Assembly (NCBI GenBank): GCA_965203805.1 | Contig: OZ241917.1 | Coordinates: 3,232,001-3,296,000 of the forward strand | Source: Candidatus Latescibacterota bacterium | GTDB taxonomy: Bacteria > Latescibacterota > UBA2968 > GCA-2709665 | Reading direction: 5' to 3' | Length of the DNA: 64,000 bases | In this document: positions 1 through 64,000 of the stretch, in pieces | Position numbering within the stretch: position 1 is the stretch's first letter | How the letters are laid out: each line of letters opens with the position of its first letter | Program-made: the position numbers and the translations under genes | The notes under the pieces: generated by a model | Told to the model about the DNA's origin: nothing | Databases searched by the model: none | Seen by the model: the letters and a program-made list of their open reading frames with translations, nothing else

Positions 1-229
1 ATAGCAGGAAGGGCAGCGTCATCCGGCTTCGCTCCCGAGCGATCGCGTCCATCCCCATCAGCACCGCGCCGAAGAGGCCGACCGCGTGACTGACTACATT
101 CACATCGGCAGGAGCAAATTCCCATTGGGAGAAAACCAGGCCGACAATCATCGCCAGGCCGGCGCATGCGGCGACTTTGTAGGCGGATTCGCGGGCTTCC
201 TTCCAGAACAGAGCACCGATCGGGTTCAT
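1..229 (-). CDS. ABC-2 type transporter permease, N-terminal part (runs off window)
   Basis: Manual translation MNPIGALFWKEARE...GMDAIARERSRMTLPFLL. The ATG at 229 overlaps the TGA of the ABC ATPase. Confidence 0.75.
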   Translation of the reverse strand, partial: MNPIGALFWKEARESAYKVAACAGLAMIVGLVFSQWEFAPADVNVVSHAVGLFGAVLMGMDAIARERSRMTLPFLL

Positions 230-1125
230 CGCTGTCCTCCTGATTCCGGATGGACATGGGCGACGAAGGCCTCCTCGAGGCCGACGTCCATCACGTCCTC
301 GATATGCCCGCCCTGCGCCTGGATGCGCGCGGCCTGTTCCTCGCCGTAGTCCACCACGGTCAGCAGCCGCCGCGGTCCCTCCCCCTGCACCTGGCGCAGT
401 CCTTCGATGTCCGTCATTCGATCCTCGCCTTCCTGCAGCCGTACTGTGACGCGCTTGACCGACCCTTTCACGTCGTCCACCGTGCCGTCGGTCACCAGGC
501 GTCCCTTTTCGATAATGGCCACGCGGTCGGCCACGCGCTCCACCTCGTGGACCAGGTGCGATGAAAGGAAAACCGTGCGGCCTTCCTCCTGGATGAGACC
601 GATAATGCTCTCGAGAAAGTCGCGACGCACCACCACGTCCAGCCCCGAGGCCGGCTCGTCCAGGACCAGCAGACGCGGCTCGTGGCCAAGCGCAAGGGTG
701 AGCGCCAGCTGGGCGTTCATCCCTCGCGACAGGTGCTTGACCTTCTGCTCCGGATCCAGGCCGAACCGCTCGATCAGCCCGTTTACACTGTCATGGTTCC
801 AGGTCTCGTAGAACTGGCCGGTGAACCAGACGAGTTCCCGTACTTTCATCCATCCGTACATCACCCGGTTTTCGGCCACGTACCCCACCTGCCGCCGCAG
901 CGCCAGCGTATCCTGCTCGGGATCCAGCCCCAGGACCTCCACCCTTCCGGCGGTGGGCTGCAGCAGGTTCATGAGAATCTGGATGGTCGTGGTCTTGCCC
1001 GCGCCATTGCGGCCGAGGAAACCGCAAACCGTCCCCGCGGGCACCTCCAGCTGCAGATCGTCCACGGCCGTGAGTTTGCCGAAGCGGTGGGTCAAGCCCT
1101 CGATTGCGATCGCTGTATCGCTCAT
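226..1125 (-). CDS. ABC transporter ATP-binding protein (YtrB-like)
   Basis: Walker A GRNGAGKTT, signature LSRGM, LVLDEP, SSH. GGGAG RBS precedes ATG 1125; alternative start at 1158. Confidence 0.93.
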   Translation of the reverse strand: MSDTAIAIEGLTHRFGKLTAVDDLQLEVPAGTVCGFLGRNGAGKTTTIQILMNLLQPTAGRVEVLGLDPEQDTLALRRQVGYVAENRVMYGWMKVRELVWFTGQFYETWNHDSVNGLIERFGLDPEQKVKHLSRGMNAQLALTLALGHEPRLLVLDEPASGLDVVVRRDFLESIIGLIQEEGRTVFLSSHLVHEVERVADRVAIIEKGRLVTDGTVDDVKGSVKRVTVRLQEGEDRMTDIEGLRQVQGEGPRRLLTVVDYGEEQAARIQAQGGHIEDVMDVGLEEAFVAHVHPESGGQR

Positions 1126-1150
1126 ATCGACTCCCTGTGTTCTGTCCCGG

Positions 1151-1540
1151 TCACTCATCGTTCCGGAAACGGTCGAGCCGTTCCCGGATCACCTGTTCCA
1201 TCTCGTCAGGAGACAGTTCCAGCTCGACGCCCTGCACCAGCGCCCTGTCGAGCAACTCCCTTACGATTTCCAGCTTTTCCTCTCGGGAAATGGTGACGTC
1301 CCGCTCGGCGACGTACGTGCCCATCCCCCGCTTCTTGTAGATGAACCCCTCGCGCTCCAGTTCAAGATAGGCGCGCGCAACGGTATTCGGGTTGATCAGG
1401 TACTGACCGGCGAGGTCCCTCACGGAGGGCAACTCTTCGTGCGGCTTGAGCACCCCCCGCGCCATCTGATACCTGATCTGTTCCATCATTTGCAGGTAGA
1501 TGGGCACCCCGTTGGCCGAATCTATGCGCAAGGGCAGCAT
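1151..1540 (-). CDS. GntR family transcriptional regulator (YtrA subfamily)
   Basis: PIYLQ...LPSVRDLA...INPNTVARAY..LEREG...RGMGTYV; short protein heading an ABC operon. Confidence 0.93.
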   Translation of the reverse strand: MLPLRIDSANGVPIYLQMMEQIRYQMARGVLKPHEELPSVRDLAGQYLINPNTVARAYLELEREGFIYKKRGMGTYVAERDVTISREEKLEIVRELLDRALVQGVELELSPDEMEQVIRERLDRFRNDE

Positions 1541-1560
1541 GGCTGCGTTCCTGTGCCAAG

Positions 1561-1598
1561 AGTATTACTGTATGGGTGAACCGATACAGTGATATACT
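1561..1598. promoter_or_regulatory. Palindromic operator for the YtrA-type regulator (autoregulation)
   Basis: AGTATTACTGTAT-gggtgaaccg-ATACAGTGATATACT imperfect inverted repeat just upstream of the GntR start. Confidence 0.65.
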
Positions 1599-1670
1599 AA
1601 CAAAACTGACTCGAAAATGCAAGCGGTTTTTTCGATCAGGGAAAAAAGCGGTGCGGCGAACGTCACAGAA

Positions 1671-1790
1671 GGGCGCCCCTGCAAGACCAGGGGAAGCGAT
1701 GGCAGGGTGAAGGCGTATGGAGGCGCGGTAAACAGCGGGCGGGAAGCGGGTCTGAAGGTGGGGCGGACATTCCTGTCTGCCCTCTTTTCG
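1671..1790 (+). repeat. ~110-bp dispersed repeat with REP-like ends, copy 1
   Basis: CGCCCCT.CAAGACCAGGGGAAGCGATGGCA...TGAAGGTGGGGC.GACATTCCT recurs at ~2993-3096. Confidence 0.8.
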
Positions 1791-1948
1791 TCGGCCTTCC
1801 GGGACGCACTGAGAATAAAGACAGTCGCCGGCTTTTTGGTACCGCAATTTTCGAATGTGGCAGATGCGACGAGTTGTTGCATACCCGGACATGGACTTTG
1901 TAGTCTTCGTCTTTTGGATGTGAGCAGACAGGAATGTCTGCTCCACCC
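1757..1948. repeat. Inverted REP pair (REPIN-like)
   Basis: GGTGGGGCGGACATTCCTGTCTGCCC at 1757 and inverted GAGCAGACAGGAATGTCTGCTCCACC at ~1922-1947. Confidence 0.65.
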
Positions 1949-2502
1949 TGAAACCTGGGTTCTCAGCATGACGTGGTGGATGCGCGCGGGAATTGCCCAC
2001 ACCCAAGTCGCAGGAGATGCTTCGTCAAGTTCCTGGATTTTCGGGGGACCGGCACACATTTTGCAGCCATTAACACAAGGCGCGACTACGAATTTCGGTT
2101 TCGCTGCAGAATCTCGGAACGAAGTAATTGCGCTCGGGAAGCCTCACGAAAGACACCGTTATGCGCCGCATACTGAAGTTGATTTTTTAGCCTTTATCAT
2201 TGTTGCAGTTCCCATTGACAGCCCGCGATTTTTGTTGTTATTTTAATCCATTGGCGCAAGACGGGGGAGAAGGACGTAGTCATATTGGGCGCCTGGTCTG
2301 TCACTGTCGCCTACTTCACAATACCAGCCCGTTGAAAAAGTCCATCCGGGCTACGTCCGGCCCTTGTGACCGAAATACGGCGTTGCGCTCCCTCCCCGAA
2401 TCCAGGGATTCGCGTCGGTCACGCGCCTTGTCTTCGGCCACAATGACTCGGCCTCGCCTGCAGAGCGACTTTTCCATCGGACTGTTAGGAGCAATTGACA
2501 TC

Positions 2503-2667
2503 ATGGGTATGTTCGTTGGGACGATGACTGAATTTGTGGCCAGATGGTACAAAAACAGGGTTCTCGAAAATGCGCGCGAAGAGATCCGGGAACAGGTTCG
2601 TGAGGAAGTCCTTCAGGAACTTCGGGAGGGCAGGCAGGACAAGACAGATGCGGGTGAAGTAAAGTGA
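2503..2667 (+). CDS. Small charged-helix hypothetical protein, possibly the remnant of a longer gene
   Basis: AGGAG upstream; MGMFVGTMTEFVARWYKNRVLENAREEIREQVREE... Confidence 0.4.
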   Translation: MGMFVGTMTEFVARWYKNRVLENAREEIREQVREEVLQELREGRQDKTDAGEVK

Positions 2668-2759
2668 ACATCCCGTTCCAATAAACCTGCGCAACTGTAA
2701 CCTCCGGACTGTGTTGATATTGAATTTCACGTCGGCTTGTCGTTCCGTTAAATTACAAT

Positions 2760-2837
2760 GTGCCAAGCATATTGCCCCCCGGAGGATCGTATTCTCCGGC
2801 CGACGCTCCTGTCCGCGGCAGGGGCGTTTCTTTTTTT
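2760..2837 (+). ncRNA. Putative two-hairpin small RNA, orphan copy
   Basis: Near-identical to 6448-6522. TTCACG-17-TAAATT promoter (2726-2754), hairpins CCGGAG/CTCCGG and ACGCTCCTGTC/GGCAGGGGCGT, then a T-tract. Confidence 0.6.
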
Positions 2838-2992
2838 CAATGAGACGGTTTTCGTGCGATTGGCAACCCCCCACCGCATCAGCCGTCGCCGGTCCATCGA
2901 CCCTTCGACATTTCGACACCCTTCGACAAGCTCAGGGAGCGAGGTCGATGCAGGCAGCTCAGGTATCGCCTCCGACAGCCGGGCACCCACAA

Positions 2993-3096
2993 GGGACGCC
3001 CCTACAAGACCAGGGGAAGCGATGGCAAGGTGGAGGCGCATGGAGACGTACGGGAAAAGGGCGGGAAGGAGGTTTGAAGGTGGGGCAGACATTCCT
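2993..3096 (+). repeat. ~110-bp dispersed repeat, copy 2
   Basis: Similar to 1671-1790. The overlapping GGGCACCCACAAGGGACGCCCCTAC is a REP-like palindrome. Confidence 0.8.
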
Positions 3097-3190
3097 TGGA
3101 ATTAACCAGAAAACTCTTGCACCCCTTAAAGTCGAAATATTATATTTCAATTGTCCACATACAGGCAACGTGCGATAAGGAAATATCCCC

Positions 3191-3502
3191 ATGGCAAACG
3201 ACAAGATGACCCATGACGAAATTATCCAGCGCATGCTGAAATTGGACATCGACGTTATGATTCTCCGTGTAGTCCTCCTACAGGTAATTCGTTCAATTGG
3301 GAAAGATCGTCCCGACCTAATTCAGCAGCTCCTCGTTACAACCGATCCGATAAAAGCCTCAGAAAAGACATTCCCAATAAAGGTCGCTCTTAGAAACGTC
3401 ATTCCGAAGGTCGTGCCGCTGCCAGTCTTTAATGAAATCTTCGATGACGCCTTTAGCGAAATCCACAACAACATAATCGCAATCGCCAACCTGGACCGCT
3501 AA
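3191..3502 (+). CDS. Hypothetical protein
   Basis: 103-aa ORF with AAGGA RBS in the AT-richer islet; no motif recognised. Confidence 0.65.
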   Translation: MANDKMTHDEIIQRMLKLDIDVMILRVVLLQVIRSIGKDRPDLIQQLLVTTDPIKASEKTFPIKVALRNVIPKVVPLPVFNEIFDDAFSEIHNNIIAIANLDR

Positions 3503-3643
3503 AGCGCTCATAATCAAACTCACCCACTTGCCCCGGTCTAAAGGAAAATCGCGCGCAAATGTGACTCTTGGTTAGTACTCCGTATTCAAGTGGCACGGGC
3601 GTCGTAGTATTGGATTTTCTTTGGGTTGATGATGCCGCAAACC

Positions 3644-4849
3644 CTAGAACAAATCCCGTTGGATCGACAGAATTCTGTCCCGAGATTTCGATTCCTCAGT
3701 ACCCCGGATTGCCTCCGCCGATGGACCATCCGATGAATCGAATACATCCTCATCTTGTTCGTCGTACAATCCACAATATTTCTCTTGCGGATTTGGATCG
3801 TAGAGCAATTCGATTTGGTGTTTCGACAACATCCGGAGCTCCCTGACGTCATTGATCAATATTCCCGCCTCCTGCTTCGTCATTACGGGAAATCCGTAGT
3901 TTTCGTTCTTGTATTTCAGAGAACGGCCCGAAGCCGTTCTGTTGGTTATGAATTCCAGGTGCTTTGCCAGCCTTTCGTCAATATACTGATTGGACGATGC
4001 CACAATGTCGTTTGTTCTCTCAGCTACCGCATCTGCGAAATTAGGGTCGATTTCATAGCCTACGCTGTTTCTGCAAGAAGCCATCGCTGCCGCCATTGAT
4101 GTGCCGGTCCCCAGGAACGGATCCAAGACCAGATCACCCTTCGCGGAGAACATATTAATTAGCCTGTACGCAAGCTCAAAAGGAAAGGCCGCACTTCTTT
4201 TGCGGAGATTCTCGTTTTTCAAGTCCTGCTTGGCTCCCTTCATATCCATCCATACATCGGAGAACCAGATATTCCGTTCTTCCCAAAAAAAAGCGCTCCT
4301 CTTTCGGCGTAGTTTTTCTGCCTGACTTTCGAATTTCCTCTTCCCACCTTTTCTGAAGACAAGGATGAATTCATGCTCTAATGTTACGTAAGCCCCTGGC
4401 GGCAACATTCCACTTCCCATAAACTTGTTTGGCGCATTTGTCTGCTTTCTCCAAAGAATCTCCGGCAACGCCTGAAATCCCGTCTTCAAGCAGTGGCTCG
4501 ATATTCTTGAATGGTTGGGATAAAGTTTGAAATCTCCGTCAATCGTTCTTGTGGCATCTCCCACGTTAATGCAGGCAATTCCTCCTGGCCTTAAAATTCT
4601 ATAGACCTCCTCCCATACGCCGTCGAGAAGCTGATTCATCAACTCAAATGCAAGATTGCCGTTTTTGTCCCACAATGCCTCTCCTATTGCGGGATTTTGT
4701 TTTGTAAACAACCCATCCCACATCTCAATCATGGGATACGGCGGGGAAGTAATCATCAGATCTACAGAATCGTCCCTAAGTTCATTCATACCATTTGAAT
4801 CTGCGTAGAATATCGTGTGCGTTGTTTTTATCTCACCCATCTTTCCCAA
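3644..4849 (-). CDS. Site-specific DNA methyltransferase (N4-C/N6-A, beta class)
   Basis: Catalytic TSPPY precedes SAM-binding DPFLGTGTS. Start may be ATG 4840. Confidence 0.93.
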   Translation of the reverse strand: MGKMGEIKTTHTIFYADSNGMNELRDDSVDLMITSPPYPMIEMWDGLFTKQNPAIGEALWDKNGNLAFELMNQLLDGVWEEVYRILRPGGIACINVGDATRTIDGDFKLYPNHSRISSHCLKTGFQALPEILWRKQTNAPNKFMGSGMLPPGAYVTLEHEFILVFRKGGKRKFESQAEKLRRKRSAFFWEERNIWFSDVWMDMKGAKQDLKNENLRKRSAAFPFELAYRLINMFSAKGDLVLDPFLGTGTSMAAAMASCRNSVGYEIDPNFADAVAERTNDIVASSNQYIDERLAKHLEFITNRTASGRSLKYKNENYGFPVMTKQEAGILINDVRELRMLSKHQIELLYDPNPQEKYCGLYDEQDEDVFDSSDGPSAEAIRGTEESKSRDRILSIQRDLF

Positions 4850-4944
4850 TCATCCTCCAGTCTCGTCCCGAACGAAGTTTCCCATATCCAGCTTATTTTC
4901 AAATCGATAATTAATCTACCGTACCGTACTTTATGTCGATCAGG

Positions 4945-5544
4945 TCAAAAAAGCTTCGGCGGATCTTCATCTGGGATTTCAATTGTGATCCCGTCGCCCT
5001 TCTTTTCATAATACACAATGGTTACGTAAATTGCATCGGCCAAACTTGGCTTTGATTTAAAAGTACTTGGCTTAATTGAGTACGGGCGATCGCCGACAAA
5101 TCCATCTATTCCTTGGCTTTCTTCATACGTTTCGGCCAGACGATAATCGCACCCCTTCAACTCAGCCAGTCTCTTCAGAATCGCTTCTTGAAACCTAAGG
5201 CCCACAAAAGTCTTCACGAGCACCAGATCCTCGACCCAACTCTTAACAAGCTCTCGATCGATAACCGGGAATGCCGTCTGTAATTTTTCGAGCATCGACG
5301 TAATTCGATTGGTCGCCTGATCAATTGCGTCGGGGTTTTTCTCAAGATACCACTGAACCCACTCTTCGTATGTTTTGCCCGGAAACTGCTGAATCAGTTC
5401 GCTCATCTGCCCCACTACCTTTGGTCTGGTCCCCTGCGCGTTCTGATTAGCCAGATTCATTATTTGAGTTGTGTATTTGGGAAACTCCGAAATTGGCGCT
5501 TCCAAGTACTCCTGAATCTCTTCATTCTTAAGCTTTAATTTCAC
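4945..5544 (-). CDS. Type II restriction endonuclease, MjaI family
   Basis: FPKYTTQIMNLANQNAQGTRPKVVGQMSELI...ESQGIDG...SIKP; adjacent to the MTase. Confidence 0.85.
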   Translation of the reverse strand: MKLKLKNEEIQEYLEAPISEFPKYTTQIMNLANQNAQGTRPKVVGQMSELIQQFPGKTYEEWVQWYLEKNPDAIDQATNRITSMLEKLQTAFPVIDRELVKSWVEDLVLVKTFVGLRFQEAILKRLAELKGCDYRLAETYEESQGIDGFVGDRPYSIKPSTFKSKPSLADAIYVTIVYYEKKGDGITIEIPDEDPPKLF

Positions 5545-5733
5545 TGCAATACCTCGGAAAGATATTGGCGTATAGTGACTTACTCAGACGTTTCCCTTGG
5601 AAGGTTGAACACTTGTGGCCAGCACCGATGTTATTGCCTGTTGTGTGTCCAAACCAAGCGTCAACTGTCGTTACTTTGCAGCATTTTCAATGAATTGTAG
5701 GGAATTCACACCAAATAAATCGTCGTCACGTTT

Positions 5734-6399
5734 TTATGGTTTAGTTTTCCATCTATCCGGACAAGATAGTTCATAGCCATCCGGTTTGGTTATCTTTTCT
5801 GGTAACATACTAATACTTAGTTTCTTTCTGCCAATCACAAATGATCCAGAAGCCATTGCGCTCAATGCTCCCGAAATTCTCGAAGGGGGAAAGGCGATTA
5901 CAATACGCTTTCGATACAATTCGATCACCTTTTTGACGGGTGGAACGAGGTCGCCGTCGCCCGAAATTACGATTGCCGCATCGTACCTGTCTTGTTGAGC
6001 ATCGACTAACATTTCGACAGCAATTGCTACGTCGGTCCTTTTCTCTTCCGAATCATCCCATTCGAACTTGCAGGACGGACAGGACACCTTCTTACGTACA
6101 TAATGTCCCCAGTTCTTACGTACATAATGTCCCCAGTAGAATTTGACGCCGCCCATTGCATTTAGGGCTTCGAGAAAGGTGTTTTGTCTCTTCCATTTGC
6201 CACGGTCTCTATTGTTCTGAGAAACACGCGACGTGAAGTACTTCACGCCTACCAATGATTGGTGCTCACGGAGTAGATTATGAGACAGAAGCCTTAAATC
6301 CAGCCAGAGAAAGCGATTCTTCCACTTTGACTTTAAACCATAATAGAGATTGAATCCGTCTATGTAGACGATTACACGTTCCTTGGAAGTCTGTTTCAT
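5734..6399 (-). CDS. NYN domain (LabA/DUF88, PIN-like) ribonuclease
   Basis: YIDGFNLY, EEKRTDVAIA, ISGDGDLVP acidic motifs and a CPSC insert. Confidence 0.9.
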   Translation of the reverse strand: MKQTSKERVIVYIDGFNLYYGLKSKWKNRFLWLDLRLLSHNLLREHQSLVGVKYFTSRVSQNNRDRGKWKRQNTFLEALNAMGGVKFYWGHYVRKNWGHYVRKKVSCPSCKFEWDDSEEKRTDVAIAVEMLVDAQQDRYDAAIVISGDGDLVPPVKKVIELYRKRIVIAFPPSRISGALSAMASGSFVIGRKKLSISMLPEKITKPDGYELSCPDRWKTKP

Positions 6400-6412
6400 C
6401 CGGAATTTTCGC

Positions 6413-6441
6413 TTGACACACATATTATGAGTTGTTAAATT
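6413..6441 (+). promoter_or_regulatory. Sigma70-type promoter for the sRNA
   Basis: TTGACA-17 bp-TAAATT with an extended TG. Confidence 0.65.
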
Positions 6442-6447
6442 ACGAAT

Positions 6448-6522
6448 GTGCTAAGCATATTGCCCCCCGGAGGATAGCATTCTCCGGCCGACGCTCCTGT
6501 CCGCGACAGGAGCGTTTCTTTT
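6448..6522 (+). ncRNA. Putative two-hairpin small RNA, antisense to the NYN leader
   Basis: Promoter upstream, hairpin CCGGAG..CTCCGG, perfect 11-bp hairpin ACGCTCCTGTC/GACAGGAGCGT followed by TTCTTTT; second copy at 2760. Confidence 0.65.
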
Positions 6523-6535
6523 GTATACAACATCA

Positions 6536-6564
6536 AGCATAACATATAGTTATCGGCCAGTCAA
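6536..6564 (-). promoter_or_regulatory. Sigma70-type promoter for the NYN gene
   Basis: TTGACT-17 bp-TATGCT on the minus strand. Confidence 0.6.
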
Positions 6565-6726
6565 GGGATTAATCGAAGCGCAGGTGGCGCGCCAGTGAGG
6601 GTGGTTCGCGACCATTCGGATAATTACCCGGCGATGCATGTTTCGGCATGCGCGTCCATCACTGGCTGATCGAAGGACACTCGACCGATTCCCGTAGTGT
6701 AGGCAGCCTCATAGGAGCAGGATGTC

Positions 6727-7404
6727 TTGTTGACCTCGGAAGAATGGATGGTTCTTGGCCTTTCTCTGCGCGTGGGTCTGGTCTGCGTGCTGTTGAGCCT
6801 GCCCGCGGCGGTGATCCTGGGCTGGGTGCTCGCCAGGCGCGAATTCCGGGGCAAAGTGCTGCTCGACGGGCTTTGTCACCTGCCCCTGGTGCTGCCCCCC
6901 GTGGTGACCGGCTACGTGCTGCTGCTGTTGTTCAGCCGTCGAGGTGTTCTGGGGGGCTTTCTGGAACCGACGCTGGGACTCCAGGTGGCGTTTACCTGGA
7001 AAGGGGCGGCGCTGGCTTCGGCCGTGGTCGCATTTCCCCTGGCGCTTCGCGCCATCCGGCTGGCCATTGAGGCCGTAGACCCCAGGTTGGAACACGCGGC
7101 CCGCACATTGGGCGCCGGTCGGCTCAGAGTCTTCCTGACCGTAACGCTGCGGCTGGCCGCGCCCGGGCTGCTGGCGGGCGCAATGCTGGCATTCGCGCGA
7201 AGCCTGGGAGAGTTCGGCGCCACCATCACCTTTGTGTCGAATATCGCCGGGGAGACGCGGACGCTGCCCCTGGCGATATTCACGTACATCAACCGGCCCG
7301 GCGGGGACGCGGCCGTCGCCCGTCTGGCGATTCTGTCCGTCATCCTGTCCTTTGCGGCGCTGGTGGCCGGCGAGGTGGCGGCCCGGCGAATGAGGAGAAA
7401 CTGA
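6727..7404 (+). CDS. modB: Molybdate ABC transporter permease
   Basis: LPLVLPPVVTGY, FARSLGEFGAT, TRTLPLAI. Confidence 0.93.
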   Translation: MLTSEEWMVLGLSLRVGLVCVLLSLPAAVILGWVLARREFRGKVLLDGLCHLPLVLPPVVTGYVLLLLFSRRGVLGGFLEPTLGLQVAFTWKGAALASAVVAFPLALRAIRLAIEAVDPRLEHAARTLGAGRLRVFLTVTLRLAAPGLLAGAMLAFARSLGEFGATITFVSNIAGETRTLPLAIFTYINRPGGDAAVARLAILSVILSFAALVAGEVAARRMRRN

Positions 7405-7405
7405 C

Positions 7406-8485
7406 GTGCTCTCCATCCGCGTGAAACGGTCGCTGCCGGGATTTACCCTCGAGGCGGCGGTCGAGTGCCCCTATCCGGTGACCGCGATCTTCGGGCCTTC
7501 CGGCGCCGGAAAGACCACGCTGCTGGACCTCGTGGCGGGCCTGCTCGCGCCGGACGACGGGGAGGTCCGGCTGAACGACCGCGTGCTCTTCTCGTCCGAA
7601 ACGGGCGTGAATCTGCCGCCTGAACGGCGCCGCGTGGGGTACGTGTTTCAGGAAGACCTGCTGTTCCCCCATCTGACCGTCATGGAAAATCTGCGGTACG
7701 GTTACGACCTCCTGCCTCCGGATTCGCGCCGGTTCGAGGTGGGACCCGTGGTGGATCTCATGGGACTGTCCGGGCTGCTCGACCGGCGTCCGGCGCGTCT
7801 GTCGGGCGGCGAGCGGCAGCGGGTGGCGCTGGGGCGGGCGATTCTGGCCTCGCCGGAACTGCTCCTGATGGACGAACCCCTGGCTTCCCTGGATCAGGAA
7901 CTCAAAGACCGAATTATCCCCTACTTGCGGCACATCAGGTCGGACCTGGGCATCCCGATTCTCTACGTGAGCCATTCGGTCGCCGAGATCCTGGAGTTGA
8001 CCGGACAGGTAATCGTCCTGAAAGCCGGACGCGTGATCGCGCACGGGGACTTTTTTCACGTTGTCCATCATCCCGAGGTGCTGCCCCTGGCCGAGGCGCA
8101 CGGGTTCGAGAACGTGCTGCCGGTGGAGGTGGTGGCGCAGGACGGGGCCCGAAGAGGCTGCCGCGTGCGTTTCGGAAATCAGGAGCTTCGGGTGCCCCCA
8201 TGCGACAGACCCGTTGGAAGCCGGATCTTCATCAGCATTCGGGCAAACGACATCATCCTGAGCAGGAAACAGCCGGAGGGGTTGAGCATTCGCAACGCGA
8301 TGCGGGGCCGGATCCTCGACATGCAGGACGTGGACGGCAAACAACTGGTCTACGTGGACGTGGGGAAACGGCTGGCCGTGGAGGTGACCCTGGAAGCGCT
8401 GGAAGAGTTGGGCCTGGAGGTCGGCGACCCGGTGATGTGCCTGGTGAAAGCCCACTCGATTCGAATCGGCCCGAACGCGGACTGA
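7406..8485 (+). CDS. modC: Molybdate ABC transporter ATP-binding protein with TOBE domain
   Basis: GPSGAGKTT, LSGGERQRVA, SIRN C-terminal motif. Confidence 0.93.
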   Translation: MLSIRVKRSLPGFTLEAAVECPYPVTAIFGPSGAGKTTLLDLVAGLLAPDDGEVRLNDRVLFSSETGVNLPPERRRVGYVFQEDLLFPHLTVMENLRYGYDLLPPDSRRFEVGPVVDLMGLSGLLDRRPARLSGGERQRVALGRAILASPELLLMDEPLASLDQELKDRIIPYLRHIRSDLGIPILYVSHSVAEILELTGQVIVLKAGRVIAHGDFFHVVHHPEVLPLAEAHGFENVLPVEVVAQDGARRGCRVRFGNQELRVPPCDRPVGSRIFISIRANDIILSRKQPEGLSIRNAMRGRILDMQDVDGKQLVYVDVGKRLAVEVTLEALEELGLEVGDPVMCLVKAHSIRIGPNAD

Positions 8486-8519
8486 AGGCGTCGGGTGACG
8501 TGGTCCGATCCGATGCCCG

Positions 8520-9494
8520 TCATCCTTCCTCGCCTTCGTAGAGCAGCCTGAGAAGGGCAAGGAAGAGCCGGTCGCGCCGGTCGCGCGCCCGGTCGATGGA
8601 TTCGGGCGTGTACTCGTGGAAACCGCGGCCGGTCTTGACGCCGTAGTGCCCCGCTTCAACCAGTTTCCCGATGTTGCGGGGAAGTTCGGTGTCCGAACGG
8701 ATTTCGGAAACAAGAATCCTGTAAACGAGCGCCGAGACGTCGAGTCCTCCGAAGTCCCGCACGGTCAGGGGTCCGATGGCGGCCAGGCGGAATCCGACGC
8801 TGGCCCGGACCGCCCGGTCGATATCCTCGGGCTCGGCGACGCCCCTGTCGAGCAGGTCCCAGACTTCGCGCTGCATGGCGACCTGGATGCGGTTGACCAG
8901 GAAGCCCGGGAGTTCCTTCTTGAGGGGCACCGGCACCTTGCCGATACGTTCCAGGACGTTTACGGCGGTCCGTACCGTCGACCCGGTCGTGCGCTCTCCG
9001 GGAACGACTTCCACGAGCGGTACCAGATGGGGCGGATTGAACCAGTGGGTGACCACGGCCCGACCGGGATGCGAAAGGTCCCGTGCGATGTCGGTCATGG
9101 GAAAGGAGGACGTATTGCTGGCCAGAATGGTCTCACGCGAAACGACGGCTTCGATACGGGCGAAGCATTCCCGCTTGACGTCCAGGTCCTCGCGAATGGC
9201 TTCCGTAACGAAACCGGCGGCTTCCACGGCCTCGCGTTCGCTGTCGAAAACGGCGATGCGTCCGAGGGTTTCCCCGACCGTTTCCGGCGTGTCCATCCCC
9301 GCCTGAATGCGTTGCCGCAGGTTGGTTTCTATCCGGCGGTACAAGGATTCACGGGCCGCGGGGGACTCGTCGTAGCATCGCACCGGGTGTCCCGCCGCCG
9401 CGAATGCCTGCGCGATCCCGTGGCCCATCGTGCCCAGGCCGATAACGGCTATGGTCTGGAATTCCAATTCGCTTTGCAAGTGTCCCGTCCCCAA
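8520..9494 (-). CDS. 3-hydroxyacyl-CoA dehydrogenase family protein
   Basis: GLGTMGHGIA, ASNTSS, HWFNPPHLVPLVE, PGFLVNR. Confidence 0.9.
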   Translation of the reverse strand: MGTGHLQSELEFQTIAVIGLGTMGHGIAQAFAAAGHPVRCYDESPAARESLYRRIETNLRQRIQAGMDTPETVGETLGRIAVFDSEREAVEAAGFVTEAIREDLDVKRECFARIEAVVSRETILASNTSSFPMTDIARDLSHPGRAVVTHWFNPPHLVPLVEVVPGERTTGSTVRTAVNVLERIGKVPVPLKKELPGFLVNRIQVAMQREVWDLLDRGVAEPEDIDRAVRASVGFRLAAIGPLTVRDFGGLDVSALVYRILVSEIRSDTELPRNIGKLVEAGHYGVKTGRGFHEYTPESIDRARDRRDRLFLALLRLLYEGEEG

Positions 9495-9544
9495 AATACC
9501 TCACCGTTCGGTCGCCGATTCATCGCGTCTCGCTGCGTTGCTTG

Positions 9545-10660
9545 CACTGCCGGTGCTGAGCCTGTCGAAGCAAGCTTGCCGAAGTGCCTTGTCGAAGCGC
9601 CCTCGCTTACCGATCGTGGCAGGTCGCCATTCGGCGGACAAAACCACTTTGGAGCTAACCTACTGGGGGACAAGGGCTTTATCTCCCCCGCCAACTCTTA
9701 TTTTCTCTTCGTCCTTTTCAAAAAGCGGTGAGACGTAAGACGTGAGACGGGAGAGATTGCCTGCCCCGTGAGATTTCAGCTCAGACCGAAGGCATTGTGG
9801 AGGAGCGATTCGGGCAAGGATTTCTTCTACCGTCTACCGTTTCACCTCTCCCCGAATTTGAAGAAGCGTGCCGCTCGGCGCGGGGCCGGTTTTTCCGTGA
9901 ACCACCTCAGTGGCGTAAGTGGAAATTGGTTGCCCTGTCACCGTACCAGCCCTGCCGGAACTATGTTGCTAGACGGATTTGCACGGAAAAAACCCCCACT
10001 CCGCCACCGTTCGCTTGACTAAACTGCGCGAGGTTTGATGCATTTGCGATCTTGACGATTATGCGCTTGAGAACCCCCGACACCCCCACCAACCTACCCC
10101 CTATCCCCCTTCCCGAAGGAAGGGGGAACGGAGATCCTATCAGGGAGTCCTGGTTGTCTCCCCCTCTCCCCCCGGGAGAGGGGGTTGGGGGGAGAGGTCT
10201 GCGGCGTTGGGGGTGGTTCGCTCTCGGCTGATTGCAGTTGCTTTCCTTTGTGTCTTCGTGTCTTTGTGTGAGCAGATTTTCGTTTTTGATCTTGGCTATC
10301 GGTCGAGAGCTAACGTCTGCCCTCATCATCCAGGCACCCATCGGTTTACAAAGGTATATCCTGACCGGAGAACGACCAGAGCAGAGCGCGCTGATCCGTC
10401 CAGCAACGCGGTTCGATGTGCCTCCGAGGGTGTCGGGGCAAAGGATCCTGTGCATCCTGTGAGCGTGTTCGCGCTATGCATTTCGCAGGCCCCACGCCCA
10501 GTGGCGACTTTTGGTTCCTTTTGGTCGCTTTAAAAGGAACACGCCGTAGGCAGGGAATTTGGGGAGATGTGGATGTTGAATTTGATTCTTGTTTTTGATT
10601 TTCGCTCTTGCTTCAAGCTGACCGCTGATGGCTGACTGCTGAAAGCTGCTTTTCTCCTTC
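9545..10660 (+). repeat. Mosaic intergenic repeat locus 1 (modules A, C, REP arms, B)
   Basis: Modules shared with loci 2-7. Confidence 0.9.
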
Positions 10661-10693
10661 CGAATTCAGGCAACTTGTTTCCGGGAAAGAACA

Positions 10694-11434
10694 CTAGATT
10701 GTCTTGCCGCCGTCCACCACCAGAACCTGCCCGGTTACCAATTCGTTCACGACCAGGCCCAGAATCGCATTCGCGATATCTTCGGGTTCCGCGACGCGCT
10801 GGAGGGGCGTGGCTTCGCGATTCACGCGAACGAATTCCTCCCAACCCTTTACCCAGCGTGTGTTGACGATGCCGGGGGCCACGGCGTTTGCCCGGATGCG
10901 GGGCGCCTGGCTGACGGCCAGGGATTTGGTGAGGGAGATCAGCGCCGCCTTGGAGGCGCAATACGCGATGGAGCTGCCCTGCCCGCAGGTGCCGGCGATC
11001 GATGCTACGCTCACGATCTGGCCCCCTGCTTCGGGCATTCTGGCGATCGCCGCCCTGGCGCAGTAGAAAGCGCCTTTCACGTTGACGTCAAAGACGGGAT
11101 CCCAGGCGTCGTCGGTGAGGGCCTCGAGGTCGGCCAACGGCACGAAGACGGTGGTTCCCGCGTTGTTGACCAGGATGTCCAGCCGGCCCAGTTCTCCAAC
11201 CACACGGTCCACCATTTCGCGGACGGCGCTCTCGACCGACACGTCGGTGCGGATTGCGATCGAGTTTCGGCCAAGCGCACGGACATCGGCCGCCGTGGCT
11301 TCGGCTTCCTTCCTGGAACGCGAATAGTTGACGGCCACGTCGGCCCCTTCCGAAGCGAGCAGCAGGGAGGTCGCTCTTCCGATTCCCGTGCCGCCGCCGG
11401 TCACGAGCGTGACTTTTCCGTCCAAACGGCCCAT
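10694..11434 (-). CDS. SDR family oxidoreductase
   Basis: TGGGTGIG, NNAG, YCASK. Confidence 0.93.
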   Translation of the reverse strand: MGRLDGKVTLVTGGGTGIGRATSLLLASEGADVAVNYSRSRKEAEATAADVRALGRNSIAIRTDVSVESAVREMVDRVVGELGRLDILVNNAGTTVFVPLADLEALTDDAWDPVFDVNVKGAFYCARAAIARMPEAGGQIVSVASIAGTCGQGSSIAYCASKAALISLTKSLAVSQAPRIRANAVAPGIVNTRWVKGWEEFVRVNREATPLQRVAEPEDIANAILGLVVNELVTGQVLVVDGGKTI

Positions 11435-11477
11435 ATAGGATCCTTTCGATTTGGTGTATGGGAATTGTTTTCAAGAT

Positions 11478-12749
11478 CTACGGATCTGCAAACGGGATGG
11501 CGACGACGTCGCGGATGTCTGCTGAGTCGGCAAGCACCATCAGCAAACGATCCACGCCGAGGGCGATGCCGCCGGCCGGCGGCATGCCGGCTTCGAGGGC
11601 GCCCAGGAATTGCTCGTCGATCGGATAAGCCGGTCGACCGCTGTCCCGTCGCTGCGCCGCTTCTTCTTCCAGCCGGGCCCTCTGTTCGGCGGGGTCGTTC
11701 AGTTCCGTAAAAGCGTTGGCGAGTTCCACGCCCGAAACATAGAGTTCGAACCGCTCCGCGATGCCGGGCGCATTCTGTTTCAATCTGGCAAGCGCCGCCA
11801 TCTCCGCGGGGTAATCCACGAGGAAGGTTGGGCGTCCCGCGCCGAGGCGTTTTTCCACGGCATCCAGAAACACCTTGAAATAAGCGGTCTCAAACCCATC
11901 GCCGGGAACGACCGACAGGTGGCCGTTCCGGCGGGCTTCCCGGACGAACGCGTCGAGATTCTCCGAGGGATCGGCGGACACACCGGCGTACTTTGCAAAT
12001 GCTTCCCGCACGCTCAGGCGTTGCCACGGGGGGGTGAAGTCGACGGTTCGACCCCGGTACGCGATGGATGATTTCCCGGTGAGTTCACGTACCATGCCGT
12101 GAATCAGATTCTCCGTGTCACCCATGATGGTGGTGTAGTCGGCGTAGGCCCTGTACCATTCGAGAAGCGTGAATTCGGGGCTGTGCATGGGGCCGGGCGG
12201 GTCCTGGCGGAACGACTTGCAAATCTGGAAGATGCGTTCGTACCCGGCCGCCAGGAGGCGCTTCATCGCGTATTCGGGTGAGGTCGGCAGATAATACTGT
12301 TTCGCGTGCCCGTTGGCGCGGTAGTGGGTTTCGAAGGCGTCCAGATGGGGTTCCATACCCGGGCAGCGAACGAGAAGCGGCGTCTCGACTTCCAGGAATC
12401 CCGCGTCCTCGAAAAAACGCCTGACGTACGACAGAACCCAGGAGCGCATCCGCAGGATCCGCGATGCGGGTCCTGACTCTGGTGGGCGCAGGGCCGGCGC
12501 CAGAACCCGGTGGCTTCGGACGCGAAATGCAGGAGGCCGCCAGATGCCCCGAACCTCCACCACGTGTCCCGGCCGAAGCGTTCCCGGCGCCTCGAGGGTC
12601 ACCTCGCCCGACTCGTCAACCAGCCGTGGATTGTCCGCCCCCGCGCCGGCAGCGACCCGACCGGCCAGAATCGCTTCGTCACCCGGCGCCAGGTCCGAGA
12701 CGCGATGGGTACGGGCGCACCCCGCGGGATAGGTGTTGGATTCAGACAT
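11478..12749 (-). CDS. epmA: EF-P lysine aminoacylase EpmA/GenX with N-terminal extension
   Basis: TSPEYAMKRLL, HSPEFTLLEWY, ERFELY..GVELANAF, GIALGVDRL. Start inferred at MSESN. Confidence 0.85.
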   Translation of the reverse strand: MSESNTYPAGCARTHRVSDLAPGDEAILAGRVAAGAGADNPRLVDESGEVTLEAPGTLRPGHVVEVRGIWRPPAFRVRSHRVLAPALRPPESGPASRILRMRSWVLSYVRRFFEDAGFLEVETPLLVRCPGMEPHLDAFETHYRANGHAKQYYLPTSPEYAMKRLLAAGYERIFQICKSFRQDPPGPMHSPEFTLLEWYRAYADYTTIMGDTENLIHGMVRELTGKSSIAYRGRTVDFTPPWQRLSVREAFAKYAGVSADPSENLDAFVREARRNGHLSVVPGDGFETAYFKVFLDAVEKRLGAGRPTFLVDYPAEMAALARLKQNAPGIAERFELYVSGVELANAFTELNDPAEQRARLEEEAAQRRDSGRPAYPIDEQFLGALEAGMPPAGGIALGVDRLLMVLADSADIRDVVAIPFADP

Positions 12750-12894
12750 ACAAGTGTCCGGGAGTCCGCAGTCGCCGTGTGGTGCGGCAATGAATGAAAG
12801 ACCCTTCCGGAAAGGGCCATACGGAATATAGGATAACCGGTGTCGGGGAGCAACACGCATCCGTGCGGGACGGAACTCCGGATGGAAAAATCCC

Positions 12895-13450
12895 TTGCCG
12901 ACGGTTCTTTTGCGGTCATATATTTCGGAACAGCGTTCCGGGCGGTCCTGAACTTCACCTCTCCCATTTGCTTTTTTAAAAAAGCGGTGAGACGGTAGAA
13001 GGAAAAATGAAGAATGAAGAATTAAGAATGAAAACCTGAAGGCGGTGAGACGTAAGAGGGTAGACGGTAGTTAAAGGCGGTGAGAGGATAGAGGGTAGAC
13101 GTTAGATGACGTCCTTGCCCGATTGGTTTTATCGTTATGCCTGCGGCAAGAGATGATACCGAACAGGCAATCATATAATCTCACGTCTTACGTCTACCCG
13201 CTCTTCAGGCACTCATGTCATCTCCCGTCTCACGTCTCCCCTCTCACCGCCTTTCAGACCTACCCCCTTCCTATAAGGAAGGTGGAAAGCGGGATCCTAT
13301 CGCGAGGCGTTCGTTACCCTTTCCTTATAGGAGAGGGTCCCTGCCTGGCGGTGGTTTTTCGGCAGGCAGGGGGGAGAGGTCTGAGGGGTTGGGGGTGAGG
13401 GCGCTCTTGCTTCAAGCTGACTGACGAACGCTGATAGCTGACAACTGCAT
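12895..13450 (+). repeat. Mosaic intergenic repeat locus 2
   Basis: AAGAATT/GAATG heptamers, GAGACG arms with core C1, REP arm with CCTGCCTG palindrome. Confidence 0.88.
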
Positions 13451-13497
13451 TTTCCTCTACAAGGCACCTGACACGCATATTGGAGAATCTCGCGGAC

Positions 13498-14079
13498 ATG
13501 AGACGTTCAACAAGCCGGCATGGGGTTTCACTTTCTATCGCTTTTCTTGCAATTACAATGGTCCTGCTTTGTTGCGTCCCGGCGTGGGGCGGCTCTTTCA
13601 AAGCCGGCGCCGGAATCTTCTTCAACAATAATGAACCCGGGGGAGGCGTATCCGTCGACCTGAGCGACGCGGGACTGGGGTTTTCGCCCTTTGTGGACTA
13701 TTTCGGCAACTCCGGGTCGCGCGTCTTCGGCGGCGGGCTCAACATCGTCGCAAAACGCACCGGGGGCGCGCAGTCGCGACTCTATATCGGCGTGGGGGGA
13801 GGCATCGCCTCAGTGGAGGCGGAAGAAACGTCGGCCGGCCTCACCGGCTCGGCGTCAAAAACACAGGCGATGGCCGACTTGGTGCTGGGTATCGAGTTCG
13901 ACCTGCACGAGAACATCGGGGGGTTCGTTCAGGTGAAGTGGCTCGGGACCTTCGGCGGCGGCAGGTTGGACATTACAGGTGAGGTTGACGGACGGACGGT
14001 TACGATACCGGACGCGATAGACCTGGAACTCAGAAGTTTCGCCGCCCAGGCAGGCGTTTCGATCGGCTTCTGGAACTGA
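13498..14079 (+). CDS. Outer-membrane beta-barrel protein, paralog 1
   Basis: Signal peptide, alternating beta strands, FSPFVD, GGGLN, C-terminal aromatic residues. Start uncertain. Confidence 0.75.
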   Translation: MRRSTSRHGVSLSIAFLAITMVLLCCVPAWGGSFKAGAGIFFNNNEPGGGVSVDLSDAGLGFSPFVDYFGNSGSRVFGGGLNIVAKRTGGAQSRLYIGVGGGIASVEAEETSAGLTGSASKTQAMADLVLGIEFDLHENIGGFVQVKWLGTFGGGRLDITGEVDGRTVTIPDAIDLELRSFAAQAGVSIGFWN

Positions 14080-14161
14080 GCGCCATCGCCGACGGGCGGG
14101 GAGCGCCGTCCGCGATGACCTGAATTTGAACTTCCATCCCCACCAAAAGAACCGGTCATTG

Positions 14162-14202
14162 GAAACCGCCGGCGTGCCTCCAGAGATGCAGCCGGCGGTT
14201 TT
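14162..14202 (+). terminator. Intrinsic terminator-like hairpin
   Basis: AACCGCCGGC...GCCGGCGGTTTTT. Confidence 0.55.
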
Positions 14203-14306
14203 TCGGTTGATTTCCGGCCCTGTTTTAGCGATTATTGTTGAGGTCATTCCCTTCTTGCAACCGGATATTCCAGCGCTTGACGCCGCACCAGTCCCGGGAG
14301 GCTTTA

Positions 14307-14912
14307 ATGCACGGTTTAACCCGCGCTCTCTTTGCCGTCTCCGTTGCTGCAATGCTCACGACTTCCGCCGCGTGGGCGCAGCACGCGGTCAAGCTTGGCG
14401 CAGGCATACACTTTGACGAAGAAACGCCCGGCATCGGACTCGCATACGACATCAATGCCTCGGAAGGGCTGGTCGCGTTTTCGCCGTTTATCGATTTCTT
14501 TACCAAATCCGAAAACACGGTGTTCGGGGGCGGTTTGAACCTGGTCGTGAAACGTCCCGTGGGAGAAAAAGGCATCTTCTATTTCGGGGGCGGAGGCGGT
14601 GTAGGCAGCGTGACGTCCGTGAGGGAATTCGAAATTGAAAGTGAGACCGAGACCACGGCGCCGGCCGATGAGAGGGTGGAAGCTTCAAGAACGCAGGCAA
14701 TGGCAAACGTGCTGGTCGGCCTGGAATTTGCCACGACCGAGAGAGCATCGGTTTTCCTGCAGGCCAAGTGGATCGGCATGTACAGTGGAGATCCCGAAGT
14801 TTATACGCTCTCCGACGGCAGAGAAGTCGCGCCTGAACTGGATGTGAAAAGTTTCGCATTCCATGTCGGCCTTTCCATCAATATCGGTCAGTCTGAATAT
14901 GAAGGTTATTAG
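14307..14912 (+). CDS. Outer-membrane beta-barrel protein, paralog 2
   Basis: GGGAGG RBS, signal peptide ending AWA, FSPFID, GGGLN, FLQAKW. Confidence 0.78.
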   Translation: MHGLTRALFAVSVAAMLTTSAAWAQHAVKLGAGIHFDEETPGIGLAYDINASEGLVAFSPFIDFFTKSENTVFGGGLNLVVKRPVGEKGIFYFGGGGGVGSVTSVREFEIESETETTAPADERVEASRTQAMANVLVGLEFATTERASVFLQAKWIGMYSGDPEVYTLSDGREVAPELDVKSFAFHVGLSINIGQSEYEGY

Positions 14913-14972
14913 TTACATCCGTCGCGCGTGAGATTGCGATGACCGCGGGTGACCGTGCGTATTGGAGGCATA

Positions 14973-15476
14973 ATGAGAATTCGACTGATGGTTTTGCTGT
15001 CCGGCCTCGCTCTGCTGACGGCCGCGCCCGCCGCCGCAAGAGATTTCGCGGTGAATTTCGGGGGCGGCACGCTCTTCGACTCGACCCGGCCGGGCGGTCA
15101 TTTTTCGTTCGAGATGTCGCTCAGTGACGAGTATCCCACCCACCTCGCCCCTTTCTGTGAATTTTACAACGATTCGGGCACAAGGATCATCCCGGTAGGC
15201 ATCTCGCTGCTTTACAAACCGCCCCTTTCGGAATACGGCGGCACGATATATTTCGGCGCCGGCGGCGGCGCATTGCTCATTCGGGGACAACCCGGTCCCG
15301 GCCTTGCAACGGGAACGGACGGAATGATCACGGTGGCGGGCGGTCTGTCGTTCGGCGTGGGCGCCCGCGCGGGCGTCTTCGTGCAGGTGCGCTGGTTCCG
15401 ATCGTTCGAAGATCAGACCGCGGAGAACGAAATCGGCATTCAGGCGGGATTGCGTTTCTATCTGTCGGAAGGCTGA
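14973..15476 (+). CDS. Outer-membrane beta-barrel protein, paralog 3
   Basis: GGAGG RBS, signal peptide, YFGAGGG, FVQVRW, QAGLRFY. Confidence 0.78.
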   Translation: MRIRLMVLLSGLALLTAAPAAARDFAVNFGGGTLFDSTRPGGHFSFEMSLSDEYPTHLAPFCEFYNDSGTRIIPVGISLLYKPPLSEYGGTIYFGAGGGALLIRGQPGPGLATGTDGMITVAGGLSFGVGARAGVFVQVRWFRSFEDQTAENEIGIQAGLRFYLSEG

Positions 15477-15511
15477 TTGCAATACAGCATACGGGTTAAC
15501 CCCGGGAGTTC

Positions 15512-15551
15512 AAAAGCGCCGGTAGCCCTCTTCAGGGCGCCGGCGCTTTTG
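15512..15551. terminator. Bidirectional terminator
   Basis: AAAAGCGCCGG...CCGGCGCTTTT between convergent genes. Confidence 0.65.
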
Positions 15552-15643
15552 CTTTGAAAGATCCGGATGGCCGTCAACGGGCAGCTGTCCGGGCTCGCCG
15601 CCGCGGACAACCGGGCAGCATTCGAGCGACCGTCCCGGCGGCG

Positions 15644-17143
15644 TCAACCGCGGTTCCTGAGCAGATCGACCAGAAGACGCACGCCCACGCCCGTGCCGCC
15701 TTTGGGGATGTGCGGCAGGTCTTTCTGCGCCCACGCGGTGCCTGCGATGTCCAGGTGAGCCCATGGAAACTCCTGCACGAAGGCCTCGATGAACGCCGCG
15801 CCCGTGATGGCGCCTCCGGCCCGGCCGCCGGTGTTCTTGATGTCGGCAACGTCGCTTTTCATCTCCTCCCGGTGGCCGTCCAGAATGGGAAGGCGCCACG
15901 CGATTTCGCCCGTTCTTTCTCCAGCAGCGGCGATTTCGGAAGCCAGTGCGTCATCGTTGGAGAAGAGCCCGCTGGCCTCGTGTCCGAGGGCGATGACGCA
16001 GGCGCCCGTAAGCGTTGCAAGATCGATGGCGGCAGACGGCTTGTACGCGCTGGCCCAGGCCACGGCGTCGGCCAGGACAAGGCGGCCTTCGGCGTCCGTG
16101 GACCGGATTTCGATGGTTTTCCCGAGAAGGGACCGGATAATGTCGCCCGGCTTGAGCGCGCGGCTGCCGGGCATGTTTTCCGAGGCGGCCACAAGGCCGA
16201 TCGTGCGGACCGGCAGATTCAGCCGCGCAACCGCCTGCATGGCGCCGATGACTGCGGCGGCCCCGCCCATGTCGAACTTCATATCCCACATGCCGTCGGA
16301 GCCTTTGATGGAAATACCGCCGGAGTCGAACGTGATGCCCTTGCCGATAAGCACGACGGGCGCCCCCTCCGGATCCCCGCCGTCGTGTTCAAGCACGACG
16401 AACCTGGGGGGTTCCGCGCTGCCCTGCGCCACGGCCTGGATGGTGCGCATGCCTTCCCCGGCAATCCTCTTCTCGTCGAATACCTCGCACCGGAGGCCTG
16501 CTTCGCGTGCCATCGTCTCCGCGCGACCGGCGAGTATGGCGGGCGTCATTTCGTTTCCAGGATGACTGCCGAGGTCGCGGGCAAGGCAGACGGCTTCGGC
16601 GATGATTCGCCCCGTCTCCGCCCCGGTTTTGATGTACGCCCGTTTTTCCTCGAGGAATTCGACGAGCGTGAGACTTTCGAGTTCACCGGTATCGTCGTCG
16701 TCTCCGCTCTTGTACGGTGTGAATCGATAAGTGCCCAGAATGGCGCCTTCGACGACGGCCTGGGCGGCCTCGCGCGCGTCCATCCTCCCAACCCCGGCCC
16801 CGTGGATAATCGAAGCCAGGCGTCCCGAGCCCAGGCTTTGCGCACGCTTCGCCGCGACCGCTGAGACCTGCCGGACCCTGTCGAGGGTGAAGTCCTCGCT
16901 CTTGCCCAGACCCACGAGAATGACGCGTCTCGCAGTCATGCCGTCCTGTGGATATAGCACGGCCACCTGCTTGAACTTGCCGGTGAAATCTCCACCGGAT
17001 ATCAGATGCCGGATCTGGCCGTTCATGGCGCTGTCCGCGGCGCCCGTTGCGCCGCCGGGCACGGTGACGCCCTCGAAGAGATTCACCACAATGGCATCCG
17101 CGTCGTACGCCGCGATGTTGTCAATCGCAACCGATATGTTCAC
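15644..17143 (-). CDS. pepA: Leucyl aminopeptidase (M17)
   Basis: GKGITFDSGG, MKFDMGG, TDAEGRL, ATLTGA, HLDIAG. Confidence 0.95.
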   Translation of the reverse strand: MNISVAIDNIAAYDADAIVVNLFEGVTVPGGATGAADSAMNGQIRHLISGGDFTGKFKQVAVLYPQDGMTARRVILVGLGKSEDFTLDRVRQVSAVAAKRAQSLGSGRLASIIHGAGVGRMDAREAAQAVVEGAILGTYRFTPYKSGDDDDTGELESLTLVEFLEEKRAYIKTGAETGRIIAEAVCLARDLGSHPGNEMTPAILAGRAETMAREAGLRCEVFDEKRIAGEGMRTIQAVAQGSAEPPRFVVLEHDGGDPEGAPVVLIGKGITFDSGGISIKGSDGMWDMKFDMGGAAAVIGAMQAVARLNLPVRTIGLVAASENMPGSRALKPGDIIRSLLGKTIEIRSTDAEGRLVLADAVAWASAYKPSAAIDLATLTGACVIALGHEASGLFSNDDALASEIAAAGERTGEIAWRLPILDGHREEMKSDVADIKNTGGRAGGAITGAAFIEAFVQEFPWAHLDIAGTAWAQKDLPHIPKGGTGVGVRLLVDLLRNRG

Positions 17144-17299
17144 AAAACCTCCCTTACGAGAAAGGCACGAGAAAACGAAAAGACGCGAGAAAACGAGAAG
17201 ACGAAGAAACGCGAGAAGACGAAGAAACGCGAGAAGACGAGTAACGGCGGTGGATTAAACCATCATAGACCGTATGTCATTACGCCGGCCGCACGGGCG

Positions 17300-17920
17300 T
17301 CACCGAAAAAACGGATTGGTGGATTTCTCAATGCCCACTGTGGTGAAGGGGCCATGCCCGGGATAGACCCTGGTCTCGTCGTCCAGAGTCAGAATCTTCT
17401 CCCGTATTGACTTGAGCAGCAGGGCCGCGTCGCAGCCCGGCAGGTCGGTGCGGCCGATCGAGCCGGCGAACAGGGTGTCGCCCACGATCGCGTGCCCGGG
17501 CCATTTGAGCGTGATATTGCCGGGCGCATGCCCCGGCGTGTGGACAATCTCGAACGTCTCTTCACCCATCCTGACGACGTCGCCCTCTTCGAGAAACCGG
17601 TCGATGCGCGGCGGCGGCTCCGCTTCCATACCGACGGTTGCGGCGATCTCGACCAGGTTTTCGACCCTGAGACGGTCGGCCGGATGGATCGCGAAGGGGG
17701 CGCCGGTTTCGCGGACGGCGGAGGACGCGTGTGCGATGTGGTCGTAATGCCCGTGGGTGGCGATGATTTCCACAATGCGGATGTCGTCTTCGCGGACGAG
17801 TTCAATGATATCCGGGATGTTGTCGCCCGGATCCACGATGATGCCCTCGAGGGTCTTTTCACAGGCCAGTACGAAGCAGTTCACCTGCAGGGGTCCGACG
17901 ACGATCGATTTGAAGATCAA
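17300..17920 (-). CDS. MBL-fold metallo-hydrolase (glyoxalase II-like)
   Basis: THGHYDH, HTPGHAPG, GDTLF, PGHG. Confidence 0.93.
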   Translation of the reverse strand: MIFKSIVVGPLQVNCFVLACEKTLEGIIVDPGDNIPDIIELVREDDIRIVEIIATHGHYDHIAHASSAVRETGAPFAIHPADRLRVENLVEIAATVGMEAEPPPRIDRFLEEGDVVRMGEETFEIVHTPGHAPGNITLKWPGHAIVGDTLFAGSIGRTDLPGCDAALLLKSIREKILTLDDETRVYPGHGPFTTVGIEKSTNPFFR

Positions 17921-17979
17921 GAAATGCTCCTCATGGTCAGCCAGATCCTCCTGTGGTATCCCGACACCGGTATGTCACT

Positions 17980-18675
17980 TCGCCTGTGGGTGGACAAACC
18001 GGCTTTGGATCTATCCTATTGGGGGACAATGACTTTATCTCTCCCACAAGCTCTCATTTTCTCTTCGTCCTTTTCAAAAAGCCGTGAGCCGTAAGACGCA
18101 AGACGGGAGAGGTTGCCTGCCCTGTAAGGATTCTGTTCAGGCTTGAGGCATTGATAATGAGCCGTTTGGGCAAGGATGTCTTCTACCGTCTCACGTCTTC
18201 CCGCTTTTTGAAGAACGGCGCCGCTCGGCGCGGGGCCGGTTTTTCCGTGAACCACCTCAGTGGCATAAATGGAAATTCGCTGCCCTGTCACCGAAACAGC
18301 CCATCCCGAACGATGTTGCTGGACGGATTTGCACGGAAAAACCCCCAACACCACCACCGTACGCTTGATTAGGAACTTACAAAGAACCGTACGGCGATGT
18401 TTCTGCGCGATGAAGCGTTTACAGACCCCCCAACACCCCCACCAACCTACCCCCTTTCCCCCTTCCCGGGGGGAAGGGGGACCCCCGGATCCTATCGCGT
18501 GGCGTTCGTTTCCCTTTCCTTATAGGAAAGGGTCCCTGCCTGCCGGTGGTTTTTCGGCAGGCAGGGGGGATAGGTCTGCGCATCCGCGAGGTCATGTCGC
18601 CAGGCCTTATCGTCGCCCCGTTGAAGCAGGATGTCATCTCCCGTTTTACGTCTCACGTCTCACGTCTCCCCGCTT
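17980..18675 (+). repeat. Mosaic intergenic repeat locus 3
   Basis: Module A interrupted by module C, plus REP arms. Confidence 0.9.
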
Positions 18676-20001
18676 TTATTCCAGGCCTTCCTCGCCCGCG
18701 TGGATGGACGCGAGGACCCACGGATCCCGGGTTTCAACCCGGAACGCCTTTACCTTCCGCCGCATCGCCTCCGCGATTTCCGCGACCTCGGGATCGTGAA
18801 TCAGATTGGTCGACTCCGCCGGATCGGCGTCGACGTCGAACAATGCTTCCGCATCCTGATGCAGGAATCGTTCCGTGGGGCGCCGCCCCATCATCCCGAT
18901 CCCCTCCGACAGGACCGCCTGCCACGTGGGGGACGCCCACAGATCGCCCGGTATCGGCGTGGTCAACTCGGGGTACAGATTGCGCACGTATTTGTACTTT
19001 CTCCCCCTCAACACGCGGTACGGATAATAGTTCGTCACCTCGTGGAACGAATGCGAAAAGAAAGTCTCGTCCCATCCTTCCGGATGCGTCTCGTCCAGAA
19101 TCGGAATCAGCGAGCGCTCGGGAAGCCCGTCCGGCGGATTCACGCCACACCACTCCAGAACCGTGGGCGCGATATTGCACCAGTTCACCAGCGCGTCGCA
19201 CCTGACGGACGGCGCGTCCGGCCGGACCAGGATCAACGGGCATCGATGCCCGGAGTCGAACGACGACCCCTTGGCGCCCGGAAACGGCATCCCGTGGTCG
19301 CTCATGACCACAATCAATGTATCCTTCGCCCGTCCGGCGGCCTCGAGCGCATCCACCGCCATCCCGATCCCCCGATCCAGCCTGGATACGGACTGATAAT
19401 ACTCCGCGAGTTCCCGCCGCACGGCGGGGTGGTCGGGCAGGAAATCGGGCACCACGACCTCGTCCGGCGAATAGTACACCTCTTCCACCCCCGGATACGT
19501 CTCCTGATTTCCGAAATTGCGATGCGGGTCTCCGAATCCCATATGCAGATAGAAGGGTCTGTCGCCGGTCTGCGCGAGAAACTCCCGGGCCTGTCCGGCC
19601 ATCTCAGCCACGTTCCGCGTACCGCCGCGCACCCGTTCCGCGTTGTACGTCCATGGATAGACCGCTTCGGGCTGAACGTGCAGCTTGCCCACAATCCCGG
19701 TGGCGAATCCCGCCGATCCGAGGGCGCCGGTGATGGAGGGCATGGACAGGTGGGTATGAAAATTATGGATCCCGTGCGTATGCCCGTACTGCCCGTGCGT
19801 ATGGCTGTAATGCCCCGTCAACACACACGCCCGGCTGGCCGCGCACGACGGCGTCGTGCAGAAGGCCCCGGCAAACACCGTTCCACGAGACGCCAGCGCA
19901 TCCACATTCGGGGTCCTGATCACCGGATTCCCGTAACATCCGGCAACCGGGCTCCAGTCGTCGGCAATCAACAGGAGCACGCTGCGATGTTCTGTCGCCA
20001 T
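18676..20001 (-). CDS. Sulfatase (sulfamidase/SGSH-like)
   Basis: IADD, formylglycine motif variant CAASR..LTG, GKLH, DPH, SDHG. Confidence 0.9.
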   Translation of the reverse strand: MATEHRSVLLLIADDWSPVAGCYGNPVIRTPNVDALASRGTVFAGAFCTTPSCAASRACVLTGHYSHTHGQYGHTHGIHNFHTHLSMPSITGALGSAGFATGIVGKLHVQPEAVYPWTYNAERVRGGTRNVAEMAGQAREFLAQTGDRPFYLHMGFGDPHRNFGNQETYPGVEEVYYSPDEVVVPDFLPDHPAVRRELAEYYQSVSRLDRGIGMAVDALEAAGRAKDTLIVVMSDHGMPFPGAKGSSFDSGHRCPLILVRPDAPSVRCDALVNWCNIAPTVLEWCGVNPPDGLPERSLIPILDETHPEGWDETFFSHSFHEVTNYYPYRVLRGRKYKYVRNLYPELTTPIPGDLWASPTWQAVLSEGIGMMGRRPTERFLHQDAEALFDVDADPAESTNLIHDPEVAEIAEAMRRKVKAFRVETRDPWVLASIHAGEEGLE

Positions 20002-20065
20002 AACGCTCCTTCTTCGAGCTCAATAAGGGTGAATCGGCTTGTCAGGCCGGGCAGGATCTCTTATC

Positions 20066-20506
20066 TTAGGATCCCGCCGCGCGAACGGGGATCCCCAGCA
20101 TCCTGTGTTTCAGCGATGCGTTTTCCCCGTTCCTGATTTTCCACAGCAGATAAACCATCAGCAAAATACCGGCGCCGTCATACAGCACGTCGGTCCAGGT
20201 TCCCATGCGCTCCGGAACGGAATTCTGATGGATCTCGTCGGTCACGGCGTAACAGACGGAAAGCGCCGCGCTCCATGCCAGGCATGGACCGAACCGCCGC
20301 CCTGCCGTCCAGACCGACCGCAGCCAGAGATAGGTCAGTATCGCATATTCGGTCAGATGGGCGAGCTTGCGAACCGCGTAGTTCAAGACGCCGAACCAGG
20401 CCTCCGTCGCATCCGCGGACATCCCGAAAGCCATCCATCTGCTCGACATCAGAAAGATCAGTCCCATCCAGCCCGCCAGCGCGATTCGCCATCGTATGAC
20501 CGTCAA
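20066..20506 (-). CDS. VanZ family membrane protein
   Basis: VRKLAHLTEYAIL, YAVTDEIHQ..VPER. Start inferred. Confidence 0.85.
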   Translation of the reverse strand: MTVIRWRIALAGWMGLIFLMSSRWMAFGMSADATEAWFGVLNYAVRKLAHLTEYAILTYLWLRSVWTAGRRFGPCLAWSAALSVCYAVTDEIHQNSVPERMGTWTDVLYDGAGILLMVYLLWKIRNGENASLKHRMLGIPVRAAGS

Positions 20507-20687
20507 TCCGACCTCGATTCGTTTCGCACCGATATCCTTTGTGCCTTTTGTGCTTTTTGTGGCCGATTTAACGGTTATCTCTTTTCGAATTAAGGCTAAG
20601 ATCGCCTTTTGAGAGAATCGCGTCAAGCACAAACCCGGCCGTGACGGGATTTCGCGGGCCGGGCGCCATCTGTCAGGAGATTCCTCG

Positions 20688-21362
20688 ATGCAAGCCTATC
20701 AGCGGGAGTTCATCGACTTCCTCGTTGAGACCGGCGCCCTTCGCTTCGGCGAATTCACGCTGAAGAGCGGGAGAGCGTCACCCTATTTCTTCAACGCCGG
20801 GCAATTCAACACCGGTACCGAAATCGAGCGCCTCGGGTATTACTATGCCTGCGCCATCCGCGAGTTCGACGCGGCGCCCACACTCGTCTTCGGGCCGGCC
20901 TACAAGGGCATTCCCCTCTGCATCGCCGCGGCAATCGCGCTCCGCCAGCGGTTCGACATCGATACCTGCTATGGCTTTGACCGCAAGGAGATCAAGGAAC
21001 ACGGCGAGGGGGGCTGGCTCGTAGGCAAGGAACCCGACGAACGGGACCGCGTCGTGCTGGTAGACGACGTTGTGACCGACGGCGCCACAAAAATCAGCAT
21101 GATCGACAGGCTGAAGGCAGCCTGCAGCGCCCGGTTATTGGGCCTGGTCATCGCTCTGGACCGCAAGGAGAAAAATACCCGCGGGGAGGACGCCGTGGCG
21201 GCCCTCCAATCCGTCACCGGCGTGCCCGTGCGATCCATTGTCACCATCCATGACATCCTGGAATACCTGCCCGGCCGCAGCATTCACGGCCGGGTCGCGC
21301 TCACTGCCCCCCTGAAGCGGCAGATCGAGACTTATCTCGACGAATACGGGATTCCCGTATAA
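20688..21362 (+). CDS. pyrE: Orotate phosphoribosyltransferase
   Basis: FTLKSGRASPYFFN, GPAYKGIP, KEHGEGG, VDDVVT. Confidence 0.95.
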   Translation: MQAYQREFIDFLVETGALRFGEFTLKSGRASPYFFNAGQFNTGTEIERLGYYYACAIREFDAAPTLVFGPAYKGIPLCIAAAIALRQRFDIDTCYGFDRKEIKEHGEGGWLVGKEPDERDRVVLVDDVVTDGATKISMIDRLKAACSARLLGLVIALDRKEKNTRGEDAVAALQSVTGVPVRSIVTIHDILEYLPGRSIHGRVALTAPLKRQIETYLDEYGIPV

Positions 21363-21385
21363 CGGGACCCTTCGATTCCGGACGG

Positions 21386-22576
21386 CTATCCCGTCGCCCC
21401 GCAGTACCCCGCCGCTGTCATCGCGTACACCCGCGCCACCCGAACCAACTCGTCCACGGACACAGATTCGGACAGCGTATGCGCCCCTTTCGCGTCCGGA
21501 CCGTGCGTCAGCGCCGGGATACCCGCGAGGGCCGCGTAAGCATTGCCGTCGTCCACGAACGGTTTCCCGCCAACCTGCAGTTCTCCTCCCGATTCCGCCG
21601 CGTGCGCCGACTGAAACGCGTTGACGATCGCGTCTTCGCGTGAGATCCTGAACGCGTCTCCCTGAACCTGGAAATCCACCGTCGCCGGCGTCCCGAACTC
21701 CTGAGCAAGTGTGTCAACCAGCGCACGAAACTCCCTTTCGATCGCTCCCGTACGGCCGGGGGCGACCCACCGCCTGGTGCCCCGAACAGTGCACGCAACC
21801 GGCGCCTGATTGTAAATCTCACCCGACGCCATGAGCCCGACAAATACCGTATCGCGTCCGGACCAGGGGTCGGTATTCTTCTCCAGGGTCCGGTTGAGGT
21901 CCCGGAGGCGGCACACCAGTTCCGCGCCCGCCCCCAGGACGTCGGGTGTATCCGGCGCCCTGAGAACCTCGTGCACCGGGTCCCCGTCCCTGTGCAACGA
22001 GACCTCGAAAATGGCCATACCCCGACCCGCAAGAGGCAATCGATCGGCCAGATACTCAGGCAGCATCACAGCGTCGCCCACGTAACCCTCCGCAACCAGC
22101 GCCCGCACCTGTCGCCGGTCTCCCCAGGGTCCTTCGTGGTGGTCGTGCGCGGTGAGCAGCACACCCCCGCCGGAAAGCGCGTCCGTCTCGCGCAACGCCC
22201 GGAGCGCCTCCACCGACGCCGCGATACCGCCCTTCATGTCCGAGGCGCCGGAACCGTAAAGGACACCGTCGTCCAATCTGGGCGGGACAAAAGGCAGATG
22301 CACCGTATCCAGATGGCCGTCGAACTGCAGGGTGCGTCCCGGCCGACCGGTATCCAATCGAACCACAACCGCCGGCGCTTCCGGCCAGTCCGCCACCGGT
22401 CGTTCGACTTCGAATCCGTCGCCGGTCAATATCGCTTCAAGGCAATCGGCCGCGGCGCCGGCGCTCCGCGTGGGGCTGGGCGCCGCCACCAGCGCCATCG
22501 CCGTTTCCACAAGACGTTCCCGATTAACCGCGGACCGAATCCCGTCCAGCCGGTCCGCATCTGATGAATGGTCCAT
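21386..22576 (-). CDS. M20 family metallopeptidase/deacylase (ArgE/DapE-like)
   Basis: GHLDTV, GASDMKGG, AHT C-terminal motif. Confidence 0.88.
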   Translation of the reverse strand: MDHSSDADRLDGIRSAVNRERLVETAMALVAAPSPTRSAGAAADCLEAILTGDGFEVERPVADWPEAPAVVVRLDTGRPGRTLQFDGHLDTVHLPFVPPRLDDGVLYGSGASDMKGGIAASVEALRALRETDALSGGGVLLTAHDHHEGPWGDRRQVRALVAEGYVGDAVMLPEYLADRLPLAGRGMAIFEVSLHRDGDPVHEVLRAPDTPDVLGAGAELVCRLRDLNRTLEKNTDPWSGRDTVFVGLMASGEIYNQAPVACTVRGTRRWVAPGRTGAIEREFRALVDTLAQEFGTPATVDFQVQGDAFRISREDAIVNAFQSAHAAESGGELQVGGKPFVDDGNAYAALAGIPALTHGPDAKGAHTLSESVSVDELVRVARVYAMTAAGYCGATG

Positions 22577-22827
22577 GAAACCCTCCCCGGCCAACGCCGT
22601 TGCGACCTGTACCGCGCGCGAAATACAGATGCCGGGCGATGGAGAAAAACGGAAAAGTGGTTGCGTTGTGTGCAGCAAATGTGGTATACATATACCCGGC
22701 CGGGGGCGCGTCGCCGGGGGATCGATGAACAATATAGAGCAACTCCGGCGTACTTCAAGCACACAACCGGGCGCCGCCCGGCGGGCCGACCGGCGGCGAC
22801 CCGTTCTTTCGGATTGGAGGAGACGAC

Positions 22828-23994
22828 GTGACGCGGGGCAGAGCCGACGACCCCCTTGCGATAACGCTGGGTGTGGAGGAGGAGTTCTTCCTGATCGATC
22901 CGGACACGCGGGACCTTCTCCCTGACCCGGACCGCCGGATTTTCGAGGACTGCGAGAACAACCGGGGGCCCCACAAGGTGGTGGCGGAGTTTCTCCGGTC
23001 ACAGATAGAAACCACGACAAGAGTCTGCCGGTCCGTCGACGAGGTCCGCGAGGCCCTGACGGAGACCCGACGCCTCGTCATCAATGCGGCGGCAAGCCAC
23101 GGAGCCGCGGTCATGGCCGCCTCCACGCATCCGTTTGCGGCCTGGCACAACCAGGTCGTGACGGCAGGCCGCCGCTACGAACAATTCGCAATGACCTATC
23201 AGCAGGCGGTTCGCGAACTCCTCGTCGGGGGGATGCACATCCACGCCGGATTCGGTAACGCGGACAACCGCGTGAGGGTCATGACGGCGCTGCGCCGGCA
23301 CCTTCCGCTGCTCCATGCGCTTTCGGCATCATCCCCGTTCAGCAGCGGCCGTGAAACGGGTTTCAAGTCCTACAGGATCACCCTGTTCAGCAGTCTGCCG
23401 CGCACGGGCCTTCCCGGCCCGCTGCGCACCTGGGAGGAATTCGACCGCCTGGTATCGGAATACCAGCGCATGGATTTCATTCAGGACAGCACGGAATTGT
23501 GGTGGCACATCCGGCCGTCCCTGGCCTTTCCCACGGTGGAGTTGCGCATCTGCGACATCTGCCACACCATCGACGAGGCGGTTTGCGTCGTTGCCCTGTA
23601 TGCTTCGCTGGTGCGTCACCTGCTTCGGCTGGACGCGGAGAACCGCCTTCCTCCGGAACCGCCCACCGAATTGATCGCCGAGAACTGCTGGCTCGCGCAG
23701 CGATACGGCGTCCTCGCGTTCCTCGGCAATACCGGGGGTAAGGGACGCACGGATATTGACGAACTCGCCCACGCGCTCGTGGACGAGCTTGCAGACGACG
23801 CACGAGCCCTGGGTTGCGAGTCCGAACTGCGCCGCGCTACGGACGTGATACGGAACGGTACGGGCGCCGACCGGCAGATCGATCATTTCCGCCTGCGCCG
23901 CCTGGAAGGCGACCCGGAACCGGAAGCCCTGCGGGAAGTCGTCGACCTCGTGGTGGAGGATACCCGGCGCGGGATCCCCGGCCTGACGGGGTGA
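22828..23994 (+). CDS. Carboxylate-amine ligase (YbdK/GCS2 family)
   Basis: TLGVEEEF, GMHIH, WWHIRP..FPTVELRICD. Confidence 0.9.
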   Translation: MTRGRADDPLAITLGVEEEFFLIDPDTRDLLPDPDRRIFEDCENNRGPHKVVAEFLRSQIETTTRVCRSVDEVREALTETRRLVINAAASHGAAVMAASTHPFAAWHNQVVTAGRRYEQFAMTYQQAVRELLVGGMHIHAGFGNADNRVRVMTALRRHLPLLHALSASSPFSSGRETGFKSYRITLFSSLPRTGLPGPLRTWEEFDRLVSEYQRMDFIQDSTELWWHIRPSLAFPTVELRICDICHTIDEAVCVVALYASLVRHLLRLDAENRLPPEPPTELIAENCWLAQRYGVLAFLGNTGGKGRTDIDELAHALVDELADDARALGCESELRRATDVIRNGTGADRQIDHFRLRRLEGDPEPEALREVVDLVVEDTRRGIPGLTG

Positions 23995-24082
23995 ATGACG
24001 ACGGACTGACCCGATCGTCCGTTCGCTTCCGAATTGTGCGAGGGGTCCCTATCACACACAAACCTGGACAATCGCGGCAACC

Positions 24083-25165
24083 GTGACGAACTGCGCTACC
24101 GTAAAACTGAAATCGGGCGAGCCGCTCGTTATCAAGGAGGTTGAGCCGCCTCTCGGGCGCTATGCCGGCAGCGTGGGATGCTGGTGGGATGCGGTTGACG
24201 AAGACCTTCTGGCAGGCGTCCTTGCGCCATGGCTTCGTTGTCCCTACTACATCGGCGAGATCAACGGGCAGGTTGCCGGGTACATGACCTGCCTTACATC
24301 CGTGCGGAATCCCGAGGTGGGCCTCGTGGAGTTCGTCAGCACGGCGAACGAACACCGGCGCAAGGGCGTCGGGACGGCGCTGCTGCGGCATCTGATCGCC
24401 CGCTTCGAAGCGCAAGGCGGCCTGGCCCTGTACCTTTGCACCACAAATCCCGTTGCCGGGCAGCTGTACGAAAACTGCGGGTTCCACTACTCCGTGGGTG
24501 ACGGTATGCGGTATCTGTCGGCCACTGCAGTCAACTTTGACGCCACGTACCTGGCGCGCGAGGGTGAGGCGATTGCTCGTGAGGCCGACTGGGGAGACCT
24601 GCCAGGCGCCACGGTCCTGTTCTGTCATCCGCGGCCTGCCTGGGAGATCAAGGAATATCTGAGCCATTGTTTCCGCGATACCCGTTTCGAGGGCCATTAC
24701 GTGAAGCTGATGAGACGCGTGGAGGAGGACCGCGGCGTTATCGTGGTGCTGGAGAACGGGCGGCAGCGGGTGGTGGGCTGCGCTGTCGTGGAACGACTGC
24801 CCACGTTTCAACAGCAGCACGTGGGTCAGATGAGCGTCCGCGTCGCCCCGGAATACGACGACCGGACCGATGCGCTGCTCGACGCCGCTGCCGCCCACGC
24901 TCACGCGATGGGCATTTCGGTCCTGCAGACTTATGTATCGGACGCGGACACCGACGCGGGAAGAACGCTGGAGGAAGCGGGGTTCGAATGCGAGGGTATC
25001 CTGCCCCGGCGCCTGCGAACCGCCGGCGGGCTGACCGGCGTTGCCGTTTACGGCAGACATCTTGGCGAAACCGGCGCGTGGCGTCCCCTGGATGCATATT
25101 ACGGCGAGAGGAAACCCTGGCAGGCGGAGAGGGTCCGCGCCATGGAACGAGACGGAACCGCGTAG
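24083..25165 (+). CDS. Tandem GNAT acetyltransferase
   Basis: HRRKGVGTALL...LYENCGF plus a second GNAT-like half. Confidence 0.75.
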   Translation: MTNCATVKLKSGEPLVIKEVEPPLGRYAGSVGCWWDAVDEDLLAGVLAPWLRCPYYIGEINGQVAGYMTCLTSVRNPEVGLVEFVSTANEHRRKGVGTALLRHLIARFEAQGGLALYLCTTNPVAGQLYENCGFHYSVGDGMRYLSATAVNFDATYLAREGEAIAREADWGDLPGATVLFCHPRPAWEIKEYLSHCFRDTRFEGHYVKLMRRVEEDRGVIVVLENGRQRVVGCAVVERLPTFQQQHVGQMSVRVAPEYDDRTDALLDAAAAHAHAMGISVLQTYVSDADTDAGRTLEEAGFECEGILPRRLRTAGGLTGVAVYGRHLGETGAWRPLDAYYGERKPWQAERVRAMERDGTA

Positions 25166-25207
25166 ATCACCCTCAAGAGACGTCTCGAGTGAGAAAGGAT
25201 CACGCAA

Positions 25208-26020
25208 TTGTCTTACCAGGAAGTAATCACCCAACTCAAGGCGCAGGTCCAGCAGATCGCCCATCAGTTGATCAATGCCTCGCCCCGGATCGCCGGCGCG
25301 CTTGCACTGGCGTTGCTGGGGCTGGCGCTGGCTTACCTGGCCCGCGCGCTCAGCCACAGGTTGATCGCGGGGCTGGACCGGCTGTTTCCGCGCCTCAGTC
25401 TGACCAAAGGACGGGGGGCGGAGTTCAGGACGGCGGCAGGCTGGGCCGTCGGGCGCGTGCTCTTCTGGCTGGTCCTGCTCTTTTTTCTCACCGTGGCCAC
25501 CGAAATACTGGGCCTCCCGGTGGTGTCCTATTGGCTCAACGGCATTGTCGTCTATCTGCCGCGGTTCCTCGCGGCCGTCCTGATCCTGTTCGCGGGCCTG
25601 GTCGGAGGACAGTTTCTCAGGGACGTCATCGTGGCGACGGGCCTGTCCCACGCGACGGCGCTTGCCCGCCTCGGCCAGGTGGCGGTGGTGGTCGCAAGCG
25701 CCCTGATCGCCGTGAACCAGGCGGGGCTGAACGTCGACCTGCTGACCGGCGGGCTGCTGCTCGTTTTCGGAATCGCCCTCCTCGGCAGCGCACTGACGTT
25801 TGCTCTGGGCGCCCGTACCACCGTAGCCAACATACTGGCCTCGTACTATCTGCAGAAAACCTACCGGGTCGGCCACCGGGTCAGCATTGAGAACTACCAG
25901 GGAGAGATCGTTCAGATCACCGCCACCGCCGTGGTTCTGGATGCCGGGGAGGGGCGAATCTCGGTTCCGGCGTCGGTCTTTGCCGAACAGGCGTCAATTC
26001 TGCTCGTAGAGAGGAAATGA
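25208..26020 (+). CDS. Small mechanosensitive channel-like membrane protein (CmpX/MscS-like)
   Basis: TM helices, YLPRFLAA, ALG..TTVANILA, C-terminal beta domain. Confidence 0.75.
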   Translation: MSYQEVITQLKAQVQQIAHQLINASPRIAGALALALLGLALAYLARALSHRLIAGLDRLFPRLSLTKGRGAEFRTAAGWAVGRVLFWLVLLFFLTVATEILGLPVVSYWLNGIVVYLPRFLAAVLILFAGLVGGQFLRDVIVATGLSHATALARLGQVAVVVASALIAVNQAGLNVDLLTGGLLLVFGIALLGSALTFALGARTTVANILASYYLQKTYRVGHRVSIENYQGEIVQITATAVVLDAGEGRISVPASVFAEQASILLVERK

Positions 26021-26024
26021 GACG

Positions 26025-26882
26025 ATGGACAGGGCATCGAACGTGATCGATCACTTCATCCGCGCCCACGCCGCGGAAGCCGCCCGCGTACTGGAAAACT
26101 GCTCGCTGGACGATCTGGCGGCCTTTTTTGAGGGGATCCCGCCCGATCTGGCGATCTCCCTCTTCAACACGATGGAATCGAGCATTGCGGTGGCCTGTCT
26201 GGAGCGCATGCCGGCGGCGGAAGCCGGCAGCGCCGTGGGCGGGTTGCCGGCGGACCGTGCGGCCCACCTCGTTCGGCGGATGAAGCCGGAGACGACGGCG
26301 GCGATTCTGGAAGCGTTGCCCGACGATTTTACCACGCATCTGAATCGCCTGCTGCGTTACCGTGAGGAGACCGCGGGCGCATTGATGGAGTCGCTGGTTT
26401 TCACCGTCCCGCCGGAGGTCTCCGCCGGCGAGACGCTGGACAGGTTGCGTACAAGCCGGTCCCGCGTTCTGTATTACCTGTATGCGGTGGATCGAGACCG
26501 GATACTGGCGGGCGTTATCAGTCTCAGCGAACTCCTGGGCGCCGATGAAGGAAGCTCCGTCGCCTCGATCATGCGCAGGAAGGTGATGTTCCTGCGGACG
26601 GAAGACTCGCTGGCTTCGGTACTCGTCCATCCTTCCTGGATGGATTATCACGCCCTGCCCGTACTCGACGAGCAGGGCCTGTTCGCCGGGGTGTTGCGTC
26701 ACAAGACCGTCCGTCAACTGGCCGGGAACACGGATCGGCTTCTGCGCCCCGGCCAGGCAGGGACAGCGCTGGGAGAATTGTACCGCATCGGGCTGTCGGC
26801 CATGGCCAAAAGCGCCCTCGGGGCGGAGGACCTCCAGGCGTCCGCTGCCGATCATCCCGGATTCGCAAGGAGTTCCGAATGA
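26025..26882 (+). CDS. MgtE N-terminal + CBS domain protein without membrane domain
   Basis: Helical repeat, ETAGALM, YYLYAVD, LPVLD. Confidence 0.8.
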   Translation: MDRASNVIDHFIRAHAAEAARVLENCSLDDLAAFFEGIPPDLAISLFNTMESSIAVACLERMPAAEAGSAVGGLPADRAAHLVRRMKPETTAAILEALPDDFTTHLNRLLRYREETAGALMESLVFTVPPEVSAGETLDRLRTSRSRVLYYLYAVDRDRILAGVISLSELLGADEGSSVASIMRRKVMFLRTEDSLASVLVHPSWMDYHALPVLDEQGLFAGVLRHKTVRQLAGNTDRLLRPGQAGTALGELYRIGLSAMAKSALGAEDLQASAADHPGFARSSE

Positions 26883-28198
26883 TGGAGAACACGAGGGCTT
26901 CGCAGGCCCTTATCCGCGCCTATTTTCGACGCCACCCCGGTGAGGCCGCCCGGGCGCTGGCCTCGACGCCCGTCCCCGAGGCTCTCGATCTGCTTGAAAT
27001 CCAGGCAGGGGGCCGGGCCGCGCAGGTCTTCGAACGCATGGACCCGGATCGGGCCGTGGCGCTCATGGAACACATGGAGGAGCCCCTGTTCCGGAGGCTC
27101 TGGGGGGCGATGGACGAAGGCGTCGCCGCCTCACTCCTCGCCCGGCTGTCGCCGGAGAACCGTTCCGCGCGTCTTTCCTCGCTGCCTGTGAGGCTGGCCG
27201 GCGAAATGAAAGAACTGATGAGCTACCCGAACGGGTCGGCCGGGCAGATCATGGATTGCTCGGTCACCGTTTTCAGCGCCGAGGAGTCCGCGGAGGAAGC
27301 GCTCACCCGCATCCGCTCGTTTCCGGAGCGCCGCATTCTGGATCTGTGTGTCGTGGATGATGACGGGAAGCTGACGGCGGTGCTTCCGCTGCAGGAAGTC
27401 GCGGTCGCCCAGCCCGAAGACCGCCTTGGACAACTGGCGCATGGCCCGCCTGTCTACGTGCAGGCCATGTCATCGCGGGAGGAAGTGGTTGAACTGCTCG
27501 AGGCCCACAAATTGGCGTCGCTGCCTGTAATCGGCGGCGTCGACGGGCGGCTTTGCGGAATCATCCGGCACGACGCCCTGGTGGTGGCCGCCAGGCACGA
27601 TGCAAGCGAAAACGTGCAGACGATGGTCGGCGCCGGCAGAGAAGAACGCGCCCTTTCCGGGCCGGCGCTTGCCGTGCGCAACCGGATGCCATGGCTGCAG
27701 GTCAATCTGGGCACGGCCTTTCTGGCAGCCGCGGCGGTCGCTCTGTTCGAGGATACCATCGCCAGGTTTACCGCGCTGGCCGTATTTCTTCCGGTGGTTG
27801 CGGGCCAGGCCGGCAATACCGGCGCACAGGCGCTGGCCGTGGCCTCCCGCGGTCTGGCGCTGCGCGAGTTCAGGCCGCGCCGGTGGTTTCCCGTTGCCCG
27901 CAAGGAACTGCTGGCCGGGTTTGTCAACGGACTCTCGGTGGCGCTGGTCGCGTCTCTGGCGGCCTACCTGTGGTCCGGAACGACCGGGCTTCCCCTCGTT
28001 CTGGGCGTGTCCATGGTGTTTTCCATGTCCATGGCCAGTCTCACGGGGGCGCTCATTCCCATTGTGCTTACGGCCCTGGGAAAGGACCCGGCGCAGTCGG
28101 CGTCGATCTTCCTGACCACCGTAACCGACGTCATCGGGTTCGTCAGCTTTCTGGGCCTGGCCACACTGATGGCGACATCGTTCGGGATGACACTGTAG
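26879..28198 (+). CDS. mgtE: Magnesium transporter MgtE
   Basis: CBS pair, RMPWL, GNTGAQ, DPA...TTVTDVIG. Confidence 0.9.
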   Translation: MMENTRASQALIRAYFRRHPGEAARALASTPVPEALDLLEIQAGGRAAQVFERMDPDRAVALMEHMEEPLFRRLWGAMDEGVAASLLARLSPENRSARLSSLPVRLAGEMKELMSYPNGSAGQIMDCSVTVFSAEESAEEALTRIRSFPERRILDLCVVDDDGKLTAVLPLQEVAVAQPEDRLGQLAHGPPVYVQAMSSREEVVELLEAHKLASLPVIGGVDGRLCGIIRHDALVVAARHDASENVQTMVGAGREERALSGPALAVRNRMPWLQVNLGTAFLAAAAVALFEDTIARFTALAVFLPVVAGQAGNTGAQALAVASRGLALREFRPRRWFPVARKELLAGFVNGLSVALVASLAAYLWSGTTGLPLVLGVSMVFSMSMASLTGALIPIVLTALGKDPAQSASIFLTTVTDVIGFVSFLGLATLMATSFGMTL

Positions 28199-28204
28199 CG
28201 TAAC

Positions 28205-29225
28205 GGCGAAGGAAGAAGGAAGATCGAAGAAGGAAGAAGGAAGAAGAAAAACCTGAGAGCGGTGAGACGGGAGAAGGAAAAATTAAGAATGAAGAATTAA
28301 GAATGAAAACCTAAAAGCGGTGAGACGTAAGAGGGTAGACGGTAGATGACATCTTTGCCCGATTGGTTCGTCCCTTATGCCTGCGGCAAAAAGTGTAACC
28401 GGACGCGGCGGACAATCTCTCCCGTCTCCCGTCTTACGCCTACCCTTTTCGAGACCTACCCGCTAACCCCCTTCCTGCGAGGAAGGGGGTTAGCGGGATC
28501 CTATCGCGTGGCGTTCGTTACCCTTTCCTTATAGGAGAGGGTCCCTGCCTGGCGATGGTTTTTCGGCAGGCAGGGGGGAGAGGTCTGCGGGGCTGGGGGT
28601 GAGGACGCTTTCGCTTCAAGCTGACTGCTGGTTTCTGGTTTGGTTTTCTTTGTGTCTTCGTGTCTTTGTGTGAGCCGATTTTCGCTTTTGATCTTGGCTA
28701 TAGGTTGAGAGCCAACCGCTCTCCTCATCAATAAGACGCCTATTGATCTACGAACGGATCTACTGACCGGAGGACGACCAGAGCAGAGCGCGCTGATCCG
28801 TCCGGCGACGCGGTTCGATGTGCCTCCGAGGTTGTCAGGGCAGAGGATCCTGTGCATCCTGTAAGCGTGTTCGCGCTATGCATATGGCAGGCCCCACCTG
28901 CCTGCCGCGCGGGGCTTGGCGCAGGCAGGCGCCCAGTGGAGACTTTTGGTTCCTTTTGGTCGCTTCAAAAGGAACACGCCGTAGGCAGGGAACTGTAAAA
29001 AATTAAGAATGAAGACCTGAAAGCGGTGAGAGGGTAGAGGGTAGATGAAGGCGGTGAGACGGGAGACGGTAGATGATGACGTTACCACAGTGTTTTTCAC
29101 GCTAACCGTGCCTGTTTCTTTACCGATATGGTAACGACAAGAAAGACCATAGGGCACTGATGTCCTCTCCCGTCTTACGTCTCACGTCTCACCAGGGGGG
29201 GAGAGGGGTTGGGTGGAAAGCTCCC
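28205..29225 (+). repeat. Mosaic intergenic repeat locus 4
   Basis: Cores C1 and C2, module B with a 33-nt insert, REP arms. Confidence 0.9.
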
Positions 29226-29226
29226 G

Positions 29227-30003
29227 CTATTTCCCGCCCTGACCGCCTGACTTTATATTCCCGATCAACTCGATGATGTCGTCCGTAACGTCCATTACGT
29301 GAACCCCCGCTGGCACGACGAATTCGAATTGTCCTTCGTTGAACTTTACGTTTGTCTTCATCGTCTCAAACCGCCGCGACAGCAGTTCCCGGCCCTGCGC
29401 GTTATAGTACCTCATCTCCCGTAACAGGCCATCCTCCGGGTGGACCGAGAAACGGACCCGGGCAGGCGGTTCCGGCAGGTCCGCATACAGCAGCGTGACC
29501 TCGGGTACGGCCTCGAACACGCGAAGGATCTCGCCCTTCAACGTGTCCGTCGCGGAATAGCGGATCGACTTCCACTCCAGCGCCCGGAAGGGGCGCAAGG
29601 GATTCGGCTGGTCCGCGTCCGCCTCGACCCGCGTCGACCGGTAGACCCTCGCCGTGTTGACACGATAGACGATCTTCTCCTCGGGGTCGTATCGCCACAA
29701 CAGGCTGCCGTCCGACACAATCGTCTGGCGGATCCGGCCGGCCAGCACACGCGTCACGTACATCCTGACCGGCGCCTGTATGGCGATATCGTCCAGAATC
29801 TCATATTGCTCGCCCTCCACGGTCAGCAGCGTTCTGACCCGGGTCTCACAGGTCTTAACCGATTTCAGCTTTTCCTGAATCGCGACCATCAGACCATCGG
29901 TTTTGGAATCGCCGGTTGACATTTTTTCCGCGCTCGCCCTTCCTCCCATTGCCGCCACACACAGCGCAAGAAAGAACGCCGGCGTTATCCGAACGGTAAA
30001 CAT
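29227..30003 (-). CDS. LolA-like outer-membrane lipoprotein carrier fold protein
   Basis: Signal peptide, IVSDGSLLWRYDP, FEFVVPAGV. Confidence 0.75.
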   Translation of the reverse strand: MFTVRITPAFFLALCVAAMGGRASAEKMSTGDSKTDGLMVAIQEKLKSVKTCETRVRTLLTVEGEQYEILDDIAIQAPVRMYVTRVLAGRIRQTIVSDGSLLWRYDPEEKIVYRVNTARVYRSTRVEADADQPNPLRPFRALEWKSIRYSATDTLKGEILRVFEAVPEVTLLYADLPEPPARVRFSVHPEDGLLREMRYYNAQGRELLSRRFETMKTNVKFNEGQFEFVVPAGVHVMDVTDDIIELIGNIKSGGQGGK

Positions 30004-30069
30004 GACGGAACTCCTTTCACGGCCGACAGGTTGCGAACTCCTGCCCTCGCATCCATCGTCAGGCGCCCG

Positions 30070-30810
30070 CTACAATTTACGGAAGATGACTCCCACAACC
30101 AGCCCCGCGGCCAGCGCCACGACAACCGAGACCACGCCGTACAGCCCCCCGTTCCGGAAGGCGACGTTGGAAATCGCCCGAACAAGCCCGGTTTTTTCGA
30201 CTGAAAACGTCCGGACCGTCTCCGAAACCGGATGGTGTTCCCGGAAGCAGTAGAGTGTCGCGCGATAGGTTCCGGGGCGCACTGCCGCCGGAATCCGGAA
30301 CTCAGATCGAAAAACGTTGAATGCGCCTTCCCTGTCCGACAACGCAATGGACGCGGGGCGCACCGCGTAGAATCCGCGTTGGGTCTCCAGACGCAGGAAC
30401 TCGTTGAACACGAATCCGTCATCGCCGGGAGGCGACTGTTCGATGGCGACGCTTTGCCGAAGCGCGTCAACTCCTTCCCCGATGGCTGCCAACTGCCGTG
30501 CGACGTCCGACGAATCGCTCGAAGCGGCGATCGCATAAAGGCCCGGCAGCGAGTCGAAGACGACACGGCCCGTGTTCATCCACAAAAGGCCGCGCTTTTC
30601 CTTTCTGCGATAGGCGACGGCGCGCGGTTCCCCATCCAGTTTCAAAACGACCCGGCAATCTTTCGGAACCGCCCCGGTTGCGACAAGCCTTGCGCCCCGG
30701 AAGAAAAGGTCGACCTCAACCCGCGAAGGAGACAACTGGAGCGACGGTTCCGCCGCACAGGGCGCGGAAAGAAGCGTCGTCAACAACCAGACCCAGACCC
30801 GGCCGGTCAT
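30070..30810 (-). CDS. TIGR02186-like membrane protein
   Basis: RKEKRGLLWMN, FSVEKTG, LYG C-terminal TM helix; follows the TauE gene. Confidence 0.8.
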   Translation of the reverse strand: MTGRVWVWLLTTLLSAPCAAEPSLQLSPSRVEVDLFFRGARLVATGAVPKDCRVVLKLDGEPRAVAYRRKEKRGLLWMNTGRVVFDSLPGLYAIAASSDSSDVARQLAAIGEGVDALRQSVAIEQSPPGDDGFVFNEFLRLETQRGFYAVRPASIALSDREGAFNVFRSEFRIPAAVRPGTYRATLYCFREHHPVSETVRTFSVEKTGLVRAISNVAFRNGGLYGVVSVVVALAAGLVVGVIFRKL

Positions 30811-31799
30811 CCGCGACCTCCCAGGACGGTAAGCAGAACAGGTGGTTCCGAGAGAAGCTCGACCAGCATGATCCCCATCACCAGGAGCACAATTGCCGCG
30901 AGAAACACCTTGAACTGCTCCGCCCCCAGACGCCGGCCGATCCGCACACCCGCCTGCGTCCCCAGCGTTGAGCCCGCAAGCAGCATCAAGGCAAGCACGA
31001 AGTCCACGGTATGGTTCGTAAAGGCATGCAAGAGGGTCACGTTGATGCAGGTAAACATCACTTGCAGGAGGCTGGTCCCGACCACCACCGGCATGGGCAT
31101 CTTCAACACGTACAGCATTGTCGGTACCATAATGAAGCCGCCGCCCACCCCCATAATCGCAGCGAGCATACCCACCAGGATTCCGAGGCCCAGCGGAACC
31201 AGCACGGACATGGTCGTACCGGCTGTTTCGAACCGAATTCTCCACGGCAACGCCCGGTTGAGCCCGGAAAACCAGGACGCCACCCGCGCCATCCGGTTCA
31301 CCAGGGCCAGAGGACGTTCCGCCCAGGTAATCCGGAACTCCTTCCTCGGGCGGCCCGCCGCCTTTGCCGCGGTTCCCGCGCGCAACCCCACGAACCCGTC
31401 CACAAACATAATGCCGCCCACCGACGCCAGCATGAGCACGTAGCTGATGTGGATGACCAGGTCCGCGCTCCCGGCGGCCCGCAGCACCTTGATCAGTTGC
31501 ACGCCGGCCGTACCGCCCGCGAAGCCGCCGACAATCAGAACGGCAGCCATCCGCAGATCCACGTTTTTCAACCGCCAGTGGGCATAGACGCCGGACGCCG
31601 ACGCCGCCACGATCTGATTGGCGTCGGATGCCGCGGCAATCGTGGGCGGGATTCCGATCATAATCAGCAGAGGCGTCAGCAGAAACCCGCCGCCCACGCC
31701 GAACAGACCGGAGAGCACGCCCACGCCGGCCCCCAGTGCCAACAGAAGCCACAAGTTGACGCTCGTTCCCGCTATAGGCAGGTACAGGGAGAGATCCAC
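30807..31799 (-). CDS. Sulfite exporter TauE/SafE family protein
   Basis: LYLPIA, GLFGVGGGFLLTP, MGVGGGF; AGGAGG RBS before GTG. Confidence 0.9.
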   Translation of the reverse strand: MDLSLYLPIAGTSVNLWLLLALGAGVGVLSGLFGVGGGFLLTPLLIMIGIPPTIAAASDANQIVAASASGVYAHWRLKNVDLRMAAVLIVGGFAGGTAGVQLIKVLRAAGSADLVIHISYVLMLASVGGIMFVDGFVGLRAGTAAKAAGRPRKEFRITWAERPLALVNRMARVASWFSGLNRALPWRIRFETAGTTMSVLVPLGLGILVGMLAAIMGVGGGFIMVPTMLYVLKMPMPVVVGTSLLQVMFTCINVTLLHAFTNHTVDFVLALMLLAGSTLGTQAGVRIGRRLGAEQFKVFLAAIVLLVMGIMLVELLSEPPVLLTVLGGRG

Positions 31800-32073
31800 G
31801 CCGTCCTCCTGAAAAACGCGCTGCGAGACGCGAACGAGACAGCTCTCATAATCTCCCACGCGGGGTGAAAAGTCAAGCGGAAACCCGGGTTCAACGTCCG
31901 CCACGGACGCGGTAATCTCCGCCGGAACGGGGCCCGGTCGGCGCACGAAAAACCGCGGCCGCCCAGTGCTCAGGCCGTCCCAATTTCTCTTTCAAATTCG
32001 GGCGCAACGGCTTAGATTTCGATCCGGTAATCCATACGCGCCACCCGTCACTTCTTTGCTGAGGAGCGCATTC

Positions 32074-33750
32074 ATGCCTCGCCTGACCGGCGGCCGGTTC
32101 ATCGCCGAAATGTTCCACGGATACGGCGTCACCCACGTGTTCTTCATGCCCGTGATCGCACCTCTCGCTCTAATGGAAATGGAACGGCTGGGAATCCGGC
32201 GCATCATGACCCACGGCGAGAAAAGCGCGGCCTATATGGCCGACGCCTATGCGCGCGTCCGCCGGGGCGCGGGCATCTGCATGGCGCAATCCGTGGGCGC
32301 TGCCAACCTCGCTGCCGGGCTGCAGGACGCGTACCTCGCGTGTTCTCCCGTGATTGCCATCACCGGGCGCCAGACCCAGATCAACCGGCACCGGCACGCG
32401 TACCAGGAAGTGGACCACGTTGCGCCGTTCGATGCCGTCACGAAGTACAACGTCCTGGTGGACCGGCCCGAGCAGTTGCCCTATTTCCTCCGGCAGGCCT
32501 TCAGGGAAGCCACCACGGCAACGCCCGGGCCGGTACACCTCGACATGGCGGGATTCATTGGAGAGGCGGTCGTGAACGACGAGGCCGATCTGGACGTGGT
32601 GGCCGAAGAACCCTTCGCCAAACTGCCCCCCTTCCGGCCCGAGCCCGATCCGGAAGCCGTCCACGGGGCGATCGATCTGCTCGCGGCCGCGGAACGGCCC
32701 ATTATCGTCGCCGGCGGCGGGGTCATCGCCTCGGGCGCCGGGGCGGAGCTTCAGGATTTCGCGGAGAAGCTCGCCATTCCGGTCGCAACGTCGTTGAACG
32801 CCAAAGAGGCCCTTCCCTGGAACCATCCCCTCGGCGTGGGCGTGTGCGGGCTATATTCCCGCGAATGCGCGAACCGCGCCGTTTGCGAGGCCGACCTGGT
32901 CTTCTTTATCGGCAGCCACACCGGCGGACAGGTCACGAACGACTGGACGGTCCCTCCGGCCGGCACCCGTGTCATCCAGCTCGACATCAACCCGGCCGAA
33001 ATCGGACGCTCCTACCCGATCCGCCTCGGGATTCAGGCCGACGCGAAAGCCGGGTTGTCGAGGCTGATCGACGCCGCGGACGGGGCCGTCACGCGCAACG
33101 AGTGGACGTCGCGCGTCCGGCAACTCACCGCCCAATGGCGGGAGCGCGTGGCCCCGTACGTCAACTCGGATGAATTACCCATCCGTCCGGAGCGCCTCTG
33201 CCGGGAACTGACCCGGCACCTGCCCTCCGACGCCATTCTCGTTTCCGATACCGGACACGCCGGAATATGGACCGGTACCATGATCGATCTCAACCATCCG
33301 CGTCAGTCCTATATCCGATGCTCCGGCTCCCTCGGCTGGGGCATTCCCGCGGCCGTCGGCGCCCGGTGCGCCGCTCCGGACCGGCCGGTCGTGTGCTTTA
33401 CGGGCGACGGCGGCATCTGGTATCACGTCACGGAACTGGACACGGCCGTTCGAAACGACATACCCGTTGTCATCGTGGTGAACAACAACCATTCCCTGAA
33501 CCAGGAAAAGGGGATCAACGAAGATATCTACGGAGGCCCGGAACCGGGGTCCGACGAACTCTGGCACATGACCGACGGAGACTTTGCGAAAATGGCGGAA
33601 TCGATGGACTGCGCGGGCATTACGGTCCGGCGCGCCGCGGAGTTCGGGAGCGCCCTGGAGCGGGCGATCGGGTCGGGACGACCGGCCGTTATCGACGTCA
33701 AGACCCACATAGACGGGATCGCGCCGCAGGCCTGGTCGCCGCCGGCCTGA
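32074..33750 (+). CDS. Thiamine pyrophosphate-binding protein (acetolactate synthase-like)
   Basis: GPVHLD, GDGG...NN TPP motif. Confidence 0.9.
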   Translation: MPRLTGGRFIAEMFHGYGVTHVFFMPVIAPLALMEMERLGIRRIMTHGEKSAAYMADAYARVRRGAGICMAQSVGAANLAAGLQDAYLACSPVIAITGRQTQINRHRHAYQEVDHVAPFDAVTKYNVLVDRPEQLPYFLRQAFREATTATPGPVHLDMAGFIGEAVVNDEADLDVVAEEPFAKLPPFRPEPDPEAVHGAIDLLAAAERPIIVAGGGVIASGAGAELQDFAEKLAIPVATSLNAKEALPWNHPLGVGVCGLYSRECANRAVCEADLVFFIGSHTGGQVTNDWTVPPAGTRVIQLDINPAEIGRSYPIRLGIQADAKAGLSRLIDAADGAVTRNEWTSRVRQLTAQWRERVAPYVNSDELPIRPERLCRELTRHLPSDAILVSDTGHAGIWTGTMIDLNHPRQSYIRCSGSLGWGIPAAVGARCAAPDRPVVCFTGDGGIWYHVTELDTAVRNDIPVVIVVNNNHSLNQEKGINEDIYGGPEPGSDELWHMTDGDFAKMAESMDCAGITVRRAAEFGSALERAIGSGRPAVIDVKTHIDGIAPQAWSPPA

Positions 33751-33770
33751 AACGGGAAGGGAATGCCCCT

Positions 33771-34652
33771 GTGTCCTCATCAGACGTAGACGGTCTCAAG
33801 CTTCTGGTCGTGGTCGCCCATCCGCACGACCTGTGCCACATGGGGGGCACCTGCGCCCACCACGTGGACCGCGGCGACCGCGTTTCCGTGGTGGCGATCA
33901 CCGCCGGGCAGCGCACACACAACGAAAAACTGGCCGACGAACTGCGCAAGCCGCCGGACCTGAGAGATCCGCAGGTGGTCCATGCATCGCAGGAAGATTA
34001 CGCGAAACGCAAGACAGAGGAATTCACAAGGGCATGCGCCGTCTTCGGCGTCACCGACGCGACCGTACTGCCGTTCTCCGATCATCCCCTCGAAGCGACC
34101 GGGGACGTGGTTGCCGCCGTCGCCGGGGTCCTGTACGAGGTCCGTCCTCACATGATTCTGACCCACGCGCCTTACACGCTGCCCGACCGGCGTTTTCAAT
34201 ATGCCTGGGTCAACGACCATACCGCAACCGGCATTGCAGTGCAAAAGGCGCTCAACCACGTGGGCATCCCCGACACCGAGCACGGCCGCGCGCCCCACAG
34301 AGTGGCCGCCATCTACTATACGGGCATCGATTACGGGTTCCACGAGGTCGACGTCTGTATCGATATCTCCGAGCACGTCGACAAGCGGATAGAGGCCGAG
34401 CAAATCTTCGAGTCCCAGGGGCACACGGCGGAATTCGCGAGAAAGCGGATCGAGTCCAGCGCCGGATTTCAGGGATGGAAGGCCGGCACCGGCTACGCCG
34501 AGACCTTCATCCGCGGGTACCGGGAGATTTCCAGGTTTCTGTCCGTCACCGAGGAGAACCTCCGGCTCGCGGGGAGCTCTCACGAGGAACGCCTGCGCTG
34601 GATCACGGGACGAGATCCACACAGCGGCGGGGAGGCCGGGGCGGGCAGATAG
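33771..34652 (+). CDS. PIG-L family deacetylase
   Basis: VVAHPHD...GGT, NDH, SQ, YAETF. Start inferred. Confidence 0.8.
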   Translation: MSSSDVDGLKLLVVVAHPHDLCHMGGTCAHHVDRGDRVSVVAITAGQRTHNEKLADELRKPPDLRDPQVVHASQEDYAKRKTEEFTRACAVFGVTDATVLPFSDHPLEATGDVVAAVAGVLYEVRPHMILTHAPYTLPDRRFQYAWVNDHTATGIAVQKALNHVGIPDTEHGRAPHRVAAIYYTGIDYGFHEVDVCIDISEHVDKRIEAEQIFESQGHTAEFARKRIESSAGFQGWKAGTGYAETFIRGYREISRFLSVTEENLRLAGSSHEERLRWITGRDPHSGGEAGAGR

Positions 34653-34798
34653 TCCGAAGGGCCGGGCGCCGCCTGTCGAAGTTGCGGTCCGGGCACGCGG
34701 GTTTGCTGTTGCCCGCGGGGGCCGGATTCCACATATTCCCGCGTCCACGTACGATCATCGCACACGCATTCCACAACCCGATGGCAAGGAAGGTCTTT

Positions 34799-36364
34799 AT
34801 GCAAAACGTCTGTTGTCGTTCCGCTGTCATTCTCAGTTCGATCCTGCTTCTGATTCTCGCCGCTCCAGGCATGGCATTTGCGCAGGATACCGCCGCTTCC
34901 GAAACGGGTAACAGCTGGGTACAGAGCAACCTCGCCGACCTGGACCGGCTCTTCGGAAATACGGTCGAACTGCTGGCCGCGGTCCTCTTCGCGTCCTTCG
35001 GCACCGGCATTCCGCTCATCGTCGTGGTGCTGCTTCTGGGCGGCATCTATTATTCCTTCTTCTTCGGATGGATCTCCGTGAAGGGGTTTCGCCACTCCAT
35101 CGACGTCATCCGGGGACGCTACGACAATCCGGACGATCCGGGGGAGATTTCACACTTCCAGGCGCTTACCAGCGCGCTTTCTGCGACGGTCGGACTCGGA
35201 AACATCGCGGGCGTCGCCATCGCCGTCAGTCTCGGCGGCCCGGGAGCGATTTTCTGGATGCTCGTTACCGCGGTGTTCGGCATGTCCTCCAAGCTCGCTT
35301 CGTGCACCCTGGCCGTCATGTACCGGAAGATACACCCCGACGGCCGCGTCGCGGGCGGGCCGATGTATTACCTGGAAAACGGCCTTAAACGCAAGGGTAT
35401 GGGGGAATTCGGCCGTACCCTGGCAGTCATGTTCGCCTTTCTGACCGTGGGCGGAAGCCTGGGCGGCGGCAATATGTTCCAGGCCAATCAGACGCTGGAA
35501 ATCCTGGGTACCGTTTCGCCGGTCTTCAAGACCTACAACTGGCTGGTCGGCATCGGGCTCGCCGCCATGGTCGCCGTCGTGATCATCGGAGGCATCCGGC
35601 GGATCGGCCGCGTCACGTCGCGGGTGGTGCCCACGATGTGCCTGTTGTACGTGGCCACGTGCCTGCTGATCATCGTTTCCAACTTTACCCGGATTCCGGA
35701 ACTGCTGGCCACGATCTTCAGCCACGCCTTTTCGCCCCAGGCGCTCTACGGCGGCTTCATCGGCGTGCTGGTCACCGGCATCAAACGCGCCGCGTTCTCG
35801 AACGAAGCGGGCCTCGGGTCCGCGGCGTTCGCGCACGCCGCCGCCAGGACCGACGAACCCGCCAGGGAGGGAATGGTCGCGATGATCGGGCCGTTCATCG
35901 ACACGATCATCATTTGCCTGATGACGGGCCTCGTCTGTCTGATCACCGGCGTCTACTCGGATCCGCAGTTCCTCGGCCAGGCCCAGCAGGGTCAGCCGGT
36001 CGGCGCCGCGATGACGGCGGCCGCTTTCGAGACGTTCATCCCCGGCGCCCGCCATGTGCTGGCCATTGCCGTTGTACTCTTCGCGTATTCCACCATGATT
36101 TCATGGTCCTATTACGGCGAGCGGGCCTGGGAGTATCTCTTCGGCGACGGGACGATTCTTGTGTACCGCATCATCTTCGTCGTCTTTGTCTTCCTGGGCG
36201 CCGTTACCGCGCTGACCAACGTACTGAACTTTACCGACATGATGATTCTGGGAATGGCCTTCCCCAACATCATCGGCGGCGTGATCCTCAGCCCCCAGAT
36301 CAAGGCAACGCTCAACGACTACTGGGACCGCCTGAAATCCGGGCAGATGAAGGTGTACAAGTAA
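34799..36364 (+). CDS. Alanine/glycine:cation symporter (AgcS family)
   Basis: ATVGLGNIAGVA, GGPMYY, FSNEAGLGS, PFIDT. Confidence 0.93.
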   Translation: MQNVCCRSAVILSSILLLILAAPGMAFAQDTAASETGNSWVQSNLADLDRLFGNTVELLAAVLFASFGTGIPLIVVVLLLGGIYYSFFFGWISVKGFRHSIDVIRGRYDNPDDPGEISHFQALTSALSATVGLGNIAGVAIAVSLGGPGAIFWMLVTAVFGMSSKLASCTLAVMYRKIHPDGRVAGGPMYYLENGLKRKGMGEFGRTLAVMFAFLTVGGSLGGGNMFQANQTLEILGTVSPVFKTYNWLVGIGLAAMVAVVIIGGIRRIGRVTSRVVPTMCLLYVATCLLIIVSNFTRIPELLATIFSHAFSPQALYGGFIGVLVTGIKRAAFSNEAGLGSAAFAHAAARTDEPAREGMVAMIGPFIDTIIICLMTGLVCLITGVYSDPQFLGQAQQGQPVGAAMTAAAFETFIPGARHVLAIAVVLFAYSTMISWSYYGERAWEYLFGDGTILVYRIIFVVFVFLGAVTALTNVLNFTDMMILGMAFPNIIGGVILSPQIKATLNDYWDRLKSGQMKVYK

Positions 36365-36379
36365 CCGCGCACATCCGCA

Positions 36380-36420
36380 AAAGAGGGGCGCTGCAACTCG
36401 CAGCGCCCCTCTTTTTATTT
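36380..36420 (+). terminator. Intrinsic terminator
   Basis: AAGAGGGGCGCTGC-aactc-GCAGCGCCCCTCTT followed by a T-tract. Confidence 0.8.
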
Positions 36421-36424
36421 GGGA

Positions 36425-37880
36425 ATCGGTGAGACGGGAGAAGGAAAAATGAAGAATTAAGAATGAAAACCTGAAGGCGGGGAGACGGTAGAGGAAACGA
36501 CCCGCTGGTTCCGGTTTGCCTATGGCATCCTGACAGGGCGCCTGTCGGCGGACAAACACCCGTTGGAACTGCGTTCCGGGCGATCCCAAACTTCACATCT
36601 CTAATTTACTTTTTTCTTCTTCGTCCTTTTTCTTATCCACGTGTACGGACCAAAAAGAAGCGTGCCTGCCTGCCGAGCAGGCTTCGGCGCAGGCAGGCCG
36701 CTCAAACGCCGCGGGGCTGCTTTTCCGCGAACCGCTTCCGTGGAGACACCGGGAGACGTTGCCCTGAAACCCTTACAGGCGTACCTGGACGACGTTGCTG
36801 GACGGACTCGCGCGGAAAAGCCCCATCCCCACCGCCATGCGCTTGAGTGAACTGCGCGAGGTTTGATGCATTTGTGATCTTGACGATTATGCGCTTGAGA
36901 ACCCCCGACACCCCCCCCCAACCTACCCCCTATCCCCCTTCCCGAAGGAAGGGGGAACGGCGATCCTATCAGGGAGTCCTGGTTGTCTCCCCCTCTCCCC
37001 CCGGGAGAGGGGGTTGGGGGGAGAGGTCTGCGGGGCTGGGAGTGGTTCGCTCCTGGCTGCTTCGTTTTTCTTCGTGTCTTCGTGCCTTTGTGTGAGCTGA
37101 CTTTGAATCTTGTTCTGACTATCGCTTCTGTTTCTGGCTGACTGCTGCTTTTCCCCCCTCCTCAGACCTACCCCCTAGCCCCCTTCCTGTGAGGAAGGGG
37201 GAACGGCGATGGGTCGATGGACCAGGCATGCAGACGTGCCGGCTGGCGAATTCCTGTCTATCAGTGTATCTATAGATGACCGGCACGCGATGACTGTCTT
37301 TTCTCCCCCTCTCCCCTTGGGAGAGGGGGCCTGCCTGCCGAGCAGAACTCGGCGCAGGCAGGCCGGGGGGAGAGGTCGCGTAAAAGCGGTGAGACGTAAG
37401 AGGTTAGACGGTAGATGAAGGCGGTGAGACGGTAGAGGTTAGACGGTAGATAATAACGTTACCACAGTGTTTTCACGCTAACCGTGCCTGTTTCTTTACC
37501 GATATGGTAACGACAAGAAAGACCATAGGGCACTGATATCATCTCCCGTCTTACGTCTCACGTCTCCCCGCCTTTCAGACCTACCCCCTAGCCCCCTTCC
37601 TGTGAGGAAGGGGGAACGGCGATGGGTCGATGGACTGGGCATGCAGACGTGCCGGGCTGGCGATTTCCTGTCAATCAGTGTATCTATAGATGACCGGCAC
37701 GCGATGCCTGTCTCTTCTCCCCCTCTCCCCCCGGGAGAGGGGGTTGGGGGGAGAGGTCTGCGGGGCTGGGGGTGGTTCGCTCCTGGCTGCTTTGTTTTTC
37801 TTCGTGTCTTCGTGCCTTTGTGTGAGCTGATTTTCGCTCTTGACTCAAGCTGATTGCTGATGGCTGATTGCTGTTTTTCG
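36425..37880 (+). repeat. Mosaic intergenic repeat locus 5
   Basis: Divergent module A, three REP-arm units (two with a duplicated cargo), core C2. Confidence 0.9.
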
Positions 37881-38855
37881 CTATACATCCGCAATCGACA
37901 CGGGTTCGCCGGTTTCGAGAGACCGGTTCACCGCCACCACGACCTCCTGGGTCCTTACGGCATCCGAGTACGGACATCGCAGCTTCGATCCGTCGCCGGT
38001 ACGCACCGCTTCGATGAAGGCGTTGTCCATCTCCTGCCAGTAGGGGTTGCCGACCTCGATATGTTCCGACCGGTCGCCCTGTACAACGGTAATGGACTTT
38101 CTCTCGTTGTACTGGATCACCATATCCTTCGTGAAAATATCCAGCCCGCCGCGATGGCCGCACGACAGGAAACAGGCCGAAAAGAGCGTTGCCAGCGTGC
38201 CGTTTTCGAAAATCAACGTGGCCGCGCTCGCGTCTTCAATATCGTAGTCCTCCACGTCCGTCATCAACCCCGTACGGCCCCCGGCGAACACGGTTTTCAC
38301 CTCGCCGAAGAGATACCGGGCCATATCGGTCACGTGGACCGTCTGCTCGACGGCCTGCCCCCCGGACATCTGCTTCCGCCGCCACCAGGGGGTGCCCGGC
38401 AGCCCGCCCATCCAGTACCCGATGGCCAGCCCGACCGGACGGTCCGCAAGAAGGTCCCGCGTCCTGTCGATAATGTCCAGGTACCGGCCCTGGAAACCCA
38501 CGCAGGAGATCACGCCGTGCTCCCGGATGGCCGCGTCCGCCTCCCGCGCCGTATCCATGCCGAGCGAGATCGGCTTCTCGACAAAGAGCGCGATTCCCTT
38601 CTCCGCGGCCATAATCTCCTGCGTCTCGTGCGCAAATGGAGGGATGCAGATGTAGACCGCATCCAGTTCCACGTTGTTCAGCATGGACCGGTAATCCGTG
38701 AATACCTTCGCATCCCACTCCGCCGCGGCCTCGGCGGCCTTCGCCCGTTCCACGTCGCAAACGGCCACCACCGACACGTCGTCCATGACTTTCAAATGCC
38801 GGCGATGCGCGCGTGAGATGTTTCCCGCGCCGATGAACCCGACTTTCACCGTCAT
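37881..38855 (-). CDS. Gfo/Idh/MocA family oxidoreductase
   Basis: GFIGAGNI, VEKP, SGGQAVEQTVH. Confidence 0.92.
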   Translation of the reverse strand: MTVKVGFIGAGNISRAHRRHLKVMDDVSVVAVCDVERAKAAEAAAEWDAKVFTDYRSMLNNVELDAVYICIPPFAHETQEIMAAEKGIALFVEKPISLGMDTAREADAAIREHGVISCVGFQGRYLDIIDRTRDLLADRPVGLAIGYWMGGLPGTPWWRRKQMSGGQAVEQTVHVTDMARYLFGEVKTVFAGGRTGLMTDVEDYDIEDASAATLIFENGTLATLFSACFLSCGHRGGLDIFTKDMVIQYNERKSITVVQGDRSEHIEVGNPYWQEMDNAFIEAVRTGDGSKLRCPYSDAVRTQEVVVAVNRSLETGEPVSIADV

Positions 38856-38906
38856 TTACATTTCCTTTACGGTATTCGATCCCAACCCGCCGGTTACGGC
38901 CGGTTT

Positions 38907-41681
38907 CTATTTCAACTCTTGCTTCAGCGCCCTGATCGTCTCTTCCAGCGCCTTCATCTCCTTGCCGGCCTGCTCCCAGTCCCACTGCTGCAGGGCCGAA
39001 CGCACACGGGAATAGTGCGCATCGGCTTTTGCCGCCAGTTCGGCAGCGGACTGCCCGGTCTGCACGGCCACGGAAGCCGCCGGCGCTTCCTCCTCACCGA
39101 TCGCAACGGTGGCGCCTGCTCCGGCCCCGAACAACTCCGACAGGGCCTCTTCGAACGTATTCCGCATCACCACCTGCCCGCCGAAAGCGACAATCACCTG
39201 CTTCAACTCCGGAATCGCCGTACTGCGTTCCTGCTCCCGCCTGGGCGGAGGCTGGCCGCCGGGCATGCCCTCTTCCTGTCCGTACGCCGGCTGTTCGGGC
39301 TCCTGCCTCGCCTGCAGATAGATGGGTTCGACGTAGATGAACGACCGCTCCACCGGGATGGCCAGCAGGTTTCCCCGGATCACCTCCGAGCCCCGCTGCC
39401 CCCACAACGTAAGCTGGCTGGAGATTTCCGGCTGCTGGTCCACCCGCGCTTCGATCTGCATCGGGCCGTAGATCAGCTTGTCTTTGGGCAGTTTGTACAC
39501 CAGGAGATGCCCGTAGTTTTCACCGTCGGACCGAGCCGCGAGCCAGGCGATCATATTGTCCCGCTTTTCAGGCGTGAACGGGACCATCAACAGGAATTCC
39601 TCCCGCTGCTCGCCGGGCAACTTGACGATGATGTAGTAGGGCAGCATCTTCTGCGGCTGGTCGCTGTAGATCTCGTTCGGAATCTCCCAGAGATCTTCCT
39701 GGTTGAAGAAGACGTTGACGTCTTCCATGTGATATGTCCGATACATGATCGCCTGCCTGAAAAACAGGTCGATGGGATACCGCACGTGCGCCCTGAGACC
39801 TTCCGGCATCTCGGACATCGGCTGGAACACGCCCGGGAACATCTCGCCGTAAGCTCGAATCAGCGGATCTTCCGTATCCACCTGATAGAACGTGACCGTG
39901 CCGTTATACGCGTCGACCACAACCTTCACGGAATTCCTGATATAGTTGATCCTCATCCGCCCGGAGCGGGTCGAATACGGGTACATGTCCGAGATCGTGT
40001 ACGCATCCTGAATCCAGTAAAGCCTGCCTTCGGACGCCACGACATAGGGATCGGTGTCGTACATGAGGAAGGGAACCAGCGTCTGAACCCGCTCCCGGAT
40101 CTGCCGGCGGAACATGATGCGGCTCTCAGGCAATATATAGCCGCTCAACAGAAGGCTCACGTCCCAGAACCGGATGGCAAACGACAGCCGATTGATAAAA
40201 CTGCCCGTGGGCACGCCGCCCAGCCCCTCATACGTCGAATACTGGTTCTCGTCGCCCTTCGGGTAGTCGAATTCCTCGATGCCCGTTTTCACGACCACGT
40301 AGGCGTAGGTTCTCTCGCCGTAATAGATCTCGGGCCTCTCGACCTCCAGCCCGGAAACCGAAACGGGCGGTATGTCCTTGACCATAAACGCCGGCAGGCC
40401 CTCCGGCGTCACGTGGTTCACCGGGCTTATGGTCACCCCGTATCCGTGGGTATACTGCAGGCGCTCGTTGACCCAGTTCCTCGCCTGGGACGGCAACCGG
40501 TTGGTATCCAGTTCCCGGGCGGACAACATCACCTGTCTGTAGACCCCGTCTATGGTGTACCGGTCCACGTCCACGCTCGGAAATACGTAATAAGGCCGGA
40601 TCTCCTGAACCTGCTGATAGGTCTGTTTCAGGGGGCGTTCATCCCAGATCCGGATGTTTCGCATCGTCAGGGGGTTGGCCTGAATGTCCGCCAGCGTCAG
40701 GTCTTCAGACGCCTCGAAGGGCTGCTCGACGATCCGGTCCAGCCCGTATGCCCGGTTCGTCGCCTCGATATTGTATTCGATGAAGGGGCCTTCCCGGCGG
40801 AGTTCGCTTGGCTCCACCACCAGCTTCTGCACCAGGGTCGCGGGGACCGCTCCCACGACGATGGTGCCGATAACGAGCACACCGACGCCCCTGAGCGGCA
40901 ACCGGGTATTGGGCTTCCTGACGTTCAGAAACAGGAAAACCGCCGTCGCCAGAAAGACGAACACCATCACCCAGTAGGCCCAGATCTGAACGTTGACATC
41001 CACGTAACCGGCGCCGAAGAACCGCCCCTGCGAATAGAGCAGGCCGTAGATCTTCAGCCGGTACTTCCACGCCAGCGCCAGAAGGAATACGCCGCCCAGC
41101 CCGGAAAGATGGGCCATGGGACGTTCCCCCACCTCGAGCCCTTCCCGGATACCAATGCCCCCTGCCGCGACGTACATCACCACCACGATCAGCGCCGACA
41201 GCACCAGCGCCGCGATCAGAAACCCGGAAAGGAAATCGTAGAACGGCAGCAGGAACACATAGAAGCCCACCTCCCGTCCGAAAATGGGATCCACGGCGCC
41301 GAAGGGCTGTTCGTAGAGGTACCTCAGCAGGACCGGCCACTGGCTGGCGCCGATGTTGCCAAGGATGAAAACCAGTACGGCTGCGATGAACACATGGGTT
41401 TTCCTGGACTGCAATACGCCGGCGGGTTCGTCGTCAACCCGCACCGCCCGCTGTGTCATGCGCCCCGCAATCCACAGGTTCACCCCCACCACAATCGCCG
41501 CGATTGCGCCGAAGACCATGCCCGATCCGAAGCGGGCGCGAATGATACGCCAGAACACCGAATCGTACTCCAGGCTCCTGAACCACAGCCAGTCGGTATA
41601 GTACGACACCAGGAAACTGATTCCGAAGAACCCGCCAACCAGCACGGCAAGAACGATCCATCCCCGCGGACGCCGATCCAT
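38907..41681 (-). CDS. UPF0182 family membrane protein
   Basis: TDWLWF, YTHGYG, NYIRNSVK, IRGNLL..P. Confidence 0.93.
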   Translation of the reverse strand: MDRRPRGWIVLAVLVGGFFGISFLVSYYTDWLWFRSLEYDSVFWRIIRARFGSGMVFGAIAAIVVGVNLWIAGRMTQRAVRVDDEPAGVLQSRKTHVFIAAVLVFILGNIGASQWPVLLRYLYEQPFGAVDPIFGREVGFYVFLLPFYDFLSGFLIAALVLSALIVVVMYVAAGGIGIREGLEVGERPMAHLSGLGGVFLLALAWKYRLKIYGLLYSQGRFFGAGYVDVNVQIWAYWVMVFVFLATAVFLFLNVRKPNTRLPLRGVGVLVIGTIVVGAVPATLVQKLVVEPSELRREGPFIEYNIEATNRAYGLDRIVEQPFEASEDLTLADIQANPLTMRNIRIWDERPLKQTYQQVQEIRPYYVFPSVDVDRYTIDGVYRQVMLSARELDTNRLPSQARNWVNERLQYTHGYGVTISPVNHVTPEGLPAFMVKDIPPVSVSGLEVERPEIYYGERTYAYVVVKTGIEEFDYPKGDENQYSTYEGLGGVPTGSFINRLSFAIRFWDVSLLLSGYILPESRIMFRRQIRERVQTLVPFLMYDTDPYVVASEGRLYWIQDAYTISDMYPYSTRSGRMRINYIRNSVKVVVDAYNGTVTFYQVDTEDPLIRAYGEMFPGVFQPMSEMPEGLRAHVRYPIDLFFRQAIMYRTYHMEDVNVFFNQEDLWEIPNEIYSDQPQKMLPYYIIVKLPGEQREEFLLMVPFTPEKRDNMIAWLAARSDGENYGHLLVYKLPKDKLIYGPMQIEARVDQQPEISSQLTLWGQRGSEVIRGNLLAIPVERSFIYVEPIYLQARQEPEQPAYGQEEGMPGGQPPPRREQERSTAIPELKQVIVAFGGQVVMRNTFEEALSELFGAGAGATVAIGEEEAPAASVAVQTGQSAAELAAKADAHYSRVRSALQQWDWEQAGKEMKALEETIRALKQELK

Positions 41682-41884
41682 ATTTTCTCCTTTTTCAAGA
41701 CCACGACGAAACGATGAATTCGACCACAAGAAAACAAAAAAACCGCTTTCTGTCAGCAAAAACATTTCGGCGGGCCGGCGCGGACATGGCGCCGCGCCTA
41801 ATCGTTGACATCCGGCGGCGCCTTTGTCTTATTATCCGTAACGCACATTTGCTTCGGCGGCCCGACCCGAATCAGGAGAAAACC

Positions 41885-42673
41885 ATGTCGGAATTTCAGG
41901 ATAAAGCGGTCATCGTCACCGGCGGCGCGAAGGGCATCGGCAGCGGCATCTGCCTGGCATTCGCCAGAGAGGGCGCCCGCGTGCTCTGCGCCGACGTGGA
42001 CGCGAACGCCGGCGATCGTCTGGCCGCGGAAAGCGACGCCCTCCCGGGCCATATCCAGTTCCAGGAGGCGGACGTCGCGCGTGACGACGCGTGCCGCGGG
42101 CTCGCGCGGACCTGCGTTTCGGAATGGGGCAGCGTGGATATCCTCTGCAACAACGTGGGCATCCAGCCGACACACAGCTACCTGCCTGCCCACGAACTGC
42201 CCGAAGACACGTGGGACGCCATCCTGAACGTCAACCTGAAGAGCGCCTTTCTGATGACGCGTCACTGCGTCCCCGAGATGATTAAACGCGGGGGCGGCGT
42301 GATTATCAACACGGCCAGCGTCCAGGGTCTCCAGTCCACCAAAGGCGTCTGCGCCTACGCCGCCAGCAAGGGCGGCATCCTTTCGCTGACGCGGCAACTC
42401 GCCCTGGAATACGCCGAACACAACGTGCGGGTGCTTGCGGTCAACCCCGGCACGATCGACACCCCTCTGGTCGACGAAGCCCTGAAGGCCACGGGCGGCG
42501 ACGAGAAGGAACAGCGCGAACGGATGGGCCGGTCCCATCCCATCGGCCGGATCGGGACCCCCGACGAGGTCGCGCAGGCCGTGCTGTTCCTCGCCAGCGA
42601 AAAAGCCTCGTTCATGACGGGCGAGAACGTGTGCGTGGACGGCGGCATGATGGCCAAAGGCGCCTGGAGCTGA
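41885..42673 (+). CDS. SDR family oxidoreductase
   Basis: TGGAKGIG, YAASK, PIGRIG. Confidence 0.93.
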   Translation: MSEFQDKAVIVTGGAKGIGSGICLAFAREGARVLCADVDANAGDRLAAESDALPGHIQFQEADVARDDACRGLARTCVSEWGSVDILCNNVGIQPTHSYLPAHELPEDTWDAILNVNLKSAFLMTRHCVPEMIKRGGGVIINTASVQGLQSTKGVCAYAASKGGILSLTRQLALEYAEHNVRVLAVNPGTIDTPLVDEALKATGGDEKEQRERMGRSHPIGRIGTPDEVAQAVLFLASEKASFMTGENVCVDGGMMAKGAWS

Positions 42674-42702
42674 TCACCCGTCCAGGGCCGCAACAGAACC
42701 CT

Positions 42703-43182
42703 ATGGACTATCATCCGTTTATCGTCCACTTCCCCGTCGCCCTGCTCACCGTCGGATTCTTCTGCGACGCCGCCGGCATTTTTCTCCGCAGGGACCACCT
42801 CCTCCGCACCGGCTACCTCCTCCTGGTTCTGGGCGCGGTCTCCGCGATCGCGGCCGCGGTCACGGGAGACGCGGCCGAGGATTCGGCCGCCGGAATCCCC
42901 GGCATCGCCGCCGCGCTCGAGCAGCACGCGTCCATCTCCACCGCAGCCACATGGCTGGCCATCGGGCTTGCCCTCTTCCGCACCCACCTCACCGTCAAGG
43001 GAAAATTCTCCGGAAACCTCCGATTCGTATATCTCGCCGGCGCGGCGGCAACGGCGGTTCTCGTTGCCGTCAGCGGGTACACCGGAGGGCGAATGAGTTA
43101 CGAATACGGGCCGGGTGTCAGGCCTGTGATGGAAATTCACTCCCCCCGCAATCCGGCTCCGGGAGAGAAGACCCCCGATTGA
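42703..43182 (+). CDS. DUF2231-like membrane protein
   Basis: HPFIVHFPVALL, H in the third helix, GYTGGRM.YEYG.GV. Confidence 0.82.
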   Translation: MDYHPFIVHFPVALLTVGFFCDAAGIFLRRDHLLRTGYLLLVLGAVSAIAAAVTGDAAEDSAAGIPGIAAALEQHASISTAATWLAIGLALFRTHLTVKGKFSGNLRFVYLAGAAATAVLVAVSGYTGGRMSYEYGPGVRPVMEIHSPRNPAPGEKTPD

Positions 43183-43244
43183 CTCCGCGAGTGGTACAGA
43201 AATGCTGCGATGTTCCTGCCTCGGATTTCCCATGGTTGCTTTAT

Positions 43245-44525
43245 AGTTCGCCTGACGGCGGAAGAACACCCTTTGAAACTAACCTCCGGCAGGACAAGGG
43301 CTTAACCTCTCCCACAAACTCTATTTTCTCTTCGTCCTTTTTCTTGTACGCCCAAGAAAAAGGACCAAAAAGAACGGCGCCTGCCTGCCGAGCAGGCTTC
43401 GGCGCAGGCAGGCCGCTCGGCGCGGGGCCGGTTTTTCCGTGAACCACCTCAGTGGCGGAATTGGAATTTAGGTGCCCTGTCACCGGACCAGCCCATCCCG
43501 AACGATGTTGCTGGACGGATTTGCACGGAAAAACCCCCCACTCCACCACCGTACGCCTATTAGGACCACATGATGTTTGGAACGAAAATATCGCTAGCGA
43601 TTGTGCGTTTAAAAACCCCCCTCACCACCGCCGACCTACCCCCTATCCCCCTTCCCGGAGGGAAAGGGGGAACGGTGATCCTTTCAGGGTGTCCTGGTTG
43701 TCTCCCCCTCTCCTCACAGGAGAGGGGGCCGGGGGGAGAGGTCGCGTAACAGCGGGGAGACGTAAGAGGTGAGACGTTAGATGACGTCCTTGCCTGATTG
43801 GATCTTACTTTATGCCTGCGGCAAGAAATGAAACCGTACAGGGCACACAATATCTCCCGTCTTACGTCTCCCGTCTCCCCGCCCTTAGGGAATTTGGGGA
43901 GCTATGGATGTTGAATCTGATATTCGCTCTTGCTTCAAGCTGACTGCCGAATGCTGACCGCTGTTTGGTTTTCTTTGTGTCTTTGTGTCTCCGTGTGATA
44001 GGAATTTCGGTTTCGACTAAGCTCCGACGCCTGTCTTTTCTCCCCCTCTCCCCCCGGGAGAGGGGCCGGGGGGAGAGGTCGCGTAAAAGCGGTGAGACGT
44101 AAGAGGTGAGACGTTAGATGACGTCCTTGCCTGATTGGATCTTACTTTATGCCTGCGGCAAGAAATGAAACCGTACAGGGCACACAATATCTCCCGTCTT
44201 ACGTCTCCCGTCTCCCCGCTCTTCAGGCACTCACGGTATCTCCCGTCTAACGTCTCCCGTCTTACCGCCCCTCAGACCTACCCCCTTTCAGGGTGTCCTG
44301 GTTGTCTCCCCCTCTCCCCCCGGGAGAGGGGGCCGGGGGGAGAGGTCTGCGGGGCTGGGGGTGGTTCGCTCTCGGCTGAATGCTGACAGCTGTTTCTCAA
44401 CGGCAGGGAATTTGGGGAGATGTGGATGTTGAAGTTGATTCTTGTTTTTGATTCTCGCTCTTGCTTCAAGCTGACTGCCGAATGCTGACCGCTGTTGGCT
44501 GGTTGGGCGGCCGGGGGGAGAGGTC
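43245..44525 (+). repeat. Mosaic intergenic repeat locus 6
   Basis: Intact module A and a duplicated C1 unit (~43730-43880 and ~44068-44220). Confidence 0.9.
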
Positions 44526-44663
44526 TCGTTTCGTTCTTGATCGGAGGGGCGTTGTACGCTACCTTTCCAGCGAATGACGCGAGCGCGTCTACGCCGTTAC
44601 GGGCGCCGTTTTCGCCGCGGCCCGGACACTTTCACATCGGGTTGTTCGGAAGGGACCGACAGC

Positions 44664-47012
44664 ATGCACCCCGCGCCACATCCACCGTTTCGCACCGCCG
44701 CCGTCCTGGGCGCGGGCGTTATGGGATCGCAGATTGCCGCCCACCTGGCCAACGCCGGACTGTCCGTTCATCTTCTGGATCTTCCGGGCGGCGAAAGAAA
44801 CCGAAACGGGATTGTCGACGGCGCGCTGAAAGGACTCGAGCGTCTCAACCCCGCCCCCCTCTTTACGGAAGGAACCGCCCGCCGCATCACCCCCGGCAAT
44901 ATCGAGGACGACTTCCACCGTGCGTCCGAAGCGGACTGGATCATCGAAGCGGTCGTGGAGAAACCGGACGTCAAGCAGGAGATCATGGCGCGCGTGGAAT
45001 CCGCCGCGAACCGCCATGCCGTCATTTCCACCAACACCAGCGGCATTCCGATCCACCTGATCGCGCAGGGACGGTCCGCCGATTTCAGGCGGCGCTTCCT
45101 CGGCGCGCACTTCTTCAACCCGCCGCGCTACCTCAAGCTCCTCGAACTCATCCCCCTTCCCGATACGGATTCATCCGTTGTCGATCGCATTTCCCGGTTC
45201 GGCAGCGAACGGCTCGGGAAAGGCATTGTTGTCGCGAACGACACGCCCGGCTTCATCGGCAACCGCATCGGCGTGTACGCCATGATGCAGTGTATCCGGG
45301 CCTTTACGGATGAGGGGTATACGATCGAGGAAGTCGACGCCCTTACAGGCCCGCTGCTGGGACGTCCCAGGTCCGCCACGTTCAGAACTGCGGACGTTGT
45401 CGGTCTGGATACGCTCGTGCACGTTGCGGGTTACCTCCACGATGCCCTGCCGAACGACGAAAGCCGGGACGGGTTCCGGGTTCCCGAAGTGGTCGACCGG
45501 CTGGTTGCGGACGGCGCCACCGGCGCCAAGGCGGGCAGCGGGTTCTATAAGAAAGAGGGCCGAAACATCCTCTCGTTCAACCCCGAGACCCGGGCATACG
45601 ACCTGCCGGCGGAACCAGGACTGGGCGACCTCGAACCCGTTCGGAAACAGAGGGACCTTTCCCGGCGCCTTTGCGACCTCTACGCGAACGACGGGCGGGC
45701 GGGCGCTTTCTTCCGGAACCATCTCCTGGAAGTCCTGTCGTACAGCGCTCGCCGCATCCCGGAGATCACCGCCAATCCGGCCGACATCGACCGCGCGCTT
45801 CGCTGGGGATTCGGCTGGGAGGCAGGGCCCTTCGAAATGTGGGATATGATCGGATTCGATACCCTCCTCGGGGACATGGCCGCCGAAAACATCCCCCTGC
45901 CGGGCTGGATCGAAAGCATGTCCGGGGCGGGCGCCGCGGGATTCCGCGACCGCTCGCGGGTCTATACGCCGGATCGCGGATACGTGCGGGAATCGGGAGA
46001 AGAAAACGCCTCGCCCGCGGTTCGCACGGACAAGCCCCACGTCCGGTGGCGAAACGAGGACGCCGTTCTCCTGGACTTGGGAGAGGACATCGCCCTCTTC
46101 GAATACCGCTCCAAGGCAAACTCCATGGGCGAGACACTCGTTCGCGGGCTTGTTGACGCGGTCGACATCGTCGAATCGGGAAATTACCGCGGCATGGTCA
46201 TCTGCAACGGAGGGAAGAATTTCTCGGTGGGCGCCAACCTGGGGGAGATGGTCGCGCACGCGGAGCAGAAACGCTTCGATCGGATGCACGGACTCATTGT
46301 CAATTTCCAGCAGATGATCCAGCGTGTCCACTATTCCGCCAGACCGGTCGTCGTCGCCACCCACGGCCGCGTCCTTGGCGGCGGCTGCGAACTCACGCTG
46401 GCCTGCGCCAGTCCCGTGGCCGCGGCGGAATCCTACATCGGACTCGTGGAACTGGCCGTGGGACTCATCCCCGGCGGCTGCGGCACCATGCGCATGGCGG
46501 CGATTTCGCACGAGCGGGCTTCATCCGAGCAGGACAGCCACATCCAGCCCTTCCTGACCAGGGCCTTTGAAACGGTGGCGACGGCAAAGGTATCCAACAG
46601 CGCCCATCAGGCTCGGGAGTACGGGTTCCTTCCGCCGGCGTCGCCCATTGTGATGAACCAGGACCACCGGCTGGACGCCGCCAGACAGGAAGTCCTGCGC
46701 CTCTCGAACCAGGGATACGCGCCGCCGCCGGTCCGCAACGGCATCCGGGTACTCGGGCAGCCGGCCCGCGCGCGGTTCGAAGTGACGACCTACAATATGC
46801 TCCGTTCGGGTTTCATCTCCGAATACGACCGCTATCTGGCGAACCGGTTCGCGTACGTGCTGACCGGCGGAGACCTCAGCGGTCCCGCGAACGTACACGA
46901 AGACTATCTCCTCGAGCTGGAACGCGAAGTGTTCGTCGCCCTTACGGGCGAAGAGAAGACCCGGGAACGCATCTACAGCATCCTCCGAACCAACAGACCC
47001 CTGAGAAACTAA
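44664..47012 (+). CDS. 3-hydroxyacyl-CoA dehydrogenase/enoyl-CoA hydratase (FadN-type)
   Basis: GAGVMG, HFFNPPRYL, FSVGANL, LGGGCE, PLRN terminus. Confidence 0.92.
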   Translation: MHPAPHPPFRTAAVLGAGVMGSQIAAHLANAGLSVHLLDLPGGERNRNGIVDGALKGLERLNPAPLFTEGTARRITPGNIEDDFHRASEADWIIEAVVEKPDVKQEIMARVESAANRHAVISTNTSGIPIHLIAQGRSADFRRRFLGAHFFNPPRYLKLLELIPLPDTDSSVVDRISRFGSERLGKGIVVANDTPGFIGNRIGVYAMMQCIRAFTDEGYTIEEVDALTGPLLGRPRSATFRTADVVGLDTLVHVAGYLHDALPNDESRDGFRVPEVVDRLVADGATGAKAGSGFYKKEGRNILSFNPETRAYDLPAEPGLGDLEPVRKQRDLSRRLCDLYANDGRAGAFFRNHLLEVLSYSARRIPEITANPADIDRALRWGFGWEAGPFEMWDMIGFDTLLGDMAAENIPLPGWIESMSGAGAAGFRDRSRVYTPDRGYVRESGEENASPAVRTDKPHVRWRNEDAVLLDLGEDIALFEYRSKANSMGETLVRGLVDAVDIVESGNYRGMVICNGGKNFSVGANLGEMVAHAEQKRFDRMHGLIVNFQQMIQRVHYSARPVVVATHGRVLGGGCELTLACASPVAAAESYIGLVELAVGLIPGGCGTMRMAAISHERASSEQDSHIQPFLTRAFETVATAKVSNSAHQAREYGFLPPASPIVMNQDHRLDAARQEVLRLSNQGYAPPPVRNGIRVLGQPARARFEVTTYNMLRSGFISEYDRYLANRFAYVLTGGDLSGPANVHEDYLLELEREVFVALTGEEKTRERIYSILRTNRPLRN

Positions 47013-47262
47013 CTTTGATTCGTCATTATTCGGGGACGTTAATTCGAATATGCGCAAGTGAATAAAGGCGATTTAACTGCAGATTTCCATGATCCTTCAG
47101 GTCACTGGATGTGAACGGAAAAAATGTCGTTCCGGACGACCTTTTCGGCCCGTTTCGGAAGGATTCGTCGCAGCGACCCGTTGCTGTTTTTGTCGAATTA
47201 CGGTTAATCCCCGCGCCATCCGGTCCGCCTGATGGCGTGTAAAAGAAGAGGTCGAATCCGCC

Positions 47263-48447
47263 ATGAACAACGAAACCTGCATCGTGAGCAGCGTCCGTAC
47301 GGCCGTGGGCAAAGCCGGGAGAGGCGCCCTGCGCAATGTGCGGCCGGAAACCATGGGCGCGGCCGCGGTCAGCGGCGCCATGGCGCGCGTCACGGGCCTC
47401 CTGCCCGAGAGCGTCGACGACGTGATCATGGGCTGCGCGTTTCCCGAAGCGCAGCAGGGCATGGTTCTCGGCCGCGTTGTCGCGCGGAAAGCCGGCCTGC
47501 CGGAAACGGTCCCCGGCGTTACCATCAACCGCTTCTGCGCCTCCGGGCTGCAATCCATCGCGATGGCCCACCAAGCGATCTCCGCGGGCCAGGCCGACGT
47601 CATCGTGGCGGGCGGTGCCGAATCCATGAGCCTCGTGCCCATGGGCGGAAACCATTTCATGCCCGATCCCGACGTCACGCGTGAGAACCCGGACCTCTAC
47701 ATCGACATGGGCAACACCGCCGAGAATCTGGCGGAGAGCGAGGCCATCTCGCGGGAGGAACAGGACGCGTTCGCCCTGCGTTCCCACCAGCGCGCGCTGA
47801 ACGCCGCCGCCGGAGGCCGCTTCAATGAGGAGATTGTGCCCATGCACGTTGTGGACACGGTGTACGAGAATGGCGGCGCCGCGTCCACCGAAACGACGTT
47901 CAGGGCTGACGAAGGTCCCCGCGCCGACACCAGCGCCCCCGCCCTCGCCCGGCTCAGGCCGGTCTTCCGCGCGGGCGGCACCGTCACGGCGGGAAACGCC
48001 TCCCAGGTGTCGGACGGCGCCGCGGCGACGGTGGTGATGAGCGAACAAACGGCCAGAGAACTGGACGTGGAACCCATGGCGCGGCTCGCGGGATACGCCG
48101 TGGCCGGCGTGGCGCCCGAAATCATGGGGATCGGCCCCGCCGAAGCCGTGCCGAAAGCGCTCCGCCAGGCGGGCCTCACGCTGGACGATATCGGCCTGAT
48201 CGAACTGAACGAAGCCTTCGCGGTCCAGGCGCTCGCCGTCATCGGCAGACTGGGCCTGGACCTGGATATCGTCAACGTGAACGGCGGGGCCATCGCGCTC
48301 GGCCACCCCCTGGGCTGCACCGGCGCCAAACTCACCGCCACCCTGCTGCACGAGATGATCCGCCGCAATGTCCGGTACGGCATCTGCACCATGTGCATCG
48401 GCAGCGGGATGGGCGCGGCGGGTATTTTTGAGAACCTGAGGATATAA
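47263..48447 (+). CDS. fadA: Acetyl-CoA C-acyltransferase (thiolase)
   Basis: NRFCASG, NEAFA, GHPLGCTG, CIGSG. Confidence 0.92.
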   Translation: MNNETCIVSSVRTAVGKAGRGALRNVRPETMGAAAVSGAMARVTGLLPESVDDVIMGCAFPEAQQGMVLGRVVARKAGLPETVPGVTINRFCASGLQSIAMAHQAISAGQADVIVAGGAESMSLVPMGGNHFMPDPDVTRENPDLYIDMGNTAENLAESEAISREEQDAFALRSHQRALNAAAGGRFNEEIVPMHVVDTVYENGGAASTETTFRADEGPRADTSAPALARLRPVFRAGGTVTAGNASQVSDGAAATVVMSEQTARELDVEPMARLAGYAVAGVAPEIMGIGPAEAVPKALRQAGLTLDDIGLIELNEAFAVQALAVIGRLGLDLDIVNVNGGAIALGHPLGCTGAKLTATLLHEMIRRNVRYGICTMCIGSGMGAAGIFENLRI

Positions 48448-48452
48448 GATGC

Positions 48453-50909
48453 ATGGACGTTCTGACTTCCACCTGCGGCGTCCTGTCCTTTTCGTACGTC
48501 GAAGCCTTCGCCGTTGGGGTTCTCGTATGCGCCCTGGGTTATACCGGCGCGCCGTTGTGGCTGTGGACGGTTCTTTCGGCCGCGTTGATGTGGACGTTCG
48601 GCGCGCCCGGCGGCCTCTGGTGGGGCTTCGGCGTCCTCGCGCCGCTGTTTAACCTGCGTCCGCTGCGCCGCGCGCTGATTTCCTCCCGGATCCTCAGGAT
48701 CCTCAAGGCGCTCCGCCTCCTTCCAACCATCTCTCCGACCGAACAGGCCGCCATCGAAGCCGGAAGCGTATGGATCGACGCCGACCTCTTCTCCGGCAAA
48801 CCCGATTTCAAACGCCTCAACAGCGAACCCTATCCCGACCTGGCCGAAAAGGAACGGGCATTCCTCGACGGACCCGTGGAAGATGCCTGCCGCCTCGCCG
48901 ACGACTGGGAGATTCACCGGAACCGGGACCTGCCGGAGGAACTCTGGAACACCCTCAAAGCGCAGCGGTTCTACGGGATCATCATTCCGGAGGAATTCGG
49001 CGGGCTTGGATTCTCCGCGTCCGCGCACAGCGCCATCGTGGGCAAGCTGGCCTCCCGCTCCATGCCTCTGGCCGTCACCGTTATGGTGCCCAATTCGCTC
49101 GGGCCGGCGGAACTCCTGATCCACTACGGCACCCGCGACCAGAAGGAAACCTACCTGCCCCGGCTGGCGCGCGGGGAGGAAATCCCCTGCTTTGCCCTCA
49201 CCGAACCGAACGCCGGCTCCGACGCCGGAAGCATCCGGTCCAGCGGGGTTGTCTTCAAGGACGAGGACGGGCGGCTGTGTCTGCGGCTGAACTGGAACAA
49301 GCGATATATCACCCTGGCATCCGTCTCCACGCTCATCGGCCTGGCATTCAAACTCGAAGACCCGGAAAACCTGCTGGGTAAAGGCGAAAGCCCGGGAATT
49401 ACGTGCGCCCTCGTTCCACGGGACACGCCAGGCGTTGTCGTGGACGGACGGCACGATCCGATGGGCGTGCCCTTTCACAACGCCCCCACCGGGGGCAGGG
49501 ACGTTATCGTCCCTGCCGACGCCATCATCGGCGGGCCCGAAGGCGCCGGCCAGGGGTGGCGCATGCTTATGGAATCCCTGGCGGCGGGGCGCGGCATCTC
49601 GCTTCCCGCAACCGCGGCCTTCGGCGCCAAGCTGACCGCGCGCGTGGCGGGCGCCCACGCCACCGTACGCAAACAGTTCGGCCTGTCCATCGGGCAATTC
49701 CAGGGGGTGGAGGAACCGCTCGCGCGCATCGGCGCCTTTACCTACCTCATGGAAGCCGCGAGGCGTTTCACCTGCGGCGGCCTGGACGGGGGCGAGAAAT
49801 CGGCCGTTGTCTCGGCCATCGTCAAGTACAATCTCACGGAACTCCATCGGCGCGCCATAATGGACGGCATGGACGTCCTGGGAGGCAACGCCATCGCGCA
49901 GGGGCCCAGAAACCTGCTCGCCAGGTCGTACCTCTGGGCGCCCATCGCCATTACCGTGGAAGGCGCGAATATCCTCACGCGGACGTTCATCACGTTCGGA
50001 CAAGGCGCGATCCGGTGCCATCCGTACGTCTATCGGGAGATACAGGCGCTCAGATCGAACAACCTGCGCGCCTTCGACCGCGCCTTCTGGGCGCATGCGG
50101 GCCACTTCATCCGCAACGCCTTCCGGGCCTCCATCCTGAGCCTGTCGCGCGGATATCCGGCGCGAACGCCCGTGCGCGGTCCGGCCGCCCGGTACTACCG
50201 GAAACTGGCGTGGGCATCCGCCGCGTTCGCCTTCCTGGCCGACGTCGCCCTGATTACGATGGGCGGCGCCCTGAAGAAAGAAGAGAAGCTGGCCGGCCGC
50301 TTCGCGGACATCCTCTCCTGGATGTACCTGGGCACGGCCGTGCTGCGTCGATTCGAAGCCGAAGGCCGCCCACCCGGCCACCTGCCCTACCTGCACTGGG
50401 CGATGCAATATGCGTTCGCGCAGATTCAGGCCAGCTTCAGCGGCCTGCTCGCGAACCTGCGCGGCTTTCCCGGGCTCGGGCTGCTTTTCCGCTATCCCGC
50501 CGCGCTTTGGTGTCGCCTGAACCCCATCGGCCGGATGCCGTCCGACGCCCTCGGCGGCGAGGTCGCGCGCGCCATGCGGACGCCCGGCCCCGACCGGGAC
50601 GCGCTGACCTCGGACATCTACCTGCCGGACTCGGCCGGTGACGCCCTGGCCCGGCTGGAAGCGGCATTCGAGCTGTCCTGTAAGGCCGAGCCCATCTCGC
50701 GCAAGATCAAAGCGGCCGCGCGCGCGGGCGCGCTCTCGGGCCGGGACCCCGACCGCCTGGTCGCGCAGGCACTCGACAAAGAGCTGATCACGCGGGAAGA
50801 CGCGGCGCTGTTCCGGCGCGCCGAGGCCGCCCGGGAACAGGCCATCCGCGTGGACGCGTTCAAACCCGAAGCATACCTCCCATATCCGGAAAACGCGAGG
50901 CAACGATAA
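48453..50909 (+). CDS. fadE: Acyl-CoA dehydrogenase (long FadE type)
   Basis: [34 protein letters not shown]-terminal extension. Confidence 0.92.
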
Positions 50910-50944
50910 CCGGGCGCCGCCGCGCGTCCCGAGGAGCGCAATCC

Positions 50945-52570
50945 ATGCAAGGCCAGATGATGGACTACCCGCTCACCCTGGACCGGATCCTCGAGCACGC
51001 CAACCGTCTGTATCCGCGCAAACGCATCACGACCGGATTGCCCGACGGGACCCTTCACCGCTACACGTACGCGGACCTGCGCCGCCGGTCGAAGCGGCTC
51101 GCCAGCGCTCTGGGCGGCCTGGGCGTCCAACCCGGCGACCGCGTGGGAACCTTCGCGTGGAACAACTACCAGCACCTGGAGCTGTACTTCGCGGTTCCGT
51201 GCAGCGGCGCCGTCTGCCATACGCTCAATATCCGCCTCTCGGCCGACCAACTGGCCTATATTATCAGCCACGCGGAGGACAAAGCCGTCTTTGTGGACGC
51301 GACCCTGCTGCCCCTCTTCGAAGCCGTGGCCGCCAGACTCGACCGTCCCCCCCGCGCCATCCTGTTCAATGCCGATCCCGGAACCGGCACGTCCCTCTCG
51401 GACGTCTGCGACTATGAAGACCTTATAGACAGCGGCAGCGACGCATTCGAATGGCCCGTCACCGACGAGGCCGCGGCCATGGGTCTCTGTTACACCAGCG
51501 GCACCACGGGCGAACCCCGGGGCGCGCTTTATTCGCACCGCTCGATGTTCCTGCACACCTTCGGCGTGAACCAGTCCAACGCCGTGGGCATTGTCGAATC
51601 GGATATCGTGATGCCGGTCGTACCCCAGTTTCACGCCATGGCTTGGGGTCTGCCCTATGCGTGCGCCATGGCCGGCGCGGACATGGTCCTTCCCGGACCC
51701 CACCTGAAGCCCGACGCCCTCGCCCGGACGATCGCGGACGAAGGCGTTACGGTGCCCGCCGGCGTTCCCACCATCTGGACCGGGCTCTATGAAGAACTGA
51801 AGGGCAACCCGCGCGACGTGTCCTGCATCCGGTCTCTGGTCGTGGGCGGTTCGGCCATGCCGCGCGGCCTGATCGAAGCCTACGAAACGGAACTCAACGT
51901 CCCGGTCCTGCACGCGTGGGGAATGACCGAACTCTCGCCCCTGGGCACCGTCTCCCGGCTGCAGCGGCATCACCGCGCCCTTTCGGACGCGGACAGGTGG
52001 GACGTCAAAGCCACGCAGGGGTATCCCATCTGCGGCGTTGAAATGCGGGTTGTGGATGACAGTGGAAGCGAAGCGCCCTGGGACGGCCGCAGCATCGGGG
52101 AGATTCAGGTCCGCGGCCCCTGGGTGATCGGGAGCTATTACAAACAGAAGCCTTCAGCCGACCGGTTCACGGACGACGGCTGGTTCCGGACCGGCGACGT
52201 GGGCGCGATGAGCCCGGACGGCTTCCTCCGCATCACGGACCGGACCCGAGACCTCATCAAGAGCGGCGGCGAGTGGATCTCCAGCGTCGAACTGGAGAAC
52301 GCGCTGATGGGGCACCCCGCCGTCACTGAAGCCGCCGTTATCGCCGTACCCGACGCGAAGTGGACGGAGCGTCCCTTCGCCATCGCCGTACGGTCGCCCG
52401 GCGCGGACCCGGTCACGGCCGAGGCGCTGCGGGCGCACCTGGCGTCGGCATATCCGAAATACTGGGTACCCGACCGGATCGTCTTCGTCGAGCAGATCCC
52501 CAAGACCAGTGTTGGAAAACTGGACAAGAAAGTGATCCGCCGCCGGCATGCCGAAGGACGGTTCGGATAG
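50945..52570 (+). CDS. Fatty acid-CoA ligase (AMP-binding)
   Basis: [30 protein letters not shown]. Confidence 0.92.
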
Positions 52571-52601
52571 CCGGCCGCGACCCGGGACAACAGGAACCCC
52601 G

Positions 52602-53333
52602 ATGCCTCTCCACCTGAAGAACCCTCACAGCATCCTGGCCGTTCTGCGATCCCGTCCCCAGGACGTCTACGAGATCCGTCTGCCGGACCCCGCGGCCGGC
52701 CCCTGGGGCCGGGTCCGGTCGTCCGCCGCGGAAATCGGCGTCAAAGTCACGAGCGGGACCCGCACGCCCCGGAGGCAAAACCGGACGGGCCGCGCGGGCG
52801 GCGCCGAGGCCGTCGTCAGGGAACGGCGCGCGGTCACCGTCCAGGACCTGTTCGCGAACGCGTCCGAGACCGGACTCTGGCTTGCGCTCGACCGCGTGCA
52901 GGACCCGCACAACGTGGGGGCGATCTTTCGCACGGCCGCCTTCTACGGCGTCCGCGGCATCCTGCTTACGCGGGACCGTTCCGCGTCGCTCACGGATACC
53001 GTGTACGACGTCGCGTCCGGCGGCGTGGAACACGTGCCCTTCTGCTTCCCGGCCAATCTCAGCAGGGCCCTCGACCTGGCGCGGAAGGCGAACCTCTGGA
53101 TTCTGGGCGCGTCCGAACACGCCGACGCCGACCTGAGCCGGATTGCGGGCGACCGGCCCTGGCTGCTGGTGCTGGGCAACGAGGAACGCGGGCTCCGCCG
53201 TCTCACGCTGGACAAATGCGACGTCACCTGCAGCATTCCATCGGCGGGCCGCGTCGCCTCCCTGAACGTCTCCGTGGCCGCGGGGATTTTCCTGCAGAAA
53301 CTCGCCCCGCCGCCGGAACCCGCCTCGCGATAA
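52602..53333 (+). CDS. TrmH/SpoU family RNA methyltransferase (RlmB-like)
   Basis: DPHNVGAIFRTA, GNEERG, SLNVSVAAG. Confidence 0.9.
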   Translation: MPLHLKNPHSILAVLRSRPQDVYEIRLPDPAAGPWGRVRSSAAEIGVKVTSGTRTPRRQNRTGRAGGAEAVVRERRAVTVQDLFANASETGLWLALDRVQDPHNVGAIFRTAAFYGVRGILLTRDRSASLTDTVYDVASGGVEHVPFCFPANLSRALDLARKANLWILGASEHADADLSRIAGDRPWLLVLGNEERGLRRLTLDKCDVTCSIPSAGRVASLNVSVAAGIFLQKLAPPPEPASR

Positions 53334-53452
53334 ACGGCCGGCGCCCGTATGCGATACAGGGCCGCGCCGCCCATGCTTCGGGAACCGGGCCCCCCTTGTC
53401 AGCATCTGCGTTATGCCTTATCTTTTTTTATAAAGGACCGGGAGAACAGCCG

Positions 53453-54079
53453 ATGCGCGAGACCATTTTCTGGGACGTGGATACCCAGTACGATTTCATC
53501 ATGCCGGACGGCAAGCTGTACATCCAGGCGGCGGAAAAAATCCTGCCCAACCTGGAGCGGCTCACCGCCTGCGCCCGGGAGCGGAACATCCCCATCTTCG
53601 GCTCGGTGGACTACCACAACCCCGACGATCCGGAGATTTCGGAGACGCCCGACTTCCAGGACACCTTTCCGCCGCACTGCCTGAAGGGCACGCCCGGCCA
53701 GCAAAAGGTCCCGGAAACACGAACCGCAAATCCGCTCTGGATCGACGGAGACGAGGAAGACCCCGCGGCCCTCGGAGAGCGGGTCCGCAGCCACGCCGGC
53801 GAGGTCATCTTCCGCAAACAACGCTTCGACGTCTTCACCAACCGGAACGTGGAACCGGTCCTGGATGCCGTCCGGCCCGGGCGCATCGTCCTGTACGGGG
53901 TTGCCCTGGACGTCTGCAACGCCTACGCCATCGACGGCTTTCTCGAGAGGAACACCGCTCCCGTCCACCTGGTCCTGGACGCCACGCAAGCCATCGTCCC
54001 CGAACGAGGTGAAACGCTCGTGGAAGGCTGGAAGGCCAGGGGCGTGACGGTCGTGTCGACCGACGAAATTACCGGATAG
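53453..54079 (+). CDS. Isochorismatase/nicotinamidase family cysteine hydrolase
   Basis: DVDTQYDF, FPPHC, GVALDVC. Confidence 0.88.
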   Translation: MRETIFWDVDTQYDFIMPDGKLYIQAAEKILPNLERLTACARERNIPIFGSVDYHNPDDPEISETPDFQDTFPPHCLKGTPGQQKVPETRTANPLWIDGDEEDPAALGERVRSHAGEVIFRKQRFDVFTNRNVEPVLDAVRPGRIVLYGVALDVCNAYAIDGFLERNTAPVHLVLDATQAIVPERGETLVEGWKARGVTVVSTDEITG

Positions 54080-54153
54080 ACAGATCCGCGTTCGATCGGA
54101 AACGCGGACGATGTCAGGCGAGTCAGCGACCGCAGCCCAACCCGGAGCCGCCC

Positions 54154-55254
54154 ATGATACTCGTGAACCGGCACACCCAATCGGGAGGCGCCCCCTTTCG
54201 CGCCACGTTGCGCATCAGGCCGGCTTCCCGCATGGAACTGTTCGACGTGCGAGGCAGGTTGAGAGAGGAATTCGGGTCGGACTTCACCCGGTATTCCAGG
54301 CAATTCTACATTTCGGACCACACCACGGCCGGGTACCTGGATCAGCGCCTCGCCGAGATGTTCGAGCACAGCGTGGACAACATCCAGGAATATCTCGACG
54401 TCTTCCGCAAGCTCTTTCCCCCCGATGCCGGCTACGTACACGACGAACTCGATTTGAGAACGGAGCTCTCCGAACAGCAGCGCGCCAACGAGCCCCTCAA
54501 CGCCGATTCCCACCTCACGTTCATGGGGGGCGGATTGGACAACAGCGCGTCCTATGAACTTCAGGGAAACGAGCCGGTCTGGTTCGTGGAACTCGACGGG
54601 GTGCACGTTGGCGGTTCCCGCAGCAGGCGGACCACGGTGGTCGCATACAGCGGCGAGGAGGAGGTCGCCCGGACGCAGGTGAGGGTGCCCGCGGCCCCTC
54701 ACGCGATAGACGCCCAGAACCTGAGGGATCCGGGTTACGGTTTTATCGCCGGGTTACAGTCGCTGGTGCGCGAGCACAGGGTATCGTTCGGTCGTATCGA
54801 CGTGTCCCTTGCCGCGACGGAAAACCACGCGGGCCTGACCGTCAACGAGTATGAGACCCTGCTCATGACCCATGACCTTCGGGAGGTCCTGCGAAACCCC
54901 TTCCACTATATGGCGAAGATCGGCAAGTCGGCGCTCCGCGCCCCGCGCGCCATCCCCGCGAAGGCCCGTAACTACGCAAAGTACGATGCAGTACAGCTGT
55001 TCAACGAATTCGTGAGCCGGGCGCGCATGGGGGGTTCGGTGGTGGAAACGCTCGTGAACCGGGCGCTGTCGGTCCCGGTCGCGCGCTTCCTGCGGATGAA
55101 GCGGGAGATCAGCCTGCCTGTTCTGGACCGCGAAGGAAGAGAAGGAATCGGCGAGATCGGCTGGGGCACCTACCAGAGCCCCATCCTGGTCCAATGGAAG
55201 GTCGCCTCGGGACCGGCCCGGACGCTGAACGTGAGGCTGATGCGGTTCGTTTAG
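54154..55254 (+). CDS. Hypothetical protein with two YjbQ/UPF0047-like halves
   Basis: HTTAG...YVHD...NADSHL...ELDG in the first half; AGLTVNE...DL...GTYQ in the second. Confidence 0.6.
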   Translation: MILVNRHTQSGGAPFRATLRIRPASRMELFDVRGRLREEFGSDFTRYSRQFYISDHTTAGYLDQRLAEMFEHSVDNIQEYLDVFRKLFPPDAGYVHDELDLRTELSEQQRANEPLNADSHLTFMGGGLDNSASYELQGNEPVWFVELDGVHVGGSRSRRTTVVAYSGEEEVARTQVRVPAAPHAIDAQNLRDPGYGFIAGLQSLVREHRVSFGRIDVSLAATENHAGLTVNEYETLLMTHDLREVLRNPFHYMAKIGKSALRAPRAIPAKARNYAKYDAVQLFNEFVSRARMGGSVVETLVNRALSVPVARFLRMKREISLPVLDREGREGIGEIGWGTYQSPILVQWKVASGPARTLNVRLMRFV

Positions 55255-55264
55255 CCGCGATTGC

Positions 55265-55313
55265 AAAAAAAAAACGCCATCGTCCGAGTAGACTGCGGGC
55301 GATGGCGTTTTTT
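55265..55313. terminator. Bidirectional terminator
   Basis: A-tract, CGCCATCG...CGATGGCG, T-tract between convergent genes. Confidence 0.8.
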
Positions 55314-55323
55314 CTTGTTGCCG

Positions 55324-56427
55324 CTATTTCCCCGCCGCCACGTCGAGGTCTTTGTCTTTGAACAGGTCCAGGTACTTTCCGTACCCCGCGGCCTTCAGCG
55401 CATCCGCGGGAATAAAGCGCAGCGACGCCGAATTGATGCAATAGCGCAGCCCGGTTGGCGGCGGTCCGTCCGGGAAGACGTGGCCAAGGTGGGAATCTCC
55501 GTACTTGCTGCGGACTTCCGTGCGGGTGATGAAGAGGCTGTTGTCCACGCGTTCCACCACGTGCCCGGAAACCAGGGGCCGCGTGAAGCTCGGCCATCCG
55601 GTTCCGGACCGGTACTTGTGCGTGGAGCTGAAGAGCGGCTCGCCCGAGACGATATCCACGTAGATGCCCGCCTTCTTGTTGTCCCAGAATTCGTTGCGGA
55701 ACGGCCGCTCGGTGCCGTCCTCCTGGGTCACGTTCCACTGGATTGGCGTGAGCTTCCGGCGAAGCTCGGCTTCGGGGGGTTTGACCCAGTTCCCGCTGGA
55801 AGACTTCGCGGGTTTGTCCCGCCCCCAGGTCCGCTCGATGAAGCGGTCGCGGCCCGAGCCTTTCCGGTATCGGTTGTAATGGTCCGGCTTCTTCCTGTAG
55901 TAATCCTGGTGGTAGTCCTCCGCGGGATAGAAGGTTTGTGCGGGGCGGATGGGCGTGACGATGGGGGCGTCGAACCGGCCGGATCCCGCGAGCGTTTCTT
56001 TCGACGCTTCGGCGAGCTTTTTCTGCTCCTCGTCATGGTAGAAAATGGCGGACGTGTACTGGTGGCCCCGGTCATAGAACGACCCTCCCGAATCGGTGGG
56101 GTCGAACTGCCGCCAGTAGACGTCAAGCAATTGGGCGTAGGTGACGACAGCGGGGTCGTACGTGACCAGCACCGCTTCGATGTGCCTGGTCTGCCCCTTG
56201 CTGACCTGCCCGTACGTGGGGTTCACGATCGTTCCGCCGGTATAGCCGGATACCGCGGAGACCACGCCGTCCAGCTTGTCGAAAGGGGCTTCGATGCACC
56301 AGAAGCAGCCTCCGGCGAACGTGGCCTGCGCCGCGTTTTTCGTTTCGGACCGCCCGTCGCCGGCGCCAAGGGCCAGGGCGACAACCAGGACGGCGGCGGT
56401 GAACAACAGCACAAGGGTCGTTTTCAT
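55324..56427 (-). CDS. msrAB: Exported peptide methionine sulfoxide reductase MsrA/MsrB fusion
   Basis: Signal peptide, [27 protein letters not shown]. Confidence 0.95.
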
Positions 56428-57572
56428 ATCGCATCCTCCTGACTATCCGATCCTCGGGGAAATTGCGCGAGGGCGCGCTGATTCGATGTACTTTTTCATA
56501 ACGCCTGTCGGCCGGTAATGGTTGCAGGGAACTGAAGAGAAGGAAGAAGGAAAAAGGAAGAAGGAAGAAGGAAGAAGGAAAACCGGTTGTGGTCCTCGTT
56601 CGTATTATCCATCATGTCCTGACAGGCCGCCTGCCGGCGGACAGACACCCGTTGGAACTAACCTCCTGGGGGACATTGACTTTACTCCTCCAACCAACTT
56701 TCATTTTCTCTTCGTCCTTTTTCTTGTACGCCCAAGAAAAAGGACCAAAAAGAACGGCGCCTGCCTGCCGAGCAGGCTTCGGCGCAGGCAGGCCGCTCGG
56801 CGCGGGGCCGGTTTTTCCGTGAACCACCTCAGTGGCGCAATTGGAATTTGGGTGCCCTGTCACCGAAACAGCCCTGCCGGAACTATGTTGCTGGACGGAT
56901 TTGCACGGAAAAACCCCCCTCTCCACAACCGTCCGCTTGATAGGAACTTACAAAGCACCGTACGGCGATGTTCCTGCGCGCTGGAGCGTTTACAGACCCA
57001 CCAACCTACCCCCTATCCCCCTTCCCGGGGGGAGGGGGAAACTGTGATCCCCTCGTGGTGTCCTGGTTTGCTCCCCCTCTCCCCCCGGGAGAGGGGGCCG
57101 GGGGGAGAGGTCTGAGGGGTTGGGGGTGAGGGCGCTCTTGATTCTGGCTGACGGCTGAGAGCCGACCGCTGATTGCTGCTCTAAGGAAGGGAGAAAGCGG
57201 GATCCTATCGCGTGGCGTTCGTTACCCTTTCCTTATAGGAGAGGGTCCCTGTCTGGCGGTGGTTTTTCGGCAGGCAGGGGGGAGAGGTCTGCGTAAATTC
57301 GGGGAGACGTAAGAGGGTAGACGGTAGATGAAGACATTTACCGCAGTGTTTCTACATAAACCGTGCCTGTTTTTTTACCGATATGGTAACGACTGGAAAA
57401 ACCATGGGGCACTGATATCATCTCCCGTCTCACGTCTACCCGCCTCCGCCGACCTACCCCCTATCGCGTGGCGTTCGTTACCCTTTCCTTATGGGGCTTA
57501 TATACTTAACTTGATATTTGTTTTAGGTTGTTCTACCAATCAACCCGTCAACATCACAGAGGAGAAGTTGAT

Positions 57573-57845
57573 ATGAAAAGGGACCTTGAATTGCGAGATT
57601 GGATCCTAACAGTGCTCGAAGACGCTGATGATCCATATTTGAGCCAGTATGTAATCATCGAAAGAGTAAATAAATCAACTAACGACGAATACACCGAAGA
57701 GCAAATCCTCCACCATATACTCCTCGCCTCTGATATGGGTCAGGTGAAAGTGAACAACGGCGAAATTCGCCTCACAAACGACGGCCATAATCATATTGAA
57801 AAGATGAGGGAACCATCACGAGCTAGTTTGCCGCCAGATCAATAG
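57573..57845 (+). CDS. DUF2513-like winged-helix protein
   Basis: GAGGAG RBS; MKRDLEL..IL...HHILL..D.G...RLT.DGH. Confidence 0.7.
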   Translation: MKRDLELRDWILTVLEDADDPYLSQYVIIERVNKSTNDEYTEEQILHHILLASDMGQVKVNNGEIRLTNDGHNHIEKMREPSRASLPPDQ

Positions 57846-57970
57846 TAAAACGCTTGCCGATCACACAGAGAAAGACTTGCGCCATCTGAACATTAATGTC
57901 CAACTGGCGCGCGTTGTTCTTTGGGGCCAACAACCCTCCCGCAGACGCCCTAGAAACAAGAGAATACCAT

Positions 57971-58225
57971 ATGAGCTTCATGATCAGCTACGATATGGGA
58001 GACGATGCAAACTACGAAAAAATCATAACGCGTCTCAATCTCCTCAATGGAAAACCCATCCTCAAATCCCAATGGATCATAAATTCACCATTATCGATTG
58101 AGCAACTATTCGACATCCTCAGTCCTTCTATCGGCCGAAAGCACCACCTCCTAATCATGCCCATCGGAGATGCCCTTTCAAGATCCAAAGGCCGTCGCCT
58201 TCCACGATGCTGGCGCGAATTTTAG
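57971..58225 (+). CDS. Standalone Cas2/VapD-like small ferredoxin-fold protein
   Basis: MISYDM....YEKI..RL......ILKSQWII pattern. Confidence 0.55.
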   Translation: MSFMISYDMGDDANYEKIITRLNLLNGKPILKSQWIINSPLSIEQLFDILSPSIGRKHHLLIMPIGDALSRSKGRRLPRCWREF

Positions 58226-58312
58226 GCTCCGAGAAACTACCTTCAAAGCATCCTTCTCCTCTTTCGACTCCGGCTCAAACGTCAAACTTCCATCTCGCCA
58301 GTAAACACGCAC
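58178..58312 (-). CDS. 44-aa micro-protein (below the ORF track cutoff)
   Basis: TATAAT, then AGGAGG 5 nt before GTG; MRVYWRDGSLTFEPESKEEKDALKVVSRSLKFAPASWKATAFGS. Confidence 0.5.
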   Translation of the reverse strand: MRVYWRDGSLTFEPESKEEKDALKVVSRSLKFAPASWKATAFGS

Positions 58313-58598
58313 CCAAGCCTCCTATCTATTAATTATATAGTATTTCGATCCCTAGAAAACGACGGGACACCCATTGACCGGTCTGCAAAACCGCGAGGGT
58401 GTACCACCTCTCCCGCACAAAACCTATATCAAGTTAAGTATATAAGTCCTTTCCTTATAGGAGAGGGTCCCTGCCTGGCGGTGGTTTTTCGGCAGGCAGG
58501 GGGGAGAGGTCTGAGGGGTTGGGGGTGAGGGCGCTCTTGATTTTGGCTGACGGCTGATAGCTGACCGCTGATTGCTGCTCTACCGAACGTTTTCACAC

Positions 58599-58627
58599 TT
58601 GATATATGAACGTTTGTGCAGTATATT
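58599..58627 (+). promoter_or_regulatory. Promoter with SOS-box-like site; predicts a leaderless mRNA
   Basis: TTGATA-17-TATATT with GAAC-gttt-GTGC in the spacer; the ATG begins 7 nt after the -10. Confidence 0.5.
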
Positions 58628-58633
58628 CAGGAC

Positions 58634-59431
58634 ATGGCGCATTCGCACCTGGAAATCGAAGAGACCGCGGCGCGGTCGGTCCTGATGCCGCAGGACGGTC
58701 CGCCCGTTACCCGGTACACCCTGAATCCGTACATCGGATGCGGCATGGGGTGCGCCTATTGTTACGTGATGAAATACCCGTACGCCGAAGAACACCCCCT
58801 GCCCTGGGGCGCATGGGTGCAGCCCAAAACGAACGCGCCCTTTCTGCTGGGCAGGGCGCGGGACAAGATCTGGGGCCGGCGGATCTTCGTGGGTTCGGCC
58901 ACCGACCCGTACCAATACGTGGAACGCCGGTACCGGCTGACGCGCCGATGCCTGAACGTGCTGGAGGACAGCAACCCGAAAGACGTTGTGGTGCATACGC
59001 GGAGCCATCTGATCCTGGACGACGTGGAATTGCTCCGCGCATTCAAGCCCCCCTTGCGGGTGTGTTTTTCCATCCCGACGGACGACGACCGCGTGCGCAA
59101 AAAGCTGGAGCCGCACGCCCCCCGCATCGACGTGCGGCTGAAGACCATGCGGCGCCTCCGGGCCGAAGGCATTCACGTAACCGCGGCTGTGGCGCCTCTG
59201 CTCCACTGCGATCCGGCCCGCTTCGCCCGGCTGCTTCACGACGCCGCGGACGACGTCTACACCACGTCGATGCGATATACCGACAAAACGGGCCTCCAAT
59301 CGACGGACGGAGCGCGGGCGTATTTCGAAAGCGCCCGGTACAGAGACCTGGTCGCCGAAACAGACCGCTGCCTGGACGCGGCGGGCCTGACGACGAACGG
59401 AGACGACGGGCGAGACTTCGCGTCGAGGTGA
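58634..59431 (+). CDS. Radical SAM protein, SplB-like/Rv2578c DNA-repair family
   Basis: LNPYIGCGMGCAYCY, SATDPYQ..ERRY.LTR. Confidence 0.88.
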   Translation: MAHSHLEIEETAARSVLMPQDGPPVTRYTLNPYIGCGMGCAYCYVMKYPYAEEHPLPWGAWVQPKTNAPFLLGRARDKIWGRRIFVGSATDPYQYVERRYRLTRRCLNVLEDSNPKDVVVHTRSHLILDDVELLRAFKPPLRVCFSIPTDDDRVRKKLEPHAPRIDVRLKTMRRLRAEGIHVTAAVAPLLHCDPARFARLLHDAADDVYTTSMRYTDKTGLQSTDGARAYFESARYRDLVAETDRCLDAAGLTTNGDDGRDFASR

Positions 59432-59765
59432 GTGCGGCAGTGCCACACTGGCGAATAAACGTCCGATAGAATGCCAGCTTGAAATCGGAAGCGGAAACAA
59501 GCCTGAAATGAACTTTAAATCGAGTTCAAAATCAAACCGTCAGCATTTGTATAAATGGTTGTGTTTTCGACGCTAATTCCGAAATGAAAATGAAATGAAC
59601 TGTGAAATGAGATGCAAAACGAGTTGGTAACGGCCCGCCGCAATGACATTCATCGATACAGACGATCAGAGCGCTGAAGCAAGTTGTCCTGGGCGATAAC
59701 ATACCCGTTTCCGTGGGTCCCGCCACACCCACTGATCGCCGGTTTCAGTTCTCCTGCCACTCCGG

Positions 59766-62700
59766 CTATTTCCCGCTGACGTCGATTACGCACACCGAAA
59801 TCCTTCGAGCTTCCTCATCGGAAAGCGTGGCTTCCAGTCGTTCCCGAAGCTCACCGGGAGTATCCGGACGCGTTCCCGACGGGGGTGGCTGTGTGTGCTC
59901 TTTGCCGAACCAGAATACCAGGTAAATCCCCTGTCCGGCCGCATCGGGATCTCGGGTGTATTTGGCGATCAGCTGAGACCTAATGGCGTTCCAAAGGTCG
60001 GGGTGGTTGTTCTTTTTTATCTCCACGGGCACGTTTACACCATCGTAGTTGACTCGAATGTCCGATCGCTTGTCGTTTGCGTAACGACCCTCTGGATGGG
60101 CGTCAATTTGTAGTGGATACAGTTTGTATTTCAAATCGGAAAGCAGTGCGTCCCGGCAGAGTTCTTCATGTTTCGGTTTTCGGACTTTCTTGTCAGAAGG
60201 GTTTTCCCAATATTGGCGCCAGTCGGAGGTGTTGCCGTTTTGGATTTTCCTGGCTATCTCGTCCAACCTGTCTACCAGGAGCGCAGCGAGGTCGGCGGCG
60301 TTGGCCGGGCTGCCGCTGTCCAGGGTCCGGCAGACCTGCTCGGGTTCCGGATGGCGATAACTTGCGTCTCGTTGGATAACCCGTTGGGAGTCCCGCGCAC
60401 GCGACAGGACATCGCGCCAACGGTACAGCGCCGAATCGGAAAGAAGCCTCGTGAGCGCATCACTCGCGTCCTTGTCGGGTGAAGCAGCGAGACGTCGTAT
60501 AAACGCATGAACAAGCTCAGAGTCGTTCGCTGCGGGCGTGCTCCATTCGTCGTCCCGTTCGTTCTGAAACTCATATGGCCGGTAGTAGATACCAATAAGG
60601 CGAATGAGGACTTCCAACACCGGGATTTGGAGTTCAATGTCGGAGAGTGAAAAGCCAGCGCGCGGAAATACTGTGGGGAAGAACCCTGCCAGGTTTCGCA
60701 CCCGCCTTTGTTGACCCTGCACAAAGTCGACTAAAACGGTCGAGTACACCTCGGGCGCAATAACGGCCGCCGCGGCCAACCAGCGCACCCGTTGAGCAAC
60801 ATTCATGCTCTTTGTGGCTAGCTTTCTATCGATCAGTTTCTTAAAGGACGTAGGATCCGCGTGTCGAAGAGCGGCCCACAGGAGATGGTCAAGCGCTTCG
60901 ATCTGCTCGGCATTGCACCTTGTCGGAAACGCACGCAACAGTGGCAGGCTTACGAGTCGAGCGACCCGGGCATGTTCCTTGTCATGGGCGACAACAAATA
61001 GCCCAGAAACATGCTTCCTCCCAGCACGAAAATCGGAAGTCGCGGACCTAACCACCATGTCGGCTATCAGATCCGGACGTAACTCCAAGACTTGCCGATA
61101 CCAGCTCGGCCGATTGGAAATGGCCAAACAGAAATGGAATGCCAACGCTTGCCGCATCCGGTGCTCGCCGAGACAACTGATTTGTTCTGGTGCTGAATCT
61201 CCTATTTCAGCCATCGCCGCCAGAAACGGCCAACCGATGTAGAAAACCCTACCCTCTTCTTTGACGGCGAGAATCTCCTCGACATCCGGAATGTCTTCCC
61301 TTTTGACTACACCGAAAATCCCCTGCCGAACTGCATCAATCAGGTTCCTATTACATCCCAGATCCTGCTCGATATCCCGGGGCCCTGAAACACTGCTATA
61401 ATTGATCGAATCTGAAAAATACCTGGCCGCAATCTCGGTGAGCAGGGCGGGTGCAGCCCGGTTCTCGCGCAGCGCAGTCACGTTTGATCGGAGTTGGTCC
61501 AGCCATTGTTCTTCTTGCTCTGTGCGCTGATCGATGTACTTGGATCGGCTCCTGTCCCGATCTTCCACCCGATCACCTTGCTGCGAGTCTCCCGGTCCAC
61601 GCAACTGAGCGAGACGGGTCATGAGTAACTCGTTTTTGCCCGCGTATTTCTCCAGAAGTTCAAGTGACAGGCCCTCGTGACCGCGCTGTTCAGAATGGCA
61701 ACGCCAGGCAAGTTCCAACAGGTGTTCCGCAACCCTCGGCTTGCGACTTGCCATTGCAAAAGCTTGCTTCAGACACCACACACCGAAGTCGGTTGGCGGG
61801 GAGGCATCGAAAAGCCCTTCCTGAATTTCGAACGCGCGATACCTGAGTTCGTCAGATTCGAGATTACGTTTCAATCCTACTAATGTTACCTTCTTTTGTA
61901 TTTCAGGGCGTTGCTCCAGCCAGGAACGTATATCACCAACGTCCTGGTCCAGGTAATGGTGCGCCCATCTGTACGCATCCAGCCAGGTGTAGAGCCGCTC
62001 GACTGACAGCTGATCGCCGTGGATTTCCAGGCCTTTCGCCAGCAGCATTGGCGGGAAGTGTTCGATACGAAGGCCGTTACGCCGCTCACAAAGGGCGTCG
62101 AGGAGTTCGGCTATTTGCGCCGGGGAAGACCTCTGTGTAAGTCCAGTTTCCCAAAACGTACTGTAATGGCCCAATGACGATCCTTCGTGATTTCCCGTTG
62201 CCGCGTAGTTCCAGACCTCAGAGGTAGACAGTTCCTCCGGGAATAGGCGCCAAAGCAGGATCCCCAGGAGTTCGTTCTCAGGATCGGATACACGACCGGC
62301 CTCAACGTCCTTCAGCAGCAAATGGAGAGCTCTGATTCGGTGTTCTTCGTCATCGAAGCGAATAACTGCATTGAGCGCTAACGCGTTTATGCCCGGCCAA
62401 CGGGTCTCGTCACGGACGATGTCAAGCAAGAGATCCGAGAGACCCGGAACGGCGGCGCCCTCGCGCAGAAACCGTAATACGAAATAGACGAACGTCTGTT
62501 GTTCGGTTTCGCGACTGGAGTTACTCAGGACATCCCTGATTGCGGGTTCCATCTCCGGCGTCGCGAGAGGACCGAATGCCTCCGCGATTTCAATAGAACC
62601 AAGTCGCCTCGCCTCGCGGTTAAGGGTCTTCAGGAGTGCCTCTTTCTCGTCGAGTGTAAACCCCCGGATATCGCCGTAGAGTCCGACGCCGACGGGGTCT

Positions 62701-63812
62701 CGCTCGATCAGCTCGGCGCGAGCACGCTTGCAGTGTGCGGCAAGCCAGGCGGACAGCCCCCTCAGTCCGGTCACCACGACCCCGTCCTCTCCCGTGATGA
62801 GAGAGAGAACCCGCGAGGCAGGAAGTCCACTTTCGATCAGTCGTGCGAGGTACCGGGCGCCGAGGTATTCCGCGACGTGCCGGTGAATCGGGCCAAATCG
62901 GTTTAGCGAACCCGATTCTGCCTTGAACAGCTTTGTGGAAAGCACGGACTCGAACGTGTCCGGGTTTTCGTATTCAATTTCACACAAAGACGGGAAGTCC
63001 GAATCCTGATCTCCCGTGCCCTGTGTGTACCCTTCTTTACCTGAAATCAGCTGGACAGCGCAAAGACGCCCCGCGGCGTCCAACAACTGATTTGTATTCG
63101 CCGGCTGACTGGCAACTTCGTGCTCTTCATTGTGCTCGCGAACCAGAATTGAACAGGCTTTCTCAAACGTTTGCAGGCGGCTCTCCGGCCATTGCTCGTT
63201 ACGGGCTATAACGGTGGCCAGCAACTCGAGGGTCAGCGGGTTTTGAAGCAGGCCGTCAATCCTCCGTTCTTGGGCATTCTCTATAAAAGCCTGGGGATCC
63301 TCGATACCTTCTTGGGCGCTCAAGATCCGGCGAATGTCGGCTTCCCCAAGGGGGTCCAGGCGAAGCACCGTGACGCTTGAGCCTGGCGATACGGTCGTCA
63401 GCCGACTCCAATCGTTGTCCCCGAGCCAATCCGCTTCCCGGCAAGACAGCCGGAAACGTGGTCGCCCCAGCTTTTCGAGCCGTTTGCGAAGTCTGTCGAA
63501 GGGTTTGCGAACGTCTTCGACGCCAGCCCGAACCTCGTCAAGGCCATCGATAAAGAGCGTCTTGCCGTGCCATTCGGGATGATTTTTCAGAGACAGTTCA
63601 ATAAAGTCGCGGGCGTCGACCTTGCAGGCTTCTTCTCCAAGGGCCTCGCATTCGGTCTTGAACGCGGTGGTCTTCCCCGACCCGGGGTCGCCCAGCAACA
63701 CATAAGCCGGAGCATCCCGAAACTCCGATAGAGGTCGTGAGTCCCTGGTCGGATCCCGTTTCTCATCCCCGAGCGGGATCACTGTACCTGTGCGTGGCAC
63801 GATCACGTTCAT
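59766..63812 (-). CDS. STAND/NACHT NTPase with helical region and C-terminal PD-(D/E)xK-like nuclease
   Basis: Walker A GDPGSGKTT, Walker B FIDGLDE, LSCR, NPLTL, HRHVAEYL; C-terminal E..YANDKRSDI.V...VEIKK. Confidence 0.85.
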   Translation of the reverse strand: MNVIVPRTGTVIPLGDEKRDPTRDSRPLSEFRDAPAYVLLGDPGSGKTTAFKTECEALGEEACKVDARDFIELSLKNHPEWHGKTLFIDGLDEVRAGVEDVRKPFDRLRKRLEKLGRPRFRLSCREADWLGDNDWSRLTTVSPGSSVTVLRLDPLGEADIRRILSAQEGIEDPQAFIENAQERRIDGLLQNPLTLELLATVIARNEQWPESRLQTFEKACSILVREHNEEHEVASQPANTNQLLDAAGRLCAVQLISGKEGYTQGTGDQDSDFPSLCEIEYENPDTFESVLSTKLFKAESGSLNRFGPIHRHVAEYLGARYLARLIESGLPASRVLSLITGEDGVVVTGLRGLSAWLAAHCKRARAELIERDPVGVGLYGDIRGFTLDEKEALLKTLNREARRLGSIEIAEAFGPLATPEMEPAIRDVLSNSSRETEQQTFVYFVLRFLREGAAVPGLSDLLLDIVRDETRWPGINALALNAVIRFDDEEHRIRALHLLLKDVEAGRVSDPENELLGILLWRLFPEELSTSEVWNYAATGNHEGSSLGHYSTFWETGLTQRSSPAQIAELLDALCERRNGLRIEHFPPMLLAKGLEIHGDQLSVERLYTWLDAYRWAHHYLDQDVGDIRSWLEQRPEIQKKVTLVGLKRNLESDELRYRAFEIQEGLFDASPPTDFGVWCLKQAFAMASRKPRVAEHLLELAWRCHSEQRGHEGLSLELLEKYAGKNELLMTRLAQLRGPGDSQQGDRVEDRDRSRSKYIDQRTEQEEQWLDQLRSNVTALRENRAAPALLTEIAARYFSDSINYSSVSGPRDIEQDLGCNRNLIDAVRQGIFGVVKREDIPDVEEILAVKEEGRVFYIGWPFLAAMAEIGDSAPEQISCLGEHRMRQALAFHFCLAISNRPSWYRQVLELRPDLIADMVVRSATSDFRAGRKHVSGLFVVAHDKEHARVARLVSLPLLRAFPTRCNAEQIEALDHLLWAALRHADPTSFKKLIDRKLATKSMNVAQRVRWLAAAAVIAPEVYSTVLVDFVQGQQRRVRNLAGFFPTVFPRAGFSLSDIELQIPVLEVLIRLIGIYYRPYEFQNERDDEWSTPAANDSELVHAFIRRLAASPDKDASDALTRLLSDSALYRWRDVLSRARDSQRVIQRDASYRHPEPEQVCRTLDSGSPANAADLAALLVDRLDEIARKIQNGNTSDWRQYWENPSDKKVRKPKHEELCRDALLSDLKYKLYPLQIDAHPEGRYANDKRSDIRVNYDGVNVPVEIKKNNHPDLWNAIRSQLIAKYTRDPDAAGQGIYLVFWFGKEHTQPPPSGTRPDTPGELRERLEATLSDEEARRISVCVIDVSGK

Positions 63813-64000
63813 CACTCCTCAAACCAGTAATTGGCCGGTACGCTCAGAAACTCATTGAGCCCGATACCGCCTTCTCCGACAAGCAGTGACCGATACGGAC
63901 GAAAACGCTGCTTGAACACACCCATTCCCGGCAGAGTCAACGGCTTTGTACCGCTTTTGACCTCAATGGCGATGATGCGGGGACCGCGTTTCAGGACGAA
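63812..64000 (-). CDS. C-terminus of an AAA+ ATP-binding protein (DUF4143-like), partial
   Basis: Manual translation FVLKRGPRIIAIEVKSG...LLVGEGGIGLNEFL...EE*; TGATG overlap with the next gene. Confidence 0.7.
   Translation of the reverse strand, partial: FVLKRGPRIIAIEVKSGTKPLTLPGMGVFKQRFRPYRSLLVGEGGIGLNEFLSVPANYWFEE

Follow-up and report, generated by a model that had tools for sequence, protein, structure and literature searches.

The window (the whole stretch of 64,000 nt that was analysed) contains two nearly identical short repeats at either end of an island of low GC content (44-48%, compared with 63-69% outside), and one of them lies beside the gene of an NYN nuclease. The locus raises the question of whether these repeats are genes of a small RNA and of what such an RNA would do to the nuclease. 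Between the repeats, the island holds a 103-aa ORF, a type II methylase, a MjaI-type restriction enzyme and the NYN gene (Table 1). The 103-aa ORF had no match in Pfam, PADLOC or NCBIfam. The MjaI-type endonuclease is an island neighbour and its membership in a unit with the NYN gene and the RNA is putative at most. The neighbours recorded within 12 kb at this locus were the type II methyltransferase, the MjaI-type endonuclease, the 103-aa ORF, GntR/ABC genes and modBC.

Table 1. Coordinates and supporting evidence of the annotated features in the window.
Feature	Position	Strand	Evidence and remarks
Copy A, weak -35 box TTCACG	2726..2731	+
Copy A, -10 box TAAATT	2749..2754	+	within pairwise match
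sRNA copy A, orphan without adjacent NYN gene	2757..2835	+	covariance model 101.7 bits; repeat, fold, terminator scan; P2 loop AUCGUAU
Copy A, terminator	2802..2828	+	intrinsic terminator by scan; two G-U pairs
103-aa ORF, left island end	3191..3502	+	90% identical copy in G007, travelling with the island
N4/N6 DNA methyltransferase, type II R-M partner, island neighbour	3644..4849	-	Pfam PF01555 E 3.7e-41; PADLOC MTase_II E 2.6e-154
MjaI-type type II restriction endonuclease	4945..5544	-	Pfam PF09568 E 4.4e-62; PADLOC REase_II
HEC-09-type NYN nuclease gene (221 aa)	5734..6399	-	Pfam PF01936 and PADLOC HEC-09; divergent from copy B
sRNA copy B promoter, TTGACA-17-TAAATT, TG-extended -10 (6436-6441)	6413..6441	+	scan 10/12; overlaps NYN translation start region on the opposite strand
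sRNA copy B, NYN-linked	6445..6523	+	covariance model 103.2 bits; fold; terminator scan; covariation
Copy B, P1	6445..6461	+	genus-specific
Copy B, C-rich linker	6462..6466	+
Copy B, P2	6467..6487	+	loop AUAGCAU; followed by linker CC
Copy B, terminator hairpin P3	6490..6516	+	intrinsic terminator by scan; U-run to 6523
Candidate NYN promoter, TTGACT-17-TATGCT	6536..6564	-	scan 9/12; beyond sRNA terminator

Alignment of the repeats (2757-2834 and 6445-6522) showed 94% identity over 78 nt, and the pairwise match extended from the -10 box to the T-run with unrelated flanks, which agrees with the location given in the preliminary description of this DNA. The left copy (A) and the NYN-linked copy (B) differed at five positions: one lies in the loop of the 5' hairpin and two in that of the middle hairpin, and the remaining two are A/G changes in the terminator. 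Each of the latter replaces an A-U by a G-U pair in copy A, and these differences had likewise been read correctly before. Folding of the + strand produced three hairpins per copy with -37.5 and -36.0 kcal/mol (z -6.1 and -4.1), whereas the - strand folded more poorly in both copies (z -3.4 and -0.9). A consensus scan recovered both promoters that had been proposed for the locus as well as both terminators. Promoter-like sites of the region as a class were not above chance (7 against 5.0 ± 2.0 in shuffles). The RNA family had not been recognised from the sequence, and a search of Rfam 15 with positions 1-12000 of the window on both strands under permissive filters returned no family at E ≤ 1.

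Covariation analysis across the family showed 91.6% paired cells compared to 70.1% in shuffles and 493 double-change cells compared to 147, and sliding the pairing partner by 1-3 columns as a control gave at most 47%. Double changes were found at eight of the nine pairs of P2, the hairpin that is not the terminator, and G-U pairs assigned the RNA to the + strand. The RNA is real, belongs to the + strand and has a fold under selection, a claim of the preliminary description that is now borne out by the covariation and the G-U pairs. The family core consists of a short C-rich 5' tail, P2 with loop AUAGYAU, the linker CCGAC and the terminator hairpin followed by GUUUCUUUU, and the RNA is ~75 nt long in this genus and ~60 nt in most other lineages. 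The conserved 5' segment and first hairpin noted earlier stood in part, since the hairpin covaries within this genus but is a genus-specific extension and not part of the wider family, in which the P1 region was 74% paired. A promoter score of at least 8.5 was obtained for 69 of 83 copies, and the -10 box ended 11-21 nt before P2 in 52 of these, a fixed placement that recurs across phyla. The motif TAnnTTTG was present 9-16 nt before P2 in 18 copies (17 of them at 13-16 nt), apparently at loci of Bacteroidota and allied MAGs. Judging from these positions, the transcript seems to start only ~5-10 nt ahead of P2 in most phyla, where the variable 5' part seems to be largely promoter rather than transcript. 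Unpaired nucleotides were also conserved across phyla, which favours recognition by a conserved protein, and the loop and linker, both conserved, resemble a surface for protein recognition.

The identification of the nuclease as an NYN protein held, with a PF01936 score of 50.9 bits against a cut-off of 24.2 as the sole Pfam family matched. The protein also matched PADLOC HEC-09 (PDLC04163) with E 9.6e-77 over profile positions 2-203 of 203. The AF2 model had a pLDDT of 90.9 and its best matches in the fold search were NYN/LabA structures, namely 2qip (E 6.5e-12) and the MARF1 NYN domain (5yaa, 6fdl). Alignment of 65 homologues showed that D14, D148 and D150 were invariant and D123 nearly so, and the catalytic aspartates are intact in a predicted PIN-like fold with conserved acidic residues. 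The start codon was revised, as ATG 6399 (MKQTSKERVIVYIDG) aligns with the homologues and is likelier than ATG 6423; it lies 45 nt from the 5' end of the covariance model in copy B. HEC-09-type NYN proteins are common: a library clustered at 50% identity contains 191 cluster representatives that match at E ≤ 1e-30. The gene was interrupted by an internal stop in G003 and altered at the N-terminus in G007, and approximately 10 of the 53 RNA-adjacent NYN matches were partial; this decay suggests a toxin-like gene.

Linkage between the RNA and the NYN gene was followed in both directions. Of the 14 sister genomes, 13 gave matches to the covariance model, which fell at three loci, and all eight NYN genes of the subfamily in the genus (at least 46% identity) adjoined a divergent RNA copy, at three different loci. 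The model also showed the RNA at 77 of the 80 loci of NYN homologues across phyla (38-50% identity), and two of the three loci without it were cut at the locus edge. A DNA pattern search blind to NYN found an NYN gene within 400 nt at 53 of 72 testable loci, 52 of them divergent and one convergent, and orphan RNAs at the other 19. For distant NYN genes (≤36% identity), the RNA was found at 0 of 77 viral loci, at none of 10 loci in the genus and not on small enterobacterial and Leptospira plasmids. The linkage is specific and the motif is not a repeat unlinked to NYN genes, and the RNA is almost certainly the dedicated partner of the HEC-09 subfamily. Copy A is an orphan as first described, and about a quarter of the loci elsewhere were in the same state. 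In the genus, the RNA outlasted the NYN gene at conserved chromosomal sites, for example upstream of modB in five genomes and at three of seven testable glpK-ilvD loci. An RNA that outlasts its nuclease could, against an antitoxin role, have a role of its own.

The 77 matches across phyla were mainly divergent (66, with a median of 37.5 nt from the 5' end of the model to the NYN start codon). Another six were convergent just past the NYN stop, and in three to four (L084, L133, L144 and L112) the RNA was upstream of NYN on the same strand in the order promoter, RNA, terminator, ~10-30 nt and NYN start (20 nt at L133). This gap leaves no room for a separate NYN promoter at the same-strand loci. 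Antisense overlap is geometrically forced at divergent loci and impossible at same-strand loci. The overlap or collision forced at the 66 divergent matches might be sufficient through cis effects alone, which would speak against an antitoxin.

All 14 viral-contig stretches carried the RNA while only one had an NYN gene beside it, and the neighbours of the phage RNAs included terminase, endolysin, head-tail adaptor and DNA ligase genes. The difference in NYN absence between phage and cellular loci gave p = 4e-6 by Fisher's exact test and 5e-4 when nine sequence groups were counted once, tests whose significance is overstated by the relatedness of the loci. Orphan and phage copies retained the whole core. 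Phages that carry the RNA alone have a parallel in the phage pseudo-ToxI RNA of ToxIN, as described in PMC3475682, and the phage orphans offer a test case for RNA mimicry as counter-defence beyond ToxIN. Phage copies could also serve a purpose other than that of an antidote, and those at gene ends double as terminators.

The preferred reading, with a probability of roughly 0.55, is that the RNA is the antitoxin of a two-part NYN toxin-antitoxin or abortive-infection module; that it controls NYN negatively by whatever means is slightly more probable. In this reading each repeat is the gene of a small structured RNA with its own strong promoter. Present in abundance, this RNA would silence the NYN RNase, most probably through protein binding as in type III systems, although direct binding of the NYN protein taken by itself falls somewhat below even odds. 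At divergent loci, where the promoter of the RNA covers the NYN start, face-to-face transcription and antisense overlap may add control. A failing RNA supply, for instance during shut-off of host transcription by a phage, would release the nuclease, and phages with the RNA alone would provide a decoy antidote. Copy A would be an orphan antitoxin gene. This defence or toxin-antitoxin reading fits the phage-borne orphans and the HEC-09 identity.

The repeats might instead be no more than structural DNA: sites of attachment or recombination, or transcription terminators, that arose as duplicates on insertion of the R-M/NYN island. Direct repeats around a low-GC island, a single copy at the same site in relatives without the island and the terminator-like position of phage copies at gene ends would agree with this, but an integrase is missing from the island, a promoter forms part of the copies, and the G-U strand asymmetry and the P2 covariation are features of an RNA. 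In addition, a single copy accompanies the island in G008, G012 carries two copies but no island between them, and in many phyla the element adjoins NYN without flanking repeats. This origin is very improbable. An RNA that acts purely in cis, through pairing to the leader of the NYN mRNA or through collision of promoters as in type I or SymR-SymE systems and without protein binding, is a more serious candidate but still unlikely. At divergent loci the RNA promoter over the NYN start means that the NYN transcript begins within or beyond the RNA gene, the six convergent matches allow a 3' overlap, and the window has a promoter-like site past the terminator. Transcription from that site (6564-6536) would produce an NYN leader antisense to the entire sRNA. 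The fully antisense arrangement of the preliminary description thus depends on this one candidate site, whose flank was conserved in five genomes of the same locus type (two of them without NYN) and not at the other two locus types. Across phyla, an NYN promoter could not be placed consistently (score of at least 9 at only 15 of 67 loci, at scattered positions), and pure antisense control cannot operate at the four same-strand loci. Cognate duplexes of the RNA with the NYN start region were not clearly better than non-cognate ones (-24.9 against -23.1 kcal/mol, p = 0.08). Cis pairing is perfect by construction, so the unpaired nucleotides conserved across phyla would be unneeded by a cis-antisense RNA, and the whole core is kept also in orphan and phage copies.

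The RNA could also be a positive partner of NYN, that is a cofactor, scaffold, guide or obligatory substrate rather than an inhibitor. The tight, subfamily-specific linkage, the protein-recognising appearance of the loop and linker, the variable 5' part and the missing phenotype of HEC-09 in the published screen would all suit such a role. Against a guide, the 5' part is mostly promoter in most phyla and a covarying hairpin here, leaving a short C-rich tail with little room. Orphan and phage RNAs without NYN are easier to explain by an antidote than by a cofactor, and a strong RNA promoter with NYN after the terminator fits an excess of inhibitor. A positive partner appears improbable, ahead only of structural DNA.

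HEC-09 (Hma-embedded candidate 9) was proposed as a single-gene candidate and gave no protection against any phage in the screen of Payne et al. (bioRxiv 10.1101/2024.01.29.577857). The main text of that preprint makes no mention of non-coding or antisense RNA, and relative to it the RNA partner is new. The window NYN matches the profile end to end and is likewise a stand-alone NYN/MARF1-like nuclease with conserved aspartates among defence genes; it differs in lying beside a type II R-M system and not inside an Hma (helicase-methylase-ATPase) system. HEC-09-type NYN genes occur in defence islands and are annotated as lone genes, and an obligate RNA partner would change their annotation, cloning and testing. 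A construct with the ~130 nt upstream region and one without it would be different systems, and the RNA could, if the reading is true, explain the inertness of HEC-09 in the published screen. It would also represent a structured RNA family that is both new and widespread and whose hairpin serves protein recognition (loop AUAGYAU and CCGAC linker); with strong covariation, presence in many phyla and absence from Rfam, the family is a subject for studies of hairpin recognition by NYN/PIN-like proteins.

Type III antitoxins are arrays of 34-40 nt repeats which are cut by the toxin. The RNA here is a single unit of 60-80 nt, folded into two or three hairpins and equipped with a promoter and a terminator of its own, and not a processed repeat array; the window layout is divergent with the RNA not upstream on the same strand, and Pfam and the fold search showed an NYN/PIN-like fold and not the ToxN/AbiQ fold. 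In SymE-SymR, a type I system with an enzyme-like toxin, a cis-encoded sRNA lies opposite the 5' end of a nuclease-like toxin gene. The sRNA of the window is similarly transcribed opposite the 5' end of a nuclease gene, but its structure and unpaired motifs are conserved phylum-wide and it also occurs in same-strand, downstream, orphan and phage copies; antisense pairing alone therefore does not explain it. The partner, a 221-aa soluble protein of nuclease fold, also differs from the small hydrophobic peptides of type I systems. As described for ToxIN, CptIN and TenpIN (PMC3401426, PMC5086642), type III systems share with these loci an endoribonuclease-type protein, a small non-coding RNA gene with a strong promoter and defence contexts, and their order of RNA, terminator and toxin recurs in the three to four same-strand NYN loci. 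AvcID, in which a non-ToxN deaminase toxin is inhibited by an sRNA, is filed as type III (PMC10511110), which indicates that this class can hold unrelated toxins; by its description, both its enzyme and its RNA are unrelated to NYN and the NYN-linked RNA. It is tentatively proposed that the NYN loci could form a class of their own, the fourth among protein-RNA toxin-antitoxin or abortive-infection systems and one that spans phyla; in it, a single structured sRNA would bind and silence HEC-09 and phages would carry decoys. Tandem sets of the RNA, found at L107 (four copies) and also at L109 and L113, consisted of whole units and not of short repeats.

A repeat search showed that both claimed copies of the small RNA in the window, the orphan copy A and the NYN-linked copy B, are real and 94% identical, with similarity running from the -10 box TAAATT to the T-run between unrelated flanks. 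A consensus scan recovered the convergent promoters that had been described as well as both terminators. The claimed plus-strand fold was also obtained, with three hairpins in each copy (5' hairpin P1, middle hairpin P2 and terminator hairpin P3; z -6.1 and -4.1) and a weaker fold on the minus strand. The preliminary description had not recognised the RNA family, and positions 1-12000 of the window, searched against Rfam 15 with an E threshold of 1, gave no match.

Coordinates of the features (positions in the window unless a locus is named)
Feature	Position	Strand	Details
RNA copy A	2757-2834	+	78 nt, orphan
RNA copy B	6445-6522	+	78 nt, NYN-linked
Promoter of copy B	6413-6441	+	TTGACA-17-TAAATT
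Opposite promoter-like site	6564-6536	-	TTGACT-17-TATGCT
Tandem duplication in NYN gene	6089-6136	-	perfect, 24 nt
Element of ~100 nt, one copy	1671-1774		direct orientation
Element of ~100 nt, other copy	2994-3096		direct orientation
Element of ~100 nt, part	1924-1956		inverted
ORF by third RNA copy	L053 (G000:C1:4536742-4546818) 5169-6119		316 aa
RNA match before NYN match at 1501	L114 1379-1456	-	
Four tandem RNA copies	L107 2157-2541		Dehalococcoidia MAG

Copies A and B together with one diverged third copy were all the copies present in the 5.87-Mb genome, and with three copies only a high-copy repeat was ruled out. A tRNA or tmRNA origin was also ruled out, as ARAGORN found neither in the window nor at loci L061 and L062. 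The upstream flank at these two loci has a tRNA-like look, yet ARAGORN called no tRNA there. In two relatives where NYN is missing (L015 of genome G011 and L019 of genome G013), sequence resembling the 5' part of a tRNA was seen by eye before the -10 box, about 20-60 nt upstream of the RNA, and ARAGORN called no tRNA. A leader or riboswitch of modBC was ruled out since the downstream gene varies (modB, an opposite-strand ilvD and others) and it is the upstream NYN gene that recurs.

The segment between the two copies is an island with a GC content of 44-48% versus 63-69% outside. It has four genes, for an N4/N6 methyltransferase, an MjaI-type restriction enzyme, the 221-aa NYN protein and a 103-aa product of unknown function. 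In the genus, blastn found the RNA element in 13 of 14 other genomes, and a covariance model built from 20 copies (R1) produced 27 matches, including the three of the window genome, with three weaker ones in a sister genus. In the genomes examined, the copies of the genus fall at three loci. At locus A, flanked by GntR and modBC, five genomes have just one RNA and G012 has two in tandem with no island. The island with NYN is found there in the window's own genome (G000) and in G007 and G008. In G011 the island is partial and lacks NYN. In G013 a partial island (methyltransferase and restriction-enzyme fragment, no NYN) adjoins an RNA copy downstream of which no modB was detected. At locus B, flanked by glpK and ilvD, a NYN paralogue (54% identical) is present in four genomes and absent in three, and it is damaged in two of its four carriers by a TAG stop (G003) or an altered N-terminus (G007). 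Locus C is a variable region with higBA-like genes, where NYN is present in G010 and an IS1595-like transposase gene stands in its place in the window's own genome. The ORF there lies by the third, diverged RNA copy, occupies the position of the NYN of G010 and has an N-terminus that by eye resembles IS1595-family transposases, with higB/higA-like genes, named by eye from ORFs, nearby. Overall, all eight NYN genes of the subfamily (≥46% identity) in the genus are divergent from and abut an RNA copy. With the model filters off, no such RNA was seen beside the remaining NYN-domain genes in the same genomes.

The direct repeats around the island look like an insertion scar, but no integrase was found in the island. 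The island of G008 has one RNA copy only. In G012 (L011/L031), a left-type and a right-type copy stand in tandem, 273 bp apart from start to start and without an island between them, so that RNA genes, pre-existing or surviving, border the place where the R-M/NYN island inserted. On the simplest account, the RNA genes are old and stay at fixed sites, and the NYN and R-M genes next to them have come and gone, perhaps helped by recombination between RNA copies.

Beyond the genus, a NYN-alignment scan was run with one genome per species. Of its first 600 pattern matches, 568 were relatives, and the 80 best loci, which span many phyla, were retained. R1 at E ≤ 1e-3 had matches in 71 of these loci (77 matches in all), and a second covariance model, R2, built from 85 aligned matches, added six, so that the search of NYN-homologue flanks proposed in the preliminary description placed the RNA at 77 of the best 80 NYN loci. 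Two of the three loci without it had less than 160 nt of upstream sequence. The layout was divergent for 66 matches, with a median of 37.5 nt from the model 5' end to the NYN start codon, convergent directly after the NYN stop codon for six, and same-strand upstream of NYN for three and, on inspection, for locus L112. The match at L114, left unclassified by the script, reads as divergent. Locus L107 carries four tandem RNA copies, convergent with and just downstream of NYN, and every one of them has a TTGACA promoter and a terminator to itself. Among the carriers are cultured organisms: Thermus oshimai JL-2 (plasmid pTHEOS01), Winogradskyella marincola, Flavobacterium arsenatis, Chryseobacterium kimseyorum, Arcticibacter pallidicorallinus and Singulisphaera sp. 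PoT.

The search was also run in reverse, with a degenerate DNA pattern for the RNA core that took no account of NYN. It yielded more than 119 stretches, of which 80 loci were kept. A motif unlinked to NYN genes, which the preliminary description had named as refuting its reading, did not emerge: NYN lay within 400 nt in 53 of the kept loci (52 divergent, 1 convergent), 19 were without NYN, one of these having an IS1595-like gene between RNA and NYN, and 8 were too close to the locus edge to judge. The association is subfamily-specific. The RNA was found at 0 of 77 loci with distant NYN genes (36% identity or less) in viral contigs, and weak model matches by distant NYN genes were terminator-like. 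Small enterobacterial plasmids and a Leptospira plasmid with NYN gave no match to R1 or R2, and no RNA match was obtained under default filters in mycobacteriophage prophiGD43A-1 or in faecal phage scaffold MT836335, whose NYN is ~36-42% identical and so not clearly distant. Two of the plasmids (L272 and L273, E. coli, 3.4-5 kb) carry a distant NYN (28-33% identical) among three to seven annotated genes, and such small plasmids also occur in Klebsiella, Salmonella and Serratia.

Selection on the plus-strand RNA fold, as claimed from the two copies, was borne out by the alignment of 85 sequences, in which 91.6% of cells were paired versus 70.1% in shuffles and double-change cells numbered 493 versus 147. 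Being fitted to the model, this alignment favours the structure; shifting the pairing partner by 1-3 columns as a control left no more than 47% paired, and an independent RNAalifold run on the genus set likewise agreed with the structure. Compensatory changes were found in 8 of 9 pairs of P2 and 9 of 11 of the terminator, and G-U pairs, which the opposite strand would turn into C-A, were frequent (61 of 85 at the terminator base, for example). The unpaired nucleotides kept across phyla were the C-rich tail (ACCCC), the loop AUAGYAU, the linker CCGAC and GUUUCUUUU. A sigma-70-type promoter was found in a fixed position (score ≥8.5 in 69 of 83 copies), its -10 ending 11-21 nt before P2 in 52 of these 69. 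The motif TAnnTTTG, which we take to be the Bacteroidota promoter element, stands 9-16 nt before P2 in 18 copies (17 of them at 13-16 nt), the phylum of these loci being read from record titles rather than counted. Because the promoter position is fixed relative to P2, the transcript would start ~5-10 nt before P2 in most lineages. The 5' hairpin of the preliminary description belongs to this genus as an extension, and it covaries there.

The orphan RNA, without NYN, makes up a quarter of cellular loci. On viral contigs, the full RNA was present in all 14 stretches with the pattern (about nine sequence groups by our own reading) and NYN in one only, a difference from cellular linkage with p = 4e-6, or 5e-4 per group, both inflated by relatedness. 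Neighbours of the phage copies included terminase, endolysin, head-tail adaptor, DNA ligase and homing-endonuclease genes. Two phage copies had no match in GenBank phage records by blastn with these very short queries. A benefit to a phage from carrying an antidote RNA has been shown for pseudo-ToxI, according to PMC3475682.

The NYN protein of the window is an intact NYN nuclease and was identified as PADLOC candidate HEC-09 (E 9.6e-77). Its aspartates are conserved, and its structure model, of high confidence, is similar to 2qip and to the NYN domain of MARF1. A HEC-09-type protein is already in PADLOC and one preprint as a single-gene candidate; that preprint reports protection against none of the phages tried (Payne et al., bioRxiv 10.1101/2024.01.29.577857). 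No description of an RNA partner of NYN/HEC-09 was found in the literature searched, and the main text of Weinberg et al. 2017 (PMC5737381) names none of NYN, DUF88, LabA or PIN; the supplementary motif lists of that paper and of the HEC-09 preprint may still contain relevant entries.

Four lines of evidence favour an RNA that would act on the nuclease and not only on its gene, namely the unpaired motifs conserved across phyla, the four same-strand loci, the orphan copies in cellular loci and the phage copies mostly without NYN. At the same-strand loci, NYN starts about 10-30 nt past the RNA terminator (20 nt in L133) and would thus be expressible only by read-through; this order of RNA, terminator and NYN is the toxIN layout. 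The reading ranked first is an RNA antitoxin that would bind the NYN protein, with added cis effects. The NYN-RNA family looks like a variation on the RNA-antitoxin theme, outside all three type III families.

In the divergent arrangement, which predominates, the RNA promoter overlies the NYN start, so promoter collision or antisense pairing is very likely part of NYN control. Control of this kind alone, a pure cis-antisense effect, was ranked second. Against it, a NYN promoter site with a hexamer score ≥9 was found across phyla in only 15 of 67 loci, at scattered positions, and pairing in trans between RNA and NYN start was -24.9 kcal/mol for cognate versus -23.1 kcal/mol for non-cognate pairs (p = 0.08), an unconvincing difference in which short gaps may inflate the cognate value. 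Beyond copy B, the five genomes that share this flank, including two without NYN, conserve the promoter-like site on the minus strand, a candidate promoter of NYN. A positive cofactor role, in which NYN would depend on the RNA, was ranked third, behind both the protein-binding antitoxin and cis-antisense control.

Finally, two other repeats were seen in the window. An element of about 100 nt lies left of the island in a gene-poor stretch, in two copies 84-89% identical and one part, with few other partial matches in the genome. The tandem duplication inside the NYN gene produces an in-frame 8-residue repeat (WGHYVRKN/WGHYVRKK) that is absent from all aligned homologues and falls in the sole low-confidence loop of the structure model (residues 92-99).

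Follow-up and report, generated by a model that had tools for sequence, protein, structure and literature searches.

Five copies of a non-coding repeat, element A, were found in the window, the 64,000-nucleotide stretch of DNA analysed here, all on the minus strand and all where an initial annotation had placed them: copy 1 at 9630..10018, copy 2 at 17981..18368, copy 3 at 36539..36848, copy 4 at 43249..43560 and copy 5 at 56629..56940. The unit had been described as about 310 bp long, but its conserved core is really about 175 nt. Beyond this core lie a 33-nt inserted hairpin (copies 3-5), a heptamer-armed insert of about 140 nt (copies 1 and 2) and a tail of about 100 nt that is conserved less than the core. 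Copies 4 and 5 are intact, and three of the five copies in the window are broken.

The predicted parts of element A can be followed in copy 5, where all paired parts are read on the minus strand. The basal stem P1 and its loop occupy 56811..56914, with 56904-56914 paired to 56811-56821 and closing a fixed-length loop of 82 nt (56822-56903). Hairpin P2 (56793..56805) has four base pairs, two of which covary, and at the junction of P2 and the pseudoknot lies a palindromic micro-insert of 33 nt (56760..56792, assigned to neither strand). The H-type pseudoknot (56714..56759) would consist of stem 1 (56756-56759 with 56729-56732), stem 2 (56734-56745 with 56714-56725) and a predicted third strand (56747-56754) forming eight triples. 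The micro-insert is present in 33 of 90 family copies, and the joined form lacking it is present in reads. In copy 4, the pseudoknot lies at 43334-43379, the insert at 43380-43412 and the arms at 43431-43441 and 43524-43534.

The arms of copy 3, which belongs to subfamily A2, are exactly as annotated (36719-36729 and 36811-36821) and are separated by 81 nt; its hairpin insert of 33 nt lies at 36665-36697, and stem 2 of its pseudoknot lacks one tract. The other four arm pairs are separated by 82 nt, but the partner arm is exact in only three of them, that of copy 1 (9982-9992) carrying an extra A. Similarly, the shorter of the two islands reported as fixed is exact in all five copies, and the longer one in four, with one change in copy 1. 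In the window, 40 11-mer matches with at most two mismatches were counted, compared with 20.3 ± 4.1 after shuffling, and none of 100 shuffles reached 40.

In copies 1 and 2, the stem and loop are intact and the pseudoknot is disrupted. A heptamer-armed hairpin element at 9720..9860 (ends approximate, no strand assigned) replaces most of the copy 1 pseudoknot, and a heptamer-armed insert at about 18076-18210 breaks that of copy 2. Copy 1 forms a divergent doublet with a sister element, element B (10381..10540, plus strand), in which the whole basal stem is swapped (10381-10390 with 10470-10479), the 79-nt loop is related and the small hairpin region is kept. The pseudoknot of element B (10503-10540, plus strand) has four predicted triples, and five divergent A-B pairs were found genome-wide.

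Covariation supports a folded single strand

The minus strand of element A is predicted to fold as a basal stem, a small hairpin and a triple-helix pseudoknot. The strongest signal adjoins the basal stem on this strand and comes from the small hairpin and the H-type pseudoknot, both of which the initial annotation had missed. Loop 1 of the pseudoknot mirrors its purine tract, so that eight base triples are predicted and a triple helix may be inferred from the sequence.

A larger alignment (14 genomes of the same genus, 56 distinct copies) supported the helices by covariation: 98.1% of cells were paired, double changes occurred at nine of the 31 pairs, and none of 500 shuffles reached the real covariation score, with slid controls at 50-59%. 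Counted along the tree, double changes had occurred 7, 7, 6 and 4 times in stem 2, stem 1 and P2; the stem of the initial annotation showed two independent double changes at just one pair. The two double compensatory changes first reported for that stem are present, but are weak evidence alone. They mark a subfamily of 11 copies and were inherited once or twice rather than arising repeatedly, since both recur together in 11 of the genome's 30 full copies. The proposal of a folded single strand under selection, beyond a simple REP, is thus supported, mainly through the hairpin and the pseudoknot.

A whole-genome scan for the pseudoknot geometry, made without a third-strand condition, returned 39 sites, all of them A or B and all mirror-looped; these rows were judged by eye because the automatic tags over-read the purine tract. 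Stem 1, which was not part of the search pattern, was found in 95 of the 119 distinct distant types, compared with 18 in permutations (maximum 31).

The loop of 81-82 bases is constant in length, while its sequence drifts. No pairing inside it was found in the consensus fold or a tree-aware scan, and its mean z was near 0 with both RNA and DNA parameters. Single-sequence folding of the stem region gave z values from -0.3 to -2.9 over 10 folds and was not strand-decisive. A coding remnant was rejected, with stops in 25-48 of the 56 copies in every frame and no period from 2 to 12. Among 290 changes in the loop, no strand or base asymmetry indicative of directed or base-specific hypermutation was seen.

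Copies come and go among related genomes

The genome holds about 30 copies of element A (30 full), with the pseudoknot intact in 23 of the 30. At orthologous sites, the full element was found at 5 of 15, 1 of 13 and 7 of 15 loci, a pattern of presence and absence that supports the earlier suggestion of a mobile element. Loss accounts for part of this polymorphism, since fragments persist at the copy 2 site in three relatives. The copies are embedded in mosaics with BoxC-like, heptamer and GTAG repeats; the junctions are buried in other repeats, and neither a target duplication nor a clean pair of empty and filled junctions was identified. By MITE criteria, the element A monomer has no terminal repeats, whereas doublets do form long inverted ends.

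Across 168 genomes, pattern matches ranged from 0 to 118 per genome. The same knot was found in several bacterial phyla, often as divergent doublets, and neighbours at distant loci were divergent in 30 cases, convergent in 9 and tandem in 2 (some counted twice). The exact family pattern had no match in viral contigs, where mirror patterns gave 10/120 and direct-repeat patterns 5/102, a weak test in which two controls are real members. A plasmid search returned one partial match. Sequencing-run shares were under 0.2 and uninformative on habitat.

No gene-strand preference was observed (upstream gene sense at 18 of 30 copies, downstream gene at 17 of 30), and the neighbouring genes are unrelated. 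Orientation relative to replication was inconsistent over four genomes (20/30, 23/48, 22/35 and 13/47), with a suggestive replichore bias in the element's own genome by local skew (22-23 of 30). Because copies come and go, ignore gene direction and are often broken, selection on the fold probably serves the copying of the element itself.

Relation to known repeats and structured RNAs

TwoAYGGAY is described as a stem shared by two hairpins whose loops bear AYGGAY (Weinberg 2010, PMC2864571). An extended form, described as largely confined to Pseudomonadota, is the subject of a 2026 preprint whose main text contains no match for 'triplex' or 'triple helix' (bioRxiv 10.64898/2026.09.22.753630). 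Element A resembles the extended TwoAYGGAY element (RF01731) in its long basal stem, extra hairpin, 3' pseudoknot and many intergenic copies, as well as in its large copy-number swings and divergent doublets. The same mirror-strand knot directly followed all 30 RF01731 matches checked in two genomes; its identity with the knot of the preprint was judged from these two genomes and metagenome matches. Element A differs in having no AYGGAY hairpins, their place being taken by the unpaired loop of 81-82 nt. Of 30 element A loops, one has AYGGAY on the knot strand and 23 have it on the other, and the RF01731 covariance model gave no match in the window and none in the genome (150 of 251 candidates scored). 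The description of element A as unrecognised has to be narrowed, since its 3' chassis is common to the extended TwoAYGGAY element. A loose two-AYGGAY pattern gave mostly noise in metagenomes, with the knot in 6 of 57 hairpin-like matches and 0 of 63 others, and a viral run of this pattern added little. REP arrays were seen beside TwoAYGGAY. Literature searches for the motif and the class returned nothing direct.

Element A also resembles BoxC/PIT/TM(ECO), described as a multicopy intergenic three-tract mirror motif that is patchy between close relatives, indifferent to gene orientation and present in inverted pairs (Holder et al. 2015, PMC4666352). Its plus strand corresponds to the class II reading of TM and its minus strand to class IV (PMC4666352). 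However, TM is described as a 37-nt G/C-rich purine-motif triplex, whereas element A is A/T-rich with T/A-rich tracts and departs from the class II consensus (PMC4666352). Unlike TM, element A has a covarying pseudoknot stem that is predicted to lock the triplex, inside a 175-nt multi-helix element. BoxC-like repeats stand separately beside element A. STAXI, a pseudoknot motif whose loop type prompted a debate over ssDNA versus RNA, differs in its tandem pseudoknot, UUCG loops and location near DNA-handling genes (PMC2864571); element A has no Rfam match and lacks UUCG-type loops.

Element A shares several features with REP, BIME and REPIN sequences, which are associated with RAYT: such repeats are intergenic and non-autonomous, lie in alternating or inverted arrays whose spacers vary, and are targeted by IS110-type elements. 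Element A, however, has no GTAG or CGTC tag, is five times longer and is pseudoknotted. Telomerase RNA and ENE share a design in which an H-type pseudoknot accommodates a pyrimidine third strand in its major groove, and the pyrimidine loop 1 of element A could likewise form triples of the U.A-U and C.G-C types with stem 2. This likeness is geometric only, element A being bacterial and dispersed, with no known template or poly(A) partner.

Proposed interpretation and alternatives

The reading we prefer, to which we give slightly less than an even chance, is that element A is a non-autonomous selfish repeat whose predicted fold is recognised by some enzyme, more probably as ssDNA than as RNA. 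Only copies with an intact fold would be copied, and the family would thereby retain its structure even as individual copies decay. The variable loop would be a set-length spacer between two short conserved islands adjoining the stem, and the knot would be the end that is recognised or cut, a role that would account for the landing of other elements there.

Single-stranded DNA is the more likely working form of element A, since DNA-type C(GNA)G triloops were found on the knot strand only in 26 clusters and on the opposite strand in 5; in the far flanks the figures were 0 and 2 of 56. Under stricter clustering the excess was 15 to 5 (p 0.04), and it stems mostly from distant members, not from element A. 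C(GNA)G-type mini-hairpins are described as far more stable in DNA than in RNA (PMC13037366). C(GNA)G was the commonest loop, and cUNCGg loops numbered 0 on the knot strand and 5 on the other. The lack of CsrA in all six family genomes searched was also counted in favour of DNA.

The same selfish repeat may instead act as RNA, an unlikely reading in which a short transcript, its 3' end protected or marked by the knot, would be copied in trans into DNA again. The telomerase/ENE-like design would suit this, and two further signals suit RNA equally or better, namely the enrichment of GNRA tetraloops on the knot strand (10 versus 1) and the preference for G.T over A.C (18 to 3). In metatranscriptome data (three runs, two studies), contigs span 24-28 of the 28 bins into which copy 5 was divided, with strand, ends and level not given, and an Rfam sRNA overlapping the 3' side of the knot in a distant member is described as detected by RT-PCR (PMC3521395). 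The contigs, however, may be DNA or read-through, the loop is free of base-specific hypermutation, and RT is missing from two of the five element-rich genomes tested. RNA, one of the two forms suggested in the initial annotation, is thus the less probable of the two, and the loop types lean towards ssDNA.

The outcome of searches for a partner gene counts against the preferred reading. No recurring ORF family stood beside the knot among 1139 ORFs near distant knots, and no autonomous parent was found among gap ORFs. Y1_Tnp, DUF559, four-helix-bundle and RT candidates were rejected, each being absent from at least one single-contig element-rich genome, and none of 92 gene loci of these types was element-flanked on both sides. 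A knot lay within 1.5 kb of 1 of 32 Y1_Tnp loci and on both sides of none; the genome's two Y1_Tnp genes are flanked by other repeats, and Y1_Tnp does not track element A. Group II introns near two copies in one genome (G008) were also rejected, being inserted in heptamer repeats and not in element A.

It is quite improbable that there is no dedicated mobiliser and that the triplex stalls forks or recruits repair, with spread and loss by recombination and gene conversion between intergenic hot spots rich in repeats, as proposed for BoxC/TM. Such a process would fit the repeat mosaics, the location of 19 of the 30 copies within one 250-kb region, the same orientation of element A at sites shared between relatives, the lack of a partner gene in the searches above and the described instability of TM loci in E. 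coli (PMC4666352). It leaves unexplained why four helices, the mirror strand and the 81-82-nt spacing persist through repeated double changes, and why the knot is conserved across phyla.

A host-beneficial trans-acting ncRNA or ribozyme, for example a multicopy protein sponge as proposed for TwoAYGGAY, is about as improbable. The common chassis, the persistence of some sites across species and the enrichment of copies in the dnaA-proximal half of three of four genomes would agree with it, but the AYGGAY and RF01731 counts given above do not, CsrA is absent from all six family genomes searched, including the element's own, copies are freely broken or absent, and the loop has neither a conserved catalytic core nor internal pairing. 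For the suggested ribozyme we found nothing in support, an Rfam search of the window returning no family at cut-off and no ribozyme match. A role in cis for the neighbouring genes, as leader, terminator or mRNA 3' stabiliser, is largely refuted: most copies do have the knot end 40-500 nt from the next gene, but strand preference is absent, the neighbours are unrelated and sites are empty in close relatives.

Extending the preferred reading of a selfish repeat recognised through its fold, we tentatively consider a pan-bacterial mobile class, doubtful as yet, that would combine an ssDNA triple-helix pseudoknot, swappable apical domains and a putative enzyme, with the TwoAYGGAY 'RNA' as one branch. 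In such a class the apical domain would differ from branch to branch: a pair of AYGGAY hairpins in one, a hairpin with tandem GA and a GNA triloop in another, and the ruler-like 82-base loop in element A.

To our knowledge, natural pseudoknots with long major-groove triple helices are mostly eukaryotic and viral RNAs. Here, a predicted triple-helix pseudoknot is conserved better than any other part of a repeat class that is found in several phyla and reaches about 100 copies per genome. The orphan TwoAYGGAY family thereby gains a structural core and a likely life style, and our data point towards an uncharacterised mobilising enzyme. Short synthetic strands would allow the question of RNA versus ssDNA to be put to the test, and a DNA working form would make element A a natural, selected DNA pseudoknot-triplex.

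Copies and predicted fold of element A

The initial annotation had placed five copies of element A in the window, and their positions, both arms and the conserved islands were confirmed with small corrections. A search of the 5.87-Mb genome with a profile built on the stems of the five copies gave 37 matches, 30 of them full length, and by DNA search the element is present in 14 of 14 genomes of the genus and 18 of 21 of the family. The changed arms described for one divergent copy (copy 3) are real, but this copy is not a singleton: because the same arms recur in 11 of the 30 full-length genomic copies, it is a member of a subfamily, A2. Rfam gave no family at cut-off within the window and only weak matches around copy 5.

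The conserved core, about 175 nt long, is predicted to fold on the minus strand into the basal stem P1 (11 bp, enclosing a long loop), then the hairpin P2 (4 bp), and then an H-type pseudoknot with stems of 4 bp (stem 1) and 12 bp (stem 2). Loop 1 of this knot is the parallel complement of the stem-2 purine strand over eight positions, and the knot geometry predicts T.A-T and C.G-C triples; the triple helices of telomerase and ENE resemble such geometry. Of the 39 complete knots that a descriptor search located in the genome, 23 belong to element A and 16 to family B, a sister element with a different basal stem. The same descriptor found none in reversed and complemented sequence, and a search without the third-strand condition returned the same 39 sites, all with a mirror loop as judged by eye. 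Of the five copies in the window, two (4 and 5) retain the knot. No paper on the triplex core was found in the non-subscription literature searched.

Covariation and the fixed-length loop

Ninety family copies with the knot were collected and 56 aligned, leaving out 33 with a micro-insert (a 33-nt palindromic hairpin) and one with a longer insert. The proposed structure is paired in 98.1% of alignment cells, 9 of 31 pairs show both-sided changes, and none of 500 shuffles reached the covariation score; the covariation that had been demanded of a larger alignment is thus present. Eight of the 56 copies miss P2 at the aligned columns because the P2 loop is longer in A2. Since kinship inflates raw counts, double changes were counted as events on a tree whose model is free of recombination between copies, giving seven events for one stem-2 pair, seven for one stem-1 pair, and six and four in P2. 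The compensatory stem first proposed as structural evidence was P1; the fold as a whole covaries, but the best pair of P1 itself has only two events. P1 is better supported by family B, in which an altogether different stem encloses a related loop.

The P1-enclosed loop is 81 or 82 nt long in 83 of the 90 copies (about 60-100 nt permitted by the search), and that of family B is 79 nt in 17 of 17 (60-110 permitted). Mean identity in the loop middle is 45%, and 770 substitutions were counted against 22 gap-column changes. No pairing, reading frame, period or mutational bias was found in the loop among family copies, and the loop is best read as constrained in length. Because its 3' island resembles by eye the 3' arm of the second TwoAYGGAY hairpin in one seed row of Weinberg 2010 (PMC2864571), the loop may be a decayed version of the TwoAYGGAY hairpin domain.

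Relation to known elements and a wider class

When Rfam was run on 20 distant knot loci, the TwoAYGGAY match stopped where the knot begins and a Burkholderia sRNA match began inside it. The knot follows all 30 fetched matches to TwoAYGGAY (RF01731), namely 29 of 83 in one genome and 1 of 1 in another. [quoted passage not shown] Known relatives are further treated in Weinberg 2010 and Khoo 2012 (PMC3521395; an sRNA overlapping the knot), and the intrastrand triplex of BoxC/TM repeats is G/C-rich according to Holder 2015 (PMC4666352).

Of 168 genomes of the phylum, 41 contain a general three-tract pattern (0-118 matches per genome; seven in all in controls), and a stricter variant occurs at no fewer than 130 loci in GTDB and in 14 viral contigs. 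The 80 loci listed are mostly from Betaproteobacteria, with others from Gamma- and Zetaproteobacteria, Desulfuromonadales, Bacillota, Bacteroidota and Uhrbacteria. Stem 1, absent from the search pattern, was found in 95 of 119 distinct types and 35 of 53 unique loops, against permutation means of 18 (maximum 31) and 6.5 (maximum 16), and three loci from an AYGGAY query have differing purine tracts, each mirrored by its own loop. The upstream domain varies: of 85 clusters, 19 carry a tandem-GA hairpin motif and 7 have at least two AYGGAY. In 1 of 20 clusters with the apical tandem-GA motif (L345:1080-1540), it lies the other way round with respect to the knot, suggesting that it may flip between hairpin arms. 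In several phage contigs (L507, L509, L512, L515, L517 and L036), the knot lies near genes that we take, from their sequence, to be RadC-like and ArdC-like, both typical of early-transferred single-stranded regions.

RNA or single-stranded DNA

G.T mismatches exceed A.C by 18 to 3 in the knot class, which identifies the strand at work without telling RNA from DNA. C(GNA)G triloops dominate on the knot strand, occurring in 26 clusters versus 5 on the other (p 0.0002; 15 versus 5 under stricter clustering), GNRA is likewise enriched (10 versus 1), and cUNCGg counts are 0 versus 5. GCGNAGC and GCGNNAGC are described in PMC13037366 as very stable as DNA and less so as RNA. Three metatranscriptome runs have contigs across copy 5, which give neither strand nor ends. 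An RNA or single-stranded DNA under selection had been proposed: the selected, folded strand stands and RNA is not favoured, the loop types together with the DNA stability of GNA mini-hairpins making us lean towards single-stranded DNA as the working form.

Repeat-rich surroundings and mobility

Repeats peak at 3.0-3.5 Mb of the source contig (G000:C1), near dnaA (3.64 Mb), with 19 of 30 element A, 50 of 108 BoxC-like and 50 of 125 heptamer-armed copies, as well as CCTG...CAGG repeats. The heptamer-armed elements at window 13039-13254, 43747-43887 and 44084-44223 have a near-constant interior length and a central mini-hairpin with a GNA triloop. At window 57528-58225, repeats that precede a radical SAM-like gene have two small ORFs between them, one matching DUF2513 weakly; the flanking genes are adjacent, without these ORFs, in 12 relatives. 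Other repeat clusters hold similar small cargo, presumably Uma2-like, PIN-like and DUF559 from their sequence. Locus L808 (G000:C1:4532312-4535533) carries a RAYT-like gene between its own REP doublets, with spacers of about 100 nt, one stretch of which looks similar by eye to the loop of element A; L809 (G000:C1:4546470-4549700) has an in-frame Y1_Tnp domain within a 1252-aa open frame, as do several relatives. In a related genome, G008 (L900-L911), group II introns have inserted immediately behind tandem repeats of heptamers or decamers, and two of these introns are close to element A or B.

In 3 of 4 genomes, element A itself is enriched in the half nearer to dnaA. Its neighbouring genes are unrelated to one another. 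Of 30 rows (simple gene calls, two mis-oriented duplicates removed from 32), 18 have the upstream gene and 17 the downstream gene in the same sense as the knot strand. Among orthologous loci, 5 of 15 for copy 5, 1 of 13 for copy 2 and 7 of 15 for copy 4 carry the element in full, counting its own genome, leaving out three loci without a gene start and including a few that stop at contig edges. Spacers of 114-261 nt stand there in some relatives and different repeats in others, and three keep element fragments at the copy 2 site; element A has therefore been both gained and lost. Insertions within the knot comprise heptamer-armed hairpins (copies 1 and 2 and two B copies) and a single-copy transposase element, IS110-like as we judge from its protein, inside stem 2 of one element A knot (L537, G000:C1:4837500-4839800); the 33-nt hairpin is inserted at the P2 junction. 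Five A copies are each paired with a B copy in a divergent doublet. Element A is real and structurally selected, and it is likely a selfish repeat.

Follow-up and report, generated by a model that had tools for sequence, protein, structure and literature searches.

The window analysed here is a 64-kb stretch of the chromosome of G000, a genome from a group of uncultured marine bacteria, and seven of its intergenic regions are occupied by mosaics built from common repeat modules. All seven read on the + strand, as the preliminary description of this DNA had proposed. Together they cover 8,202 nt or 12.8% of the 64 kb, close to the tenth estimated earlier, and 7,242 nt without the cassette of the last locus. 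The four asymmetric motifs tested have no − copy in the window, which bears out the claim that such modules occur there only on the + strand, and the genes beside the mosaics are tandem, convergent and divergent, as had also been stated. The +/− counts in the window versus the whole genome are 9/0 versus 38/39 for GGGAGAGGTCTG, 5/0 versus 13/7 for CTTCAAGCTGAC, 4/0 versus 11/14 for GTGTCTTCGTG and 10/0 versus 39/34 for ACCTACCCCCT. The reported lack of a transposase was reproduced among the 43 ORFs of the window scanned against Pfam, and an Rfam search of the window at gathering score gave 0 matches to known structured RNA families.

Six genomes (G000, G001, G002, G008, G012 and G013) were compared over the zone in which these loci lie. 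Slot 1 (9545..10660, +) consists of a small hairpin, element A with a reversed heptamer element inside, a P element with a short core, a CTTCGTGT arm, element B and a GCTGAC tail. G001 has A plus P only at this place and in G012 the flanking genes overlap; slot 1 is a young slot. The reversed element carries GAGACG-heptamer arms and a C2-type core, lies on the − strand at 9720..9855 and again at about 18084-18210, and replaces the central hairpin of A. An exception to the common direction, previously assigned to core C1, thus does exist, but its core is a reversed C2 in the present naming, since it aligns to reversed C2 with scores of 46 and 48 versus 12-21 in the other three tests; the reversed C2-type core may be what was then named C1. 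Slot 2 (12930..13450, +) holds a remnant of A, an AAGAATT arm, a heptamer element C2, a P element with a short core and a CCTGCCTG hairpin, and a GCTGAC tail, and is empty in G001, G012 and G008. A sigma-70-like promoter match (12895..12924, +; 9/12 consensus match only) ends just upstream, and this predicted promoter is retained in relatives with slot 2 empty. Slot 3 (17960..18680, +), with A carrying the reversed heptamer element, P and a heptamer right arm, is represented by one C2 element in G001 and by two in G012.

Slot 4 (28200..29225, +) has its left edge at the mgtE stop codon and contains AAGAAGG/AAGAATT arms, C2, P, a CTTCGTGT arm, B with a hairpin insert, and C1. Slot 5 (36420..37880, +) is composed of an AAGAATT arm, A, three P elements (one short and two long cores), C1, CTTCGTGT arms and a GCTGAC tail, in a gap of 1,516 nt in G000 versus 246 nt in G001 and 190 nt in G012. 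In slot 6 (43230..44530, +) an intact A with a CCTGCCTG hairpin is accompanied by P, a pair of C2 elements separated by 337 nt (98% alike across 162 nt) and GCTGAC and CTTCGTGT tails. Slot 7 (56530..58585, +) has an AAGAAGG arm, an intact A, P elements, C1, GCTGAC tails and an inserted AT-rich cassette of 957 nt (57493..58449), which sits in a P right arm and is bounded by TIRs of about 17 nt and a target duplication of 8-9 nt. The earlier inventory of modules did not include this cassette. The cassette ends are presumably IS1595-like; of its two small ORFs, 57573-57845 has a weak DUF2513 match (E 3e-4) and 57971-58225 is without family. The cassette contains no transposase and is absent from the orthologous slots of G001 and G012.

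The P element, exemplified at 10088..10200 (+), is an inverted pair of BoxC/TM-type motifs, with a left-arm ACCTACCCCC hairpin, a core and a right arm CCCCTCTCCC..GGGAGAGGGG..GGGGAGAGGT. Element A (example at 43238..43610, +) is kin of B (example at 10280..10545, +) in inverted orientation (z 9.6), and has covarying stems and a predicted loop-to-flank pairing that would form a pseudoknot. A, spacer, B and GCTGAC tail form a single unit elsewhere in the genome, at 2.648, 4.179 and 4.839 Mb. A search for module-flanked genes, suggested earlier, found them for three families: BoxC-type arms go with DUF559, heptamer arms with four-helix-bundle and CTTCGTGT arms with GxxExxY genes, and we take DUF559 and GxxExxY to be PD-(D/E)XK-type. 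RAYT/TnpA-Y1 genes, suggested as partners as well, did not qualify, as the two Y1 genes of G000 bear other arms. For A/B, a screen of 1,228 ORFs drawn from slots and from loci centred on A yielded no partner gene.

Cores of two types have matches in the 3′ ends of module-flanked small genes. One is the core of heptamer element C1 (example at 29066..29195, +), which can be aligned to the final codons plus the trailer of the relatives' heptamer-armed four-helix-bundle gene (z 6.7, 6.6 and 3.5); with the trailer omitted, core-versus-gene comparison is negative. The P cores of G013 match the DUF559 gene (z 14.3 and 10.9). The long P core of G000 does not do so significantly when compared directly (z 1.8-2.2), and is connected to DUF559 by the indirect route of the G013 cores (z 4.6 and 7.5). 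The modules are likely for the most part gene-less derivatives of small-gene elements. The DUF559 gene occupies one common slot in G000, G001, G002 and G013, with a remnant nearby in G014, and was found at that slot in neither G012 nor G008, while one four-helix-bundle subfamily occupies three different slots, differing by species. P cores are concentrated in the zone around two DUF559 genes, where 72/77 copies fall within 4% of the genome; only 10/73 C2 copies do so. One hairpin class is embedded seamlessly within other classes, in keeping with the earlier proposal of mutually targeting non-autonomous elements, and an exact empty allele exists for 45/153 hairpin contexts. Target duplications were seen neither at the slot edges inspected nor at hairpin inserts, the 957-nt cassette alone having one. 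As to an integron signature, the tyrosine recombinase in the zone, the one typed of three, is XerD above cut-off, and the Rfam gathering search of the window gave no match to attC sites.

That the mosaics are chimeras of repeat assembly is hardly credible. Between 27500 and 45000 of the window, unique DNA is covered by contigs from four runs of four studies, and those of run X1 show 0 differences to the window and extend into the mosaics (to 28223; 29154-36461; 37801-43351). Slot edges and orientation are present in contigs of independent runs, module copies diverge by 5-25% from each other, and five congeners, each assembled independently, have modules at matching places in the same slots and with the same polarity. 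In favour of chimeras, no short-read contig of those runs spans an entire mosaic in that interval, and gap length at the seven sites adds up to 8,975 nt in G000 versus 2,351 and 2,432 nt in the two nearest relatives, about 3.7-fold. Because the mosaics are unspanned, the inner order of those in G000 is given as assembled.

The mosaics of the window form the left part of a 235-kb zone with 29 loci, of which 13 are on +, the following 14 on − and the remainder on + again. The polarity flips, at 3.33 and 3.46 Mb, both fall within one replichore, and the polarity blocks measure 90-120 kb. The zone is collinear in the five congeners, with 0 inverted genes among 211-256 orthologues per genome, and these share the intergenic slots, the polarity and the switch point with G000 and differ in the modules. 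Modules were found in 56 intervals, 45 of them in at least two genomes, with a single polarity in 37/45 and mixed polarity in 8/45. When genome pairs, which are non-independent, were counted per interval, polarity was the same in 336/366 and the set of classes in 31/366. Polarity was still equal in 152/174 pairs sharing no class, some of which may share diverged arms as the module profiles were trained on G000 and under-call the content of relatives. Four lone P insertions in G013 and G008 run against the polarity of their block. The 5′-to-3′ order of modules is likewise fixed: AAGAA arms (first in 17/23) and A or the heptamer left arm come first, and GCTGAC (first in 0/75, last in 43) and CTTCGTGT modules, present as right arms only, come last. 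All six genomes have the main switch at the same site, where two large genes for secreted proteins (FlgD-Ig and cohesin domains) lie beside the DUF559 slot, and both polarity blocks point toward it. Outside the zone the concordance of neighbours is weak (18 same and 8 opposite at up to 10 kb; 28 and 34 beyond), and slots near oriC point outward on both sides over about 40 kb. Passenger genes follow slot polarity in 9/9 cases and the host operon in 9/9 as well, so that the two directions are inseparable for them.

Replication-strand-biased spread by a single-strand (HUH/RAYT) transposase, put forward to account for the common direction, is very improbable after genome-wide mapping, in which orientation changes neither at oriC (3.6395 Mb) nor at the terminus placed by skew (about 0.825 Mb). 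IS200/IS605-type ssDNA transposition, with an orientation set by the lagging-strand template, would give a change at both. Loci are oriented with the fork in 61/117 cases in G000 (Fisher p 0.85) and in 58/115 in five relatives, and the switches of polarity lie within a single replichore. The genome does have two Y1 transposase genes, one within its own REP array, one G013 slot contains a RAYT-like fragment near P-type arms, insertions are without target duplication, and loci favour the origin-proximal half (90/118 in G000 and 93/115 in relatives). Nevertheless, some 1.1 Mb separate the RAYT genes from the zone, different arms flank them, and no inversion was found at the flip, either within the genus (five congeners) or in three further genera belonging to the family. 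In G015, G017 and G020, neither the order of the marker blocks flanking the switch nor their orientation to one another has changed; G016 is without a usable left marker. Ancestral strand, called from codon usage with a per-gene accuracy of 83% in clean regions, was rejected as the determinant of orientation (p 0.54 on 99/117 loci), although an early look at few loci had hinted at a link. Two further candidates were rejected: the zone as duplicated or contaminant DNA (paralogues are not in excess), and slots as inversion breakpoints (5/35 skew boundaries have a locus at 1.5 kb or less, versus 2.6 expected, p 0.11). Repeats on one strand within one window need not imply replication bias.

The slots of G000 resemble each other more than their orthologues. 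For 25/26 G000 slots with an occupied orthologue the best tract partner is another G000 slot, and 25 tracts of at least 150 nt and at least 88% span two or more classes, six of them joining a + slot to a − slot; the longest tract shared across the switch is 768 nt at 90%. Copy divergence is independent of distance and of polarity block in seven module tests, and direction therefore belongs to the recipient slot. The slots are shared by the genus with a fixed direction and species-specific content, and we consider it probable, judging from the sequences compared, that they are rewritten by direction-keeping, NIME/BIME-like gene conversion from slot to slot. The orientation-preserving gene conversion of the preliminary description fits in that per-slot polarity is kept while content turns over across species; the conversion mechanism itself is what we infer. 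The modules would be small-gene elements made non-autonomous by internal deletion, and recombination would begin at arms prone to hairpin or triplex formation, perhaps after nicking by DUF559-type nucleases. A copied tract would fit in the resident direction only, because the two ends of a slot are unlike, and unequal exchange could account for the tandem arrays and for an expansion of roughly 3.7-fold in G000. As a candidate source of the shared polarity of neighbours, we favour short-range seeding from neighbours with loss of close inverted copies. No exchange event between strains or in reads was caught, and repeated targeted insertion and deletion could produce the same pattern.

It is also conceivable, though unlikely, that each element inserts in a site-directed manner and that chromosome position sets the direction without exchange between slots, through local folding, a strongly transcribed surface-protein locus or unannotated antisense transcription. 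The equal polarity of pairs sharing no class, the fixed switch at the secreted-protein genes on which the blocks converge, the outward slots around oriC and the seamless hairpin inserts with exact empty alleles agree with this, whereas shared multi-class tracts with identical junctions demand the copying of whole blocks. Furthermore, the direction of annotated neighbouring genes, rejected as a determinant of orientation, is unlinked to it (38/76 tandem contexts), when exchange between positions mirrored about 3.331 Mb was tested, one of seven modules reached significance (left part of A, rho 0.31, p 0.003; right part of A p 0.04; five null), and a scan for k-mers flipping with polarity in genes found heptamer-arm pieces only. 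An RNA route, in which transcripts of slots would be copied into DNA by an RT and integrated in the sense direction to give chimeras with kept 3′ ends, appears improbable. The sense strand of partner genes equals slot polarity in 9/9, GCTGAC and CTTCGTGT modules are exclusively right arms, and four-helix-bundle proteins have weak, below-cut-off matches to Avd (E 2e-4 and 1e-5). On the other hand, the single RT of the genome lies 1.6 Mb off with its best match, below cut-off, in an antiviral DRT-type family, one half of the slots in tandem contexts run antisense to the genes there, and conserved slot positions are left unaccounted for. More tentatively, the slots might form a shared cassette-exchange system, in which one direction-reading pathway writes DUF559, two four-helix-bundle subfamilies, GxxExxY and A/B elements, genes and empty modules both move, and polarity domains converge on the DUF559/surface-protein locus and last through the history of the genus. 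If so, the chromosome would possess a heritable polarity layer independent of replication and of annotated transcription.

The origin and turnover of bacterial intergenic mosaics (BIME, NIME, BoxC) is a still-open question, for which six collinear genomes with about 45 slots in common, and with named partner genes for three repeat classes, offer a natural experiment. The genus also provides gene-relic cores and a polarity that outlasts the change of content. Whether proteins of the DUF559, GxxExxY and four-helix-bundle kinds act on the arms of their own elements, and whether conversion between slots preserves direction as favoured here, can now be tested directly. In literature searches covering mostly open-access papers, nothing was found linking DUF559 to palindromic or BoxC repeats, linking four-helix-bundle or GxxExxY genes to such repeats, or describing these repeats in Latescibacterota.

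MITEs are non-autonomous internal-deletion derivatives. Elements with a left arm, gene remnant and right arm, beside a gene-carrying form, resemble them, and derivation by internal deletion was found for C1 and the G013 P cores, for the long core of G000 only indirectly, and is not extended to C2, short cores or A/B. Unlike MITEs, the P, H and T elements have no transposase partner or seen target duplication, and copies pile into existing slots. REP/BIME/REPIN-RAYT systems (PMC3333891, PMC3116915 and PMC3733652) share with the present one a small gene that is inherited vertically between repeat doublets of its own (here DUF559, in 4/6 genomes), doublets at other sites that lack the gene, tandem amplification with linker variation at a single locus, and clusters of unrelated elements inserted into one another; TnpA-REP recombines BIMEs in vitro (PMC3333891). 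The partner genes here are DUF559, GxxExxY and four-helix-bundle genes and not Y1 transposases, the window modules are without the GTAG/CGTC tag, and gene relics occur among the cores. Same-direction neighbourhoods could be what remains once inverted copies close to each other are lost, by analogy with the inverted-pair exclusion described for Alu (PMC3215922), a eukaryotic retroelement.

The BoxC/PIT/TM(ECO) triplex repeat, as portrayed in PMC4666352, is similar to the P right arm, with its pyrimidine run, purine run and purine tail, a pattern match judged by eye against rows of its Table 1. P arms likewise form an inverted pair of two loop types, and are intergenic, origin-proximal and without genome-wide strand bias. 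That study saw no link to mobile elements, while the arms described here bracket DUF559 genes and gene relics in arrays of up to eight, the triplex being a prediction. NIME arrays (dRS3 plus RS) are syntenic yet dynamic in the accessible text of PMC1797815, and here too intergenic arrays with inverted arms around many core families keep their positions as content and length vary. In both, other elements insert into arrays, and the zone centre adjoins surface-protein genes. The dRS3 arm ATTCCC-N8-GGGAAT, a 20-bp inverted repeat, occurs in none of the repeat families of the window. Unlike NIME as described in that text, the present slots bring together six or more unrelated classes of arm, several of which have a partner gene to themselves, and keep their polarity across species and in blocks of 90-120 kb.

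The seven same-strand mosaics recognised in the preliminary description are real. Together they amount to 8,202 nt of the window, and four asymmetric motifs are found there on the + strand only (9/0, 5/0, 4/0 and 10/0, + versus −), the genome-wide counts being about even. The flanking genes are ordinary metabolic genes and, as claimed, stand in tandem, convergent and divergent arrangements, and the only reversed parts are two GAGACG-heptamer elements nested in element A. Contigs from four runs, compared over window 27500-45000, covered the unique DNA and entered the mosaics, no mosaic there being spanned by a contig. The gaps at these sites total 8,975 nt in the source genome (G000) versus 2,351 and 2,432 nt in the congeners G001 and G012. 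Inside an arm of a P element lies a cassette bounded by TIRs (window 57493-58449), with two small ORFs and a target duplication of 8-9 nt, and TIR-like ends resembling its own occur in G000 at 0.475, 1.764, 2.210/2.214 and 3.325 Mb.

Some further features of the window lie apart from the mosaics. A 200-nt AT-rich repeat at 47010-47210, outside the kit initially described, has at least 15 other copies in G000 (86-93%), one of them between dnaA and dnaN, and is missing from the orthologous site in G001 and G012. A distinct REP-like doublet family of GGTGGGGCAGACATTCCTGTCTGC type, at 1749-1955 and 3070-3096, is a further target of the CCTGCCTG hairpin. An MjaI-type restriction nuclease, an N4/N6 methylase and an NYN-domain gene occupy 3644-6423 and were not found at the orthologous place in G001 or G012 within the mapped extent. 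The intergenic, degenerate heptamer/18-mer array of GACGAGAA type at 17156-17240 resembles the arms of a four-helix-bundle gene at 3.084 Mb in G000. In another relative (G011, contig C4) about 6.5 kb orthologous to window 48.6-56.4 kb is present twice, the second copy inverted and beside a hit to A; this may be a genuine duplication or an error of assembly.

Within a single 5.87-Mb contig of 59% GC, the window is placed to the left of the origin at a distance of 350-400 kb. The dnaA gene (3.640 Mb) is adjoined by DnaA-box motifs and a pair of parS-like sites; the skew terminus falls at ~0.825 Mb. One of the slots, as we term the intergenic loci that hold repeat mosaics, runs at 3645615-3645745 from the mnmE stop codon straight to a parS-like site, and does so in each of the six genomes compared. 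The origin-proximal half of G000 (2.1-5.0 Mb) mixes codon blocks of leading and lagging type, unlike the clean terminus half, and the block boundaries in 2.1-5.0 Mb are not enriched at module loci. An exact search of the genome collection with the conserved core of A gave 35 matching stretches, each from a Candidatus Latescibacterota record, and the habitat-naming runs with at least half of the stretch are sponge, coral or marine metagenomes.

The spread of the modules had mainly been attributed to a bias of the replicating strand. Mapping of G000 with profiles of 13 modules yielded 118 loci, 117 of them oriented, and their direction was related neither to replichore (left 30+/24−, right 37+/26−, p 0.85), nor to the long-term leading strand as estimated from codons (p 0.54), nor to adjacent genes (same direction in 38 of 76 tandem contexts). 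In five relatives, loci with the left-arm motif of P point with the fork in 58 of 115 cases. The replication reading fails the test of orientation against replichore that was proposed with the original observation. The bias is one of position and not direction: the half nearer the origin holds 90 of 118 loci in G000 and 93 of 115 in the relatives. An origin-proximal bias is likewise reported, in the extract of PMC4666352, for the TM/BoxC motif of E. coli. Direction is ordered on a local scale: in a zone at 3.241-3.475 Mb, 29 loci with 29.4 kb of the 50.6 kb of locus sequence form a series of 13 +, 14 − and 2 +, giving two switches versus 14.5 in shuffles (0 of 100,000 shuffles were as low).

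This order is shared across the genus. Five congeners, with gene identities to G000 of ~93% (G001, G012) and 81-87% (G002, G008, G013), are collinear with it over the 400 kb fetched from each, no inverted orthologues were found in these stretches, and modules occupy the same intergenic sites. Of 56 module-bearing intervals 45 are filled in at least two genomes, and 37 of those 45 have a single polarity. Counted over genome pairs, which are not independent, polarity is the same in 336 of 366 and class content in 31 of 366, the profiles being derived from G000 so that relatives are under-called; polarity is still equal in 152 of the 174 pairs without a common class. Further REP-like classes are held by the relatives in the same slots. 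The slots are old and their content is not. The change from + to − at 3.33 Mb lies at the same place in 6/6 genomes, and in the union of 52 unmixed slots (four mixed intervals excluded) there are 17 switches versus 25.3 expected (p 0.012). An old inversion as the source of the 3.33-Mb switch is ruled out, because in three other genera the marker genes on its two sides remain in the same order and in the same orientation to each other.

The closest relatives of the content are found within the same genome. Of the G000 slots, 26 have an occupied counterpart at the orthologous site, and for 25 of them the tract of highest similarity comes from a different slot of G000 itself. At least two module classes are spanned by 25 tracts, of which six join a + slot with a − slot, and the longest covers 768 nt at 90%. 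Copy divergence neither rises with distance nor splits between + and − blocks. This sharing, together with the lack of a distance or block effect, argues that blocks are copied between slots and adopt the direction of the recipient. The order within a slot is fixed, with AAGAA arms, A and heptamer left arms first and GCTGAC and CTTCGTGT arms last.

The module-flanked DUF559, four-helix-bundle and GxxExxY genes that had been suggested as candidates were found. By-eye comparison describes the P element as a core within an inverted pair of BoxC/TM-type arms, and the zone contains 72 of the 77 P cores. Two DUF559 genes are present in mosaic slots, at 3.336 Mb (3336187-3336567) and 3.344 Mb (3343588-3343980), in the zone centre and adjoining the switch; that in the 3.336-Mb slot is also found in G001, G002 and G013, within tandem P arrays whose cores are species-specific. 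The P cores of G013 match the 3′ end of the DUF559 gene (z 10.9 and 14.3), and one variant fuses its 5′ and 3′ ends. The long P core of G000 matches the G013 cores (z 4.6 and 7.5) and gave no direct match to the DUF559 gene. At the G013 locus L083 the trailer and right arm follow five times in tandem directly 3′ of DUF559. Among 17 metagenome loci there are 12 longer DUF559 matches, with a BoxC/TM-type arm in 6 by strict pattern and in 12/12 (8 distinct) as judged by eye. In an unrelated metagenome contig (L250) the arms of a DUF559 gene are mixed, of BoxC type on its upstream side and of CTTCGTGT type on its downstream side; such mixtures thus occur outside this genus too. Just left of the switch, at 3322943-3326573 in G000, a Uma2-family gene and a short gene remnant stand among three close slots.

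GAGACG-heptamer arms flank a four-helix-bundle gene (TIGR02436) in relatives, the last codons and trailer of which are matched by core C1 (z up to 6.7), and this subfamily occupies three different slots in different species. GCTGAC arms flank a second four-helix-bundle subfamily, and CTTCGTGT arms a GxxExxY subfamily in G012 and the relative G007. All nine module-flanked genes inside slots follow slot polarity, which for the G000 four-helix-bundle slot was assigned from its arms and from relatives, and also the direction of host operons. A GxxExxY gene at 3.308 Mb, free of module arms, is kept across the genus. Element A resembles B in inverted form (z 9.6); their stems covary in 7 of 24 pairs, and a predicted loop-to-flank pairing, which would form a pseudoknot, is kept in 14 of 17 variants versus 9.8 shuffled (p 0.006, kinship uncorrected); a search for their partner gene found none. 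The CCTGCCTG hairpin is placed seamlessly within many other repeats, with an exact empty allele in 45 of 153 contexts, a count that includes some spurious pattern matches. The sole RT of G000 is far off and closest to DRT-type families, the recombinase within the zone is XerD, and the arms of the two Y1 genes differ from module arms. A RAYT-type gene at 4533200-4534800 lies within an array of its own REP doublets, a class that recurs in G002 slots of the zone.

It is likely that slots were founded prior to the genus split, that their structured arms render them prone to recombination, and that tracts are copied between slots. The left end of a slot being unlike the right, the resident direction would be imposed on the incoming tract, and tandem arrays could be built through unequal exchange. 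A putative nicking activity of DUF559 on its own arms would be in keeping with the clustering of P cores in the zone. A block structure of polarity would be expected from local seeding and also from the loss of inverted copies close by; of the few lineage-specific slots, on our reading, about six agree with their block, and four lone P elements go against it. The two main blocks converge on two large genes for secreted proteins, with FlgD-Ig and cohesin domains, and a positional cue of the chromosome is thereby kept as a less probable rival.

Literature searches turned up neither these pairings of gene and arm nor slot polarity. As far as the extracts of the respective reports describe them, NIME arrays (PMC1797815) are syntenic and dynamic like the slots described here, but the modules fall outside their defining sequence test. 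Likewise, the modules differ from REP/BIME with RAYT (PMC3333891, PMC3116915, PMC3733652) by the defining sequence and enzyme tests, although in the extracts of these reports the working of REP/BIME is similar to that of the slots.
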